Shown here: one piece after another, positions 1 through 64,000 of the stretch
How the letters are laid out: each line of letters begins with the position of its first letter
Numbering within the stretch: position 1 is the stretch's first letter
Source: Psilocybe cubensis
Taxonomy: Eukaryota
Assembly: GCA_017499595.2 (NCBI GenBank)
Contig: CM039000.1
Coordinates: forward strand, 4,030,001 to 4,094,000
Length of the DNA: 64,000 nucleotides
Reading direction: 5' to 3'
The notes under the pieces: generated by a model
What the model was told of the DNA's origin: nothing
Databases searched by the model: none
Seen by the model: only the letters and a program-made list of their open reading frames with translations
Program-made: the position numbers and the translations under genes

Positions 1-92
1 ATGTGAGGACTAAACAGATGCATTCCATAGTCAATATTTAGGTACATGTTGTTGATATACTATTTTAGCGTTGTCCGAATGGACATACAGTG

Positions 93-1316
93 TCACGTCT
101 CGCCTGACTCTGCATTCTTTTCCAGGTCGGTTCTGAGCACGTTGCAATTACTTTGTGTACTTTGAACTGCTTCGGGGACTGTGGAGATCCCTTCAAAAAC
201 AATCACTGTAGACTGATGTACTACTGCCTTGTTCGTGGAGCTTTGAAGGACAATCCTTGCAACCATACATGTAGGGGCGGCTCCCTATATAGGCAATTAG
301 GCAAGTATAAAGGACCTCAGCTTGAAACATACGTTTAAAAAAGAGAAGATAAGGCCGGTGTAAGTCCGAGCGGCGCTCAGGCTGGAATTCTGGCTCTCAT
401 CCAAAGGCAATACGCATGCAATGGCGGCAGCCAATGCGGATATGGAATAAAGAGCGGACGACTGAGTCAAAATATCTAAAATATGGTTGAGGCGCTCGGT
501 TGTTCCTTTGAAGCTGTTCTGTTGGCGCATGACGGGCAAAATACGCATGATGATAAAGAGTGTTGATGTTACCGTGCAGGCAAATGTGGAAAACATGTCA
601 AGGCCAATTAAGCTATCAAGCACCAGTGCTTGAGGTCGCGATGGCTCCAAACGCTCGACGCTTGCTGTTATAATCACAGCAAGATACACGCCTGGCATAC
701 TAGTTTAACATACAAGCTTAAGCATGGTGTGCTACTCCCGCTTACCAGCTTCGACTGCAAGGAAGAAGAGGGGCAGGAGAATGACACGGATAGATTTATT
801 CCACACATGATAGCATCTCCAAATCTAATGAAATTGGATTATCAATTAGCCTCACAATAAATTCTAGATGAAAAACATGAGAACCATACTCACCAATAAC
901 GTGTCGGCGATAGAAGTCATTAAAAAAGAGCTAATATCAGCCAGTAGAGTGTCTGGACCATCAACCACATCAGAGCCAGATAAAAGCGCCTTTATGGATC
1001 TCTTCATGAAATATGTCGGTGGTAAGGCGTCGAAGATGTAGGACAGATACAGAGCAGTGATGAAGGAGACGATGGTTCTTTTATTGTTGACTGTCTTTTT
1101 GCCTATATCAGACGCCATGGAATTACAGCCAACAATGGTCATTAAACAACTATGTAACTTACAGTATAAGTACATCGTTCCAAAATAAATGGAAGTATAA
1201 ATCCCTGTTTGAAAGTGTAAGTGGTAATGCCTCGTATAAGCAAAAAAAAAACTAAAACCTGTCAGGATATTGCTTAATATCATTGTATCAATGTATGCCT
1301 CTAGGGCTGGGTCCAT
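93..1316 (-). CDS. Multi-exon integral membrane protein, tandem copy A (agaricomycete multi-TM family)
   Basis: ORFs 864..1316 and 297..698 plus a small exon (IWRCYHVWNKS) and a last exon (GAAPTCMVARIV...TGA at 93-95). Hydrophobic segments, GT-AG introns, and colinear similarity to copy B. Confidence 0.75.
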
Positions 1317-1767
1317 ACTTCGACCTGCGATTGGGACTGATTGTCGAGAAGAATCATAGTGTGTAATGTGTTTGTTTTATTCCTTCAAAATGGGATTTAT
1401 AGTATCATGAGTTGCCGGGTATCCTGTTAGCAGTCACATCGCACATTCTAATCACAAAATCCTTGTACTCAATGCGCAACTTGGCTGTGTAGACATGAGA
1501 TATTTTAACTTCAGCACGCGGTGGATATTACATGTAAAGCACTGAACTTCACTGTCAACTTAGAGTATTTACCTTATACTTGCATCCTTGTACTAGATAA
1601 AAATATAATGAAGGCTGGCCACACGAGGCTCCGAAAATTGGAGTCAAAGGTGACACGCTCAATTGATCAACGGTTTACACGACAGCAGCAAAGGAAGTAA
1701 ATGAAATAAGATTTGATACACATGTGCCCCACCGGTATTTTAACAGAGCCTGACTGGCCATACATCT

Positions 1768-2962
1768 TCACTGCCTGATTGGTTCTTCATTCTTTTCAAC
1801 GTCCATTGCAATCACTTGCTCATTGACTGGTGAACTGTTGGTGAGTTCTGGCCTTGTCGACCCCGGTTGAAATACAATCGTTGAATGATGGACCATGTTG
1901 TCATTTGATTCGGTTGATAGGACGATTCGTGCAATCATGCAGGTGGGAGCGGCGCCCTACTCACGACTTGGTCAAACTGCGGTAACGACGAAAACATAAC
2001 ACAAACATTTATAAAAGAGAAGAGGGACCCAGTGTAGGTTCGTGTAGCGCCAAGTCTAGGATGTCGGTCGTCGTCCAGTGGGAGTACACTGGCAATAGCG
2101 AAAGTCAATGCGGATAACGAATAAATGGCGGAGGATTGCGTCAGGATATCTACAACCCGCCTGAACCTCTGTGACGCGCTCTCCGCGGAGTATTCTCTAC
2201 GCATTGCCGGGTATATTCTCAGGATAATGGATAGTGTTGTCGTCAATGTACATAGAAAAGTGGAGAACATGACAAGGCCAATCAGACCGTCAAGGGTCCT
2301 CGCCTGTGGTCGGGATGGCTCCAAATGCTCCACGCTGGCTGTAATAATGACTGCAAGATATGTAACTGAATGTATGACCATGGTGAACAAGGAGGTCCAT
2401 AGTTATAAATTCACTCTCACCAATTTCAACAGTAGCAAAAAAGCACGGTAAGATGATAATACGGAGCGATTTATCCCAAATATGATAGCACCTCCAAATC
2501 TACAAAGCGATATTGAAGAGATTGTGTCATGCTGCATGAGAGGACCTACCATTAATGCGTCCCCTATTGAAATCATTAGAAATGAACTAATATCTGACAA
2601 CAAGGTCTCTGGCCCATCTGTTTCCGATGAACCAGAAACGATTAAATCTTTTATGACTCTCTTCAAATACAAACTCGGTGGCAATGCGTCGAAGATATAT
2701 GACAGGTATAAAGCAGTGATAGCCGACACGACAGTCTTGCGATGTTTAACAGGCCGTTTGCCTACAGGATGAAGTTACGATTAAGGCTTTATTTCTGAGG
2801 GTGGGTAAACTTACAATACAGATACAGTGTACCAAGGAAAATGGCAGTATATATTCCTATCCGTTATCAGTAAACATGTTGCCGGCCAGGAGTGAAATAA
2901 TACCTGTTAGAATATTCGCGATGAATAAATTATTGATATACCCTTCGAGAGCCGGAGACCAT
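1768..2962 (-). CDS. Multi-exon integral membrane protein, tandem copy B
   Basis: ORFs 2403..2729 and 1935..2390 share ITALYLSYIFDALPP, YLAVIITASVE.LEPSRPQA, DILTQSSA and GAAPTCM.ARIV with copy A, with the same exon layout. Confidence 0.75.
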
Positions 2963-4743
2963 TCTACGTTCTGAAGGGTGGGAGACTGGGTAACCTGCGG
3001 TGACATAATGGAACCTTCTCTTTTTCAAACTTGAGACTCCTTTTAAACTGTAACTCATTCTGCATTCTGTCAATGAAACGTCATAACAAACAAAAATTTT
3101 GTGATTAAGTTTGCTTCAAGAAATGTCATATCAATCAAATGATATTGACTACAACACCAGAATAAACTAGGTTTTATATAGTGGAAGTAGATTGAGTCTC
3201 TCTCGTTTGCCGACTGGGTTTGGACTGGGTCGGCACTTTACTAACATGATTATCGGGATTCAAACTGACCTAGAGATTCAAATTCCCATTTCTTGCCTCC
3301 TGACACTGCGTTTTTCCCAAATTCTTTGCACATTCAAGCGTAGATTGTACGTAGGTATATGAATATGCAAAAATACCATGAAAATGATGCATGGAAAGGT
3401 CTTAAATTTGATGATCTTCAGCCATCCATCATGTTAACATGGCATCAAATGCCAAATTCTGTTTTGTCCACTTAGGATATCAGCACAGAAATTGGTACAC
3501 ATTTTTATTACAGTATCAAATCACTGTCTACAAATTTCATCCCGTAAATCCAGTTCCTTGATTAGTGACATCTTGTAAAGTCACATTGATGTGTTCAAAC
3601 TCCGTCTGAAACGCGTCGCGTCCTGTGTAATTGACCGCAACTTAGATAAAAAAATTCACCCCCACGTTGATGCAACTTACGCACATTTGGCTTATTATAC
3701 ATGCTACTCTTGGAACTTTTACATACTTTTACTTTGACACATACATGCTAGCATTTGTAGTCTTAACCTTTTTTTTCTATGTACATAGTCTCTACTAGGA
3801 AGCTTAATAACCAGTTTATACCCTTCTTCAGACTGAAAAGTGTGGTACTAAGGAACGTACAAAGATACAAAACCGACCGGGGCCTTAGCTTGTCGTCGGA
3901 TTATTCTGATCGTACGTGTGCCGTCTGAGCTTGAAATCGGCACCGTGACTATGCGTGACAAAAAATTTGAATCTCTATGATTTTGGGTCCTTGCTGCCGC
4001 GGAACTGCTCCTGTTCCTCAACCGTTTGCGCTACGGGCTTAAAATTTGAGGTGAAAGGAGTGTATATGCTGTACTAGTAGTGTGCAAAGTTTGAAGCAAG
4101 TTGGGTGAGTGTAGGTTCTGTAATTCACAACTTTGTTCAAATATTTGAATCTCCGTGATCGTGATAGTATTGGGTCTTCCCCTCCACGTCGGGATTTTCC
4201 GAATACAAGACTGACTTCTACGAAAGACTCAAATCTTGCACAATTTCTCTTACATTCTGAATAAAAGATGACCCTTGAAGTTGTCTTATACATGAAGTAC
4301 CTGATCAAGGTGTCAAAATGAATTCCGGGTTGAATAGACATCAAAGTGTAGAATATGCTCGTATTTTAACCGGAAGACAAAATAGAAAACATTCTTCCAG
4401 TTAAACTGGAAAACACCGGCAAGATTCTACTTAGAGATGCCAGGTACTGGGAGAGCAAATGAATCATTATATACAAATGGGGTGTATCTTAACCCGTCTG
4501 ATTGAAATGCACCCATGTTCCAACGGTTCCCGAGTATCACCAACATTTGAATTAGAAGGAAGATGGAAGATACATCAAATGCTAATAATATATAAATATA
4601 CGCACTACATTCATGCGTTGGGTGAAAAGAAAAAAAAAGTTGACAGAAACAAGGAGATCCACCCTATCCACGACCCAAAAGAAGAAAAGAAAAAAAATGG
4701 AATAAAATGGAAACAAAAGAAACCAGATGTCTAAGCTGTATCA

Positions 4744-7700
4744 TCACTTCTGCGTAGCCTGGAACGCAATCCACGCCTCATTCAGCCCTCCAAACACACC
4801 ATTCGCAAGCATCCTCTGCTCCAGCGTCGAATTACCCGCATTCAACTACACATCCAAAAACGGTTCAGTATGCACCACGAAGATAGCTCGGATTCCAACT
4901 CACTTTATCCGGATGCACCCGCGCAATGGCCTTGACATACCCTTTTTTCACCTGTGCAGCACTCACGAGGTCCGCCATACCCATCTTCAGCCCGCGCATC
5001 ACATCTCCTTCCCAGAGCACATTCTCCAAGCTGGCAAGGAGCGCACGGATGTTAGTCTCCTTGCCCGCCTTCCACGCTGAGAGCCGGGCGTCCACGGTGT
5101 CCTTGAGCGCGTGCTTCGCAGCGTCGTCTGCCTCCGCCTGTGCGTTGTTCGACTGCAGCGCCCGTAACGCCTTCGAAGGCGCCGACGACACCGACGCTGC
5201 GGAAGCTTTCGGAGAGGGTCGTTTGGTCTGGGGGGTCTGGGGTTTAGGTGCAGGCATAGTGCTTGCCGACCTAGCTGGAGCGGCGGGCCCGTCCACCATC
5301 TTGCGACAACGCACACCACCGCTCACAGCCTCCTTCCGTTCCCTTTCATGCACCCACGCGCCCGCCTCGCCCTCAGCCGCGCGCCCGAGCACGCCCCACC
5401 ACACGCCCGCCTGCTCCCACTGCTCTCGGCCCTCCAGCGCCTCCGCAGCGCGTTTCACCGCTTTCACGTACTGATCCAGCAGGTCGACGCCGAGGCCCTG
5501 CGGGTGCGCCCACCCACCGTCGTTGGCCTTTGCACGGCCGGCTGATAGGATCGAGGGTGGGATGGTGGAAGGGTGCATAACGGGCGGAGGGGTGCTCTTA
5601 TTTTTCCCTTTCGTGGGTTTGTCAGCCAAAGGATCGTCAACTCCAAATCCGCCCTCAGAATCTTCCGCACCGCTTGCAAATATGGTGCGGCCGACGACGC
5701 CCTCCACAGCGCGCTCGCAGTCCGCGACCGCGGTCTTGTACTCCCCGATGCGCAGGCGGGCAATTGCGCGGTTGGTGAGGAGCGGCACGCGCAGAAGGTG
5801 GCCGTCGGGAAGCGCCTGCAGCGCAAGGCCGTAGGAGTCCGCAGCGGCGGCGTGCTGCCCAAGCTTGAATTGCTCGGTCCCAGCGGTCTTGTGTTTGAGG
5901 GCCAGCGCAAGCGCGGAGGGGGAGGCTGTTGGCAGGTTGCGTGTGGGCGCCGGTACAGGCGTGCGCGCACGCTGTGCAGAAGGCGCAGGAGGTGATGGAC
6001 GTGCGGGTCCTCTGACAGAAACTGTTGATATAGAAGACGACGATCCTTGCTGCCGCTGTCCACCACGAGATGTTGGTTGTGATGGAACATCAGGAGCGAA
6101 TAAATCGACTTCAACTTCAGGCTGCTCTTGTTGAGCAACCACCTTCGTCTCTGAACGGTCTCGCTGGGCGTCATCGTGTCGAGTGTCCTCATCGCTTTCC
6201 CACCCATCTCTGAATGCAGAGGTTTCCTTCTGCTTCCCAACACGTCTCGGGAACCCTTCTTCGTCCTGGCCCTCATGCTCAGGGCCATCCACCATCCACT
6301 TGGGCCTCCCACCCGCGCCAGACACCCCGGATTTCCCCACACCACGCGCCTTTGCCCCAGGCGCAAGCGCCGCAATGCCCCCGCCAGCCTCGCGCTCCTC
6401 GTACGCTTTCACCACGCGCTCCTTACCCTCCCGCCAGAACGCGCTCGCCTTGCTAAACATGTTCATCCCGAGCTCCGACGCCTGTGCGATGAGCTTGTCC
6501 GCTTGTTCCGTGATATTGTCTGCATTCAGCGCTGACCCACTAATACCGCTTCCTGAGGCACCCGAGGAGGAAGACGCAGCGCCGGCAGCCAGACGTTGCT
6601 TTTCAAGTCTCTCCCTTTCACGCTCTTTTTGGCCCTTGGGCGGTCCGCGGGCACGAGCTGCTGCTGCTGGCGCTGGCGCTGCTACAGGAGGAGCAGGGGG
6701 CGGTGTTCCGGATCGCGAACCCGACGCGCCTCCTCCGAGCAAACTTTCCAGAGCTGCTTGCACGTCCATCCCGTCTTTTGTCCCGGCGAGCGCCTTTTTT
6801 GCCTGGGTGATTGAGAATCCCATTTCGACGATTTGTCCGAGGACGTGTGGAGGAGGAGATGATGGTCGTGGTCGGTTGGACGATGCGTTGGACGGAGCTT
6901 GTGCGCGTGGGGGTTGGAGCCGCTGCTGGATGAGGGAGTATGTCGAGTATTAGATAGTCAAGTAAAAGAAAATAAGATGAAATAATGAGAAGAAAGATAT
7001 TTAGAGTAGACGATTTACGTACCCTCTCTCCATCAGCTTCAACCCGCGCTTTCACAACTTCCACAGGCTTGCTCAACATTCCCAAGATATCATCCTCCTC
7101 ATCGCCAGCTCTATGACTATCGTTTCCATTCGCATTCCCTCCCCGTCTTTCACTGCTACCGAACCCAAAGTCATCCTCGCCCTCGTCAAAGTCCAACAAC
7201 CCCCTTCCCCTATCACGCACCCTATCCCGATCATCCAAGTCTTCCCTGGCTCCAAAATCAAAGTCCTGGTCGGGTGATGCCACGCCGACATCATTTTCAT
7301 CTTCGAAGAAAAGTGGCTTCGACGAGCGTGGGGGGTTAGCAGCAGCAGCCGACGACGGTTCAGGGGAATAAGTCCGCGCGTTCGAAGTCCCGTTATTTTG
7401 CTGTGCACTTCGGAAGCCGGAATCATCGTTGGTGTTGTCTTTGAAATCGTCTAGGTCCCAAAGGCTGACACCTGTCGTCTGTTTCTTCTCTGATTCCCGA
7501 GACGTTTCAGCAGCAGCAGCAGCGGCAGCGATAGATTGCGCCGTCGTCTGCGTCCGCGTCGTTCGTCTCGTCGTGGGTGGTACGGGGGCCGAAATGGGTG
7601 GTGCCATTCCAAAGTCACCCAACCCCCAATCATCCGCGTCGTCGATGTTCGGTTTACTTCTCGCCGTTGTGGATGATGACGACGCCGGTGGGTCGGCTTT

Positions 7701-8360
7701 CAGTATCGACCCGCCTCCCGCTAAAGAGTCGAGCCCGGCCCACGTAGACGCAGCGTCGCTTCCCGACGCTCCTGCATGAGATCCGGCTCCGGCTGATGAC
7801 GATGATCGCCCGATGCCTGCTCCGCCGCCCAAACTACCCGCACCAACACGCTTCTGCTCAGCCTCCATCGCAAGCCGCGCAGCGAGCGTCATGTTCTTGT
7901 TCGCCGCTGTTGATGTTGAAATAGTGGAAGAGCTCGGCGAAAAGAGGTCACTGAATGCATCTACACCTCCTGGAGTCGCACCCGCCGCTGAGCCCGTACG
8001 AGAGATCGATGTCCCAGCTGCGGATGTAGTGCGTGCAACACCCGCACCCGCACCCGCACCGAGAACGGCTGACGACGACGGCGTCATAGTACGCGACGGA
8101 GGGTTTGACGCTCTGCTCCCATTGCTCAGGCCGTTGCTGCTTGTGTTCCCCATCATCCCTCCGCCATACCGCGGCGTGGCCGTCCCGCTCCCTGAAGAGG
8201 AAAGCATTGCGAACAGATCGGGCTTGCTCCCTGTGTTTGCGCCGTAGTTCGCATTGGCGCTCGATGTTTGTCTGGAGGCAGCTGATGAGAGTGTTTGTGG
8301 TTTGGGTTTGGTGGAGAGCGGGGCGGAGGAGGACCAGAGGTCCGCGAAGGAGTCGGACAT
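4744..8360 (-). CDS. SWA2: Auxilin-like clathrin-uncoating factor (UBA + TPR + C-terminal J domain), Swa2-like
   Basis: Starts MSDSFADLW. UBA segment (MGFSITQAKKALA), TPR segment (KHKTAGTEQFKLGQ...NRAIARL) and auxilin J domain (W..GKETNIRALLASL...HPDK, last exon LNEAW..F). Introns at ~6951-7021 and ~4848-4902. Confidence 0.9.
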
Positions 8361-9199
8361 GATTAATGTTGTTGGGGTGGTGTGCTTGTTCTCGACTGGA
8401 TCGTCTGGATAGTGACGTATGGATATGAATATGAATATGCGATGCTTGAATGGTGGTAGCGCCGTCGATGGCAGCGATTTTGACAATAAATTGGCGAAAC
8501 CACAAATAAAAGCTAGATATAATCGAAGAAAATAATATGGTGAGATCAAATGGCATTATTCAAGTCATGTAAAGGGACGCACCACCGAATCGCCTATCCT
8601 CAAATACCACCAACCCTTCTTCCTTCTTTAAATCAAGTCGTGTGTATGTGGATCCAAAATGAGCAGGTGGGTGCAGTGCAACTACGTCTGGTCTGCGTGA
8701 CGACGTGGCGAACGGCGACAAGGGCTCTCTCTATATCCACCGATATCTGAATCTCAGGCTTACAAATTGGATATCTTTTGCGACTCCGAGCTATGATGAA
8801 AAATCGGTTTAATCAAAAGCATTACACGAATAAGCACCCACTCACAAAGGCAAGTTCGCCTGCGAAACGATACGTAACTTGACGTATGTCGTGGTCCTGG
8901 TTAATCAAGCAAAACCAGCATTTCAGGGTGTTTTGGCAAAACATGCTGTATCGGCACGTGCTCAGAGCCGTGCGCGGCATACATTTTTTCATACTCCGAT
9001 TCGGGGTTGAGCGGTAGGACTGGCTGACTTGAAAACCGCGTTTTTGATTGGACATGTCAAGTCAGGATACGACAATGCTGAGTTTTAAATGCCTGGATAT
9101 AAGATAAAAGCATCTTGCAGCAGGCTATAGTAGGGAAAGTAAGATTCCTGCGTTACACGACGACCTCGAGCCACTTCCTGCTAGACAGACCTGTACATA

Positions 9200-9660
9200 A
9201 TGGATACCTCGCTCGTCATCCAGCGCTTCTTCGTCTCTTTGCAATCCAATGATCTCAGTCACTTTGTTGAAGAGATGTCCGCATGGAAAACATCCATGCA
9301 CAGTAATCGCGATGCCATGTCCTCGGAACAGTTAATGGATGCTCAAAAGAGAGCTGCGGTTATCCATACCGTCTCAAACTACCTTCTCCAATTGGAACGC
9401 CTGACAGCCGCCTTGTCAAACATAACTGTTTTGTCTGTTCGTGCAATTATTCATGATTGGGACATGCCATTCAATCTTGAGTCGGATGATGAGTGGTATT
9501 TGTTAATTGTTACTTCTCCGTTGAGATCAGCGGCTTATACATGATTTAGAGTCTTGAGCGGGGTGTTGAACGAGGATCTTGTATGGATGCGATACAGAAG
9601 ATTACTACTAGTACTATGGGCATTCAAACTGGAACATCGGCGCCGTGGTAGATCAGCCTA
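9200..9660 (+). CDS. Hypothetical protein; 3' end uncertain
   Basis: 114-aa helical-looking ORF 9200..9544 with a probable intron near its end. No domain recognised. Confidence 0.3.
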
Positions 9661-10099
9661 AAATCAACAATGCAGAGAACTTTTACCCCTAGTTCAAAAT
9701 TTAGCTTCGTCGCTCATTACTGACTCGAACAAAGAATTCATCTTGCGCTCTACAATCACTAATCTCAGAGACCTTTACCTATTTGATTTTTTCAACCTCA
9801 AACAATACTTGAAGATCGTCGATTCTTTATTTGTAAACATGGAAACTATTCAACTAAAATCCCATTTATCTATTGGGAACCTGCCACACAAGTACGGTGC
9901 TCTATAATTATATGCCCAAGAAGAATGGAGTATGTTGATAAATTGAACTGTTCTACTCCCAATATTATATACGGAATTCGCAAATTTACCTGACTTTACG
10001 ACGTTTCAGAATATTGTCTCAAACAATCTCAGTCTCATGGAAGGAGAGAAACCCGAAGTCCGTCCGATTCAACAGTTTGTCTCTACCTGGAGGAGCAGC

Positions 10100-11155
10100 C
10101 TTCAGCAATCCTGAAAAATCTCGACACAGCTAAGCACTGCTAAACGTCCAAGACTCACGGATTGTAATTCCGTTGAACTATTCTTCGATTTTTGACGTTT
10201 ATATCCAGTACGTCGACAGTCAAGCGCCCAAAAGTCGCCCCTACCCCCGATATTCTTATGCTGGATGAACACCGCATAATTTGAAAGGTTATGACGAATG
10301 GTGCTCTGAAGCAACCCAACCACTCAGATAACCATTTTAATGCCAGTGAAAGAACCACCCACCTGCCATCCCTGATGTCGCTTCGTCTTTCTCAATGCCG
10401 GATACTGGTGCATGATTATCTCAAAGATCTCCGAGATAGTCGCACGTTTGTCTTTGGTTAACCATATTGCGAGCATTGCAGCTTCTGGCTTGCTAAGGCG
10501 ATGCCAGGGCGTTGTGCCGTTTGGCCACGCACAACTGATGTCAACGTTCTCGGATATTCCTAGCCTGAGACGCAGAATTTTCTCGTTGTAGGATTCACTT
10601 GGAGGTAGATAATATGTCTCGTCGACGATTGCAGTCCTTGCGGGCCTTGGCTTATGGTAAGGCGTGAAATTGTGTTTGCCTTTACTGATGTCCTGTTGGT
10701 TGACCATTGAATAAGTCATTTGTTTGTATCATGTTGATATACCTACCTTTGAAGGCTGTTTTAATGATCTCAGGGAAACCCGGAGGGGAAGACTGGATAT
10801 TCGTGGAACCGATGGTACAGTCAACGGACGTATGTACCTCATCTGTTGCGCACAGGTGTACTTTAGAGCTTTGAGAGGGAATGGTAAAGAACCAAAGACG
10901 TACCGTATCAGATTGTTCGAGCTCGTGCGGTGTAGGTCTCGACAAGGTGAGATTCTTCAAGTTATGGAGGGTTAGATTTATCCTGCTGTCGAAAACGGCA
11001 GGCTTGGAAGGTATATTGGGCGGGCTTAATCCACTGGCGTAGTCAAAGTTGATAAACGACTCCATGTCTATTGGTGGGAACAACATTTGATCTCTTGTGT
11101 CAGTGTCAACCATCTGAGAAACGTTGTAGCTGTATGGTAGGAATATAGGCATCAT
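10100..11155 (-). CDS. Forkhead (winged-helix) domain protein; 3' end approximate
   Basis: Spliced exons give ...KRATISEIFEIIMHQYPALR..GWQ|STIRHNLSNYAVF...GRGDFWALD, the forkhead W..SIRHNLS and GxxW signature. GT-AG introns join ORFs 10682..11248, 10324..10719 and 10102..10323. Confidence 0.8.
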
Positions 11156-12682
11156 AAATTGGCAGGGAGAAGTTGGCTTCGATGGATTGGAAAGCAAGTA
11201 AAAAGCGATGGCTAGAGGGAGGTCGTGTAGTAAGATGTGCAAATGCACACTTGGGTCACCTTTCTTTTATATGCTACGACTGTAACGAGATATATCATCT
11301 CATTCCCCGAAGGAGTGACTACACGGGTCAAAAATGGAAAATTGTCCTACATGAGTACAATAGCTAAACATAAAGTAGCTTGTTACAGTTAGCCCACGTC
11401 GTAAAAAATGTGCATTATTATTAAAATAGTCTCAGGAGCTACATGTCCGAGGAATTGGGAAATGTAAGATGCTAATTGTTAGAGTGCCGAAGGATCATCC
11501 GCAGGGTGCGATGATAAAAGTCTAGATCAATAAAAGGATCTATCCACTGCCGGACAAGGTTTTGTAGGCTCTCCTGAGCATCCGCATAAAGGGCTAATAT
11601 GTTTTATTTTAATAAGGTTGAACCCGGTCACTTAGACGCCCTTCACATGATCTTCTTCATTGGTTCGAACCATTTATCCTGGATTTCGCAGGACATATTT
11701 ATGGACCGGGTGTTTCAGTCGGCCGAAGAGGTACTGAGCATAAATTGATTGGTCATCATGTGGACCACCTTTGTATATTATACCCATGATCATTGTCTAG
11801 TGGAATGGAAGGCTACACAACTTACAAGGCATAAGATTTTAACAGACAACAACTAAAGTTTGGAAGCAACTCCGTCTAAAAAATGGGTTGTTGTTTTATT
11901 CTAGGAACCTCGCTTAATATATCTATTTAGGTCTACGAAAACGTATAAATGTTGATATTGTTGACCCACAACCCCAATATAGAATACCTTTCTGATGTCC
12001 TATTCTTGGTGACAGCAAATATTGACGAGAGGGGTTTCGTTATATCTATTAATAATTATAATGATACGTCTGTGGGAGGTCTTGCTCAATCTTTTCAAGC
12101 GTATGATCAAGCTTTCACAGTGAAATAGGCGCCCAAGAACTCGGATTGCTGAGAATCGGAAGTGGAACAAGAGTCGCGGGGTCCTATCACCGTTGCTTTC
12201 CCTGGTTCTTTTTGGCTCCAAGGCCGAATGATTTCCTTTAACATTCAATTACCCCACCCGTTATCCAAATGAAGAGCCGTTCCACTCTCCATTCTAGCCC
12301 CATGGTGACTGTGTGTTTTCCGGTGAGAAGATACATCTACAAATAGCGAGTGTAATAGGGTTCCGTTACATCGCTTGAGTGTGAAGAGTGTGATCCACTC
12401 CTTTTATTTAATATTGAATAAGGCCTCATTTTTAAATCATTCAAAATGAATAACCCCATCCCAATCTATCGATGTCTATGGTAGCAATCAAGGTCGTGAA
12501 AACAGAAAAAATCCCCTCCTATTCGCGTCAGCGCTTCCCCATTATGACGCACACGTGATTTATTGATTTAATCAAATTGGTGTCATGGTCAGTGCGCCAC
12601 ATTTGCGTTTCTTTTCAACCACCGCGTCTCATTGACGTGGTTTGCCCTCCCACCGTGTTTATCGTACACCCTAGTCCACAAA

Positions 12683-13659
12683 ATGCCTTACACATGCTAC
12701 TATTGCAACAAAGAAATGTCTAGCAAGGAGACCAAACGTTGTTCGCGGTGCCTGTAAGTTCAAGCATTCAACACCCACTCCGGGACGCGAAGCAGATGCT
12801 CACGGGCTTTATTCAGGCTAGTAACATATTGCGTGAGTAGGGGCGTTATAATGACGCGACATAACCTATTTTATACTACCATTAACTTTCTCAAAACCCT
12901 ATAGTCCAAGGAGTGCCAAACCGCGTCGTGGAAAGCGAGTCACAAGCAAAACTGCATTATCCATCCGTCTGTCAGATCCCCCAACGATCCTTCGAAGGTC
13001 CGCTCGAAGGAAGAGATGCCGGAAAAGAACTCGGAGGAGTGGCTGAATATCCAAGCTGATCGCGCGCTCTCACGGTGGATGCAAATTTGGCGGCCTCTGT
13101 TCCAAAACTTCGCGGCGATATCCTTGAACCTCGCAAATCATCCGAAAGATAGAGTTATGACTCATTGGTGCGCCACACACCCTGTGTTCAACTTGTCTAT
13201 GAATATCACAGCTTTTTCTTTTTCTTTTAGTATGAAGCTCCTTGTTGTGCGACGGCCAGGGGAAAATGATACCGTAAAACAATATCAGGTGGGTCGATAC
13301 TTCGCGTGTTTGGAGCAGCGAGTAATACGTGCTAACTTGTTTAATCCCAGGTCGTTGAGGCGACTGTGGCCCGCTTCACAGACATTGTAGCTGAACTGGG
13401 TGAAGACGTGAATACTCCCATCGATCCAACTGACTACACGCGCATTCGATTCGTTCTCATACTTCTCGATAATGAGGGATACATGGAACGCATGCGCCTC
13501 GTGCAGTGGAATGATCCGAACTTAGATTTCTTCAGAAATATGGACAAGGACGCGTGCGCGAGGGTCGGAGGCCCAGATTCGCATTGGGACGAAGCTCTGA
13601 TCAGTGCGTCTTATGATGGAACACCGGATATCAGGACATTAGGACGGCGCTCGAGCTAA
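12683..13659 (+). CDS. MYND zinc-finger protein
   Basis: Short exons give CYYC...KRCSRCL|LVTYC|SKECQTASWKASHKQNC (MYND pattern), followed by exons in ORFs 13016..13390 and 13366..13659. Confidence 0.85.
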
Positions 13660-14908
13660 TGGATGATTTCTCTGACGATCTCAGTATGATTTGTGTTTTT
13701 TTATATTCTTGCTGATTGCTCGTTCACATGGCCAAACTACCTTGTACTTATCACATATATCCGTTTATACCATTGGCATATTACCCTCTATCTCCCTACG
13801 CAGAAATTCTATGATTCATCATCCAGGGCGTCAATTCCAGGGAGGTTTCATTGAATGTCTACATCAAGAACAAAAATGCATGATATTCATCTCTCGGAGC
13901 CTGAGCAGGCCGCGGCCTATGCAAAGGACGTTCTAGTGGGCGTACAGAAACCGAAGGAAGGACCCATTGGGATTTGACCCCGCCGAAAGAATTTTCCACT
14001 CTGGGAAGAAGGGACACAAGATTCATGCTGAGATCGACAAACGAGTTCCTGTAATTTTGATCTTCGCCAGCGCTGTCTCCGATACACAGGTACGAGCGGG
14101 GCGCTCCGGGTGCGGTAGGGTCTGATGTGTTCCCGGACACGCCCTAACCATGAGGTTAGTCCGGTTTGTACCTGGCCGACGAAAGTAATTTCCTGTTTGA
14201 GCATTTTAGGTCATTGAGCGATCCAGATAATCGACGGCCTCAGTAATGATCCAATCCATGACGGACAACCTCCACATGATATGATGAAACTGAGGAGTAC
14301 TTGCTACGCCCTACCAGACAATTTGAAATGGAAACGGACGGGCGCTTAATTAAACCAACAGGTTCGACCATTCAACGAGAGCAAGTAGATAATAGATTCA
14401 TTGAAGCTTGGGTCGCGAGGAAATGTATCACCGTTGGTTTGCTCATGAGAAATATATCCCAAAACGTGAGGTTGTGGGTCGACAGCACCCGTTGTAGAAA
14501 GGGAACTCACGCCCAGAAGGCCCATTTGACATATTCCCTGCTTCTGTTTGATTGATAAGAGAAACGGCTTCTAGCTATCCAAAGAGTTGTTCTCCTATCG
14601 TTAAATTGGGAACGTTTGACATATTTTAAACACTCTACTGGAGTGCATGACGCTGAGTGAATACCAAGGACGTGTCAAGGACATGTCAGCAGAAAAACCT
14701 CGTGGAATAGATAGGATTGTTTATAGAGCCCAGAAAGGTGGTTATCGATTAGCATTACTATCTGTTGACATCTCTCTACTGTAATCTGACTCAGGAGGAG
14801 AATCTGATGTTGATTATATGCGCTTTCTTTAAATACGCCACTCCTCGTCAACGTGTGTTTCCAGCAGTGTCTACACCTCTCAAACTTCGTTTACCTCCTT
14901 CAATTACC

Positions 14909-15274
14909 ATGTCTCTTGCAACTTCATCCAACTCGAGCTCACATGCATTCAACTGTGACGATTATTTTGATTACGACGCCTACTATACGGCTCCACGTAC
15001 ACAAAGTGAATTGCAAAAATCTATTCTGCCGTTGGTCAATGACACAGAGTCTGCAATTCGCATGGCTCTGGGGGTTCCAGATAATGTCCCATTAGTGCAC
15101 GCTTGGCCAATGGGACATACTCCCTTTGGTTCAAGAGGACTTTCCAAATGGAAGGCCGTCGCGCTCGTCATTGTGTGCAGTCATGGACATAAAGCCACTG
15201 TGGCGCAAATAATCTCGTACATCGAGTGCTTGTATCCACGTTTACGGCCAGTAAAGCTGCAGGAAGGATGGAAG
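14909..15274 (+). CDS. Forkhead gene exon 1, separated from exon 2 by a transposon insertion
   Basis: MSLATSS...KATVAQIISYIECLYPRLRPVKLQEGWK, homologous to the 10324..10719 exon and nearly identical to 55968-56150. Ends directly at the transposon terminus. Confidence 0.85.
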
Positions 15275-15490
15275 GCATCAGTAAAAGTACACCCTCTAGC
15301 GCTTGCGGGACAATCACTTGTGCTAGGACTTTCTCCCGCTTTTTCAACTTCTGCTTTCACTTTTGCGTCTTTTGCCTTTGTTTTTGGAAGCTTACTGCTT
15401 CTGTTGCATCTTTTTATACACTTTCACAAGTTCATTCACTTTAGTTAATTTCTCGTTGATAAAGCATCAAAAAAGGTCTTTTGGGGGTAT

Positions 15491-16155
15491 CTAAAAAGCT
15501 ATCTCATGTGCATGATGATCTACATACTTGTTAACATAGAAAGAACGAAATGAATCAAGAGATTTTGAAAAATCAAACTTGGTGTCGAGAGGAATAAAAT
15601 CCTTCCCAGCATCCCCAATCAAGTGTGCACCTCGATAAATAGAATCAAGATGAACCACGCTCATCCGCCGTCGTTGGCCATATCGCTGGTCGCGTCTCTC
15701 TAGGTCCGGTTTGACTTTCCACATTCTAGTAGTTGGACATGGCTTGTCTCCAATGTGTGAAAACCATTGGACCAACGCACACGGATACAAAGTACCTGCA
15801 TGTTTAAAAGAGAAGAAAAGAAATACACGTGCCACATGTAAACCAGCGAATCCATCCTTGTCAGAGTCCGAATTACCAATGAACACGCAGTCACGCCGTG
15901 CAGGACCTTTGTGCCACGACGGGGTTGAGCGAATCATTTCATAATAAAGACCATTGGATCCAGAAAGATCACTGGGTGCGAAGTAGATGGCGCGAGCAGA
16001 AGTAAATAGTCGAAAAGTGCAACCGGCGAGACTGGGAAGGGAATCATTGGTTTGGATATGTAACCGAAGGTCGGCATTGGCAGCAACAAGTTGGTCGTAA
16101 AGGAAGCGTTGAGTGAGCTCCGCCAGGCGTGGTTGTCTGACATGGAATGCGAATG
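15491..16155 (-). CDS. C-terminal part of the outer Plavaka transposase
   Basis: FAFHVRQPRL...SARAIYFAPSDLSGSNGLYYEMIRSTPSW...RRDCVF...YPCALVQWF...FYVNKYVDHHAHEIAF is the typical Plavaka C-terminal region. It joins in frame to ...VRGVPLAIEA at ~34693-34722. Confidence 0.88.
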
Positions 16156-16374
16156 CATCAGCAATACCGGGGCCAAGTAGGTAATGATCCGTAGTGATAC
16201 GTAATTCTGTAGTGCCCATAGTAACGGTCCCATTTGGGTAACACACACTGATGTACCTGTAGCTTGGTACCAACGTGACATGGTACTCTGTAGTGATCTG
16301 TATTGTAACGCGAGTGCTGTGTAGCGGCGTGTAGCATGCTTACCATGGTCCATACCCCTCTGTATACAACTGAC

Positions 16375-16455
16375 ATACAAATTGTAGCATACTACCACAG
16401 ATTTGTAGCATGCTACCACAGATTTGTAGCATGCTACCACAGATTTGTAGCACAT
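16375..16455. repeat. Subterminal 21-bp tandem repeat (AGATTTGTAGCATGCTACCAC, ~3.5 copies)
   Basis: Visible directly. Its core TGTAGCAT recurs inverted (ATGCTACA) near the right end at ~34562 and ~34630. Confidence 0.85.
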
Positions 16456-16679
16456 CATAACACACTGCAAATAGGTACAAAGGCATATATAGTATCCACT
16501 TTCATTTGTATAGTGTTGTGTGGCTATTCCTGCAAGTGCCAATATCACACTGAAAACCGAACCATTTTTGACTAAAATGGGCAATTTTAAAAATAGATAA
16601 TCTATGTTTGGATCGGACCAAACATGTTTCTATTAGTAGATGCATAACTATTAATACGTGACGATCTAAATATGGTATC

Positions 16680-17129
16680 TGTCAGGGCAACACTATAATC
16701 AGTGTGACAAGGCCACCAACAAAGATTAAGCAAGAGAGAGAGAGAGAGAGCAGAGGGAGAGTAAGAGAGCAAAGAGAGAATAAGAGAGTGAGAGAGATTC
16801 AATGGTTCTAAGAGATCACACCAATGATAGTGGATATCCTAAGAGATTGAAGCTGAAGCTACAGCTACCTACAAGTCCAGTATTTATACTTTACAGCTAT
16901 TCTAGAATATTCCCTACATTACATCATAAAGGAAGGTTAAAGAATAAAAGTGACATCATATAGAAAAAGGATGAGTAAGACTAGGAATCATATAGAATTT
17001 ACTAGAAAGAAGTGGAGCAAGAAGGCTGTGATGAAAGAAATAAACTATCTAATCAGATAATTGATAAGATAATGAAAGGATAAGATAATTCTGTGAAGAT
17101 AAAGAGGGGAAACTGGAGAAACCCTGACA
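16680..17129. mobile_element. Solo LTR (450 bp) of an LTR retrotransposon
   Basis: Begins TGTCAGGG and ends CCCTGACA, flanked by the 5-bp duplication GTATC (16675-16679 and 17130-17134). AT/purine-rich interior with a GA microsatellite and no coding region. Confidence 0.88.
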
Positions 17130-17175
17130 GTATCTTCTAATCCACACCCGGCAGCTGCCCCGCTCATTCACCCAA

Positions 17176-19917
17176 CTACCCTTCTGGACCGTAATCTAGT
17201 TCCTCCTGTGGGATAGAATGGAGAGTCATCCTATAAGGGTTGGGGGGGTTCTTCGTAGGCCTCATAATAGCACTGATTATGGAGATCTAAATGATGCAAA
17301 GAAAGAAATGAATAAAAAAAGATACACACCATCCTTCCTCAGCCACTTCCCTACATAAGCAAGCCAAGCGAGGACCTTGGTTCAAGGTATCCTTCTCTGC
17401 CTCTGCTGCAACCAACATGCAGGCATCATACCTCAGGGAGTACTCCTCTCCCTTGAATTCAATACCCGAACACGGACCACCTCTTGCAGGGTCAATCCCA
17501 TCCCTCCACTCCTCAAGACAGTTGTGGATCTACAGCAAAATGCTTGTTAGCAAGGCAGTGCCAATAGCAGGAGAGAAATCAGAACTACACAACTGGCCAC
17601 AAGCGCAAATGCTTTGTGGGGAAGCGATGTCTTGAAGAAATCCGTCTTTGTCTCCAGACCTTTGATGGGGACTGCAACCCCTTTTGTAGGATGGTAGAAG
17701 AAGTCCAGACAGATCTTCTTCACAAAAGGATGTCCAAATGGGACATCGTGATACTGGAAACAAATCAATGAGTGGTAAGCCAGGTAAAATGGACGGCGAA
17801 CTCACTCGGGTTTTGGCAACACTCCGGTGGTATTTACCATTGAGTAGCCAATATGCTACCCTGTCCTTGATGTATTCGATCTCCCCCATCTGATTTTCAA
17901 ACATATTGGGGTTCGCGGCGATGACCTCCGACGGGACTTCGAGGCCATACGCATTTTTGACCAGGGGTCTGATCATCGTCTTCAGTCTTCCCCGGAAGGT
18001 TGACGCGTAGACAAATGCCTAATGAGAACAGACACGTTAGTACGATATCCTTAAAAGAACACGCTAAAAATATACCGTTACGGCGGTATTCCTGTCTAGG
18101 AGCGTTTTTTTCTCTGCAAAGTTATGTAAACCAATTAACTAAAATCACAGAAGACAGAACTTACTATCAGGCAACACTTTATCCGTGTTCATTCTTTCAA
18201 ACACGGTTACTGCCATCTTCACACATCCATCGGCGACTAATAAGTGATTTTCCCGAGTGGGAAAGGGGACCTCCTCTACTACATACAGGCACATCAGTTT
18301 GCGTGCAATTTTGAGCACATCTTTCCAGTAACCAGTAAAGGATGCAACTGAATGCTTGGATACTTCCCTAGCAGAAGAAGTACTGGACTTCTTATGAGCG
18401 ATGTATGCCTCACCAAGCACCTCATCATCGTCAGATGCTTCGTTGTTCTCCCTTGTCAAACCTTGGGATACAGCTCCTTGCGAAACAGCCACCTTGCGCA
18501 ATGCCTCAGGGCGAGGTGGCTTGTTCGCCCGATTACGACGACGGTGTTCTTGAAGAACATCCTCTACTTCCACAACCTATATCAATAATACATTAGCTAG
18601 ACATTAAATACAGCAGAGAAATGATTACATGGGGGGAAGGCTGGCGGAGCAATGCCCTTGCTCTCCTCTCCTCTTCATCATCGGAAACTTCATCAACCAC
18701 TGTCAAACATAGGTGGTAAGCAAACACGACATAAAGGTGGAGTTAAACCAACGCTGGGCAGCAGGCTCTTCATCATCTTGACCCGCGTTGTCGTAACCTT
18801 CATCACCGTCGACATATTGGAGAGCTTCTTCATCCCCAATATTCTCTTCATCAATTCCTTGCATGCATTCGTCCCCTGATGCTTCCTCAGATCGCCTTTC
18901 ACCGTCACTATCCCCCTCTTCCTCCTCCTCATCTTCCTCCTGCTCTATGCCTTCGTAATCTTGTTGCTCCTCCTCGTCTTGATGGCTGATGCTAGCCTCT
19001 TGGTGGGCGTTATAGGCTGCTGGATGCACTGGCTGTTGTACGGGGGCATGTTGTGTTACAGGATGCACTGGTTGTTGTACGGGGGCATTGTAGTATTGGA
19101 CAGAATTCTCTGCCGCAGGGGCAGCGTAACGCTGAACAGGATTTGCTGCGTGTTGTACAGGGCGCGGGACAGGATGTGCTGCATGTTGTACGGGGCGCGG
19201 GACAGGATGTGCTGGCTGTTGTACCGGAGCAGCGGGGCGCTGGATGGGGGCAGTGGGTCTTTGGACAGCATGATCAAGCTCTGAGTGCTCCTGATTTCTC
19301 TGAGCTGCACGTTGGATCTGGACAGGAGGGGGGGCACCCTGAGATTGTCGTGGGCTTGGTTGGACTTGTTGGACATCCCAAGGAGCAACTGAAGGCGTTG
19401 GCCTTGGTTGCATTTGAATAGGGGGACCTACATGCGACACAACGGTAACCTAGACGTGCTTGGAAGATAGCAAATTTAAGATTAGAACAGTAGACTCACC
19501 CCATTGCGAGGTTTCTTCAAGGGAGGCGCCATCTCATTTTCAGGCATGGCGCTAGTATCCACATTGGCGGCCCTTGACTTCCTCTTCCCAGCCTTCTCGA
19601 AGTCAATAAAAATGATGTTAGATGTTTTCTCCTACCGAGCATTTACTCCACCAAGACCACGGGTGCTTCGGATAGGACGGCCATTGTGGTCTTTTTAATA
19701 AGGAGTTCAGTGAATCTCAACAAAGAAAATGCTAGTACAGACCTGCTTCAGGAGCCTGAGGTGGCTCGTTTTCTGCCACGGAGCTCGGACCCTGTTCAAC
19801 CTCTTGTCCTAGATGGATAAAACATTAAGTATGCGGATGTAATGAGGATATATAGATGATACCTTCAACCGTGGCATTGACAACCGCCTTTTTCTTTTTG
19901 GATCCTTTAGGTGGCAT
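17176..19917 (-). CDS. DUF6532-like accessory protein of the inner element (multi-exon, possibly frameshifted near the 3' end)
   Basis: Starts MPPKGSKKKK, then a Q/P-repeat and acidic region, then STFRGRLK...VKNAYGL...PFGHPFVKKICLDFF...ALVASC|IHNCLEEWRDG...FKGEEY. The C-terminal pattern resembles DUF6532. Confidence 0.65.
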
Positions 19918-20711
19918 ATTGGGCTGGTTTGACGGTTGTAATGCAGAAATAGAGACAAGGGGTGGTGAATTATGTCAAGCTACGATCCGGAGGTATGCGA
20001 AATTAGCCTCTTTTCAAAATTTAAGGCGACGGACATCAGTCAAAAATATATCGTGCCATATAGAAATTACAGGTACTGAAACAGTACCCCTATCTACTAC
20101 AATATATCACATATACATTATAGTCAGATTCCATGTCCTACTTAGAGTTAAGTAAAGTTACATCTCAGAGGGGAAAAGACTGCACCTATCATGATCGCGG
20201 ATTATCCTGAGAGTGCATTAGAATAGGTATTCCCCGACTAATGAGGGATACCCGTAGACGGGCGATTTCGAGCTGGGTTTCAAACAGAAGATCTTCATTG
20301 GATTTATATGCTCGCATAATGTTGTCCATATAACAACGTAGCTCTGCCTGAACTTCTAGACACCTCTGTTCAGTGAGTTGAAATTGGTCAAGAGCCTTTT
20401 TAACGGCCTCTATGCCTTGATTCTAGAGGAAGGTGGATTAAAACATGAAAATAGACCTAAAACGAAGAACTCTGCCTCTTCGGGTATGCTAGGGAGGCGG
20501 CGACTTTGAGGTTGCGAAGCGTTGTTGCTATTGGAATGGTTCATGATAAAGATAGGCAACAATTTGGTGTGGTGGTGGTGGCTTAAGTTCAAGACAATCA
20601 ACACATTACGAACCATTAGCACTGTTGATTGCCGAAATACACTTAAATAGAATGACATAAAACCCGTATATGTCTACAAGTCCGTGTTCGAGATACAAGT
20701 AATGCTGCACC

Positions 20712-23071
20712 CTACATATTTACAACTTTGACACCACGGGACGGGGGGAAGATTTGAATCAAAGATGTTGTCGGAAAAGTTGGGAATGTATCACCGCGTT
20801 TCATACGAGTAACAGGATATTTATGTACAACGCAAATATCCTTGTCTATTGATCGTATCCTGAATATAATCCCCATTGAATCGCCCTCAAGCGGTGTAAC
20901 AAAGTCGTCCTTTTTTACAGGATGAATTGGAAACAACACTGATTTCGGTAATGTCAGTGTACGTCCCAGTAATGCTAGGTGGGCAGTATCGTCGGTAAGG
21001 CTGAGAAGTTCCATCGCCACTTGATGGTCGCCCTTGGATTTGTCTACGACTTTTAATCGTAATCCTTTCAGCTTATCGTATTTCGTATCTAGCCAGTGAG
21101 CGACGGTTGAGGGTAGTTCTGCAATTTCCACCGCCGAGTGTACAGGTATTGCTGAATACGGATTCCATGCAGGAGACAGAAAACTTGCTACTGTGGACGG
21201 CATTGGAGTTGCTCCACCAGAAGGCCCGGGGTCTTGAGCGGAATTTATATGTTCTCGGTTGCTTGAAACAATGTCAGTAAGCACCTGACAGTCAACGAAT
21301 CAAGTGAAACCACATACTGTATAATTAAATGTGATATTTTAATACGTTCCACCCTCTGGTTACGAGCTTCCAGCTCAACGTCTGCAAAGCCGTCGGGGGT
21401 AGTGCTTTTAACGATGCCATAGTACCCCTTGAATGTATTATTCCCGACAACGATGACACTCAAACCTATATAGACGTCGTTGTGGTCTCTTTCTCCAAGC
21501 TTTGACGAATGACGCTTTCGCGGGCGAAGAGTAGCATGGGCAGGGGGGACGTAGAATATGACTGTGTGGATGGGCACAATGACCTGAAAAATGTGTTGAA
21601 CACTACTGAGACAAAGAGAATGACAGTTCACCTACTTCGCGTTCGTGCTCTGGGGCGATAATACAAACAGATCTTCCATCAAAGTCTGACACCCATCCAT
21701 GGAGATCTTTGTGATCCCCTTCAACGACTTCAACACTATCGCCTATCTGGAAAGCTGCACGTAGATCGTGTAGTGCAACTGCTTGTGTTATACCTTGGGA
21801 GGGGATGTGCACTTCCACCTCAGCGTCAGAAACACTCTTGACCGTTCCAAAAAGACCTAAGTATTCTCCACCAATAATTTTGACTCAATCATATTGTTTC
21901 AGTCGAGTCATGGAGATGGCTTTCGAGGCTTGCGCTAAGGTCTCCGTCGTTACAAATGGACACTCGCGAAATTGCTCCAACTCGGACGATGTTGGGAGGA
22001 CATTGGAAAGATATTTGAGATCGATGGCGTCGAAATCCGTGATAATAAATCCATCCTGGAATATCCTGTCGAGGTGCGATTTCTTGATGTTGTCCGGAGG
22101 TCTGGGGATAAGAACAACACTTTTCCGACCCTGGAATGTGAACACAAGGCCGGTAGCATTTGCGTAGGTCGTCCAAGCCTTACGCTTTCCAGCAACCTTG
22201 ACCCACAATTGGTCTTCAGGGCGTGAGGGTGGGGGATGAGATAGGATCTCCATACATCTCTCCGAGGATAGCCTAACTAAATGTGTCGGATTAAGCTCTC
22301 TAACGAGGCAGGCTAACGTATGCGCATGTTGCATTGATGGCGCCTCGACGTAGATTCTCCCAGGAATTGAGGATTGAGCGAAGACAGACCGGGCAAGGAT
22401 GATGGGAAATGTAGGGTTCGTTGACATCTGCATAATTTTGAAAGCGACGGCCTCTTCGCGTCCAACCTATCACTCATAAGGTGATCAATAAATGCTGACT
22501 GAAGACTTATATTATTTTTGCGTACCTTGCAACCTATTTCATACATGATATCAGTCGCGGAAGGCATATAATTATTATCACCAAGTCCTCCTGGTTGGGG
22601 ATTGCCATATTTCTGTATAAGTTCTCGTGAACTAGATGGCTCTATATCATTGTCAGGACAAATTTTCATGCGTGAAGGCAGAAGCATGGGCAACAAATCG
22701 CTCCATTCATCAGCGTTATCTGTATTTTGCATGGCATGATATAGCCGAGAGTGTGCAACACGTTCCTCATCCTCAGAGTATTCATCGTTATCATTCACTG
22801 TATGTCAGAACCCATTAGCATCAGTACATATTGAGCAGAATATATGTAAATTATTGGAACATACGTAGTTGGCCCCCTTCATAATCAAGCTCTTCCGAAC
22901 TTTCATCATCATCGGAAACCGCTGCTTCAATGTCTATGAAGGGATTAATGTCCTGATTTTTTGAGATCATAATTAAATTTCCCTGAAGTCAGTGATTAGA
23001 TGGAGGGTTGGATTAGTACACACTGTGTGGTTGCCTAGGCTGTCAAGTCGTCTGCGTTTATAACTAGACAT
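20712..23071 (-). pseudogene. Spt5-like (NGN + multiple KOW) transcription-elongation-factor homologue with a premature stop
   Basis: NPFIDIEAAVSDDDE; NGN-like EIGCK|VGREE...SVFAQSSIPGRIYVEAP; KOW-like VKIIGGEYLGLFGTV, FQIGDSVEVVEGDHKDLHGWV and IGLSVIVVGNNTFKGYYGIVK...VELEA; a GGATP..PAW remnant. In-frame TGA at 21885-21887. Confidence 0.8.
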
Positions 23072-23643
23072 TGTGGGTCTTAAAGACTGTTAATCGATGT
23101 TCATCTCACTTAATTTATCATCTTAACTTGTGATAATTTATTTTTAGATCTGATGTAAGGGGGCGTTTTTTTAACCAACTCGTGACTTCAGGACGGGAAA
23201 CCTACCCTAAAGAATCGCTCCGGAAATAGCGTGTTTCCAACTTGATTGTTTTTCTTTCCGTTCATCATAGCGTAGTACCCCTCCCCATAGATTTAACATA
23301 CATTCTAATAAAATAGACATAGACAATACTCTAGACACTCTATAATAGTTTTCGTTCAGTTAAAATTCATCTAGTTGAAAATTTGAGACACCAGAAAAAA
23401 ACACACAAAAAAAAGTAAGTACCCAAAGAAATAGAATGCAGGGTGAGACGTTGAAGTTTTGTAGTGCAAGCCCAGAAGATTTCCCCCGTTGCCCGACTCC
23501 AAGCTGAAGAAATTCTGGCGTTTCCCTTCGAAACGCAGGTCGTTCGTCAGACTCTGGAAAACATGTTGCCAGAGTTGCACCCACTCCGCGTAGGTCTTAA
23601 TTGGATTGCCATTTATGGTACTAATATCAAGTTTCTGTAGAGG

Positions 23644-26600
23644 ATGGTGGATTTCCTCCGACGATATGAGGACTTCACCTTTTTGAATTACGATGTTTCA
23701 TCATCGAGCATGCGAGCGGCCATCAAGTATAGGCAAAGCTTGGCTGCCCTTCAGAACAGCATCGTAGAGACACCCTGCGTAACCTCGGCTACATGGGAGC
23801 AGGCGGGTAGCTTATTTGCAGCATACCGTCTACTCGATCTCGTAGCGTTGTGGCCAGCAGCCTTTGGACCATCATTGCCGGTGACCGTGCCCCTGAATGA
23901 AATACAGGCCAGCACAGGAACTAAGGAAATATTTTCACGGTTCAAGGTATGCGATCATGAAGTCACTCAATGTTAATTCTTAATTTTCAAACAATTATTG
24001 TAGCTTGTAGATGACTTGAAGGACTGGCCGGCAATGCTCTGCTCTGCCAGGAAGCGCATCCTCAGAGCCGACTCTAAGTCGCACAGAAACATCAACACCC
24101 CTTCTATCAGTGACACGCCGTCATCCGCTTTCACCCAGGGCGGGCCCTCGGAATCAACGCTATTACTCTGTCTGGCGCGTAACCACTTCAAGGGTGTTGT
24201 GGGGAAAATAATCGGGAATGTGTACTGCGCCTCGCTACACTACCAAATCTTGTCAGGAATGCGCGGTATGAAGGACGATGAACACATTCTACCAGACATT
24301 CCAACGGACATGGCTACTCTTGCAAATCTCTAGTAAGTTTTCTTTCCTCTATTCATTGATACAATCTGCTCAACATACCCTAGTGCAAGCGGCCATCCTG
24401 ATGCTGCGTTGTTCCTCTCAGAGGTCACGCCATCTCATTTAAAAATTCCTCTGCATGTCGCCCTTTTCATATCCCCATCCTTCTTTTTGTGAATAAATCT
24501 TGGTATTCTAAGAAATGTGACCGGGAGCAGCTGCTTAAATTAGGTGTATCCACATCCTCCCAGTTTAACTTGGATTAACGCACTCCTTTAGGCCTCAAAA
24601 GCGCTCGGTAATTGTCGCCCCCGTGTTCTGCGTGAAGTGGAGATGGAAATTTGGAAAATCATTGCAGCGCAAAATTGCGACATCCAGTCAGCCTTATATA
24701 AACTTGTTATCTCAGACTGCTGGATGGAATGCGAGCGGGTAATTGCACAAGATCCCGCGTTTCACTTTTTCATATGTGTGTTCTACGTACTGTAACAAAA
24801 TAACAATTTAAACTAATAATTGGCCAGCGTCAACGAGCAGCGCCGAGGTTACAGCAAATTCTAACCTAGCAAGGCGCAGCACTGAACCACACGGTAAGTT
24901 ATAAGCAAAGTCTGCGTCAATTACATGATTTAAATCCGTTTAAAACAGCTCAACTTCAGACCGTTTCCCATCATGGTGAAAAAACCACCTGTGAAGGGTC
25001 CGACGCAGACGCGGAGGGTGACGATGATCACGAAGTGGACACGACGGAAATGGTCAGCATGGGTCAACGGGAGAACGGGGACAATACGGTCCCTACCTCA
25101 AATATACAGCCTCCGGAAGACACGTCTTCAGTGGCTGGCAAGGATGTCAGCATGGGTCAACAGGAGAACGGGGACAATACGGTCCCTACCTCAGATATAC
25201 AGCCTCCGGAAGACACATCTTCGGTGGCTGGCAAGGATGTGCCCACGGACGAGCAACCTGGTTTGCCGCGGAGTGATGATATTGGATCTGGTCTACTTCA
25301 GACTGAGAATACTGGGCCCTCAACTGCAGGGGATTGTGAGATGAACGTCGATCCGGAGCAAGCTGATGTCGACCATCAAATGGAGGATGGTCCACATACC
25401 AATGGTCCAGAAAATTTGGGAGACGGCGGGGCTGGACAAGGAGCTGAAGGGTCTTCTGACGAGGCAAATCGTATGTCGGAAGTTCACGAGGGCGAAAAGC
25501 AGGGGCAAGACGGAGAACGACCCGACGAGGAGAACCGAATGTCAGAAGATGGTGAGGAGGAAAGGCCAGACGACAGTTCGTCGGACAATGAGACCGAGAA
25601 GCAGGGGCAAGGGGATGTTCCACCAGTCCAGGAGGACAGAATGTCGGTCGATGGAGAGGGGGTAGGCCCAGAGCAAAACAATGATTCCTCAGACATGGAG
25701 AGGAATACATTGGAAGACAGCCAAGGCGAAAAGGAGGGGGAGAACGCACCTCCTGCTCCTCTTATTTTGAGGATTCCTCCTGTTTCCCAGATAAACAGGA
25801 GCAAAAACACCACGGCTGACTCCTCTCAGAAAGGGAAAGGGAAGGGCCGGCAGGGCCTTTCCAAGCGGCCTCCCAAACGCAAGCCGACGCAGGCTACCGA
25901 CACATTTGATTCGGACGACGACCTGTGTATTGATGTCGATCTGTACGACAGCAACACCACCCTTGATGTCGTCAGCACTCCGGAGAAGGTGTATGGCACC
26001 AAAGTTTGGTCCACCTACAACGGTCGTGGCCAACTTAAAAGTTTCTGCGTTGTTGCCCATGTAAGTCATTCTCGATATTGATTTTTTCGTCATTTATTTA
26101 TTCTCCAAACAAGAGTCAAGCCGACGTGGATCGTGTTGAAAGGGTTCTGGAATTGGTCAAGAGTGACTACGTCGATGGAGTTCCATTGCACATAGCACAT
26201 CCCGAAGAATCATGTTTTGCGGTATTCGACCGCAGCACCACGAAATCCATGTATCTGATGGAGTCTTTCTCTGAAAGGAACGTCGTCCTTATGTCTCCTT
26301 CTCAAGAGGAGTCTATTTCAACTTGCTCCGACGAGTTCTACAGCCAGGTACGTCGCCATATGGGTGATATGACGAGCACCAGGTCAATCCAAGGTGTGTT
26401 TCCTCTTCGATGTTTTGATTTTTCTTTCTGCGTCTCATGCTAATGGCCGTAACAGATATGTCGACCATGTCGTCTAACCCCATCGAGAGGATTAAGCGTG
26501 GGTCCCTCTCTCAGGTCATGGAAGCAGCGAGGATGAAAGGCAAAAGAGGAAAGATCCTCAATGCCCTCGACATCCCTTTACCTCATGCAGGCGCTCACTC

Positions 26601-28124
26601 TTTTGACTTGAGTACTGAGGCGGCTGCTCTTCGGGCTACATCTGGTAGCTGGAAGTATAGTACCCCCGTCCCATTTGGTGATATGTCGTGGGGACTCGTA
26701 GCTACAGAGGGGGCATTTTTAGATATCCATATCGATGCCAATGGTTTCTGTTCCTTCATCCAACCTCTTCATGGACTGAAGCTGTGGATTATCATGTATC
26801 CCAGACGGTTGGATGTTGACCTTTCTTCTGACCGCCGTGTATTTCTGGGAGACAAGCTGGATTACGGGAAACGCACCACCAAGACTGGATTTACGAGGCG
26901 ATTGTTCTCGATAACCAGTCAGAACTGTATGTGATTTTTGAATGTCCTACCCATTTGATTATATTGACGCTACTTTGAAAAACAGCTTCATGAGACCGAA
27001 TACTCTACATATGGCGTATTCTATCTCCTCAGTGGTTTGCCGTGGCGGACATTTTTACTCCTCCACTTCCTTCGAAGAAACCCTGACAGGAATCATTCAC
27101 TGTTTTACCGCTGGATACAGGGCAACGAATACGAATCATTCAACGTCCCGATTTTTCCTGCAGCAAACCATACATTGGTTCTACAAGGTTTTGGTTGAAG
27201 GTGACAGCGACCCAGAAGGTATGAGGTTTTTTACCGTTTCCTACAAGATATCTGATTCTTTTCTTCTATTTTCTCTCAGATTTTTATGAAATGTACCATG
27301 TCCCATTCTACAGTACGCAGTCCGGATACTCGAGCTTGATAGCTCTGTGCGTGTGCATGATCTTGGCAAATGCGCTCGACTACGAGACCTATCGAAATCC
27401 CGATCAGATGTTCTCCACCAAGACTTCGGCACAGTTAGACGCATGGATGCGGTGGGATACCAACAGCCTGAGCGACGAAGAGCGCAAGGCGTGCATTTTT
27501 GCCCGTGGCGAAGCCTTGGCTATTCTAGAGTGGCTATGTCATCGCACGAAGTCCATCCACTACATGATTGAGACGGACAAAAACAAGGATGCACAAAATA
27601 TCATGGCGACAGAAAAGTTCCATGAAATGATACTTTGCCGCTATGCCCGTATGATTCTAGCCTACGACGCAGAAGCCAAACATAACAACATTGGTGGTGC
27701 CCCTTGCTGTACCGACACCAGTTTGCTTTTTGTCCAGCTTCAGGGCGTCTGCAGCGGAGAATTGAACAAGGTTATATGTCGCAGTATCGACCAGCTTCCT
27801 CGTTCCTCGGTCCCAAAGATGCTCAATTTACCCGTAATCACTCTCATTGACTGTGATGCCTGTGCGGATTCCTCAACGCAATTGAGTAGGTGGACCAGTG
27901 TCTGCCTTTGGATATTGACTAACCACGTCACAAACTAGGAACTCCCAAGGAGATTCTGGAACTTGGTACGAGTGTGAGGGATAAACTGTATCTGGATGGC
28001 ATGAAAGTCAAGCTGGAGAGCACAAATCCGAGTACGTGTGTTCGATTATGCCTTTACGTCGCAAATGCTTATCTCTTCATCAGAATCAGAGTCTGTTCCG
28101 CCTTCTAAACGACGGCGACTTTGA
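23644..28124 (+). CDS. Large multi-exon JmjC-like 2OG/Fe(II) dioxygenase with an acidic linker; apparent frameshifts; 5' end uncertain
   Basis: WGLVATEGAFLDIHIDANGFCSFIQPLHGLKLW...EAIVL...FMRPNTLHMAY...GGHFY gives HxD...K...H cupin ligands. One-base frameshifts appear at ~24475 and ~26868. Ends PPSKRRRL. Confidence 0.7.
25053..25238 (+). repeat. 93-bp (31-aa) tandem duplication inside the JmjC-like gene
   Basis: Two copies start at 25053 and 25146 and differ at 4 positions. Confidence 0.9.
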
Positions 28125-28595
28125 TATTGTACAACACATTGACACACATCTTGATTTACATACATGCCATGTTTTATTTAGTACTGAAAGGCGTGTATGT
28201 CCTGTAACATAATGACGATTGTTTTATTATCTGTAGTTGTGTGCTGCTCGTATCGCCAGACCAATACGCAAATTCTTGCTGGGATGAAAGCTTCTGGCTT
28301 TACTGTAACTGCTGTGCGTTTGAATTTATCATCAAGGTCAATGAAATCAACTAACTTACGTTTGTTGATGCTTCTTCCACCCACTTCAAAAAATGTGTTA
28401 GTGTCTTTGTTCTGGTGCGTATATACAGTAAAGCTCTTCCGAAGCCCTCCTTGGATTGTACTACGGATTGGTTGAATACTAACCCATGTGAAATTTGTTT
28501 GTATTAACGGAGACATAATCAGATAACATTTATAGACCCACTGCACGTTACTGAACATTACATTATCAGTTTTTTTTTCGTATCTTCGCTTTTGT

Positions 28596-31500
28596 ATGAG
28601 TCGTTGTTTCAACATGGGAAAGGGCAAGGGCAAGAGAACTCAGGAAATCTGTGTGCGTTGTCCTCGATGCAACAAGCCATTCGCTAAGCATGCAGATGTC
28701 CAAAATCACATCAATCAACCAAAATCGGCATGTCGTTTTCAATATGAGAACGTTATGCATTTTCAGTCCAATCGTTCAAGCTCTACATCTAGATCAGCAA
28801 CCCCCGTATCTCGAGACCCTTCTCCCGAAATTGGTAATTTTATGGAAGTGGACTATATCGACAATTTTCTTGGCGCGTCATCAGAGATGGAAGATGACCC
28901 ACCCCCCAAGGCATCAAAATACAACTATCCGTACGTGAAGGAGGATTATAACGGGGCTGGAAGAGCATTTGGAACAGGCCTTACATTCATGGATCAGCTC
29001 AAACAGGATCAATTCGAACCCCAGCGGGCGGAAAATTTGTACTATCCTTTTGCCTCGAAAGATGAATGGGAGCTCTCCCTGTTCCTACTTCGCTCTGACA
29101 TGAGCGTAGGAATGCTGAATGATTTTTTGAAACTTGAACTGGTAATTGAGCGTACATTCCCATCATTATTTATTTCAGCTGAGTCGATCCCGTATAGATA
29201 AAAAAACTCAACTTGTCCTACAAGTCGGCAAAAGATCTATGCAACCGGGCAGAGATCCTTCCCTCTGGTCCGCAGTGGAAGAGTCAAACGATCATACCAG
29301 AAATACCAAGCAAAAATCAGCTAACGCTTTTTTACCGCGATGGATTGGAATGTATCAAGGCGCTTCTCATCAGTCCCTTGCTCCAAGATAGCATGCACTT
29401 TAGCCCATTCAAGCTCTTCGACAAGTGCAACGAGATGATGCGGGTATACACTGAGTGGTTTAGCGGTGACATTGCGCATTTTATGCAGGTTAGTAGCAAT
29501 GCCTTTGTCCAAGTTTGACGACAGTATAACAAGGTTCCCAAGGACCAGCTCCCAAAAGGAGCAACACTTGTACCTCCTATTATTTCCACGGATAAAACCA
29601 ACATTTCCAACATGACCGGAGGCCGTGTCGCCTACCCTGGCCTTATCAGCATTGCCAACATAATGATGAACGTTAGAAACAAATCGTCAAATCATTTATT
29701 CCTTCTTTTTGTTCTTCTTCCCATACCAAAGTTTCTTCATCGCTCCAAAGCTGTGAATGGGATGATGGCAGCACGGCTATATCACCAGTGCATGGACATT
29801 GCTCTAGAATCGGTCAAACAAACTGCGAGGGTGGGAACCACCATGGCAGATGCATTGGGGAATAATCGTTTCTGCTTTACACCGCTTGCTGCCCTTATCG
29901 TTGATACTCCAGAATCTGCTCTGGCGGCTTGCGTCGCAGGATCCACATCCTCTGTGACGTTGGCACAATACGAGACGTTTGGGGATTCCTTTCGCCACCC
30001 TTCCCGAACTGCAGATCATACAATCAACACCATCATGGCCATCAACAATGTTAAGCCCCCTAATCATCTCGAACCATATCTAAAAGAAAGCAAAAAGCAC
30101 CGTCTCAATGGGGTTCACCTACCGTTTTGGAGAGATTGGCCCTTGTCTGATCCTTCTGCATTCCTTACGCCTGAACCCCTTCATCACTGGCACAAGATGT
30201 TCTGGGATCATGATGCAAAATGGTGCATTGCTGCAGTCGGAGGTTCCGAATTGGATTTTCGATTTTCAATTTTACAGCACCGCACTGGTTTCCGACACTT
30301 CAAGGAAGGGATTTCTTCCTTGAAACAAGTGACCGGTAGGGAACATCGGGACGTTCAGCGATACATTGTTGCTCTCATTGCAGACACAGTCAGTACACCC
30401 TTTATCTTAGCCATCCGGTCTCTGATGGACTTTCGGTATCTCGCACAATCTCAAACAATCTCCGAGGCAATGTGTCTCAGAATTGAGCAGGCACTGCAAG
30501 ATTTCCATGCCAATAAACAAGCCATCCTTGACGCGGGAGCACGTCGAGGTAAAAAAAACAACCCAATCGATAATTTCTATATTCCAAAACTCGAGTTTTT
30601 GCAAAGTGTAGTACACGCAATTAGACTAAATGGATGTGCAATCCAATGGTCTGCAGACACGACAGAGCATGCACATATCGAGGTGGTCAAAGCCCCTTCC
30701 AGTTCCAGCAATAATCAAAGATACGAGCCTCAAGTTTGTCGATACCTTGATCGTCGTGACAAATTGCGCAATTTCGATTTGTTTACAGCTATACGAGAAA
30801 TGAGGATCGATTTTCGGGCTATACACTCTGCAACAATTACGGATGAGGAGGAGCAGGAGGAGGGGGATGAGGGGGAGGAAAACGGCGAGGTTGTGATGGA
30901 CACAACGTCAGAACTTCTTTCAACAATCATGCCGATGACAACCTTTCAATCAGCAAAGTCCAATCGCATTGTGGATTACTTCTACAAAGCTAGTCTCTAT
31001 GAGCGTGGCGTATTGGAAGGCCCAGTCCCCTACAGAACATTTTCTTGCAGCAAAAACGTTGTTGCCCATTTATCTAGGGATGCTAGTTCCAAAAGATTGC
31101 ATATCGACGAGGTTGCGAGCATTTTTAAAATTCCCGACCTACGACCAGCAATTGCCGATTATGTGTCACTCATCAATAAGGAATCAAATCCGAGACAGAC
31201 CAATTCTCGAGGTTATCACATCAAGGGGATAACTGGCAGGCGTGTTTCTCCTCCCGGTTGTCTGTTGCCGTATTCAAAACTTGAGGTATGGCATAAGGTC
31301 CGTATACAGTCGACTGCGTACCAATACCCTCATGAGATCCTGGAGGCAGTCACACTTAATGCATATCCGCCATCTAACAAACATCCTTTTGGATACTTTG
31401 ATTCAGCAATCATAAACGTGGATGAATCTGAGGAGTGGCCTCGCAGCGGGCTTCAAGGTAGTACTTCTTTGTGACTTTTTTCCGAACCCCGTTGACCAGC

Positions 31501-31900
31501 CAATATTGTAGGCCATTCTGTCGTCGACATTCGTATTATTTTTCGCATTGTCGGAGAGACACCCAGTACTGTGTCTCCCGATATTACTAGAAGATTTCTC
31601 GCATACGTCCAACGTTTTGAGGTTTTAAATCAGCCACAGTCTCTAGGTTCTGCGATCCGTGGACCTTACCCAGAGCCAATAACCGGCATGTATAAATTAA
31701 AACGAAGTCAACGTACAGATAACACCATTATGGGTGGAATTTTACCATTGAATCAAATACGCTCCCTGGTTGATCTGGTCCCTCAGATGGGCGAGAAGGC
31801 AAGGCGAAGCCTTACTACACATAACAGTCATTCCACTAGCACCGAGTTCCGATTAAACAAATATTTTGACAAAGAACTCTATTTGGCCCTGTCATCATAA
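28596..31900 (+). CDS. Plavaka transposase of the inner element (multi-exon, apparently intact)
   Basis: N-terminal C2H2 finger (CPRC..F..HADVQNH), YYPFASKDEWEL, LFYRD, ISTDKT, DTPE, PEPLHHWHK, GFRHFKEGIS, QVTGREH, PKLE, DTTEHAHI and a terminal LNKYFDKELY. Confidence 0.92.
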
Positions 31901-32039
31901 CATATCCACCTCAGGAAACCCACAAAGTTTTCAATCCCTAATGCACATTGCCACTCAAATTATCACCCAACACGCCGGCCTCGTTGTACACAAAGACGAC
32001 TCGGATCAATATCAACAGCCGCTTCTCACCAGTCCCGCT

Positions 32040-32770
32040 TTCTCACACTGTATCATCGTCACCTACTGCATATCCCTCCATCCATCTCATCTCTGCAGAA
32101 TCAAGTCGTTCTCGCTCATCTTCCGCTCACCACCGCCCAAACTCCAAAGGATTCTTCCCAGAGTGCCTCTTCCTCTAAACAAAAATTCGCCTCCAGTCTT
32201 GTCGGTCCGTCCTGTCCTCAATTAGCGCCCATCTTGCCGGAGATACTCACTTTATTTTTTCAATTCCATTGCAGATTAAGCTGTCAGCACCTTATCTGAG
32301 ATCTGGCGCCCTCAAGACATTCCCTCCCTATTTCTACCCACTGAAGTCCTTTGAGGATTGAGGACATCTGGAAACATACTGCAGACAGCACTATGTTATC
32401 TCGAAGCCATTCGTCCCAAGGTTCCCAAAATTTGCAAGAGGAAAGCATTGGCCTCTCTCCCACAATCCATACCTGCCATGCCTCTGTATCATTACCTACT
32501 GAATACCCCTCCATCCGTCTCATTTCTGCAGAATCAAGTCGTTCTCACTCATCTATTCCACCCACCACTGCGCAAATTCCAAAGGATTCTTCCCAGAGCG
32601 CCTCTTCTTCTAAACAAAAATTTTTTTCAAGGCTTGCCGGTCCGTCCTGTCCTCAATTAGCGCCCACCTTGCCGGAGATACTCACTTTATTTTTTAAATT
32701 CCATTGCAGATCAAGCTGTCAGCACCTTGTCCGAGATCTGGCACCCTCAGGATATTCCTTCCGTGTTCCT
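32040..32770 (+). repeat. Partial tandem duplication of the 5' part of the cyclin gene
   Basis: ~32060-32330 matches ~32495-32770, including the intron GTCCGTCCTG...TTGCAG. ~32345-32460 matches ~32991-33110. Confidence 0.8.
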
Positions 32771-33584
32771 ACCCCCCGCCAAAGTAGGGGGTAGCTCTTT
32801 TCCTCCTACTCATTCCCGTCCAACTTCCAAGCAGATCTCTTCCGATTTGCAATCCATAGCGTCTCATACACATCCAATACATCCACACAACAGTCATCCC
32901 TCCGTATCCGGCCATAACCCTTCCCCGACCCTCTTGCTTGCCTCGGGCACCAAATCCGATCAGATATTACCCCTCAAGTCTTTTGTTTATAAAGTCCTTC
33001 GCCACTCAAGGACATCTAAAAACGTACTGCAGATAGCACTATGTTATCTAGAATCCATTCGTCCCAAGGTCCCACAGATTTTGCAAGAGGAAAACATCGG
33101 CATTTGCTCTTATGCTCAGCCCAAAAGCAGTATTCAGAAAGCTACCCCAGAAGAGCTGGCGATGGATGCTGAGCTTACTGCTCTTGAGAACTCCGGCAAG
33201 ATCAACATCATCAATAATTTCATTGACAATTCTATGCAAACATTCCGTGTTGCCGATTCTGGTTCACAAGATCTGGCTGAATCGTGCATCTATCCACAAG
33301 ACTCTCTGTCCAGCGTAGATGTGCAGGTCTCAACGGCTCCTCTTTCCACCACCCTTTCTTTGCCATCTCCCCTCCTGTGTCCCCGTAGAGCCTTTCTGGC
33401 ATCCCTCATCCTGGCCTCCAAATTTTCACAAGAAAAGTGTTATTCTAACCGTGCTTGGGCAAGGTTATCTGGTCTCCCACCTCGTGAAATTGGTCGCTGC
33501 GAACGTGCCCTCGCACAAGCCTTGCAATGGCGACTCTGGGTCGGCAAATGCGCCTTTGGTGAGAGTGCTGCAACTGCCACATAG
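32478..33584 (+). CDS. Pho85-type (Pcl/Clg1-like) cyclin carried by the inner element; start region looks damaged
   Basis: DQAVSTLSEIWHPQDIP...LKSFVYKVLRHSRTSKNVLQIALCYL...LLCPRRAFLASLILASKFSQEKCYSNRAWARLSGLPPREIGRCERAL..L.WRL is a cyclin box. The nearest ATG (~32478) is out of frame with exon 1. Confidence 0.8.
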
Positions 33585-33828
33585 TCTCAATAAGTTTCAA
33601 CTTTCACGACCGCGCCATGTAGTACGCATTCTCAATAATCACTCTTTTGCTTGCCACCACTACGCGCGCTCCTCCCGCATTCAGTTAGATAGGCATCTTC
33701 TTAGACTAGCCTAGAAAAATCTATAGAACTTTGTTTTACGTATACAGAACCCCTGAAGAATTTTTATACCCGCGAAGTTTGTTTTCAGCTTGAATTCCAA
33801 CTACGACAAAGTGAGCGTATCACACACC

Positions 33829-34379
33829 ATGCAAATCATCAGCTATGAGGAAATTTTACAAATCGAAGCAGAAGTATTGGCCCCTACTTTCCCAGATCTA
33901 ATACATCCTACAACTTTCCCAGAGGCCGCCTCACTTGCTTCTCAAAGACAGCAATACGACTTGGAAATGGCTCAGTTAGTTGAGCAGACCCAAAAAATGG
34001 TCCTTTTGACCGAGAACAGGCTGATACTGGCCATCCTGGCCCTTTTCAACGAAATTAACTGGACCACCCTGGACCCAAGGTTACTATCGTTGGCTAAAGC
34101 CAAGATTACCGAGGGTGACCAGTGGCTCAAAGCACGAGCCGTGAGTTTTCTGTTTCTTCAAGTTTCAAGTTGATACTCTTGCTTAAGATAACTAGGAGGA
34201 GACACTTCGGGATGCAGACTCAGGCAGCCCCGAGCACATATTGACCCAAGGGATGTCCATTATAGCCAACGGCCAGATTCATATTCGAACGGTAGAGGTG
34301 AGTCACAGTGATAACTACTTTGTTTCTACACTTTCTTAGTAATGGGCAGGATCTCATACGAGAATGTCAGGATCATTAA
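33829..34379 (+). CDS. Small helical hypothetical protein of the inner element
   Basis: ORF 33790..34173 followed by GTGAGT donors at 34141 and ~34298 and short downstream exons. Confidence 0.5.
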
Positions 34380-34692
34380 TAGGGTCAAGATACTACATTG
34401 TAAATAGACACTTAATTGCCTTTAAAAATGTACATTTTATTGCTTGATATGATTGAAGAGCTTTACTGAGACCAATCACATTGGACATCAAACTCTCCTA
34501 AGTCTGGAATCGTACATAGAGATAGCTAGGAAAATCCAAAGCTCGCAGTAGTAATGTTGGAATGCTACAGAGCTCAACGGAGCATCCCGCCGATGACACA
34601 TGACGCTATACTGTCTACAGCCCACTTTGATGCTACATCCGGTTGGCAGGACAATACGTTGAGTTACCTCCGAAAATCCGGATTTACTGATG

Positions 34693-37423
34693 TGCTTCAA
34701 TTGCCAGTGGAACACCACGTACTAAGGAAAAATTAATTGAATATATGCGCTAAAAAGGTTTAGGATAACATACCATGAGATTTTGCAAGTGTAATCTCAG
34801 ATTGCGATTCTGGCTCAAAAACCTCGCCACACTCTTCAGTTGACGCTCTCCTTGGTGGCTCGGGAGGTGTATCTTTCAATATAGTTACGGGAATGTGGGG
34901 CCCCGAGATACCATTCAGCATATTGTGTTCGGTAAAAAAGACCCTTGCCGCCAAAAGTTTCTCGACACGTTGATTTGTTACAAGCATTTGACCAAGTGCC
35001 TTATAGCGACTGGACCGCCGATAAGGTTTTTTGACAGCTTTGATGTGTTTGTTCTCTGTGATTGACGAGCAAAGACCGTTTGGTGCTCCAAAAAGTCGGA
35101 TTAACATAGGGTAATGAGCAAGGGAATGCTGCCGTGGGAGTGAAAATCCTTCAGGTCGCACATTCAGGTCTCGAAAAATTTCACGATGGCAATGAAAGCG
35201 TGATAAAGCGACCTCTATTTGATCCAGTGTATCGTCGTCGATGGCATTACGTCGCACCAGGTAACAGAAGTCAAGAAACGCGGCTACAGCCTGAACCATT
35301 TGGTCTGGAACATGGCCTGCAATAGCGGGCAAATACACCTGATAGATTCGGCTGAGATATCATAACTTTGGTTGGGGTTTTAATCACAAACCTTCATTAA
35401 ACCCTTTGAATCATCGCCAGTCCACTGTTTGAATCCGCGTCCTTGATGAAAGTGTTGAAGACCAGGAAAAGAAGGCGCAAGTACAATGCTACCAGGAAAA
35501 TTGATGTCAGCATTGAATCAGTGGCTCTAGGACCAGCCGGAAATATATACCGTCGATCAATATCAGCTAAAATCTTCTTTGCAATTGGCGGATCATGATG
35601 TTGATTGATGTACTGTGTGACCCAGTCCACCAAATGGTCTTTGAAGGTTCCTTTGATAATTTGATGAAGTAGATCGGGGGCGAGAAGTTCGTGTATATCA
35701 GCTCGGGGGAATGATGAAGTAAATGGCTAACAACAGGTCGTGGAGTTAGCAACACAATTTCCGAAACAGTATGCTGAAAATTTTACTCACAAATAAGTCG
35801 CCAACTATGCCATAATCATCCCACAATTCTATCAATGTACATCCGTCTACTAGGGCTTCTGTATGCACCTGTGATCGCCGAGGACTAGGTGCATCGAGGT
35901 TATCAGGATGAGATGTACATCTGCAATTTAAGATCATTAGCCACAAGCGGTAATTGTAATTTTGAATTAAAACCTGCCTTGGACACCATCCTTGAACAAT
36001 GCATGCAAGCAATGCTTGCTCAGGATAATCTGCAATGTAAGGGCCAATTCCATATATAATACGACGGTAATGGCCATCTCCACACATGGTTACACGTGGC
36101 GTAGACATGTAAGGCCGAAGCGATGATAAAATGTGTTCGAGAGACGTATGGAACAGTTGCCGGCGAAACTTGCGGAAGTCGGCTCTATCGCTGTATTCTT
36201 GTGATGCTTTAAAAGAGACCATGTAAGCCAACAAGTAAAATTAGTAACCGAGAGGAGCTTACTTTTGGGAATGGCCAGAAATCCGACCAGCGAGACTGCA
36301 TTTTTGTGAGCTCGTCGCATCTTGTTATGGATATTTCCTAATGACATGTAGAGAGGATAAAAATCATTTTGTCCCGTAGCTACAGACACTGTGGTCTTGT
36401 CGCTTCCGATGATGACCGGGCAGAACATGGATCCATGACATTTGATGTCTTGGGCGATTTTGTTCTGTACAAAAAACAATGATAAGAAAATAAGCACAAC
36501 AAAGAATAACAAGTCACGCACTGCCTGCAGCCATGCCCATTGTCCCGACATAAGATTCCGGTATCTGCGTTTACCATTCCAATAATATCGCTTTGGGGCA
36601 TAATCAATGTTTCCCACATAAGTTGGGTTGCCAATTTGTTGCTCTAGAACGTCAAGTGGATTGCGAAACCAAACTTCATATTTTTGTGTCATCCACTCGG
36701 GAATTGGACCATCTTTTGGTAGCTTGCCGTTGTAGGTTACAGAAAATGAGGTCCATGGAATGTTGCCTTGTTTGATGCTATCAATACAAGCATACATATC
36801 AGAGTGATTTGCAAACGGTGGGTCTTGATCAGGATAATTAGCACCTAAAATTTGTGACAGGCGATCTATCCTGCCTGCTGACATCTCCTCCTCGACAAAA
36901 AGAAATTCAGCCATTTCAAATTCTGTCCGAGTTGCAAAGGGTGTAAAGTCCTCCTTGTTGTGAGGCGCAGCAGGTTGTGGCTTTGTATTTGGGGGAAGAT
37001 AGTGACCCGCAGAATCACACGGTCTTCCTAGACATACATTAGCTATAATTTGTGAAAAAAAGAGCCTCGAAAACACCAACCATCAATTGTCGGGTGGGTA
37101 TCTATATGTGAAGTAGGCACTGGATTTGGACCACTCGGATTTGATTTTGGCGATCCAGATGGTGTTTGGCGAGGTGAGCGACGAGGCGAAAAGTTGTTAG
37201 ACCACGGCTGTGGACTTGGAGAGGGAGAACGAGAGGATGGTAATTGCGGCAAGAAAGACTGTGCATGCAGAAGTGCAGACTGCACGTCCAGAGCAGCAGG
37301 AGTAACATGTTTTCTGTCATAATGTTGTTGTATGCCCCATGATGTTGTCGAGGTTTTGAGACATCCACTGTATGAGCAATGAAACGTAGCTGCCCGGAAT
37401 TTCTTGCGAGTTCTTGAAGACAT
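34693..37423 (-). CDS. Plavaka transposase of the outer element, N-terminal and catalytic part, interrupted at 34692
   Basis: C2H2-like start (CSYSGC...QQHYDRKH), PFATRTEFEMAE, VWFRNP, GSDKTTVSVATGQ, CGDGHYRR..YGIGPYIADYPEQ, PDLLHQIIKG.FKDHL, SLPRQHSL.HY and APNGLCSSITENKHIKAVK. Confidence 0.92.
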
Positions 37424-37535
37424 GGAGGTTTTGAGTCAGTCGTGCAAAAAACTCAGCATCAGAATCAGTGTTACAGCGACACGGCGCTGCATGTCACACT
37501 GCATTTGATTTCTTACCGTCAAAGTACAACATACT

Positions 37536-38303
37536 ATGCCTCCATACAACGACTGGAATACTCTCGACGGATATGTATCCAATTCCGAGGAGGACAGGTC
37601 AGAAAATGGAAGTTTGGACTGGCATTACAACTACCAACAAGAACATGAAGAGGACAATTACTATATGCCTTTCAGACCCATGATCCCTCCTCTTTCGCCT
37701 CATCCCAAAATGAAAGCCAGCATGGATGCCATAGAAGTTTCGGATTACAAGGACGGAATTGCAACCATGGCGGAACAGGCATTTAAGGGGGAGTTTGAGC
37801 GTGTTGTACAGCTATCAGCAAATCCGAAGGTAAGTATATGAAGTCACACAGCCAGAGCGTTGAAAACTCACTATATGGCGCTTCAGTATAGCAAAAAAAA
37901 TCCACCCGTATTCAAAAGGCAGCATCCTGATGAGCCTGGAAGCTATGCACAGCTGCGCGCGGGCATGCAAGCCACCCAAATTGAGCAGACTATTTGTCTG
38001 TATCGCGCTATCCTGAATCAAAAACGAAAACGCCTCATTAAATATACAAAAAGTCCTCGCCTTTTTGAGTGCGTTATGCTCAATCACAAGGCGGGCAATG
38101 GCTCAAAACTCAGGATAGCATTGTCACCTATTCGGGCGGGAGTTCGAAGGGCGCATCTAGCTCAGGAAATTCGCATTTTTGAAATGATGATATTGCGAAG
38201 GAAGGCTTACTTATTGGGTCTGCTAAGCATTTCTCTAGGCGGCGGAGAAGCTAATGACCCCAAAATACGACGAGTCAACGGTCCTTGTTTAAATATTTTT
38301 TAA
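37536..38303 (+). CDS. Small hypothetical protein of the outer element, divergent from the transposase
   Basis: ORFs 37536..37841 and 37860..38303 are joinable by an intron (GTAAGT at ~37830). No domain recognised. Confidence 0.5.
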
Positions 38304-38426
38304 AAACTAGATTGCAATGTAACTATCATTAGTTTACAGCCAAAAGAATTACTAGATTGCTTGCCATGTCGGTGAACTTGAGCAAAAACATTGTTGCGAG
38401 TGCCATGTTTGAATGTTCAGCAACGA

Positions 38427-38503
38427 CCTGAAAAAAAAACAACGACAAATGCTACAACAAACCCATCTGAAAAAAAAACAACGACAAATGCTACAACAAA
38501 CCA
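38427..38503. repeat. ~39-bp tandem duplication (CTGAAAAAAAAAACAACGACAAATGCTACAACAAACC x2)
   Basis: Visible directly, just upstream of the ATG at 38573. Confidence 0.8.
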
Positions 38504-38572
38504 AACATGGTCTCTAAAATTTGAATCACTCACATTGCAAATGACATCCTCATATCTCAAAGCACCTTTCAG

Positions 38573-40908
38573 ATGCCGCCAAAAAAGGATGCAGTGGTTC
38601 TTTCAGGGCCTACTCGACGTTCATCTAGCAGAGTTGATGACACACCGGCGATAACTTTAGATGAGCCATCCCATTCTACTGCTGAGCAAGACACTGACCG
38701 TCGATTGACCCTTCGGGCTGTACGCAATTCGAACCCACGAATTGCAGATGCTCCACGACCGAAGCGAACATCAGAAGAAGTAGCAAAAGAAAAGAAAAAC
38801 CAACAAACCAAACAAAAAAGGGTTGTCTTGCTTCGCAAAGCTTTGATTCAAAAGGCAGCAGCTCTCGAGGACCAACTTCTTCAAGAGGAAGCCAACCTAA
38901 AGGATGACACATTCAACAATATGCAGGTAATACTCACATCCGATTTAAGAGTAACTCACTGTCTGAAAGCTCCTTTAAGTCTTTACCCGCTTCGGATTTA
39001 CTAGGTATGTCATAATGTTCAAGCTATACCGAGACTGATTTAAAATTAACAAGATCACGGTGGAAATGATGGAGTACCTTCAATGTCAGGGGACATATCG
39101 TCGAGTGGTGGTACTGAAGATGAGTATGTGGACAAGGATAATCAGGATGTTGAGTCTGAAGACTCAGACATCAATGACGGTGGAGGTTTGGACGATGATG
39201 CCGAGCTTTCTCAGGCAAAGTCCAAGGGAAGCCGAAAGGAAAAACGGGGAAAGCTTAGAGAGCAAGTTACGGCTTATCGATCATCTACTAATAAAAATCA
39301 AGAACCATCAGTGGGAAACAAAAGAAAAGGACGAGCATCACAGTCCAGGTGCGTACTTGGTCTCATCATTGTATGCATAAAAACTGAGAATATGTTCTCT
39401 AGAAAACCTGCAAAAATGAAGAAGTCTAACGTCTGTGGCATACGTGACGATTGGAATGAAGAAACGTACCAAGAGCACTTTGATCTCCTGCCCGGTGCAA
39501 ATCAAAACCTTCCTCCTAGCTCTAATGCTAGTGGAACCAGCGGAACAAGTGACATGGAAGTTAATGACGACGACGACGACGTAGAGGCAATAGATGGGAT
39601 TAGTGATGATGAAAGGGAAGTAGTAGAAAGGCGTGGAATTTTGGTTGCCAACACATTGGCAAATCCCCGTGGAAAGGTAGCGTATTACCTAATGCAGTTC
39701 TCTACGTTGACTGACTACTTTCTTTATCTCATTAGTCCTCTGTACCTTTAGCCAACCCTGCATATACTGGTCGCTCCTTGGCCAAAGTTGAGGCTACAAC
39801 ATCTGTACCAACATATATTCCATCAGCTTTGTTGGATGGAAGGCTCAAACGGAAGCAAGAAATCCGCGCCAAAGTTGACCTTCCATCTGAACTGAGGTTG
39901 TCCTACGATGAGAAATTTTCACCTATGCTTCGTGAACTAATTGGAATTATCAGTCCTTGGGAACGTCCATCAGAACAGCAGATATTGGATGTTTGGCATA
40001 AAGTATTTCCGGATGTACCGCTAGAGGGTTGGCTAAAGACTGTGGTAACCAAATTGGTGTGTCACTTATTATTTTGCATGGACCTTACTGACTACCGCAT
40101 AGGTAGAAAATAATATATATAACTGGCGTACAAAACTTGCTCAAACAGCATCAACATGCTTTGAGAGGTCAATCATTCCGGCAATGGAAGATTGGTCAAA
40201 ATCTGGAATTGCAGAATGGTGCAAATGGGCACTCTCGGGTGACTACAAGTGTCGTCCGTTCTACTACCTAAGCTATGAGGAGGGGGATGATCAGATTAAT
40301 GCGACAGTAGGTGTTTTCTGAGTTCTAGAATTGATAATTGTTTGCATTTTAACCAGAATCTTTTTTCTAATCAACCAGGGGATATTTCAGCACCCGCTCA
40401 TTTTATCAACACTTGCATACCATTACTCCAGCATATCCGCGATCCACTCTAGTGCCCGACGTGATGACAAACCAGTAGGCGCACTGATAATGGCCATTCA
40501 GGCGGTACGTGATATATAGCACTATTGCATACCATCACTGATATCAACTGCATCTGTTAGTCCCATCGTGCTATATCTCATTGGCTTACGGGCGAATATC
40601 AGAAGATCCAACGGCCATTGGGTGACTTCTCAAAAGACAACTGGGGGGATAATCTTACTCGGGATCCAAAGTACTACCCCACGCTATCACCCGGTTTGGT
40701 TCAAGAAAGCAAAGCTACGTCTAATCTACTGCGTGTAGTCAATAAGCTTACAGATAAGCGATGGGAAAAAATCATTCAGGGTGCTATGCAGGCTACACGT
40801 AGGCACAAGAGCATTACAATTCAGACGATTGCACCAGCAGCTCCTGATGCAGTCGAGGAACCTCTCTCCGATTTTTCTATTCTCGATAACAATAACGATA
40901 GTGATTAG
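38573..40908 (+). CDS. Accessory protein of the outer element (basic/acidic N-terminus, DUF6532-like C-terminus)
   Basis: Multi-exon: MPPKKD...; SPWERP..ILDVWHKVFP; GIFQHPLILSTLAYH...KPVGALIMAIQA|SHRAISHWLTGEY...FSKDNWGD. Layout parallels 17176..19917. Confidence 0.65.
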
Positions 40909-41260
40909 ATTACTAACTAGTTTAAGCAGCTCAAATTCATACTTTTGAAAAAAAAATTGTCGTCATGAAAGATCTTAAAAGCTTTCCTTAAGATGTATAG
41001 CTTACTCATAGTGTGGTATCTTTTGGGCACACTTTTGCCACTTTTCGGTCTTTCGAAAGATCAAACCACTTGTGCATGGAAATGGGGTCTGGCTTGCAGC
41101 AAGCCCAAATACTTTCGCACTTTCGGCACTTTCATCACTTTAGAAAGCAATGAAAGTGCCCGAAAGTGGGGGTGCAGTTTTACTGATGGGTACGTGTTCT
41201 TCGTGTAAACACGGACTTGCACACCTTTAATTATGCATACTCATTCCCCTTTTTCTATAG

Positions 41261-41410
41261 GAATCTATTAGAAATACGCTTACACAGTACCAAATGTTTT
41301 ATAAGAGTGGGTACGCGAGAGGTGGAGGCCTTCGTGGGCATTATTGGAAAGTAGATGCAACGAAGGTTGGTCTATGCAGACGGAGAGCAAGGAAACCTTC
41401 TACTAAATAA
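41261..41410 (+). CDS. Forkhead gene exon 2, the continuation of 14909-15274
   Basis: Intron GTACGT (41190)...TTCTATAG (41260), then ESIRNTLTQYQMFYK...RGHYWKVD...TAA. Matches the uninterrupted paralog at 56151-56346. Confidence 0.88.
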   Translation, partial: ESIRNTLTQYQMFYKSGYARGGGLRGHYWKVDATKVGLCRRRARKPSTK

Positions 41411-41613
41411 TGGCTCTATTTATGTGACTTTCCCCCCCTTTTCCCCCTGTACCGTCGATACCACTTAGACTAGAAAGTAGACAGTTCGTTTAACAACATT
41501 AACGGTCAGGGTGGTATGTTACACTGTGCCTTACGAGGTCGTACACCGAGCGCTTACAGTGTGTAAGGTGGCCTTGTACGGCGGACCCGCTAAACCGGCG
41601 TTCAGATTACTAA

Positions 41614-41747
41614 ATATGGTAGATCTTTACACTGTATCCCATTGCGCACATCAGCGGGCCCGTGCTATATCATCCTTTTACTGAGTCAAATATGGTAGCT
41701 CCTTACACTGTACCTCATTGTGCACACCAGCGGGCCCGTGCTATATT
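41614..41747. repeat. Left subterminal ~57-bp direct repeat of the KDZ element
   Basis: AAATATGGTAG.TC.TTACACTGTA...CAGCGGGCCCGTGCTATAT occurs twice and contains the terminal motif TTACACTGT. Confidence 0.85.
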
Positions 41748-42093
41748 GCCCATTTAATAATTCAGCGGTTACAGTAGCTACACAACGTGCATACCGCGGA
41801 TGGCCTTGCTTGGTAATCAAATTGCCTCGCCAAAGCTCGACCAGTTTGATCTCCCTCGCCAATGATTTAAATTGGCGAGCTGATATATAAATCAACTCAT
41901 TGGAAAGAAGCCATTTCACGTCAATACGGAACAATATTATACATCATTGTACTTTAAGATGATTAGTGTACATCTGGGATACATAATACATAACTGTTTG
42001 TCAATATGTTAATACGGTGAAAGGACAGCAGCTCCGAGGGTCACGTACAATATTCTTCGAATTAATGCTCAAAATGTTCGATTAATGCTACAC

Positions 42094-44274
42094 TTAATTT
42101 CCCTGTTCCCTCGTACTCGGAGAAGGTGATAAGTTAATAAACAGTTGCTCGAGTTCTTCTACATCACCTTTGACATGCGATTCGACATTTGGCGAGGCCT
42201 GAAAGCTGTTGAACAGTAGGTGCAGTTCATTTGAAGACTCGGGTGCCGAATGTGGTGGTGTCGATGGCTTGTCAGCCATGGACTCGGCTGGCGTGTTTTG
42301 GATTGCGTTGTGGGTGCTACTGATCGGAGACTGTGGAAAGTTGTCTAACAGCATGCTGAGGTCTGTGCTCGCAGGTGAGCGTGATGGAATGTCCATTTGC
42401 ATAGATTGTGTCGGTTTATCGAGGGATGTGTCCATATTACTGGGAGAGTGTGGTGACGACAGTAGAGATGGTTCTGGGTGCGGAGACGGAGGCAGATTGT
42501 TGAAAAGCATGGCGAGGTCTGCCTGCTTCTCTGCGTCGCCGATTGGAGACTGCGGAAAATTGTCTAGAAGCCAGATGAGATCCTTGCTAGCAGGTGAGCG
42601 TGATGGGGAGTCCATTTGCGTGGAATGCGACAGTTTGTCAAGGGAAGTGTCCATATCGCCAGATGCGTGTGGTGACGTCAGTGTTGGCGGTTCTGGGTGT
42701 GGAGATTGAGGCAGGTTGTTGTAGAGCATGCCGAGGTATGTCTCATTCTCCGCACTGGACAGGCTCAGTCGCCAGGGAAAATCATTGCGATGATTATTCT
42801 CGCTGCGTTTGTCAACTAGCTTTGACGACGACTTTGGTGTCGACTCTGGCGACACCTTTGGCGACGACTCTGGCGAAGGGTTTGGCGAAGGGTTTGGCGA
42901 AGGGTTTGGCGAAGGGTTTGGCGAAGGGTTTGGCGAAGGATTTGGCGAAGGATTTGGCAAAGGGTTTGACGAAGGGTTTGGCGACGTTCTTGGCGATATG
43001 TTCGTCGATCTCTTTGGCGGTGTCATTGGCGACACCGTTGGGGGTGGGGAGTGAGGAAGCTCCGCTAATAGATCAGCAATGTCGGCGTGTTCCCAGATAT
43101 TATGTTTTGCATCGAATATATGTGTACTCCCTGACGATAAATATGTATGCTTGAATGCCTACATCATTGGTAAACTCACCATTAGTATTGTCGGCCGATT
43201 TTACATTGCCCACTTTCATTCCTATTGTGGATACACCAAAGCGTAAGTACAGGCACTGGAATAGGTGTAAATTTATTTACCATGTTTGCTAGAATTTCCA
43301 TCCATTGCGCTGCTATGGGTTTCACGGTCTGGAGGCGCTTCCCTGTTCTGCAGTGACAGAACCTCATCGGGTGTCAGGGATACTCCGGAAATCCACTGAG
43401 AATGATGCTTTGTATTTGCAGTAGCATTGTTGAACGCTTTCTGGGCATCCCAAGCTGCTTCGCCAGATTTCCACCGAGCCTTCATGACTTCGTCAACATG
43501 AGGGTCGCCCGGCGAGTGAAGCTCCTTTAGTAGGGCAGCGTTGTAAACCATCCAGTACCCAGATGTTCTCCTGCAATGCAACCTGTACTCCTCCTCGTTC
43601 TCTGTGACCAGCGCACGGATAACACCATGTGTTTGTTGTAATTGATTGTATAGAAACTCGCCAGCATTTGGTTTGATGAGATCTTCCTGGCGAAAAATGG
43701 GATCTGTGTGAAAGTTGGAGGGCTGAGGGACGCCTCGACCATCTTTACGCAGTTGTTCACGATGGAACCTGAGACAAATATCCAACCATTTCGTTGTAAT
43801 AATCCCATTTCGGCTTGTTATATGCGTGCCAGTCCACCATGCATTTTTATAAGCAGCAACAACCCGGAACTCAGCATTCTCTCGTGGTGCGCATTCCATG
43901 ACTTCTAAGAAGCGTACGTCAAATGGTATGGGAAGGTTCTCCGGGGGAATTAATGCTAAGGAGTCTGCCAGGGATCTTAAAATGATTGGCACATCAATGA
44001 CTTGTCCAGTTGATGTTGCTAATCCAACGTAGCTTATAAAGAATTTCTACGTACAGTTAGCAATAGGAACTACTATAGTAAAAGGCTTGCGTACCAATTC
44101 TTTCTGTAAAGCAAACTGCATCCACCCCTGCATCTTTGCCGGCTTTTTAAATATCTCGCCTAAAGCCTTACGCAATCGGGATTCGCCATAAAAAACAATC
44201 TCTTGAAGTTTAAAACGATAATTGTGAGGACTTTCATTTGGGATTTTAAAAGGACGAATGTGCGGCTGCGCCAT
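42094..44274 (-). CDS. KDZ-element accessory gene (globular N-terminus, Ser/Pro-rich repetitive C-terminus)
   Basis: ORFs 44047..44316, 43273..43992 and 42094..43035 lie on the same strand with intron-sized gaps. Joining them into one gene is an inference. Confidence 0.55.
42869..42984. repeat. 12-bp coding minisatellite (GGCGAAGGGTTT)n encoding (PNPS)n
   Basis: About 9 units are visible directly. Confidence 0.9.
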
Positions 44275-44336
44275 GTTGGATGTTGCAAAGAGACAGCTAC
44301 GAATCATAGACATCACCCGGACAGTCTATTTTTACT

Positions 44337-47300
44337 TCAAATCTTTTTATAGCTAGGATTAGTCATATGAAACAGATAATCAGCTCGCCGTGCCATCTCG
44401 CCCCAGATACTACTTTGACGGTCAGCATAGGCAGCTCGCCCTGCATTGACAATGTTGTCGCCAGCCGGGTCATCGGCGAGCGCAACTACAGCACTATTTT
44501 TCCACCACTCTTCTTTTTTGGAGAAGTATCGTACTGTCCACTGCATCTCGTAGTCCAACATAATGGCTTCCTCTCTCCATCTATGAAATTGGGCACGGGC
44601 ACGTAACCAGTGGACGCGTTTGACTAGCACCAGGAAATCAATAATAATTCAGTCTTCAAAGGCAAGTAGGCATTATAATCATTAAATAAATAGCACTTAC
44701 ATTCTGTTAGGGTCTCGGGATCTGTTTCCTCCACATTGATATGGCTACCTTCAGGATCCGCCGGTCGAATTTCGCCATTCTCGGCAATAATATTGGGTCC
44801 TAGGCGTTGATTGCTTGAATTATGCCAGATCCACGAGAGACGTATTCTTGTCGACCCAGGTTTGTTAGGATCTAGAATTGCTGTGCTGGTCTTGACATCA
44901 TCCTTTGATAGCTTCTGGAATTTGGCCAAGATTGAGCTATCTGCCCCTAGATTAATCAAGCGAGTTCGGCATTCAGTATAGAGTTGACTATAGAATGTTA
45001 ATCTATGGTTCATCTCATCAATGCGAGCTCGAGATCTTGTCCTGACTCCTTTGCGTGGAGCATTCCGAATGACGTCCGAATACTGAAATGATTTCTCGGC
45101 AATAAGATTTCGTATTTGGTTCAAATGCGAATTGGCTTGCGAAATTCGAGCCTTTAGTTCCACCGGAGCCCAGCGTTGATCTACATTGTAGTGGGATGGA
45201 AGAAAGATCTTGTGTTCCTCGATAGGCTGCAGAGGTTGAGTAGGTTGGGGAGGTGGAATTACAACATCATCATCCGTAATCTCGTCCGCCCAATCCAACA
45301 TTTCCACCGAAGTATCCGGTTGAGTCTGGGAGTGTTCCAACACCCCTGCACATTCTTGTAGTCGTTCAAGCTCAGAAATCAACGGCTGCAATTTTTCGCG
45401 AAGACTTTGTAATTTTTGAGGATCGGCATGTCGAGGAGATTTGGTGAGCTGTCGAACACAAAGGCGAATCTCAATTCTGCTTTCTATTCAGTACTTGAAC
45501 TAATAGAAAAGTAGAGATATAGGAACGTACTGTTTTTCCTCCACCATCAGTGCAAATTGAATGTATGCCTCAATGGGATCATTTGACGTTGTTTCAGTTG
45601 TTTCTGTCGTATCCGTGACCTCTTGACCTCTACCTTTTGCAGCGTATATATCCATCACCTTGGGAGAAATCAAACGACGAGCCTCAGCATCAACAATCTG
45701 CCTTGTCCATAATTCCACAACATCCTGTGGCGCTACCCTGGAAACTTCGGCAAAGTATTTTTCGGCGCAGTCTCTAGTTTCGACAGCCTCGACGTATCGC
45801 CGGCATAGATCCTTTGGCAACGCGAGTGCTTTGCTATGATTCGAATCACTGGCATGGTCGTCTAACATTTCTGCTCGATGTGCCAGTGTTGCCGTCCTTG
45901 AAGCTGGCGAGACGTGATTCATTTTTCCCCACAAGGATTCCAGTATCTCACCAATTACACGTGCAGCACCTGGGATGAAAGCAGGCGAATAACGAAAGAG
46001 ACAATCATCTTTATGAGCATGAACATGGAATAAACCAATTGCACGGTCAATGTCAAGACCTTCAGGAAGTAAATGCCCAATCCTCGTCTTCAGGTGTATG
46101 ATGAACTGACAAATGACATCATATATAATCATGGCACCTTGGCGAGGATCTACGCCAGTCGACTTCAAGGCGGTGAGCAGGGCGAAGTCAACATTTTTTT
46201 GTTGCTCGCCTTTGAACAGGTCTACCAATGCATTAGGTGCATAACACCCATGACGAGCGCATGCTACCCCCACAACTCCTGTGACATCGCAAGACTTTGA
46301 TGCGAGCATGGCTCCCGTTATTGCTCTGAACGTGTTTTCGCATGGCGCTCCCTTGTTGTGAGCTAAGTTAAAAGCATTGCTTATTTAAACACATTACACT
46401 CACCGTTAGCTTCTCGATGGCAGTCTTTAGGAAGCTGTGATACTCCTCGCGCTTAGGAATCATCCCCCCGCCTTCGGAAAGCCATATGTCATTTGATTGC
46501 TTTTTGGGTTGCACATGGTCTGCTTTAAAGTTACCGTCTGCGACTAGAACACGGCGATAGACAAATTTATTAGGGTCATTTTCCCACCCGTCCGGAAGGT
46601 TAATGCCTGGCTGAGGGCAAGCAGGGCAGAAATTTGCAAGCTCGCCCTTACACACATCCTTGACCGCTTTACCATTATGACCAGCAAACCCGGCCCACTT
46701 CAACTTTTTCATCCATCTCCACAATCGAGTCATTCTTCGAAACTCATTATATAGATTAACGACACTTGAGGGGTCCATAGGCTTGGTAAGTCGGCGCACA
46801 AGCTGATAGAACTGATATGCTGATGATTGTAGTTCTAGATTACAGAGACGAAACTTGTCCAAGACTTGTGCTGTGAAGACTGTTCGAATTCGCACAAAGC
46901 TAGTGGGTAGAAGCCGACAGGCAATAAGGTCCGCTGGTATTTGTTCCATCCCGCGACAGGAACAGGTCACAAGGGGTAGATTATGAATTCCGTTTGAATG
47001 AACAACCCGCGTTGAGTTTTGCAGAGCATAGAAACTTGAATCATCTTGGTCTGACATCCCAGTAGTCCCTGGCAAAATTTCGACATCACCTTCGCCCTCG
47101 GCATCCCCAACTTCGGCGTCATCATCAGGTTCTTCAGGGGGCTCAATATCGCTGTTGCTTCGAATATTGTCTAGGTATGCAAAAAAACGTTGGTCGGCAA
47201 TGGCGTCACTCTCTACGGATTGTTGGGCATTTATACGTGGTTGATCTGGCTCGGAAAAATCTTCGCCCTGAACTTCGCCATTTCCGTCGACCTCGCCACC

Positions 47301-48104
47301 ATCTACATCGCCATGCTCATCGATCTCGCCATTGTTAGGTCTTGTTGTGTTCGCCACGTGTCGCCTAAGTTCTTGCTGTTCGGCATTGTCTTTTACAGTC
47401 TCTTCTCGCTCTAATTGCACTTTCTGAAGGTTTAATATTTCGCATATACGTGTTCCCGAGTAGTGCGGCACAAATATGTGGACCCCCACTTGCCATAGTT
47501 CGGCAGATGCAAAGTGCTTGCCATTCCATCGCCGAATCTTATGGAAAGGATCATCAGAATGGGTTATGCGCATGCATTTTCTGCACATAGTGTGTCCCAA
47601 ACTGCAGTCATCGCATCTCCAGATGGCTATAGATCCTGTCTTACAGTGGTTGCAGGTTGTTTCATCCGATGGTCGAGCTTCTCTGGTGAGCAAAACACCC
47701 AAGAACTCATCCACTCTATTCACAAACTGCAGTATATAATCTCTCTGCCTCTACGTTACCATCAGTATGAGAGAATAGATAATGTGATTTGAAATTATAA
47801 TGGATACCTTCTTTCCCGTGGTTGTCACCAGGTCATCATGAGTAAAGGCAGTGTCGCCAGGATTATCATTGTGTCCCCACTCATCAATCTGATGTTGTTC
47901 CACTGATTGACCTCTGTGTCGGAGATCCTCATAGGTCTGAATCTGCAATTCAGGCTCTTCCGGTAGAGCCTCCAGTCTTCTCTCAACACCAATAGTGTGT
48001 CCATATTCGTCCAGTTTGCGGTGTTTATGAACGGTTACATAACGTGCAGCATCGATATTGCCTTCTACAATGCCTGTGCCTTTTTTCCGAGATTTTCTAG
48101 CCAT
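44337..48104 (-). CDS. CxC2-domain KDZ transposase (multi-exon, apparently intact)
   Basis: CNHC..CDDC..CRKC..H..DPFH; TRVVHSNGIH...CSC; RTVFT; CPACPQPGINLP; DGNFKA; CARHGC; GEQQKNVDF; YDVIC; FHVHAH; GEILESLW; WLRARAQFHRWREE...EMQW. Confidence 0.92.
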
Positions 48105-48238
48105 GATTGTTACATATCGCAAACCAGTTTATTCATCTGTCCGTATTTGTAGTCGATGTACATAGTTGAGCCGATTGACTTGAGCCGATCGACTCACTAT
48201 CTTTCCACCGTAATTTTTCTCCTCTAACTCCAACTATT

Positions 48239-51227
48239 ATGTCTCGTATCCCTCCAGGACCGTCTAACAAGAACACCTCCAAATACACACCTGCTGAAAG
48301 GGCACTCATTGATGTTTTTAAGGCAGAGTATTTGGCTACGCTCACTCCTTCCCTTCGCACTACATTGTTAACAACCAAAGTGTATTCCGCTTTTGCCAGT
48401 CATTGGGATGCACATGGGAAGAAATATAATCCTGATCATGAGAGGGCTGTGTGTTTGCACAATTGAATTTTCTAGAGTGACCGGTGCTAATAATATGTAC
48501 CCAGGAATTATGCAAGTGGGCCCGAAACCTGTGGAGAAAGCCCCAGGTAGAGGGCGCAGTGAAGCCACAATCCAGTGTCATCAATATCAAAAAATCCGAT
48601 GTTGTATCTCGCTACCGAAAGGATGAAGTAGAAAAAGAGATTGATACCATTCTTGGTCCAGTTGATGCCCGTGATCGTCAGAAACGATTTAATGTAAGGG
48701 CTACTGCAATCAAGAATATCATAGCCAGACTTTCGCCGGAGGAATTGGCCAAACTAGAAGATCAGGTTGCTAAAATTGCTGAGGAAGGGCATCCGGTGGA
48801 AGTACGACGACAGTAGGTTTACTGTGAACGGTATTCCATTTTTCCGCACTCATATTTTTGCGCAGACTAGCCGAAAAGAACTTTGAAAAACGTCTTAACG
48901 ACAGCGCTACTGCCAACTGGCGTGAATTGGGAATGTTATCAATTACATTCGCAACATACGAGGATTCTTCAGGTAGACTCCATGTTGAGGTGTTAGTATA
49001 TTTGACTTACTTTATGGATTCATTGTATATCTGATATACACTTTCCAATTAGACATGATCAAATTGCCGAGTTGTTGAACCTCAAAGATGTGGCCGACGT
49101 CAAAGCATTTGAAGAAATACATGCTGCTAGTGCTCGTGGAATGCAGCGCCTTGTAATGGAATACGTACGAGATATGCTGAACTTGTCAAGGGGAAAAAAA
49201 GAGGCCAGTGTCCCAGGTGCGAATATCTTCACAACAGGCCAACATGGTTTTCCTGTTATCGGGCCTACATATGATCGGGATAAGCTCGACAAAGATGATG
49301 CGGAGAGGCTTTATCGAAAATACCTTTCCAAACATTATGGTATGTGTCATTCCTACCGTTCATCCCATTGCAACTTACAAGACTTACAATAATTTATCCC
49401 ACAGAACTTGCGTCAAATGGAAGAACAGACCAAGTGCCATGGGGCGACATAGTGGACAATGTATCCATCTTTATTGCTCCTGAATATCTGCCGGCAGACG
49501 AATATGAGTTTACCGATCCCCACAATACAAAAATCAAACACATCAAAAGCTTCCTTGACCATATCGTTGAACGGGAGAAATCATTGCCTCCATCCCAGGT
49601 TTTTCGTTTCAAAAATGTCACCTCGCGTAGACGGCAAGGCCTCATCGTACCTTCGTGCTATCCCGACGAAATGGATGGTGAAAATCGATCTGTCAATCCT
49701 ACTGCTCGTAAACGCAAGCGTAAGGAGAAAGGCAACAACGTACCAACAGTCACAGTTCACCAGCGCGGAGGTGAGGGTGAAAGCTCTGCAAACGATGGAG
49801 ACATCGGCGAAGATGGCGAGGATGGCATAACATCCCCCGAGCTGAGCGCAAATGATGCATCTTTGACAGATGTGAATATGTTTGAAGATGCTTTGCATTT
49901 AACAGAGCCAGACTTTACCATGGTTTCTGTTTCTCGTGACATCTCCATGCCTTCTAGTCCTGACAAGATCGAGAATGCCGAAGGTAATGGCGAGCACCAA
50001 GGCGAAAGTACCACAATCCAAGGCGAGCACGGCAAACTCGACCAACTTGACCAAGGCGAGCACGGCGAACTCGACCAACTTGACCAAGGCGAGCACGGCG
50101 AACTAGACCAACACAACCAAGCAACCAGTACTTCTTCCAATATGCCCGACCTTTACTTACAAGGAGACAAGGACATGGAGGATTTTACAATAACAGAGAC
50201 GGACGCACTACTCTTGGAACACTATGCCAACTCTAAAGCATTCGAGCTATCGCTTGCACAGGGGAATTGGGATTCAAATGGATTGGGCGAGGCAATGGCG
50301 AATCGTTTAGACGAGAGAGGCATGGCGAATTCCAGCAATATTTCGTCGACCTGGCGAGGTCTGGACAATGCAGATCCCGGAAATTATCCAAAAGATCTCA
50401 CCTTCACCGAACTACTCTTTGGCCCCACAGAGGTGGGAGTCACCAATACTATCGGAGAGTCAACATATACTGCACCCGCTGCACCTGCAATCTCTATTGC
50501 AGAAAATTCGAAGTCCAATTGGCCTTCGGCAGAAGATCCAGCCGTCGAGGCACATATTGCCAACAGAGGTAATATGGAAACATTTGTTGGAAATTCAATG
50601 CTTGGCTCTTTCCATACATGGAGCAGTGCGAACAACGCAACAAATTCAAACATGCCAGATGACCCTAATGTGGCAATTCCTATTTCCAATGAAATGAGGG
50701 CCGAGCCAATGAACTTAGCAATAAACAAGACTATGGGACAAACGGGACCAACCTCACCGGTGACCAACCAAACCCCAGAACTTGCCGTTCCCAGTAGCTC
50801 AAATAACACGGATCAGAGTAATCTAGTATGGCGTACCTTCAATCCTGACAATACTAGAGTCCGCCCTAGGCCAAGGCCTCGTCCTAAACACAATGAAGAA
50901 GGTTCTCCGAGCAAGATTGTTCGTGACATACTCACATCAGTTCCACTCGTTCCACGCATTAGTGGTGCCAGCACATCCTCGGTTCCATTGGTTAGCAATG
51001 AACGACCTCGGCCTGAGCCCAGTGCCATATCCAAGGACTCGAAAAGTGGGAAAGGTAAAAATAAAGCAGGTAAAGCCTCGCAGAAAAGGGAAACATCTCA
51101 AAGTGATGACGTCAAGCTGGCTGGAGGCTCCAGGAAACACCTCACCGCAGACGATCTTGCAGCAAAAGAAGCGGAAGAAATGAAGGTTGAAGGCAAGCGT
51201 GTCCGTAAGAAAAGATTACTAGAGTAA
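48239..51227 (+). CDS. KDZ-element accessory protein (multi-exon, long disordered C-terminus with basic NLS-like ends)
   Basis: ORFs 48239, 48484, 49072 and 49344..51227 are separated by GT-AG introns. Contains VPWGDI...FIAPEYLP...FTDP and a short GEHGELDQLDQ repeat at ~50020-50115. Confidence 0.65.
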
Positions 51228-51331
51228 AAAAGAGTCTTAGAGATCTTGTAGAACATCTTTTAGAACAGGCTTGTTATGATATAGGGTAAAACAAATAAAT
51301 TGAGCAATAATAATGAATGCACACGTATCGA

Positions 51332-54173
51332 TTAATACTCTAAGACAATGTCTTCATCCACATTATGATTCCGGCTCCTAAGATGATAAATTGAGGAATG
51401 TTTGTTTTCTTGGGAGGAAGAACTTGAAGAGGGCATGTCTTCGTTGGATTTGTGGGATGAGGAATCTGAGTGGTACATGACCAAGGGTGCAATGTGGGAC
51501 GATTTGACGGCACCATTATCACAGTCACCCTCTCCTTCCTGATCTAAAGATGCACCGCCAACATCATCACCCTTGACCTCCGTATCACTCTTGCCCACCT
51601 TATCACTTTTGTCACTCTCGCCCTCCTTATCACCTTTGGCCGCCTTATTGCCCTCGCCCACCTTATCACCTTCGCCCGCCGCTTTACTGCCCCACCTTCG
51701 CCCGCCGCTTTACTGCCCTCGCCAACCTCAACACCTTCGCCAATCATGGCGACATTTTTGTTAACGACAATGGCCTCGCCAACGTCAACGTCTTCTCCAA
51801 CACCAACCGCTTCGTCGCCATCGCCACTCTCCACAACATGAGCACCCTCGCTGCATTCATTACAGTTTCTATCCTCCCGCCCCTCTCCATCCTCAGCACT
51901 GTTGTCGCCTTCGCCCCCTTCAACATCACCGGCCTGACCATTTTTGACAACTTCGCCAGGTTTAACAACGTCGTCGGCCTCCCTGCGCAATATGTCTTTG
52001 CGGTTTGTGTAAGTCTCGCCACCGTCAAGACCGTGGTTGCTACCGTCTGCATTGGAGGAAGTACCATTGGGAGATACATGGTCACAGGGACCTTTCTGTG
52101 AAGGAATCTGTTCAAGGTCAATAGGTTCGTCCTCTGTACCTCCGATCCAGTACGTTTGACTAGCAATGAGCTTTTCCGCAGAATGAACCGGGATATAACT
52201 TTTGTCAATATCTGTAGGAGGTTCACGGTTGCTCGGGTCCACTGGTGTCACTTGCGGGTTTTGGCCAGTGTTTTGTTGTTCTTGGGGTCGGGGTCGATTA
52301 TTCAAAGTATTGTCAGTCTTTTTCTCTGCATCTGAGTCTGAGTCTTGAGGGCCATAAAGCTCCAGACCATGAATTTGGACTTGCGCATCCAGACCAGTGA
52401 GTTTCTTCAAGACGGCGTCATGATAATGGTTAACGATGGAAAATTGATCTTCAAGAACCTGGATGGCCGCTGTGAAGAAGGCAAACTTGCCAGCCATGTA
52501 ATCAAACCCGTGGTCATTCTTAACAAACTGCTCGTCAAACTTTTTCATTGCCTTGGTCATAATGGCCATTCTCCTTTCCAATCTGTCCATACGCTCCTCA
52601 ATAGTTTCGTTTTCTGCAGGTTCTTCATGTTCAATATCTTCTTCCCAATTGCGAATGTAGGCGGGGCGAGAGGGGAGAGATGGAGTGGGTCGAATACCGT
52701 TTGCTTGTGCTACATCATCTCCTAACCATTCGGTCCAGCTGTTTAATATCTGTTCTGCAAAAAAGTTCACGACACAGAACAATAGGTGAGCAGTTGAATA
52801 CTTACCAATATTATGAAGGATTTTGGTTTGATCTCTTTTGGCAGTGGGAACTTTATCACTAGTGGCGGGTTCTTGAGTTCGTTTTTTCTCATTTGATGTT
52901 GAGGGCTTGGGGGCTGGTGTCGGGAGTATCTTCTCCTAACACATCTTTAGATTGGGTCACTGACTTCTGTGCTACAGTCTTACCTTTGCGTGGCGTTTAC
53001 CACCTGTACCTGCATCTTGATGTGGGACAGACTTTGGCGCATCCTTTCCGTCCGTGTTGACAATGAATCCATAAGGCCTTTTGTCATGCCTTTCTTCGGC
53101 GACAGATGTTGCTATGGACTCGTTGTCCTCAACGCTACACCTTTCCAAGGCCTGACCACGACCTTCACAGCGACGACGATGCTTTCCGCAATAGTAGCAG
53201 CTGTCAGTTGTGAAGGTCACTCTGCAGTTACGTCCATGTTTGACACACATGCTGCAGCGATCCACATGGACAAGCTGAGTGGCTTTGGGAGGTGCGCGGT
53301 CGTCTTTCTTCTTTGATCTGGCACCGGCACCGTTTGCAGGCTGGCTACTAATCCCTCGAGACTTCTGCCGTGTAATTCGCTGACTGTGAAGATTGGGTTT
53401 AGCGGTACTGATTTCTTTGTCTTCATTTGATTGGACAGATACATCGGACGGCATGTAGTCCTCGCCATCGCTACCGCTCGAATCTTCAATTTCACGGAAG
53501 CTCTTAGGTACCTGAGAACTCAATACTGGCTGGATGCGACGTCGCTTTGAGGGTCGATCAAGCGGACTTGCTTCCGTCAACAGGTGATCTTCGACATTGC
53601 CTTCGATTTTATGTCGTTGAGGCGTAGAAGCTAATCGGCGCTTGCCTTTAACTTGGCGATGGTTCTCGTTTGCCGATCGACGTCTTTGCTCGCGTGCCGA
53701 GTGGCGAATATGGTGATTGAGGTTGACATTCTGCTGGTCATTGGCTAACTTCTTGGTCAAATTTAGATCTTGGGAGGAATAGAAAGCTGGAGTACCTTCC
53801 AGGACCGCAGGACGGATAGTCTGTTGAGCTCGATGGGCCAGGTCTTTCATGGATGTCAAGAAGTTGGCACTACGATGTTGACCTTGATGACGAGCCTTGC
53901 CATAGGCGAGTAAAAAGTCAAAGAGAAACTGGTTAGTAGGTTTCTCTTTAATTTCTTTGAACATTGGCTTGCGAGCTTCATTCGCTATAGATTTCTGAAT
54001 TGACACGTCAATATGTGATAAGATCCTGGATTTTTGTAACGCACCGCCAAATCAATGTATGTGGCCATTACTTCAGCAATATCTCCTTGCTCTAAACCTT
54101 TCAAAACATGTTGTTCAAGTGTACGTATTGCCGTTTCAAACGATTCAATAGTCGATATGGTATTACTGGTCAT
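51332..54173 (-). CDS. KDZ-element accessory protein with a Zn2Cys6-like cluster, coiled coil and acidic tail; frame disrupted near 51700
   Basis: RCSMCVKHGRNCRVTFTTDSCYYCGKHRRRC in 52972..54006, a coiled coil (IEERMDRLERRM) in 51544..52782, and a tail continuing in another frame (51332..51661). Confidence 0.6.
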
Positions 54174-54344
54174 TTTTAGTGGGGTGGGTCGCTTATCAGC
54201 TCAAACTTAGTTAACGGTCAGGAAGAACTTGTTGTCTCAAATTTCGAATTGTCTGATCACAATTGGCGGCTGACTCCGACAGACCGATCATAACATCCAG
54301 CGTCCAAGTCAGAATAGCTGGATTAGCTGTAACATTAACATCAA

Positions 54345-54936
54345 ATGTCTACTACGACAACCAACAGTCAACCTCCGCATGTTTTCATGTCCCCCGCTCC
54401 GGAGGGCTACATTGTTATGTTGGCGCCAGATGAGCAAAAGTACATGGTACCCTTGCATCTCGTGCCCGATCTGCAACACGCATTTGAGTCTTACAGACAC
54501 AAGATGAGACTGGGTGTTCCACAGGCATCTTCGTCTGTATGCAAGGTTCCTACTTGATGTGGCCTTTGACTAATAACAGGTGTGCGCCTGCAGGTTCAGC
54601 AGGCAGACCCTAATGTGGTGGAATATACCCTTGACGAAGGCCATTCCTCTCATTTCCCAAATCCGGTGCGCAGTTAATCCTGCAATAACATCCTTCTTAC
54701 TAATGTTCTTGTACCAGCCTCTTAGCGAACAGGAGTGCCTGGACGTTCATTCAGAAATTCTCGCACTACAACAGTGTTTGGGGATATCATACAAGGACGC
54801 GGCACATCGTCTCTACATGACCGAATTGGCGAAAGCCAAACTTGCCTATAAGTCAATGAAGAGCCTTAAACATATCTCAGAAGGTATTGACAACTCCTTA
54901 TTGGATTTACATGCGCGTCTGGGGGCGGGTTCATAA
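54345..54936 (+). CDS. Small KDZ-element protein
   Basis: Exons in ORFs 54345..54557 and 54580..54936 (ILALQQCLGISYKDAAHRLYMTE). Confidence 0.55.
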
Positions 54937-55173
54937 AGAAGAGATGTCTTTTTCATGTCAATAGCGTGTAGATACTAATGTACATGTTTTCTACTTTAAA
55001 AGTAAATACAGAAAGATTTGAAAATTGTACATGTTGAATAGCGAGAAAGGAATGAATTTGGGGGAGGGATTGAGGCCTGCGACATCGATTTGTTGTGGCG
55101 AGAAAAGTCGCCGTGGCGAGGAGAGCTCGGCGTGGCGAGCGGGGCGAGGTTGGGCGAGTGTCTGACCTCACAA

Positions 55174-55284
55174 ATTATAGTGTGCCCGCTGTATGATCAC
55201 TGTGGTCCGGGGATATGTATCAAGGGCGTCACAGATTATAGTGTGCCCGCTGTATGATCACTGTGGTCCGGGGATATGTATCAA
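55174..55284. repeat. Right subterminal ~50-bp direct repeat of the KDZ element
   Basis: ATTATAGTGTGCCCGCTGTATGATCACTGTGGTCCGGGGATATGTATCAA occurs twice. GGGCCCGCTG recurs at ~55305 and ~55378, and GTTACACTGT at 55401. Confidence 0.88.
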
Positions 55285-55967
55285 TGAGACCCGAAGGCGT
55301 TCAAGGGCCCGCTGTATCGTTCTGTCGTGCACGCTGTAGCACCGTTCCCTATATAGTAATTACTATGCCGGATCGAGGGGCCCGCTGGTGCGCACCATCA
55401 GTTACACTGTTTCCGTCCTTTGTACGGTATGGTACTGTACAGTGTAACATAAGAATGTGTAACGGTGTCAATTAATATACCTTGTTTTTAACAAAGGTTC
55501 AACCAGTCGATGACAGAACTGGAATGCTGGTTGATATCGCGTTCCAGACGCGGCTGCAGATATATCATTAATGTCCGGGTACATCTGAACCGGCGCGGAA
55601 ACAGAGCGGGGAATATAATGACACTGTCTCCCCGAGGATTCGTCAGGAAGTACAAAAGAATGTCGAGGTTTTATACACACGGTCGTCATTGGACAATCGA
55701 GGCGCAAACAATAGCGATAAGATATCATGATAGTGTAGGTATCCGGAATACCATTTCTCTCTCCTCTCATGTCGCTTTCTCCACGCAATCTGAATCTGCA
55801 TCCCTTGATCAATACAACAGCGATGAAATTTAGAGGAACTTACGATCTGTCTATGGCTACATCTGTGATGAATTACCAATCATGTTGAGTTCTTTAGATT
55901 CCTTACTCCCTGCCCTCGGGGTACTTACATAAAGCTCAAGATCACCAACGTTTGCCTTCAAATACTA

Positions 55968-56346
55968 TTGGTGCACGCTTGACCAATAGGACATACACCC
56001 TTTGGTTCAAGAGGACTTTCCAAATGGAAAGCCGTTGCGCTTGTCATTGTGTGCAGTCATGGACACAAAGACACTGTGGCGCAAATAATCTCGTACATCG
56101 AGTGCCTGTATCCACGTTTAGGGGCAGTAAAGCTGCAGGAAGTGTGGAAGGTATGTGATCATGGTGAACAGACTGGCACACCTCTGACTATGCATGCTCA
56201 TTCCTCATTTTGTATAGGAATCTATTAGAAACACACTTACACAGTACCAGATGTTCTACAAGAGTGGGTACACGATGAGTAAAGGACTCGCTGGTGGGCG
56301 TTATTGGAGAATAGATGCAAGAAATGCAAAACCATCCACTAAATGA
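55968..56346 (+). pseudogene. Forkhead paralog pseudogene (5'-truncated, premature stop)
   Basis: Highly similar to 15091-15274 plus 41190-41410 with the intron intact. TGG is changed to TGA at ~55980, and the 5' half of exon 1 is absent. Confidence 0.85.
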
Positions 56347-57673
56347 TGAATATTTATTTGACTGCTTTTATCCATTTTTTACCTGTGAGATTTATGACTT
56401 GAAGAAAAGGTCCAATATCCAGAATTTCTACGTTAGATTGTCAAATTTCGATAACAAGGTTAGTGTATGGCCTCGCTGATCTATGCCGAATGCATGCCGT
56501 CCTTCGGAGATTCAAACTGAACAGTTTTTCGTGAACTGTGGCAGTGCTCACAGCATATCCAACACTCTTGCTACAATCGCCGTCGCAAAAGTCATTCATT
56601 TCTGCAGCTTCCCGTCTGCTGTATAGGATGCTACGGCTACCTGTGTGTCCGACATACTGTGAATTATGAATATAATATTGGCTCTACGCCATGCTTCTCG
56701 TGCGACTCTCGTCCTTGCGCTCATAGACCCAGTGAGTAAACACCGTTTTGGCCTTCGAGTTTACCATTGACGCCATTCTAGCTTCGTTTTCTTACTTAAA
56801 TTGTTGAAAATTGACCCCATAACAACAACAAGAACGATATTTGTCTACAAAGCGTCAGCGGCCCTCCAAAGCTATGAACCTCGAGGAGGTATCAAGCTCC
56901 TCAAATACCCTTTCCGAGCTTCGATGGCCTTCAAGAGATTTCTCGCCCACAACTATATATTAGTTCTGCAATGAAACCTGACATACGTGACTCTATCAGC
57001 TTTAATTATTGAATAGTTAGCTTCGAAGTCAAGATCGACTCAGTCAGTGCGCATATATTTTGATTCTGGTTACGAATTTACAGTTTCGTAGCAATCCTTG
57101 ATCCCCCGTTCAAGTTCAAACACCCGATTCACGAGAAGTGACCGAACAGGACATGAAAGGAGGAGCAATGGGTCCAGTACTAGGGCATCAGTTGGTCATC
57201 TACTCGCTATTGCACAATGTTAGACCGGTTCTCGGTTCTCGTTCACGCGCGTCCACCTCGTTCCTATACACCACTGGATGCGGTACTTCCTACGAGACAA
57301 TAAGCAATTCTGTTTTCTGCGTTTGTCGCTCAACCTACCAACGATCTCAAGCCCAGTGAAAGGAGCGTCAGGAGGTAGCAGCTTGCATTACTTGTCGAAG
57401 TGTCAGGCTGGAATCGAGAGGTAGGGCCAACGTGGAAGCACGTATGACCTGAGGTTTCAGTTTTCTGATTTGACTCACTGTGGTATAGTGGACAGGCTTA
57501 CATCGTTCTACGACCAGTTCAACTAACCGTTCGTGGTTGACCAGAATCGCAGGGCTCCTCTTACGCTATTCCTAGCTAATCTCGCCGATACAAACCGGCT
57601 TGGCGAACGCATGGTTCAATGATGATGGTTGAATTTTTATTTTGCAGTCCCATTGGTCTGTAATTGACAAACG

Positions 57674-58352
57674 CTATGCTCCCCCATCTATTAACCTCTT
57701 CGCACGGATCCAAGCAGCAAATGCCATGAATAACTGCACCTTTGGGAAACGCTCGCAAAAGACCAATAGTGCCTCTAGCTGTGCTTCCTCTGTTGTACCA
57801 CACGCTTTTAGAAGTTTGGATAAATCCACCGGACACAGATATGGAGGCTGTCTTACGTCCTCGATCACAGTTCCACTTCCTTGCATGATGCACGCATAGT
57901 ACACGCAGTGGTCCATTCCAAAGCAGTGCCCTAGCTCATGGCTTGACGTACGACAGACTCGCGCCAGCCAGGTGCCTGTGATGATGTCCTGTGGTGAACT
58001 ATTGGTGAGGGGAGGTGTGTTAACGTACGCCGAAAGAGCCGCGCGCATCGGTGACGTGGCGTTCTGGTCGTCTTGTACATTCAAGTCAGAGTCGACCTTG
58101 GACTTTTTCTTTGGGTGCTTTGTTGAATCTGAGGCATCGATGCATTTCATGATGTATGATTGGCAGTGTGAAGCCGGCCAAGCGTGTTCCCGTTCTACTT
58201 CCTGGATACCATCCAATGCTGGGTTATACCTTGCTGTAGCTATGACGGAAATACGACTTGCACCGTACGCGCGCCCGCACACGAACTCGTCGTCGTCATC
58301 CTCGAACAAATCATGGTTGACGAGTAGAAGGATGGCGTACGCATCCTCTGGA
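57674..58352 (-). CDS. Archaemetzincin (peptidase M54)-like zinc metalloprotease, C-terminal half only
   Basis: LPEDAYAILLLVNHDLFEDDDD.FVCGRAYG.SRI...HELGHCFGMDHCVYYACIMQGS...PPYLCPVDL carries the HExxHxxGxxHC motif. No N-terminal part is seen before the next gene. Confidence 0.8.
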
Positions 58353-58518
58353 AGATTCCAAACAAGAAGTGGCGAAAAATAGTGACAAAAACGAAGAGAT
58401 TCTAACTTCTTTCTTTTTTTTAATTTGTGGAGGGGAAAACTTTAAAATACTGTACAATTTGTACATACATATCATTGCAAAAACAAAGTCGTGAGAATAC
58501 CGTGCGAAACAAGAGGTA

Positions 58519-59644
58519 TCAAGGAACTTGTGGGAGATCAATCTGGCCCTCCAAACGAATCGCACGGTAGTTTGGAATTTTCGCTGCATTTGAGACACCC
58601 CATGATATTATCTTGTCCAGATTGCGACACTGGTGCATGGTATTAAAATTTGGGTATGGTTGGCTGAACCCTCTGTCAATGCAATAGTCGGATGTGAGCA
58701 TGAGCAGGATAGCATACAGAATATGACTCAGACGTACTGCACCCAATCGAATGTGACCAGCCCAGTGTCTGCAGAACACATCAACACTTGACGAAGGATA
58801 TCCACGCAGTGGTCTTTTTTTATCAGATTAGCTGTTATGAGGAACGCTATGCAGGATTGTAACGCGAGGCATCCTCACCGAGGTGAAATCGGTATTTTTC
58901 TGGTTTAGATTGAAACAAAGGGTCATTCTGACTGTAGTATTCTAGATGCACAGATTTTCTGAGAATATCCTGAAAGACATGTATTCGTTAGAAGTGGGTT
59001 GTCATCTTCTATATCGAGTGCAAATTTCTTACTAGACAATGCAACTGATGTGTTACTTCCAATGCAGCCATGTACCCTCCCCCATCTTCGTCTCTGAACA
59101 TCACTTTCGAAGGTGTAACTTGTTCCTCTAACATCATGAACTGCTCCCTTGATATTCGTATCGGAGGTACTGAAATCTATTGAATAAAGTGCTTGAAATA
59201 AAATAATTTATGCCACTGACCTGCGGAAGAGATTCTGAGCCAAGCAGCATCCAGCTCAGGCGAAGGCTTTCCACGATAAATTGAAGTAGAATTTAGCGAC
59301 CCGCTGATACGTTGGTATTCCTTGAAATATTCTACAGCTTCATTTGCAGGAGCTGATGATTAAGAGACAGTTAGGACGTTACTAGGGCAAATATATGACC
59401 AACCATTTTACCACGTACAGAATGTCTTAGGCGTGACAATGCAAATATGATTCAGACGAGCATGCATCCAAAGAATCATAAAGGTTAGCCACAGAAGCAG
59501 AAGAATCCCATGTGTTAGGTGGAGCCAATATCTTTGAATGAAGTTGGGACGTTGCAAAGAGTGACGGTGAGTTCTCCCATGAAGGAGACTCTCAGTTTGC
59601 TCTTCGTCTGGCTCAACGCAACGTTTAAATAGGTCCGGAGCCAT
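58519..59644 (-). CDS. DUF3328 / UstYa-like oxidase
   Basis: N-terminal TM helix, IYRGKPSPELDAAW, MAALEVTHQLHC, a spliced HL|DHCVDILRQVLMCSADTG and PYPNFNTMHQCRN. Two HxxHC motifs. Confidence 0.88.
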
Positions 59645-61121
59645 TTGGCCAACAGGGTATAACAAATGTGGTGTCAAATGTTCGAGATGTAACCCCTATT
59701 ATGCAGAGGATGTGCTTGTACTGGTTTCAAATACGCAGAGTGGCGGTCTATAACAGATGGTAAAAAGGTAGTATCAGGATCCCTGGCAGCTACTGGTGCC
59801 CATTATGAGTCTCAGCGCGTTTGCCTAGATTCGACGGTTTCGATCTCCAGGGTGTATTCTCGGTTATCTGCTGAGAGTATATCCATCACATGTTCTCTGC
59901 AGTCCTTAAACTGATGCAATAATTCAACAGATGCCATACATTAGAACCGTTAGGCATAATTCCATCGTGGCTATTATCCCGTATGGTAGTAGGAGACTTC
60001 AAACCATGAATAGACGGGGTCACAACACACCTGCAAAGTTATATTTACAGATTATAAACACACTAAAGGAGGTATTAAATGTAACTAAGGCCTTCTCTCC
60101 ATTCTGATCGCAAGGGCCTCAGTAAAGAGGTCCTAGATATGGGATCTGATAAAATCTTTTGGTGCGCAGTAAAAGTTACAGCACGTTTGCTTAGATTGGG
60201 CCGACTCTATCTCCTGGAACTATTCTGGTTATCTACTAAGATTATTTTACACAGTATCACATACATCGCATGATCTACAGTCATTGTTCTGATGAAATAA
60301 CTCCACAGGTGCCCAAAATAATGGGAGCCACTGGCATTAGGACTAACTCCGTCCTGAAATTCTTGTTAGAGGCCCGCGCCGTCGACATTGCAAACCTTGC
60401 TGTAGTTGCGTAAATTGTGTATCGTGATTCGTATTTATCTTGCTCTGTTAACATATTGCAATGTGTGCATATATCTACGATGGAGAGAGAAATTAAATGA
60501 CGGAAAACAATAATACCATACCTGTCAATCAATTCGAATAGAACTTGAGACGTAAAGAAGATGTTGACACAGAATCAGATTCGAGCAAACATAGCCAAAG
60601 TAGCATAATTTAGACAGCGTGGAGCATACACAATACATACAGCAAGGCTACTTCTTATGGTGGTAGTGGAGTCAGGGTCACAACACAACACGCTGCAGAG
60701 ACAGATTTTCAAGGCCACAGGAAGCTTCCCTTAAGCTCTCTTAAGGCCTTGCCTGGGGTTGGATTGGCGGACTTGATCGCTAAAAGAGCCAGAACTTGTC
60801 CGCGGTCCGCGTGTGTAAGGCCCGCTGTCCTGTTTACAGCCGGCTGGTCAGCGGTGGGCAGATTCGCCGAGGTAATCCTGACATTGCCAAATAGAGACAT
60901 GAATCATTGATTATCCACTAAGAGGCTTCTACATCGTATCACGGCCACCTCATATACTACAGTCCTTAAATCGATGTTATTATTCAACAGGTGTCCAAGC
61001 CTTTTTTAGGTCCTTTAGACTAAACCCCATCCTGAAAGCATTATTCCATAGTAGCAGTAGACTTCAAAGCTTTGAACAGAAGGAGTCACCACCCGCCTCA
61101 TAGTTAAAATTGTTATCTGTC

Positions 61122-63120
61122 CTAAAACATAGAAGTTGGAATATAACTGATGAATATCGGAGACCCTATCTGAATAGCATCTAGAAGACGGCTGAAATTT
61201 GGCGTTCCAAGCCCCGTCACAGCATCCCATCCTGATTTCGCTGGGAACCCAGTTGTGTCGCACCCTGTATTATTGCCTTTTAATCATGAGTTAGTGCTGT
61301 ATACTTACTATGTAGTTAGGATGATGCTACTAACCTACTGTTATGTCGGTTAACGCAGCCTGACCACCAGGGGAATAAAGCAATGGATTTAGAAACCCGA
61401 GGGGAGGCAGGTCACCTCCAACAAGGTCAGCGTTAAGCAAAGCAATAATGCTCGCGAAAATTGGGTTAGAACCGCTCGTCCCGGATACAATTCTGGTATT
61501 TCCGCCATCAACAATTGCGATGCTCTGACCTTGTGCCGATACATCTGGATACGCACGTCCAGTCGTGTTGAACAGTCCCTGATTTGTCGATCCAAGTGCA
61601 TTTAAATAAGCCTGCACGGCCGAAGATTGGTATGACGGTGTGGTAAAATAATTTGAAAATCCCCCAGAGCTGAAAGGAGCAGCGATTTCGATGGGCATGT
61701 TCATTGTTGCCCCCACAGAAGTTATGAAAGGACAGCCAGATGGAAATGTGGGTATGAACGATATGCACTGGCCCGCTTGCCACCCAGACACACCCCCATC
61801 TCCAGAGGAGCACAGGATTGATATTCCGCGTGCTCCCAACTGCGCAAATGCGTTGCACAATGACCTATGGAAATAAAAGCAATAAATTCTTAGTATACAA
61901 TAAAGAGTATTTGCGTAATAGGGTCTTACGTTGCCAAGCTGCGCGAAATTGTGTCCTCGTTTTGTCCATAGGACATCGTCAAAATATGCGGAGGATTTGA
62001 TTGTGCTAGCACAAAATTGATGGTATCAAGAAGCCCATCTAACGCACCATCCTGTGAATTGTTTCCTGTAGAGATAAACACAGTAGGCACGTTGGTGGAA
62101 AGTCCTAAAGAATACTGGATATACAAATTGGCTTCCGTGCTCGGCGACAATTCCGTGTCACTTTTCCCGTCCAGTGTCTCTAGGGTGAATGTTGCATTAC
62201 TCGGGACGTCTGGTCTGAATTTCTTTAGAAAGCTGGATAGATCATCAGTGCTGGGAATTTGATCAACAAATCCTGAGACGGCGAGTGTGCTGGTAGATTG
62301 GGAGGTTACTGGACTAGGAAAACCATATAGCGCCTCAATGCATGCTGGAGTAACCTCAGTTGTACACGCCTGACCAGATTGCCTTGCCTTCAACGCGGTA
62401 GGAGGAGAAACAGACAGAAGCGGAAGGTGTGCGAATGGACTGTCAAATCTACAATTTTATGGATAATGTCAACGTCATGTATTGCCACATACCATGGCTA
62501 TATGTGTTCACGTACGTGGTAGTTGGGTGAATTGTATCGATATGTTCCTGTAACGACTTTGGAATGGAGTAGAGAAGTGTTCGAACGAACTCCGCCCCTG
62601 TTTTATCGTGCTTGAAAACTTGGTAATTTGCACCAATGAGATTATTTGCCTGGTGAATTGGTACTGAGAACTGAAGCCAATCCCCTGATGGGGAAATGGG
62701 AGTAGAGGAAATTCCATTTGACGTCAACCATTGATTAACCAGTGAAATTGTATCTGGGTTAGGTGCTGTGTAGGCGCTGACCTGATATGTCAAAGTCAGC
62801 TAAGATCATGGTAAAGCATATCTGTCAATTATGGAGTATGATACCTGGTCTACGGTCAGATGCTTGCCGTAACGAGGCTTCCCGGGTGTGCTGACGTCCA
62901 ATAGTGTATCATGGAGACCTGATATGTTATTCTGGCGAAGTCCAATACGTAGTCGAATAATCTGGGTTAAATTAGCTGGTCGATGCAATGTAAACCCCTC
63001 TGGGGCGGAGGTACGTTGGTCGTGAATAATCGTTTCCAGGAAATCTGAAGTGGATTGAGCGCTCGAAATTGTGCTTGCATAGAGGAGAGGTAAGTAGATC
63101 AGCAATCGTTGTGGAAGCAT
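61122..63120 (-). CDS. Secreted S53 (sedolisin / tripeptidyl-peptidase-like) protease
   Basis: Signal peptide, pro-domain (DVSTPGKPRYGKHLT), EANLYIQY, SSGDGG, GRAYPDVSA, SGTSGSNP, LGFLNPLLY and a last exon with GWDAVTGLGTPNF. Confidence 0.92.
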
Positions 63121-64000
63121 TGTGTAACGTGAGTCGGAAATTGAACTCAGAGTAGAATGTTGACTAGATTGCTCTTTAATACGCCTACGATTTAGTTAAT
63201 GGAGTAGGTATGCATCCCCTTATGTAAGTACAGTGTAGTATTTACACTGTTTGTGGTCGGTAGCAATATCTTCCGTATTAATAGGGGAACCATTCTGTGT
63301 ACATATTCGTACAGGCCTTCTCAAGTTCGACCTATAAATAATGGACATCGATTTCATTAACAAGAAATAGAAATTTCGCGGAAAAACCTTCAAAGGGTGT
63401 CATGGGCCTTCGCCAAACCCATTTTTGAAGTCGTGAATTTAATTATAAATGCCCTTTACGAAGTTCACCAGGGGTGATACATAATGCATCATAAGCATCC
63501 AGAGGGAGTGGAGAAATATCTTTCTCGTGAGAAGAAAGTTGCGTATCTTCCTCGGGAGAAGACGATGATTCGACAGAATACTGTTATCAGCAGCAGCATT
63601 CCTAGAGTTATTTACTTTTCAAATTGGAATGCATGCTAGAGCTTTGGGAAAAGATATCGTACCGTAGTTGATGTAAACTCAAATAACTCAACTTCTCAAG
63701 AGTATGACATATCGCTATCAAGGATCTGAAGTAGGTATTATTTGGATTATATGGAACTAACATTTATCATGTTGTTTACGCAGTTTCGCAATGATTTTAG
63801 TCCCTTCAGACCCGATTTCAGTCTTTTCGGCCTCGATTACGACGTTTTCAGGGATACTTCGAATTTTTTGAGTGATCAAAAAAGCAATGTTGCTTTGATT
63901 ATATTGATGATCCAACGCTCCACTGGCAGATCTTCGGAAGAATTCCTGCGGAGAAGGAAATCGTATTCAAATTTTTTGATCAAACCGTTGCAAAATTATG

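Follow-up and report, generated by a model that had tools for sequence, protein, structure and literature searches.

The window analyzed here, a 64,000-nucleotide stretch of Psilocybe cubensis contig CM039000.1 numbered from its first letter, harbors a forkhead gene (gene A) that is split between the G and the T of its splice donor by a 25,913-bp insert at 15276–41188. Exon 1 (14909–15274, plus strand; 122 codons) encodes forkhead helices 1 and 2 and ends in W-K, the 71-nt intron (41190–41260, plus strand; GT..AG) lies at the phase-0 position conserved in the family, and exon 2 (41261–41410, plus strand; 49 codons and a stop) is open and encodes the recognition helix and wing. Between them the exons cover complementary halves of the Pfam Forkhead model (PF00250), exon 1 matching model positions 11 to 52 (E = 0.007, 16.9 bits) and exon 2 positions 50 to 82 (E = 0.0098, 16.4 bits), each alone falling below the 27-bit cut-off that the full-length relatives P0001, P0005, and P0007 exceed.

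Both junctions can be placed to the base. The left junction reads TGGAAG-G-CATCAG, with the last base of exon 1 at 15274 and the first base of the element at 15276; the right junction reads CTGATG-GG-TACGTG, with the last element base at 41188. The dinucleotide GG (the last exon base and the first intron base) is duplicated at 15274–15275 and 41189–41190, and the 19-bp terminal inverted repeats of the outer element (15276–15294, plus strand, and 41170–41188, minus strand) are identical at 17 of 19 bases. These junctions are not due to chance, since genome-wide matches to other copies of the outer element break off exactly at 15276 and 41188 and 2-bp duplications (GA, CA, and TT) flank all three other family members for which both ends were recovered. 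Together they bear out the splice-donor split of a forkhead gene proposed in an earlier note on this DNA. Exon 1 now runs into GCATCA in place of GTACGT, and the intact donor, restored as G/GTACGT by the right-hand GG, is displaced by 26 kb to the element end.

Paralog B (55967–56346, plus strand) retains the exon/intron layout of an empty site, TGGAAG/GTATGT...TAG/GAATCT, with an intron at 56151–56217. As a model of the uninterrupted structure, it serves for the layout, as had been claimed, but is itself a pseudogene: at the site equivalent to 15104–15106, TGG has become TGA in exon 1, and this stop allele is present in four of four sequencing runs. With gene A interrupted and paralog B a pseudogene, there is no intact copy of the A/B pair on this haplotype. 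Paralog C (10103–11066, minus strand), a more distant gene of the same family, shares the intron (10306–10362) and has an open forkhead domain, and a KDZ transposon of ≈14 kb flanked by the direct repeat TTTAACAA lies between genes A and B (41497–55486; ends approximate).

Three nested layers within the insert

The insert is made up of an outer PlavakaB of 7.37 kb, a second PlavakaB of 18.5 kb that carries cargo and sits within the transposase gene of the first, and a Ty3 solo LTR within the second. The left arm of the outer element (15276–16155) ends in, and the right arm (34693–41188) begins with, the TG that forms the target-site duplication (TSD) of the inner element. Uninterrupted relatives of 7,358 and 6,827 bp, both with 2-bp TSDs, match the window at 15276–16156 and 34693–41188. 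The inner element truncates the final coding exon of the outer transposase, whose 3' part (15491–16153, minus strand) shares 91% identity with the uninterrupted copy C2 and 90% with the likewise uninterrupted C11; the upstream exons (34763–37435, minus strand) are open in all six frames examined. A second gene (38525–40908, plus strand), comprising several open frames without a Pfam match, is shared with C2 and C11. PlavakaB, a lineage of the CMCT clade, is described by Kojima 2025 (PMC12730594) by CATCA..TGATG termini, a 2- or 3-bp TSD, and PF18759. The outer element has 5'-CATCA..TGATG-3' ends, a GG TSD, and three frames that match the Plavaka transposase PF18759 above the Pfam cut-off (best E = 3e-58), and is assigned to PlavakaB on these three features.

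The inner element (16156–34692, TSD TG) is 18,537 bp long here and has 13 other copies at 99 to 100% identity; it differs from the copy at locus C12 by 0.3%. Among 14 loci fetched, three yielded a left end only, and all 11 with both ends recovered carry a 2-bp TSD and lie in unrelated flanks. These 11 and the window copy share CATCA..TGATG termini; PF18759 is matched with E = 6e-64, and the family is currently amplifying. Its transposase gene (28536–31900, plus strand; PF18759 and DUF6830) is accompanied by an SPT5-like cargo gene with NGN and KOW matches (20715–22804, minus strand), an exon with a DUF6532 match (17533–18018, minus strand; E = 7e-5, below the Pfam cut-off), and a weak cyclin match (32661–33584, plus strand; E = 0.003, also below cut-off). 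The unspliced frames scanned gave no Pfam match to a TET/JBP dioxygenase cargo, PE-type TET being described as too diverged for Pfam (PMC12730594), and none that would confirm a JmjC-like cargo. At 23149/23150, 176 bp are deleted (170 bp relative to the C6 copy), removing one arm of a central palindrome present in C12. The solo LTR (16680–17129; 450 bp, TG..CA, 5-bp TSD GTATC) derives from a parent that encodes gag, PR-RT-RH-IN, and a chromodomain, as expected of Ty3/gypsy chromodomain retrotransposons.

Absence of the insertion in other runs and fate of the interrupted gene

A comparison with other samples for an empty allele, which the earlier note had called for, pointed to one in two sequencing runs, X9 and X7. 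In each, one contig follows the letters of gene A to 15275, departs from the window without the left arm, and re-enters at paralog B sequence, at single-copy depth (26.5 versus 25.7 in X9; 14 versus 12.8 in X7). Over the outer left arm, depth in X9 is close to zero (0 in four of six bins and ≈1.3 in two); X7 harbors a 99.4% copy of this arm in other flanks and without the inner element, on one contig at a depth of 4.84. The insertion is polymorphic, absent at 15275 in X9 and X7, the empty state being deduced from contig departure at this position, where the predicted empty-site reading is GAAGGTACGTG. This polymorphism and the undecayed exons also support the recent date claimed for the event. 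An old insertion had been considered from the 77 to 87% divergence in 300-bp windows relative to C2; this reading was dropped because C2 and C11 belong to different subfamilies (74 to 85% to each other in most windows) and because of the near-identical arm in X7. The share of words in common with the window (0.61–0.96) was likewise rejected as a genotype, as X7, with a share of 0.82, lacks the insertion at 15275.

Comparison of genes A and B over 79 codons reveals 13 synonymous and six nonsynonymous changes (pN/pS 0.13, binomial p = 2e-5), a ratio that reflects A–B history rather than gene A at present; the first 18 residues of exon 2 are identical despite five synonymous changes. On this sequence comparison, the gene A protein was under purifying selection. 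Its recognition helix, however, reads E-x-x-R-N-x-x-T where the canonical helix reads N-x-x-R-H-x-x-S, and gene A, without the canonical Asn and His, may perhaps be no DNA-binding regulator at all. The claim that a transcription factor was knocked out is supported insofar as the insertion breaks a gene whose protein was constrained. The variant rows listed for the four runs, with 30 further rows lying outside that set, include no exon-1 variant specific to A, and neither a word-based search with exon 1 (one candidate, none scored) nor a full HMMER scan found a database protein record of gene A. The latter returned nine matches at E ≤ 0.001, of which six are P. cubensis proteins and three are short matches in long proteins.

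We assign a probability of roughly 0.8 to a recent, polymorphic insertional knockout of gene A built by serial nesting. A 7.37-kb autonomous cut-and-paste PlavakaB entered the GG at the junction of exon 1 and the intron, duplicating it; an 18.3-kb PlavakaB of another family interrupts the final coding exon of that element's transposase (TSD TG), probably as a later arrival. A Ty3 retrotransposon would have entered the inner element and probably recombined to a solo LTR, a deletion of the kind described in Marasmius oreades (PMC9674265), and one palindrome arm was presumably lost. Transcripts from the gene A promoter could not be spliced to exon 2 and would read at most 57 foreign codons before a stop; with the recognition helix lost, the allele is predicted to be null. 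As paralog B is already dead, the nucleus would lack a working A/B member. Since gene A is one of 19 copies in a subtelomeric birth-and-death family, its loss probably matters little to the fungus or is masked in a dikaryon.

That the allele is altered rather than null we regard as very unlikely. The read-through frame previously proposed at 14765–15448 is indeed open to 15448 with a hydrophobic tail, but 14765 is a TTG codon and the likely start is the ATG at 14909, giving a predicted half-forkhead product of 179 amino acids. Its extension into the element end (15275–15448, plus strand; 57 codons and a stop) might supply a membrane anchor, as mean hydropathy reaches 2.3 in a 19-residue window (residues 152–170) and a single-sequence model places a confident helix at 147 to 178; this tail, however, derives from a T-rich noncoding element end, and the model has a mean pLDDT of 49, with the remainder below 50 and no fold. 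Element transcripts might instead express exon 2 from the restored donor (TGG/GTACGT at 41190), which scores 8.3 versus 10.7 for paralog B on a matrix hand-set from the consensus, but the element frame meets a stop two codons upstream of the donor and so allows no in-frame fusion. The insertion is, moreover, too young for any selection signal. Splicing from 15274 to 41261 through an AAG/GC donor was rejected, as this needs a 26-kb intron versus family introns of 56 to 71 nt and matches poorly at +3 to +6.

Alternatively, the inner element may have entered the outer one elsewhere, the 25.9-kb unit then being mobilized in trans into gene A; cut-and-paste transposition leaves no donor copy. In favor of this history, the outer element is intact at either end, outer and inner elements share the termini CATCAG..CTGATG, there is an active transposase family, and PlavakaB consensus sequences of ≈24 kb appear in Table S1 of PMC12730594. 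We nonetheless consider this history improbable, given that the combined arrangement occurs at no second locus, C2, C11, and the near-identical arm in X7 are uninterrupted, and each of the 14 loci fetched for the inner end lies in different flanks. The "composite transposon" of the earlier note, as a single mobile unit, accordingly gives way to nested layers, inner and outer elements being separate at all other loci examined. It is somewhat less unlikely that the element struck a gene A already silent or nonfunctional and is neutral debris in a subtelomeric cluster undergoing decay, a view in keeping with the pseudogene next door, the five of 18 other family loci without a clean spliced product, the length of the A/B branch, and the lack of a database record. 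The intact exons and intron signals, the pN/pS of 0.13, the unchanged start of exon 2, and the absence of A-specific exon-1 variants among the rows shown all speak against it. That the two exons were joined from different loci through repeats in assembly is hardly credible: an element with 13 near-identical copies is a classic place for a misjoin, but TSDs match at three nested levels (GG, TG, and GTATC), the outer arms rejoin as a colinear transposase, and the X9 and X7 contigs connect exon 1 with the paralog B region.

A subtelomeric forkhead family

Gene A belongs to a set of 19 divergent forkhead loci, nearly all of them subtelomeric, that vary at the recognition helix. The conserved intron position was recovered in 13 of the 18 other loci, and no branch in the family clade is longer than that of A and B, at 1.4 changes per column. 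The helix occurs in at least seven different sequences; the canonical Asn is missing from 14 of 14 helices read, and His is found in two of 14. A profile of the family hits 45 forkhead sequences of solved structure (best E = 3.5e-12), and the ESM Atlas returned generic forkhead clusters at 0.85 to 0.88, which we treat as leads only. Word-limited profile and domain searches retrieved P. cubensis records only (seven among 8000 scored candidates; three among 169), which weakly suggests a lineage-specific family, found in these searches in this species alone. A literature search, with most subscription papers outside its reach, found no paper on the locus or the family. We tentatively suggest, with clearly less than even confidence, that these ≈19 small proteins form an undescribed P. 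cubensis-specific family whose helices diverged under constraint, acting as fast-turnover regulators with new DNA specificities or as non-DNA-binding decoys. If so, the polymorphic nested insertion would be a ready-made natural null of the most divergent member, whose sole close paralog is dead.

Relation to known systems

The mechanism is ordinary, as transposons knock out genes and nest, and the value lies in how clear-cut the example is. Target duplications that match at each of three dated layers indicate that two PlavakaB families remain mobile in present-day P. cubensis and reach genes; they provide further TSD data for a lineage whose termini received their definition only in 2025 and supply a segregating, putative null allele of a constrained regulator-like gene that is apparently unannotated. 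The family of 19 loci, with its variable recognition helix, may matter more than the insertion; PMC7062188 describes base contacts by the FOX Asn and His and strict conservation, throughout the FOX proteins, of the residues that touch DNA.

Both elements share with published PlavakaB their termini, 2-bp TSD, PF18759, and a mushroom host, and published sizes reach ≈24 kb with cargo in PMC12730594, in whose searchable supplement text (figures and the ends of long cells lie outside it) "Psilocybe" has no match. The inner family differs in cargo, which is SPT5-like, DUF6532, and cyclin-like, with no TET/JBP match among the frames scanned. Nesting of transposons and the formation of solo LTRs by recombination are known processes, and here as elsewhere elements lie within elements and one LTR remains after recombination; what differs is a PlavakaB within the transposase gene of another PlavakaB, within a host splice donor. 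Transposons inserted at splice sites are also known to null or alter genes, for example in plant En/Spm and Ac/Ds alleles, and there, as here, the target duplication restores a splice signal at one element end, whereas splicing out of the element is unlikely in gene A because fungal introns are short. Relative to FOX proteins (PF00250; FOXL2, FOXC2, and FOXN1 structures), the family keeps the W, L, and R and the wing G-x-Y-W motif, but WQNSIRHNLS of FOXL2 corresponds to WKESIRNTLT in gene A, with the base-contacting Asn and His replaced, and the P. cubensis family is further set apart by its subtelomeric location and by an additional conserved segment ahead of helix 1.

Insertion at the exon 1 donor of gene A

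The forkhead-like gene A starts with an ATG at 14909, and its exon 1 closes with the codons TGG AAG, the last base of which lies at 15274. A single G precedes the CATCAG of a 25,913-bp insert, which ends with CTGATG at 41188 and is followed by GG TACGTG, with a 71-nt GT..AG intron (41190–41260, plus strand) and an exon 2 with an open frame (41261–41410, plus strand). The earlier note had read these junction letters correctly. The terminal inverted repeats agree at 17 of 19 positions, and the target duplication is GG. In DNA searches of the Psilocybe cubensis genome, similarity of other copies to the insert ends exactly at 15276 and 41188, and thus its boundaries are not due to chance. Exons 1 and 2 match complementary halves of the Pfam Forkhead model, each alone below the cut-off.

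The 2-bp duplication spans the exon/intron boundary, such that exon 1 now reads AAG/GCATCA, and a full donor, G/GTACGT, stands at the far end. We infer that the insertion allele is null. Read-through from the ATG would yield 179 residues, 57 of them element-encoded, with a predicted hydrophobic helix; this tail derives from the T-rich noncoding element end. The earlier note began the read-through frame at 14765, where the codon is TTG. Element transcripts could use the rebuilt donor, which has a stop two codons upstream in the frame of exon 2.

Four of the 15 listed sequencing runs were compared over window positions 13500–17400. In runs X9 and X7, one contig at unique-flank depth carries gene A letters up to 15275, exits the window and rejoins it in the sequence of paralog B, with the B variants at 15106, 15112 and 15121. 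Depth over the outer left arm is essentially zero in X9; in X7, a single contig (depth 4.84) holds an arm 99.4% identical to it, flanked by other sequence and lacking the inner element. These contigs and depths show that both samples lack the left arm at gene A, that the insertion is polymorphic and that the outer subfamily moved recently. The letters read in the two contigs are those up to 15275 and those of paralog B. Between genes A and B, the window holds a KDZ transposon of about 14 kb (about 41497–55486; PF18758, CxC2). Its inverted repeats are sub-terminal, the 8-bp direct repeat TTTAACAA flanks it, and its closest genomic relatives are only 66–69% identical over long matches. It contains repeated 31-mers, which an unbranched contig could probably not cross, and X9 and X7 probably lack this element too. 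By motif, the flanking host genes (243–2720, 4865–8555, 57674–58441 and 61330–63195) are putatively a tandem membrane-protein gene pair, a long gene of UBA type, one resembling zinc proteases and one for an S53-like serine protease.

Forkhead relatives of gene A

Protein searches returned no database record of gene A itself; the six homologs followed up are all named P. cubensis proteins, one being the product of paralog C. Exon 1 matches 19 genomic loci, itself counted, which form a single clade (92/92) in the tree. These small divergent forkhead genes (L116–L134) are found on contigs C2, C3, C6, C9, C10, C14 and C18. The 15 loci on chromosome-size contigs are all ≤146 kb from a contig end (about 2.5e-8, taking the seven clusters as independent); six of these seven ends carry terminal TTTAGGG arrays, and in the seventh the first 3 kb contain 17 hexamers. 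Of the 18 other loci, 13 yielded an intron of 56–67 nt at this same position, which indicates that the element struck the conserved donor of the family. Further divergent forkhead loci lie beyond the clade (C5:3038k, C5:3063k, C12:727k and C4:1259k), and the segment before helix 1 is common to the clade and the three outside loci aligned (both C5 and C12).

Where FOXL2 reads WQNSIRHNLS, gene A reads WKESIRNTLT. The helix Asn and His contact bases in solved FOX structures (PMC7062188); among the 14 family helices read, Asn is kept in none and His in two. Variants include TIRHNLS, TFRGYLS, TLRNYLS, TLCGYLS, TLRGYLT, TLRGHLS and SIRNTLT. Paralog C (10103–11066, minus strand) reads STIRHNLS once its 57-nt intron is spliced out; its database protein models, P0004 and P0014, leave the conserved intron unspliced and lack the recognition helix.

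Paralog B (55967–56346, plus strand) contains a TGA in exon 1, an allele seen in all four runs. Excluding this stop codon, A and B differ by 13 synonymous and six nonsynonymous changes over 79 codons (pN/pS 0.13, p 2e-5), and thus the protein was constrained, odd helix included. Identity between A and B is 92% over 188 bp (15091–15278 versus 55967–56154) and 80% over the intron and exon 2, with upstream sequence barely alignable, a pattern suggestive of old tandem copies that have partly converted one another. Since paralog B is a pseudogene, no working gene of the A/B pair is left in this nucleus. A strong phenotype is unlikely, given 17 more distant paralogous loci (several broken) and the second dikaryon nucleus.

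A literature search, with most subscription papers outside its reach, found nothing on the locus, nor on any Psilocybe family of subtelomeric forkhead genes. Our boldest proposal, at a probability of roughly 0.3, is that these genes are a subtelomeric forkhead family confined to one lineage, in which the putative DNA-reading helices have diversified; gene A would then supply a natural null allele with which to test this reading.

Layers of the insert

The outer element measures 7,374 bp with the inner part taken out. Copies matching 15276–16156 plus 34693–41188 are found on C2 (7,358 bp, target-site duplication (TSD) GA) and C11 (6,827 bp, TSD CA), with a 1,178-bp relative on C6 (TSD TT). Its transposase lies on the minus strand (PF18759, best E 3e-58), open in all six frames examined and interrupted in the last coding exon. 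The final 1.1 kb (40093–41188) is 98–99% identical to the C2 copy (C2:4179384–4186741) and the remainder 77–89%, a mosaic that suggests recent conversion or recombination between subfamilies. Reads in runs X12 and X13 (8 and 4, respectively) connect 15486 with 16154 with a change of strand. They may reflect an inversion or a further insertion that involves the outer arm close to an end of the inner element.

The inner element (16156–34692, TSD TG) encodes a second Plavaka transposase, only about 28–34% identical to the outer one, and cargo matching SPT5-like, DUF6532 and, weakly, cyclin sequences. Thirteen other loci in the same genome match its left arm at 99–100%; 14 loci were fetched, and all 11 with both ends recovered have 2-bp TSDs and unrelated flanks. 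It differs by 0.3% from the C12 copy, relative to which it lacks 176 bp, one palindrome arm, at 23149/23150. The two other copies fetched in full carry a central palindrome with 124-bp arms (L074:6733–6907). Several copies carry further insertions that break them up or invert part of them (C5:3238080–3308092, C10:2776334–2800536 and C11:504642–529317). Innermost is a 450-bp solo LTR (16680–17129, TSD GTATC), 99% identical to LTRs of a Ty3 chromodomain retrotransposon; the C7 inner copy is itself lodged in an LTR of this family.

The earlier note described a composite transposon. The outer and inner elements are found apart at every other locus examined, so the three layers are better read as serial nesting, and movement of the whole insert as one unit is improbable. 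The insertion into gene A is real and precisely described and its mechanism ordinary. Known processes include the nesting of elements, the formation of solo LTRs and gene knockout at a splice site. PlavakaB is defined by CATCA..TGATG ends and a 2- to 3-bp TSD in Kojima 2025 (PMC12730594); both DNA elements here share these termini, with 2-bp TSDs, and are new members of PlavakaB.

Follow-up and report, generated by a model that had tools for sequence, protein, structure and literature searches.

The window, a 64,000-nucleotide stretch of the Psilocybe cubensis genome, contains three transposable elements stacked inside one another (Table 1). An outer PlavakaB transposon (15276–41188), 7,374 bp long once the inner element and one TG are taken out, is interrupted at 16155/16156 by a second PlavakaB element of 18,537 bp, which itself harbors a solo LTR; the composite of all three measures 25,913 bp. 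A sequence-only reading had described three nested insertions with intact duplications (GG, TG, GTATC) and an outer element of about 7.4 kb. All three duplications were read in the sequence, each is backed by an empty site, and the measured length agrees. Since a 2-bp target match is expected by chance in 1 of 16 cases for each, the empty sites and not the 2-bp matches carry the weight.

Table 1. Features of the nested locus and its surroundings (window positions).
Feature	Position	Strand	Evidence
Target gene, last part of open frame, weakly forkhead-like	14753..15275	+	Pfam Forkhead, E 0.0099, 16.4 bits, under cut-off
GG target duplication of outer element, left copy	15274..15275		direct reading; single GG at paralogous empty site
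Outer PlavakaB left arm, 880 bp, terminus CATCAGTAAAAGT	15276..16155	-	X6 contig piece begins exactly at 15276
Outer transposase, last 221 codons and stop, ending ...HHAHEIAF	15491..16155	-	aligns to C-terminal ends of P0004, P0006, P0242
TG target duplication, left copy	16154..16155		joint 16153 to 34693, ends TG..TG
Inner PlavakaB element, 18,537 bp, family of about 9-14 copies	16156..34692	+	termini; loose ends at 16155/16156 and 34693; family versus flank depth
Three tandem copies of palindrome GTAGCATGCTAC, 21-bp period, near inner left end	16384..16437		3 matches versus 0.12 expected
GTATC duplication, left copy	16675..16679		joint 16674 to 17130
Solo LTR, 450 bp, TG..CA ends, 8-bp inverted terminal repeat	16680..17129	- (probable orientation)	high depth, loose ends at both borders
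GTATC duplication, right copy	17130..17134		direct reading
Inner open frame with DUF6532 match	17530..18018	-	Pfam E 7.4e-05, 23.2 bits versus cut-off 24
SPT5-like cargo gene (NGN and KOW domains)	20712..22804	-	Pfam Spt5-NGN, KOW2_Spt5, KOW5_SPT5, KOW
Open-frame run of about 1,000 codons upstream of inner transposase	24870..27938	+	0 Pfam families
Inner transposase gene (Plavaka and DUF6830 domains), apparently intact	28755..31900	+	Pfam; P0121 mapping
TG duplication, right copy	34693..34694		direct reading and joint
Outer element right arm, 6,494 bp	34695..41188	-	0.80-0.87 of its sampled words present in runs X5-X8
Outer transposase, first part (Plavaka domain); short gaps between exons read as introns	34695..37423	-	Pfam; tblastn of P0001, P0004 and others; exon pieces without stop
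Second outer gene, DUF6532 domain, transcribed away from transposase	38573..40905	+	P0241 maps here
Three copies of GAAAGTGC near outer right end	41117..41159		clustering seen
GG duplication, right copy, then intron donor of target gene	41189..41190		direct reading
Paralogous fragment of target gene without insertion (empty site)	55967..56320	+	same window

The outer element extends from CATCAGTAAAAGT at 15276 to the reverse complement of CATCAGTAAAACT ending at 41188, with GG on either side. Three of its frames match Pfam PF18759 (E 3.4e-58, 1.8e-36 and 4.2e-16). The second outer gene scores 28 bits for DUF6532 against a cut-off of 24, and P0241 (648 aa), which maps to it, was its sole match among 1.84 billion representatives. 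The motif GAAAGTGC occurs four times across the window, a count not above chance; what stands out is the clustering. According to translation and splice-donor reading, the insertion point coincides with an exon/intron border of the target gene (AAG/GTACGT). Comparison of this gene with the atlas gave Forkhead clusters scoring 0.84–0.87, which serve as leads only. The paralogous fragment with its one GG is 92% identical to the left flank and 80% identical to the right flank.

The inner element opens with CATCAGCAATACCGG and closes with the reverse complement of CATCAGTAAATCCGG, and TG flanks it on either side. A third base (C) agrees at both borders as well and the joint alone is compatible with 3 bp, but given the symmetric termini we favor a duplication of 2 bp. 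PF18759 is matched in two frames (E 5.9e-64 and 2.7e-16). P0121 (996 aa) maps to 28755–29144 and 29198–31897; the mapping shows 4 mismatches, and its two in-frame gaps are taken to be introns. The frame matching DUF6532 is part of a minus-strand frame run from about 17530 to 19449.

The LTR, with the ends TGTCAGGG...CCCTGACA, is placed between two GTATC, 520 bp inside the inner left end and beyond the terminal palindrome array. At its left border, 975 reads of run X10 share one conserved preceding sequence (agreement 0.9) and 938 are varied; at the right border, 2,179 reads yield a consensus (agreement 0.65) that, in reverse complement, is rich in purines where it adjoins the LTR. No second copy of the LTR occurs in the 64,000-nt window, and neither a full-length retrotransposon with this LTR nor interior coding sequence was seen. 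Four features speak for an LTR: its ends, the duplication of 5 bp, the number of copies, and the conserved sequence that adjoins it in the reads. The solo LTR would derive from a full element.

Empty sites for both inner layers were found in sequencing runs. In three of the four runs, 16153 is joined directly to 34693, skipping 18,539 nucleotides with the ends TG..TG; this joint is supported by one contig in X5, one contig in X6 and 24 raw reads (18 starts) in X10. The uninterrupted 7.4-kb element, for which a search at other loci had been suggested, is thereby represented by its junction without the inner element. The joint is absent in X1, a weak observation as contigs show presence, not absence. 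The empty site of the LTR, a joint from 16674 to 17130 that skips 455 nucleotides, appears in all four runs at the whole depth of the inner family. If the inner copy never duplicated, such a full-depth joint without the LTR is expected whichever of the two, LTR or inner copy, arrived first.

In X10 the flank bin has a depth of about 60, compared to about 500–600 for the inner element. In X1, the likely source run, an unbranched 986-nt contig covers 15200–16185 at a depth of 45.6, compared to 494–661 for the inner contigs; the outer left arm is single-copy in this run, on one contig with its flank. X1–X4 may be the source of the window and the public gene model P0001 may share its assembly, and the confirmation of the composite junctions by these data is not clearly independent. 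Relative to uninterrupted copies, the outer copy has 4 differences in 715 compared bases (X5) and 5 in 1,185 (X6), and the whole compared stretch shows 58 differences to the X1 contigs. The left flank of the uninterrupted X6 copy is unlike that of the window: the match stops exactly at 15276, and 348 letters beyond it are unmatched. The outer family has therefore sat at more than one place. The three-level stack is confirmed as real and recent.

Within the outer element, the inner one interrupts the transposase coding sequence. On the minus strand the frame at the junction reads ...GVPLAIE-A / FAFHVRQ..., and the TG duplication lies within the Ala codon. With the inner element excised in silico, the outer transposase continues across the junction without stop or gap, and the proposed insertion site at IEA/FAF is borne out by this restored frame. 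In five of nine homologues (P0004, P0006, P0007, P0014, P0025) the restored transposase is matched by one in-frame piece spanning the junction. The remaining four comprise P0001, the truncated model of the locus itself, P0002 and P0003, short models that end earlier, and P0011, whose piece begins 6 bases past the junction. P0004 and P0006 are gap-free at the junction and stop-free in the exon pieces. The Psilocybe cubensis paralogue P0242, whose contig differs in length from that of P0001, reads ...PLEITAFAFHV... and shares 211 of 236 residues without a gap; alignment of the spliced transposase to homologues across the junction thus extends to a protein of the same species.

Model P0001 ends with ...IEAHQ and a stop inside the inner terminus, and the last 221 codons of the outer transposase now lie 18.5 kb away from the rest. 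Both outer termini are kept and the coding sequence is split at 16155/34695, a structure which suggests that the outer copy is no longer autonomous. Of the earlier claim that the insertion made it non-autonomous, the loss of a contiguous transposase gene is seen directly; loss of function is its probable consequence, as judged from sequence.

Boundaries, duplications, empty sites, restored frame and copy numbers were all observed, and three successive insertions have very probably produced a static stack, in which the composite would not have moved since its formation. An autonomous 7.4-kb cut-and-paste PlavakaB element carrying a transposase gene and a DUF6532 gene in opposite transcription directions would first have entered the forkhead-like gene at the exon/intron border, duplicating GG. 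A copy of a different, multi-copy 18-kb PlavakaB family, with a DUF6830-containing transposase, a DUF6532-like gene, an SPT5-like gene and a large orphan gene as cargo, would then have inserted in the Ala codon of ...PLAIE-A-FAFHV..., duplicating TG. With the last 221 codons cut off, the outer copy would be movable only with a transposase of its own family from another copy. Finally, an LTR retrotransposon would have inserted 520 bp inside the inner left end, duplicating GTATC, and later LTR–LTR recombination may have collapsed it to the solo LTR.

That assembly misplaced the multi-copy 18.5-kb repeat inside a single-copy element is extremely improbable. The inner element is a high-copy repeat, and no more than 30 bases of it are covered by the X1 contig that supports the junction, but the insert has a perfect duplication of 2 bp placed exactly at the family termini, its removal restores the frame precisely, the inner copy has private changes and a private LTR, and the public gene model reads through the same junction. 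A more serious, though still unlikely, alternative concerns the LTR, which could have entered the inner copy elsewhere, perhaps collapsing there, before this copy transposed into the outer element and brought the LTR with it. Cut-and-paste elements carry their contents along, the LTR sits 520 bp in and beyond the palindrome array, and the window holds nothing that dates it relative to the TG duplication. On the other hand, no other inner-family copy with the LTR was detected, and the LTR-free joint occurs at full family depth in four of four runs. Of the ordered history proposed from the sequence, the order of the layers is fixed, whereas the inner copy may already have contained the LTR when it arrived here.

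It is very unlikely that the composite formed elsewhere and arrived as a 25.9-kb unit, moved by an outer-family transposase from an intact 7.4-kb copy. The enzyme might in that case have come from the other nucleus of a dikaryon, and the GG duplication would be younger than TG. Intact uninterrupted copies with 99.4–99.6% identity exist in other runs, the differing left flank of the X6 copy places the family at more than one position, and the composite retains the two outer ends along with the subterminal regions. For large hAT derivatives that carry nested insertions, continued mobility is described when transposase is supplied in trans (PMC3260210). However, neither a second composite nor a donor site was seen, arrival as a unit takes one more assumption than the simple order, and the content of the window is the same under both orders. 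There is a slim chance that the composite represents a giant, non-autonomous outer-family element that has only just formed, movable by a matching transposase in a cross or dikaryon, because its outer ends are kept and intact 7.4-kb copies (about 99.5% identical) exist in other strains. If the composite were trans-mobilized, growth of giant PlavakaB elements by nesting would be caught at the first step, which may also explain the arrival of the stack here.

The suggestion that the inner transposase, acting on the outer CATCAG ends, mobilizes the 25.9-kb composite is hardly credible. All four ends begin with CATCAG read inward, the first 10 bases (CATCAGTAAA) are common to the inner right end and both outer ends, the inner transposase looks intact, and about 9–14 family copies are present. 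Against this, CATCA..TGATG ends are described as common to all PlavakaB families (PMC12730594), and consensus sequences from other fungi in the supplement of that paper also begin with CATCAG. The inner and outer transposases share 29–31% identity over aligned stretches of 140 and 87 residues. The ends cease to resemble each other after base 10, each family has subterminal repeats of its own that differ between the layers, and tblastx gave 0 hits for shared non-transposase sequence. The composite did not turn up at a second locus in X1, where the outer left arm and its flank lie on the unbranched single-copy contig, and the truncated model forms a protein cluster with a single member on a single contig.

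The locus is a nested insertion of an ordinary kind, for which the documentation is unusually good. It provides a clean, datable example of large PlavakaB transposons having been recently active in this mushroom, with an 18.5-kb insertion that other sequenced strains lack in the same element, and of one transposon family disabling a copy of another. The nest also accounts for a public gene model that is truncated and continues into the terminus of a transposon. The intact 7.4-kb copy, the broken 25.9-kb derivative and the intact 18-kb element offer natural material for a first Plavaka transposition test. The mechanism is not new, as nested insertions and trans-mobilized enlarged elements are well known in plants.

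The PlavakaB lineage is characterized by 5'-CATCA..TGATG-3' termini, a Plavaka transposase and a target duplication of 2 or 3 bp (Kojima 2025, PMC12730594). Similar to the PlavakaB elements of Agaricomycetes described there, both layers combine a PF18759 transposase and CATCA..TGATG ends with a 2-bp duplication; unlike the TET/JBP dioxygenase reported as PlavakaB cargo in that paper, they carry an SPT5-like gene and DUF6532 genes. Very large elements are already on record, the PlavakaB-1_GyCo consensus exceeding 24 kb, and the consensus rows of the same supplement (PMC12730594) contain no Psilocybe family. Among the papers that we searched, none names both Plavaka and Psilocybe. Transposase domain, termini and duplication size together support an assignment of both layers to PlavakaB.

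In the En/Spm system, the autonomous CACTA-type element gives rise, mostly via internal deletion, to dSpm derivatives that keep both ends and need transposase from another copy, and recognition involves family-specific subterminal repeats. The outer copy likewise appears as a non-autonomous derivative with both ends kept, but it was made by insertion. In Ac/Ds macrotransposons and double Ds, the ends belong to one family and are served by one transposase. Similar to these, several related transposon ends lie close together at our locus and alternative end pairs are possible in principle; the layers, in contrast, belong to families that are only distantly related (about 30% identity), and we saw no product of such alternative pairing.

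Both Ac/Ds arrangements are mentioned in a study of maize in which Ds-l4 is found inside Ds-l3-15 and LTR retrotransposons inside Ds-like elements, and in which nest-enlarged elements are described as still mobile with transposase in trans (Du et al. 2011, PMC3260210). As in those nests, a DNA transposon contains a further DNA transposon as well as LTR material, all with duplications of their own, and has grown by nesting. The Ds elements of that study are plant hATs, whereas the present layers are CACTA-related Plavaka elements from another kingdom. Moreover, the insertion described here falls within the coding sequence of an autonomous copy that is intact in other respects, and other strains still have the pre-insertion form.

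The three-layer nest is real, precise and recent, and each of its layers is backed by an empty site. The closest named proteins come from Psilocybe cubensis and other gilled mushrooms, which marks the window as fungal. Borders, ends and target duplications proposed for the three layers by the sequence-only reading were all found correct by direct reading of the sequence (see table), and the outer element without the inner layer and one TG measures 7,374 bp. Since the odds of a 2-bp match are 1 in 16, each layer was compared with its empty site.

Features of the composite, with positions in the window
Feature	Position	Strand	Remarks
Outer element (composite)	15276-41188		25,913 bp; ends CATCAGTAAAAGT / reverse complement of CATCAGTAAAACT; GG on both sides
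Outer transposase gene	37423 down to 34695, then 16155 down to 15491	minus	split by the inner element
Second gene of outer element	38573-40905	plus	DUF6532 domain, 28 bits (cut-off 24)
Inner element	16156-34692		18,537 bp; ends CATCAGCAATACCGG / reverse complement of CATCAGTAAATCCGG; TG on both sides
LTR	16680-17129		450 bp; TGTCAGGG...CCCTGACA; between two GTATC
DUF6532-like frame, inner element	17530-18018	minus	
SPT5-like gene, inner element	20712-22804		NGN and KOW domains
Run of ~1,000 codons, inner element	24870-27938		no family match
Inner transposase	28755-31900	plus	Plavaka and DUF6830 domains
Direct-repeat pair, inner element	32048-32339 and 32484-32774		
Direct-repeat pair, inner element	32344-32433 and 32992-33081		

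For the outer layer, the empty site lies in the window itself: an uninterrupted paralogue of the target (55967-56320) carries a single GG and matches the flanks of the element at 92% identity (185 bp on the left) and 80% identity (172 bp on the right). For the other layers, contigs and reads of four sequencing runs (X1, X5, X6 and X10) were aligned on 15000-34999. A joint leading directly from 16153 to 34693, which skips 18,539 positions and ends TG..TG, occurs in one contig each of X5 (4,173 nt) and X6 (2,068 nt) and in 24 raw reads of X10 with 18 starts. X1, possibly the source of the window, lacks it. The LTR is skipped by a joint from 16674 to 17130 (455 positions, 450 + 5) in all four runs and at full inner-family depth. 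Breakpoints where contigs or reads stop matching, at 16155/16156, 34693, 16678-16680 and 17129-17131, coincide with the claimed borders. A further joint in X5 and X6, from 15275 back by 185 to 15091, could be a contig that crosses an empty site and continues into the paralogue at 55967. In BLAST searches within the window, neither the LTR nor any of the four element ends found a further copy.

Both elements encode the Plavaka transposase domain PF18759. With the insert removed, the outer transposase frame reads ...VRGVPLAIE-A-FAFHVRQPRLAELTQ..., the TG duplication falling within the Ala codon. Nine homologues were aligned on this restored element, and five of them (P0004, P0006, P0007, P0014, P0025) cross the junction as a single in-frame piece. 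Among the remaining four, P0001 is the public model of the same locus, P0002 and P0003 are short and stop earlier, and P0011 begins 6 bases past the junction. Residues 8-965 of P0004 align in exon pieces without a stop, and without a gap at the junction, up to the common C-terminus HHAHEIAF. P0242, a Psilocybe cubensis paralogue recorded on a contig whose length differs from that for P0001, reads ...PLEITAFAFHV... through the junction, gap-free and identical at 211 of 236 residues. The proposed interruption between IEA and FAF is thus borne out by alignment of the spliced transposase to homologues. P0001 (719 aa) ends ...PLAIEAHQ, a read-through into the inner terminus CATCAGTAA. This junction is thus also found in the public annotation, which may, however, derive from the assembly of the window itself. 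An alternative reading of P0001, at 92% identity, as another copy of the outer family was rejected, because its end, IEAHQ followed by the stop, is this very junction. A search of the outer C-terminal pieces for DUF6830 stayed negative with E values allowed up to 1. The only relative of the second outer gene among 1.84 billion representatives is one 648-aa protein with DUF6532.

Compared with P0121, a database protein of 996 aa, the inner transposase has 4 mismatches, together with two in-frame gaps that are interpreted as introns, and from its sequence it looks intact. An in-frame stop at 29516-29518 was considered as a nonsense mutation and rejected, as P0121 skips it within one of these gaps. 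The introns (29500-29545 and about 31474-31530) have lengths that are multiples of three and each holds an in-frame stop, so that the gene seems disrupted in a simple ORF scan. In both elements the DUF6532 gene points away from the transposase gene, despite a transposase identity of only ~30%; by analogy to TnpA in En/Spm, DUF6532 may regularly accompany the transposase gene as a second gene in PlavakaB elements. In the spacer that separates the SPT5-like and orphan genes, the window copy departs at 23149-23273 from most inner-family copies of all four runs by a small rearrangement, seen as an opposite-strand joint at family depth and loose ends at 23149/23150. Direct repeats of 220-290 bp with 81-90% identity occur in the right part (32048-33101) of the inner element.

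The inner family is multi-copy, as follows from the depth contrasts. Raw reads of X10 rise about nine-fold, from about 60 in the flank bin to about 500-600 in the inner element, and in X1 an unbranched 986-nt contig over 15200-16185 has a depth of 45.6, compared with 494-661 for inner contigs. The outer left arm is single-copy in this likely source. All layers are young. Aligned with uninterrupted copies, the outer copy shows 4 differences in 715 bases (X5) and 5 in 1,185 (X6). The aligned piece of the X6 contig begins exactly at 15276, and a further 348 letters of this contig have no match on the left flank of the window, so the uninterrupted outer element sits in a different context there. 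Between the aligned window stretch and the X1 contigs there are 58 differences, including 23 A>G and 18 T>C; of the 36 differences listed inside the inner element (17361-33860), 23 have CpG in most family copies, against TpG or CpA in that of the window. This copy departs from the family majority mostly by G>A and C>T, and at most sites a few X10 reads per 100 carry its private letters (0 of 589 at 20212). The CpG bias is as expected for decay of methylated cytosines in this one copy, as in a silenced element.

It had been proposed that the inner transposase might mobilise the whole composite through the shared CATCAG termini. This is not supported. According to PMC12730594, ends of the type CATCA..TGATG and duplications of 2-3 bp are shared by PlavakaB families in general, and consensus sequences from other fungi in the available part of its supplement also start with CATCAG, so this motif is not special to the two elements. 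The two transposases can be aligned only along stretches of 140 and 87 residues (29% and 31% identity), and the element ends are dissimilar past base 10. The subterminal repeats differ as well: the inner element has three GTAGCATGCTAC palindromes at 16384-16437 (3 found, 0.12 expected), the outer one three clustered GAAAGTGC at 41117-41159, a motif noted for its clustering only, its window-wide count being not above chance (4 found, 2.2 expected; 19 of 100 shuffles reach 4). A tblastx comparison of the inner non-transposase parts with the outer right arm gave no hits. A second composite was not seen in the likely source X1, and the cluster of the truncated model comprises one member on one contig. 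A weaker, more orthodox possibility is that an intact copy of the outer family might provide the transposase that moves the composite, as described in PMC3260210 for enlarged hAT elements in maize.

The nesting fixes which sequence inserted into which. The inner copy may already have contained the LTR when it moved to this site, and the composite may have been assembled at another locus and then have come here as one unit; to both orders we give low weight.

The outer element sits at an exon/intron border (AAG/GTACGT) of a weakly forkhead-like gene, ...GWK / ESIRNTLTQYQMFYK... (14753-15275 and 41189-41260). Pfam Forkhead scores of 16.4 and 20.7 bits are below the cut-off, atlas matches of 0.84-0.87 are leads only, and one chance-level hit was all that the target-gene frame returned from the PDB sequences. 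Besides the paralogue serving as empty site, a 357-bp plus-strand fragment with a stop codon, a protein-level paralogue lies at 10327-10728 (minus strand). A DNA transposon gene of another kind, at 45503-47750 (minus strand), encodes both a KDZ transposase domain (E 6.7e-38) and a CxC2 cysteine cluster (E 5.1e-16). Right of the composite, about 17 tandem 12-bp units (TTTGGCGAAGGG and variants) at 42797-43000 sit within a long open frame without family match (42097-43158, minus strand). A pro-kumamolisin activation domain across two adjacent frames (62452-63195, minus strand) is part of a sedolisin-type protease gene, which appears to be an ordinary host gene. At 9185-9541 (plus strand) a borderline match to Mating_N, the N-terminal domain of mating-type protein beta 1, scores 21.3 bits (cut-off 21.4); if real, it would place this transposon-rich stretch near a homeodomain mating-type gene.

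Of the four defining features of PlavakaB, which include placement in the transposase tree, both DNA layers show the three examined here, and the 450-bp repeat has the ends and duplication of an LTR. Next to about half of the repeat's left borders the reads carry a single conserved sequence, and at its right border they show a purine-rich tract, read on the minus strand; a pairing of the repeat around an interior is suggested. The literature search found no paper mentioning both 'Plavaka' and 'Psilocybe', and the available part of the PMC12730594 supplement holds no Psilocybe family; both transposon families are therefore probably undescribed in print. In its available text, PMC9674265 does no more than name a Plavaka family of Marasmius, and among the papers listed on transposons of Psilocybe cubensis and on nested CACTA insertions none bore on this case. 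Nesting of elements, their inactivation by an insertion and PlavakaB elements of very large size are already on record, one consensus in the available part of the PMC12730594 supplement exceeding 24 kb. The nest is a structure of this ordinary kind, suited as a teaching or assay example.

Follow-up and report, generated by a model that had tools for sequence, protein, structure and literature searches.

Spt5, which universally assists RNA polymerase II, is normally encoded by a single, essential host gene, and Spt5/NusG is to our knowledge the only transcription factor common to all life. Specialised paralogs are known from plants (KTF1) and ciliates (Spt5m), where they belong to the host genome, and from mobile DNA of bacteria. 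What, then, is an Spt5-like gene doing inside a transposon of Psilocybe cubensis? We examined a stretch of 64,000 nucleotides (contig CM039000.1, positions 4,030,001 to 4,094,000; hereafter the window, in whose numbering all positions are given) that contains such a gene, here termed Spt5L.

Spt5L lies on the minus strand, which the original prediction had left unstated, and runs from an ATG at 23071 to a stop at 20712. The spliced model has six exons (23071-23024, 22952-22865, 22797-22526, 22466-21636, 21583-21318 and 21261-20712), giving 684 codons and five introns of 52-71 nt, all GT..AG. These exons find support in tblastn of relatives and in two public models, P0002 and P0153. In the public annotation the gene is cut at an in-frame stop and appears as two proteins of 329 aa and 204 aa.

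Read from the N-terminus, the product contains an acidic segment, NGN, KOW1, KOW2, KOW3, a KOW5-like domain, one CTR-like SPAWNP and a KOW6-7-like tandem. The first 80 residues include 23 D+E, and the N-terminal motif is FIDIEAAV; the profile alignment to yeast Spt5 starts at the yeast motif FLDIEAEV and runs on C-terminally. Pfam Spt5_N gave no match in the window pieces or the scanned paralogs. Pfam was run on the raw reading-frame pieces of Spt5L and bit scores were compared with family cut-offs: Spt5-NGN (PF03439) reached 24.7 bits (cut-off 22.4) on piece 22466-21885, KOW2_Spt5 50.9 bits (28.9), KOW5_SPT5 34.1 and 27.7 bits (27) and KOW 33.2 bits (22.3). The NGN domain (aa 129-211; 22242..22549, minus strand, as are all parts of the gene) is placed by this match and by its profile alignment with NGN of yeast Spt5. 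Next come KOW1 and its inserted linker (aa 217-304; 21963..22226), which the yeast profile alignment spans and for which Foldseek matched relative P0008 to 4ytk (KOW1-linker1). KOW2 and KOW3 follow (aa 328-424; 21551..21893; Pfam KOW2_Spt5 1.4e-13), for which P0008 matches the KOW2-KOW3 structure 4ytl with a TMt of 0.70. The KOW5-like domain (aa 454-502, exon 5; 21261..21463) has a Pfam KOW5_SPT5 match of 1.9e-6 and aligns by profile to yeast Spt5 803-849. Between KOW3 and the KOW5-like domain no domain was found, either in the P0008 model or in the Spt5L protein, and among the proteins scanned with Pfam KOWx_SPT5 was matched in canonical ones only.

C-terminal to these domains, a disordered linker holds the single CTR-like unit SPAWNP (aa 531; 21159..21176), part of a 'GGATP ... 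SPAW' remnant whose W is kept in 18/23 aligned paralogs. Spt5L has one PAW, compared with five in the Pfam CTD region of the canonical protein P0106, and the C-terminal piece of Spt5L gave no Pfam CTD match at E<=1. The last 110 residues, missed by Pfam, are predicted to form a KOW6-KOW7-like tandem barrel (aa 569-674; 20745..21062). The AF2 model of the exon-6 product has a pLDDT of 89-97 (10-residue block means, model residues 61-170), and its best PDB match is 5ohq, human DSIF KOW6-KOW7 (E 7.7e-6, TMt 0.74). Thus each segment named in the original prediction (acidic N-terminus, NGN-like, several KOW-like, a short GGATP/PAW remnant) could be located, and the lack of a C-terminal repeat tract that it reported is borne out by the CTD search and the lone PAW. 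Its 'nearly full domain order' stands as regards order; KOWx-KOW4 is absent, however, and the C-terminal tandem had gone unmentioned.

A profile built from 23 paralogs matched yeast Spt5 (8jch_W) at 6.9e-76, with profile positions 6-439 aligned to Spt5 167-630. It also matched KTF1 of plants (8hyj_W), at 5.8e-35, and in a protein search it returns mainly canonical Spt5. An AF2 model of relative P0008 (mean pLDDT 73.8) retrieved Spt5 chains as all of its Foldseek PDB matches 1-29, and aligned to 2exu (Spt4-Spt5NGN) with an rmsd of 2.6 over 93 columns. S324 and E338 of yeast Spt5 are reported to be Spt4-contact positions (Guo et al. 2008). The equivalent S is found in 19/23 paralogs and the equivalent E in 18/23, and both are present in the window copy, so that the Spt4-binding residues look conserved. 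In the sister copy P0153 the residue equivalent to E338 is K, indicating that single Spt5L copies decay freely. Judged by its NGN and KOW matches above the Pfam cut-offs, the match to yeast Spt5 and the Spt5 folds recovered, the gene is almost certainly an Spt5 paralog, as had been proposed.

Compared with canonical Spt5 (yeast Spt5, human SUPT5H), Spt5L has in common order the FxDxEAxV motif, NGN, KOW1 with linker, KOW2, KOW3, KOW5 and KOW6-7-like domains, and it keeps the Spt4-contact Ser and Glu. In contrast, it lacks KOWx-KOW4, carries one CTR-like unit in place of a repeat array, and has 684 aa against roughly 970-1040 aa in the complete canonical proteins P0109 (from Papaver), P0141 and P0106. 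It further differs in being multi-copy, carried by a transposon and part of a separate, fast-evolving clade. With no KOWx-KOW4 and one CTR unit, Spt5L amounts to a natural 'minimal Spt5' that could be used to probe those parts.

The transposon is a PlavakaB-type element, of the CMCT/CACTA supergroup, and covers 18,537 bp at 16156..34692, including a later insertion of 455 bp. Its termini are CATCAGCAATACCGG.. and ..CCGGATTTACTGATG, of the CATCA..TGATG type, and it is flanked by the 2-bp TSD TG; section 3.2.2 of PMC12730594 gives 5'-CATCA..TGATG-3' termini for PlavakaB, and the TSD length of both elements in the window also fits PlavakaB, for which TSDs of 2 or 3 bp are expected. CACTA-type termini from a first search were weak candidates only, and were dropped after the PlavakaB termini fitted cleanly. 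This inner element is nested inside a second PlavakaB element (15276..41188), whose length is 25,913 bp, or 7,376 bp once the inner element is subtracted. The TIR of the outer element, CATCAGTAAAAGTACACCC, lies at 15276-15294 and recurs at 41188-41170 with two mismatches; in the TIR search two matches were reached in 0/100 shuffles. The outer termini are likewise of the CATCA..TGATG type, and its 2-bp TSD is GG (15274-15275 and 41189-41190). A paralogous empty site of the outer element is found in the window at 55967-56323. Moreover, a contig from run X10 fuses 15275 to 41191, an exact empty site. The outer element encodes its own Plavaka transposase (37082-35400, minus strand; Pfam).

Sequencing runs show the inner element to be present as multiple near-identical copies with different flanks. 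In the raw reads of run X15, from one isolate, depth is ~30 in the flank and 431-604 over 17168-34499 (~14-20x), and word depth in run X1 contigs is 19 in the flank and 143-225 within the element (7.5-12x). At 16156, 305 reads end in flanks that are unlike one another (agreement 0.39). At the other side, X1 contig record 7 extends 193 letters past 34499, which puts the end at 34692 if it is colinear with the window. The listed X1 contigs, 1.1-3.9 kb long, each have 1-12 differences from the window, or about 0.1-0.4%. The 455-bp insertion (16675..17129) is itself of very high copy number and private to a minority of inner-element copies: the bin 16501-17167 reaches an X15 depth of ~2490 against ~30 in the flank, and 16675-17129 is skipped by 424 X15 reads and by an X1 contig. 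Taken together, termini, TSDs, empty sites, element-wide read depth and a Plavaka transposase in the inner element (below) bear out the transposon-borne position that had been claimed. We are highly confident that Spt5L is transposon cargo, on the basis of this one Psilocybe cubensis element.

Is the cargo gene functional in this copy? The in-frame TGA (D*VKI) reported at 21885..21887 is confirmed by the reading frame: it takes up codon 330, within the first β-strand of the KOW2 domain, where the family consensus is CGA (Arg). The window reads 'QYD*VKIIGG', and the sister copy P0153, from the same Psilocybe cubensis genome, reads 'KRYDRVKIIGG'. At position 21887 the coding-strand base is C in 476/511 reads of X15, which comes from another isolate, and the high-depth X1 contig also has a non-window base there. 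Therefore, given Arg in the sister copy and CGA in those 476 reads, the TGA is a private CpG-to-TpG change, and it is as good as certain that the nonsense codon arose by CpG deamination (CGA -> TGA), the route of inactivation that had been suggested. The window Spt5L is a dead copy, and most sister copies still encode Arg at codon 330. The X1 high-depth contig of other copies, covering 20815-23149, has nine substitutions, no gaps and no added stop relative to the window; within Spt5L the two differ by 4 missense, 1 nonsense and 2 synonymous changes. The window has 33 private differences, with C>T or G>A changes making up 29 of them and 22 falling at CpG; from the pattern of base changes, the CpG transitions in this copy seem typical of a methylated repeat.

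The search for relatives of Spt5L gave 340 representatives at E<=1e-3, of which 83 reach <=1e-10. All 30 that were looked up come from Agaricales, with several per species (four diverged copies in Agrocybe chaxingu, three in Panaeolus cyanescens). A word-based protein search found no longer relatives of the NGN piece. In a quick tree, in which the one canonical row of established origin is a plant, 31 non-canonical rows stand apart from 8 canonical rows (SH-aLRT 99), and the Spt5L clade is fast-evolving with long branches. The tree suggests that Spt5L stems from an old, diversified Agaricales clade and is not a recent copy of host Spt5. Of the 'diverged, captured copy' that had been put forward, the divergence therefore holds; the capture needs qualifying in view of the age of the clade. 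An architecture of 680-740 aa is kept at 25-30% pairwise identity in at least 14 genera, with every domain retained (occupancy 0.77-1.0 across paralogs) and conservation slightly higher in domains (0.25-0.30) than in linkers (0.16-0.18). Maintenance of this architecture at such low identity needs long-term purifying selection.

That requirement bears on a simpler account, in which a host Spt5-like gene was captured without benefit to the transposon and decays neutrally, as do the transduplicated fragments of plant Pack-MULE and CACTA elements. The stop and four missense changes of the window copy, the K at the key Glu in P0153 and the fast evolution of the family would all fit such a passenger, as would a linkage to transposons known from Psilocybe only and a candidate RNA run from which no reads were placed on the stretch. 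However, Spt5L is no fragment. The gene extends over the full length, retains each domain and is interrupted by five introns; in the high-depth contig that represents the other copies, neither a gap nor an added stop occurs over 20815-23149. Together with the selection needed across genera, this makes a neutral passenger unlikely, although it deserves to be kept in mind.

The same relatives might instead be mainly host genes, for example stage-specific elongation factors, of which one was picked up by a Plavaka element in the Psilocybe lineage only. Several members do lie on Mb-scale contigs. Yet many others lie on 3-25-kb contigs, as is typical of repeats, single species such as Agrocybe chaxingu and Panaeolus cyanescens hold several diverged copies, and one model shows a fusion to a TET/JBP-like domain, which in Agaricales is known as cargo of transposons (PMC12730594). 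We consider a host gene family improbable. The fusion emerged from a domain scan of the other 149 representatives, which found Tet_JBP in P0007, RTC4-like in P0022 and P0030 (all three sub-threshold) and one WD40; no fusion to a transposase domain was found among them. Elsewhere in the window nothing matches the C-terminal parts of P0007, P0022 and P0030, and their neighbours differ from the cargo of the inner element.

The inner element encodes a transposase (28536..31471, plus strand) with a zinc-finger-like N-terminus, a Plavaka domain (PF18759; 2.7e-16 at 29198-29515 and 5.9e-64 at 29519-31471) and DUF6830 (5.9e-45). A second nonsense codon was considered at 29516-29518; it sits in a likely 45-nt GT..AG intron, and for this reason we do not call the inner transposase broken. 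Spt5L and the transposase are divergent from one 1.8-kb spacer. This arrangement, and the fact that, of what Spt5L shares with Spt5, the Pol II-binding module is kept best, would suit a role in target choice, with Spt5L on transcribing Pol II bringing the transposase or excised element to transcribed or open chromatin. Against it, no domain or motif was found that would tie Spt5L to the transposase, the outer Plavaka element was able to transpose although it has no gene of this kind, and of the two insertions seen one lies in a repeat and the other in another transposon. Tethering of this kind is, in our view, very improbable.

What might intact Spt5L do? Its sequence makes binding to Pol II a somewhat favoured prediction. 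We propose that NGN-KOW1 would dock on the Pol II clamp, probably with host Spt4, and that Spt5L would take the single Spt5 site on polymerases transcribing the inner element, replacing host Spt5. Since Spt5L lacks KOWx-KOW4 and the CTR repeat platform, these polymerases could be uncoupled from host CTR-based control, which may favour processive transcription of a long, methylated element. A pro-transcription or anti-silencing role, akin to the help in silenced chromatin that the original prediction had raised, is suggested by analogy; it is the leading candidate and is advanced tentatively. A dominant-negative or silencing-linked factor would fit the absence of KOWx-KOW4 and of the CTR just as well. 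For the overall reading, a dead copy of a PlavakaB cargo gene whose intact form is a processivity or anti-silencing factor, we judge the chances to be about even.

The analogy is with bacteria, where RfaH, ActX, UpxY and LoaP are specialised NusG paralogs whose genes lie on, or next to, DNA that is foreign or mobile. These proteins have two domains, depend on a DNA signal for recruitment and displace the housekeeping factor on polymerases transcribing that DNA. Spt5L would be their eukaryotic counterpart in manner of working and not by close descent, and unlike them it has no known recruitment signal. If this is true, the inner element would be the first known eukaryotic mobile element with a dedicated NusG/Spt5 copy. 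The known counter-silencing toolkit of transposons includes TET/JBP, VANC and TnpA; a recently active, multi-copy eukaryotic DNA transposon with a full-length Spt5 paralog would, if the proposal is right, add to it the takeover of the elongating polymerase. TET/JBP dioxygenases are described as cargo of Kyakuja and Plavaka elements in Agaricomycetes, and are proposed there to counter methylation silencing (PMC12730594). Like Spt5L, they are encoded in addition to the transposase by elements of these transposon groups in these fungi, but they are an altogether different protein. The words Spt5, KOW, NGN and elongation are absent from the text of that article.

Eukaryotic precedents point in another direction. 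The known eukaryotic Spt5 paralogs, as portrayed in PMC5416832 and PMC8934623, all act in transposon-directed non-coding transcription. Like Spt5L, plant SPT5L/KTF1 (RDM3, Pol V) is a lineage-specific Spt5 paralog without a CTR and is tied to transposon biology; KTF1, however, belongs to the host and has an extended AGO-hook region of WG/GW repeats, whereas Spt5L is encoded by a transposon and has 1 GW/WG in 684 aa. The meiosis-specific Spt5m of the ciliate Paramecium is likewise a second Spt5 serving a special, transposon-related transcription according to the same two sources. It differs in being a developmentally regulated host gene with the partner Spt4m, and it is not known to be carried by any transposon. 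Spt5L might accordingly be imagined to support non-coding transcription that feeds small RNAs or methylation, and so to restrain or mark the element; the profile match to KTF1 and the CpG-transition signature of a methylated repeat would agree with this, as would the precedents themselves. Yet the AGO-hook is missing, the KTF1 match is far weaker than that to Pol II Spt5, and a factor encoded by the element more likely serves the element. We regard a silencing-linked paralog as quite improbable, and return to the proposed processivity or anti-silencing factor.

Further genes of the inner element invite an extension of that proposal. Directly downstream of Spt5L, on the same strand, lies a DUF6532-containing gene (17290..19449, minus strand) with an acidic, Q/P-rich N-terminal part (Pfam DUF6532 7.4e-5; 23.2 bits, just below the 24-bit cut-off). 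A candidate PHO80-type cyclin-like ORF is found at 32661..33581 (plus strand), with Pfam Cyclin_N at E 0.0032 and Cyclin (PF08613) at E 0.0051, both below cut-offs; an Atlas feature search gave 0.93 to PF08613 clusters, and a PDB sequence search with this ORF was without match. For ORF 27225-27935 the Atlas search gave no usable match. It is conceivable, as a long shot, that the Plavaka transposons of gilled mushrooms supply a Pol II elongation factor of their own, that Pol II bearing it would no longer respond to host signals for pausing, termination and silencing, and that the cyclin-like product would switch this factor on by guiding a host CDK to its one SPAW site.

Lastly, full-text literature searches retrieved no paper in which Spt5 is connected with Plavaka, KDZ or Agaricomycete transposons; their scope was exclusive of the founding paper (Iyer et al. 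2014) and of the supplements of PMC12730594, which hold Plavaka consensus sequences. The Spt5L family appears to be unstudied, and the names that its members bear in public databases, 'Chromatin elongation factor SPT5' among them, were assigned automatically.

The gene at 20712-23071 on the minus strand, here Spt5L, is a paralog of the elongation factor Spt5 and runs from an ATG at 23071 to a stop at 20712 in six exons (684 codons in the spliced model), separated by five GT..AG introns of 52-71 nt. The NGN and KOW profile matches expected of such a paralog were found in its raw frames, where Pfam detected Spt5-NGN (24.7 bits, cut-off 22.4), KOW2_Spt5 (50.9 bits, cut-off 28.9), KOW5_SPT5 (34.1 and 27.7 bits, cut-off 27) and KOW (33.2 bits, cut-off 22.3), with no Pfam match in residues 1-160 or the last 195. 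The acidic N-terminus of the protein, with 23 D+E in 80 residues, contains FIDIEAAV. A profile built from 23 full-length relatives matched yeast Spt5 (8jch_W) at 6.9e-76; its positions 6-439 align with yeast residues 167-630, comprising the acidic FLDIEAEV motif, NGN, KOW1 and linker, KOW2 and KOW3, and a later barrel aligns with residues 803-849, which is KOW5.

Structural comparison with Spt5, proposed in the original prediction, gave the same result. The AF2 model of P0008, the nearest full-length relative (703 aa; mean pLDDT 73.8), contains an NGN domain, four barrels, a disordered region and a C-terminal tandem modelled with confidence, and all of its best 29 Foldseek matches in the PDB are Spt5 chains. 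By domain it matched 4ytl (KOW2-3, TMt 0.70), 4ytk (KOW1-linker, TMt 0.67), 5ohq (KOW6-7, TMt 0.60) and 2exu (Spt4-Spt5NGN, rmsd 2.6). The exon-6 product of the window was modelled itself, with pLDDT 10-residue block means of 89-97 over model residues 61-170, and its top PDB match was human DSIF KOW6-KOW7 (E 7.7e-6, TMt 0.74, rmsd 3.7, 115 columns). The nearly full Spt5 domain order first proposed therefore holds for NGN, KOW1-3 and the KOW5-like and KOW6-7-like domains. It fails for KOWx-KOW4, which is absent, since nothing domain-like intervenes between KOW3 and the KOW5-like barrel in either the P0008 model or the window protein. The C-terminal repeat (CTR) tract is missing, as predicted: whereas five PAW occur in the Pfam CTD region of the canonical Spt5 P0106, the Spt5L linker has a single 'SPAWNP' unit, whose W is conserved among 18 of 23 paralogs. 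As the CTR repeat of fission yeast is TPAWNSGSK, this unit looks like one surviving repeat.

We confirmed that Spt5L is carried by a transposon, although two nested elements are involved. PlavakaB elements have termini 5'-CATCA..TGATG-3' and target site duplications of 2-3 bp, according to the available text of PMC12730594. Searching with these termini placed the outer element at 15276-41188, with CATCAGTAAAAGTACACCC starting at 15276 and its inverted copy, with 2 mismatches, ending at 41188; two matches occurred in 0 of 100 shuffles. GG flanks both ends, and the element encodes its own Plavaka transposase (37082-35400, minus strand). At 55967-56323 the target recurs in diverged form, uninterrupted at the junction and with only one GG, and acts as a natural empty site, and a contig of the public sequencing run X10 links 15275 straight to 41191. 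The target is itself repeated, 15091-15275 and 41211-41364 being 82-92% identical to 55967-56323, 15 kb downstream.

Read depth in X15, a run from another isolate, shows that a second unit is nested in the outer element. Depth sums to about 30 in the flank bin and about 54 over the outer element's first 880 bp, then stands at 431-604 from 16156 up to 34499, the end of the stretch compared, and 305 reads end at 16156 with dissimilar flanks. In a further run, X1, a contig of depth 182 extends 193 letters past 34499, giving an end at 34692 if colinear with the window. The inner element thus spans 16156-34692 (18,537 bp), starting with CATCAGCAATACCGG and ending with the inverted CATCAGTAAATCCGG, with TG flanking both ends; it encodes a transposase (Plavaka 5.9e-64, DUF6830 5.9e-45) and carries Spt5L as cargo. 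Its copy number is roughly 14-20 from X15 raw reads; X1 contig word depth, a poorer measure, gives a ratio of 7.5-12. The X1 contigs listed (1.1-3.9 kb) each have 1-12 differences from the window, about 0.1-0.4%, and the family has therefore moved recently.

Two places in the inner element differ among copies. An insertion at 16675-17129 (455 bp), which looks like an active MITE-like element, stands at a depth of about 2490, some 80 times that of the flank (30). It is skipped by 424 reads and by the main contig, so that most copies lack it, and reads linking its right end to 21988, 30440, 32489 and 33544 suggest further insertions in other copies, including within Spt5L. At 23149-23273, which is 80-200 bp upstream of the ATG of Spt5L, the window is structured unlike most copies: 57 reads and high-depth contigs of X1 and X10 join 23149 to 23273 on opposite strands, and 259 reads leave a loose end at 23149 (agreement 0.96). 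No clear inverted repeat was found to account for the joint; the divergent promoter region may have undergone a small inversion or a replacement at this point.

An in-frame TGA at 21885-21887 interrupts the first KOW2 strand ('QYD*VKIIGG') of the window copy of Spt5L, and the public Psilocybe cubensis annotation splits the gene there into P0002 (329 aa) before and P0152 (204 aa) after it. The suspected CGA to TGA change proved correct. P0153, a sister copy on another contig of the assembly that is 98% identical to Spt5L over 568 aligned columns, has Arg at this site ('KRYDRVKIIGG'); at base 21887, 476 of 511 X15 reads disagree with the window, as does a high-depth X1 contig, and the coding-strand change from CGA lies at a CpG. 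The 35 reads agreeing with the window are about the share due from one copy in roughly 18. Over 20815-23149 the X1 contig aligns to the window without gaps and with nine substitutions; within the CDS these comprise R15H, R92C, S223L, R327Q and R330*, besides two synonymous changes. The contig gains no stop from any of the nine, and the other copies therefore have an open consensus over this interval, the nonsense change being private to the window copy. Of 40 sites listed, 39 lie within the element, and in 33 of them the window is contradicted by at least 85% of reads. The window has C>T or G>A at 29 of the 33, and 22 are at CpG, the pattern that 5mC deamination would be expected to leave in a methylated repeat. 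The public model of P0153 omits exon 5 (the KOW5-like domain), placing an acceptor within the last intron; this is probably an annotation artefact, as relatives conserve exon 5.

An exhaustive phmmer search, using the NGN-KOW3 frame with its stop read as X, returned 340 representatives at E<=1e-3, 83 of them at <=1e-10, family proteins already in public databases under automatic names. A Pfam scan of 149 of the 150 matches listed, and of the window protein in pieces, found the full canonical Spt5 set in 8 matches and NGN and/or KOW in the remainder. Four relatives have extra domains: P0022 and P0030 (RTC4-like, slightly below cut-off), P0099 (WD40) and P0007. In a quick maximum-likelihood tree of 39 rows (listed matches of 560-1300 aa and the spliced window protein, without the fusions P0030 and P0099), eight canonical rows, one with an identified source (Papaver), separate from 31 long-branched paralogs with an SH-aLRT of 99. 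All 30 paralogs looked up are from Agaricales, in Psilocybe, Panaeolus, Agrocybe, Cyclocybe, Gymnopilus, Galerina, Hypsizygus, Tricholomella, Arthromyces, Tricholoma, Lyophyllum, Sphagnurus, Candolleomyces and Leucocoprinus/Leucoagaricus. None of the scanned relatives has a transposase domain. Diverged paralogs occur several to a species, many on short contigs.

An Spt5 paralog borne by a DNA transposon appears to be new; Spt5 paralogs as such were already known. Full-text searches found nothing linking Spt5 to Plavaka, to transposon-encoded genes in fungi or to Agaricomycetes transposons, and for Spt5 with Agaricales a single unrelated paper. Literature on Kyakuja with KOW was unrelated, the main text of one such paper containing no KOW, Spt5 or Plavaka, and the available part of a 2025 survey covering the cargo of such fungal transposons (PMC12730594) has no mention of Spt5, KOW, NGN or elongation.

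Aligned to yeast Spt5, Spt5L retains NGN-KOW1 and the Ser and Glu of the Spt4 contact (the Glu being yeast E338), which answers the Spt4 part of a check proposed at the outset. Because these are kept, the intact protein would be expected on the Pol II clamp in Spt5's position, and we lean towards its binding Pol II. KOWx-KOW4 of DSIF is part of the RNA clamp; lacking this and the CTR platform, Spt5L would not relay host CTR-dependent signals. The most useful outcome for an 18-kb CpG-methylated element would be processive transcription of its own genes, resistant to silencing, a role that we propose only tentatively. Specialised NusG paralogs on bacterial mobile DNA follow the same logic, as does the TET/JBP cargo that the available text of PMC12730594 places in the same transposon groups. 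Against this role count the family's fast evolution and the decay of single copies, P0153 having K at the Glu position. Spt5L could instead be a neutral passenger; all domains are nevertheless kept across 23 paralogs despite pairwise identities of 0.25-0.30 in domains and 0.16-0.18 in linkers. Other rival explanations are a silencing-linked factor, KTF1- or Spt5m-like, a tether for target choice, and a family encoded mainly by hosts.

The gene model of P0007 (Agrocybe chaxingu, 2041 aa) joins Spt5L to a TET/JBP-like oxygenase (Tet_JBP 29.3 bits, cut-off 34.9). If the fusion represents adjoining genes, the two would be same-strand neighbours, pairing Spt5L with known transposon anti-methylation cargo.

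The inner element also holds a PHO80-type cyclin-like ORF (32661-33581, plus strand), with sub-cut-off Pfam matches to Cyclin_N (E 0.0032) and Cyclin PF08613 (E 0.0051) and an Atlas feature score of 0.93 against PF08613 clusters; its 5' part is partially duplicated immediately upstream (32048-32452, repeats D2, D8 and D10). That it lies beside an Spt5 paralog bearing one CTR-like site hints at a putative connection. A DUF6532-like gene lies at 17290-19449 on the minus strand (23.2 bits, slightly below the 24-bit cut-off). Between Spt5L and the transposase, plus-strand ORFs at 24870-28472, including an acidic 403-aa ORF with a 93-nt tandem duplication (25053-25238), had no family match and may be upstream transposase exons or another cargo gene. 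At 42797-43048, a 12-nt tandem array of at least 14 TTTGGCGAAGGG-like units lies within a minus-strand ORF of 354 aa that matched no family. Outside the Plavaka elements, 45500-47750 (minus strand) encodes a KDZ (Kyakuja-Dileera-Zisupton) transposase (6.7e-38) that includes a CxC2 cysteine cluster (5.1e-16); the window as a whole is a nest of DNA transposons.
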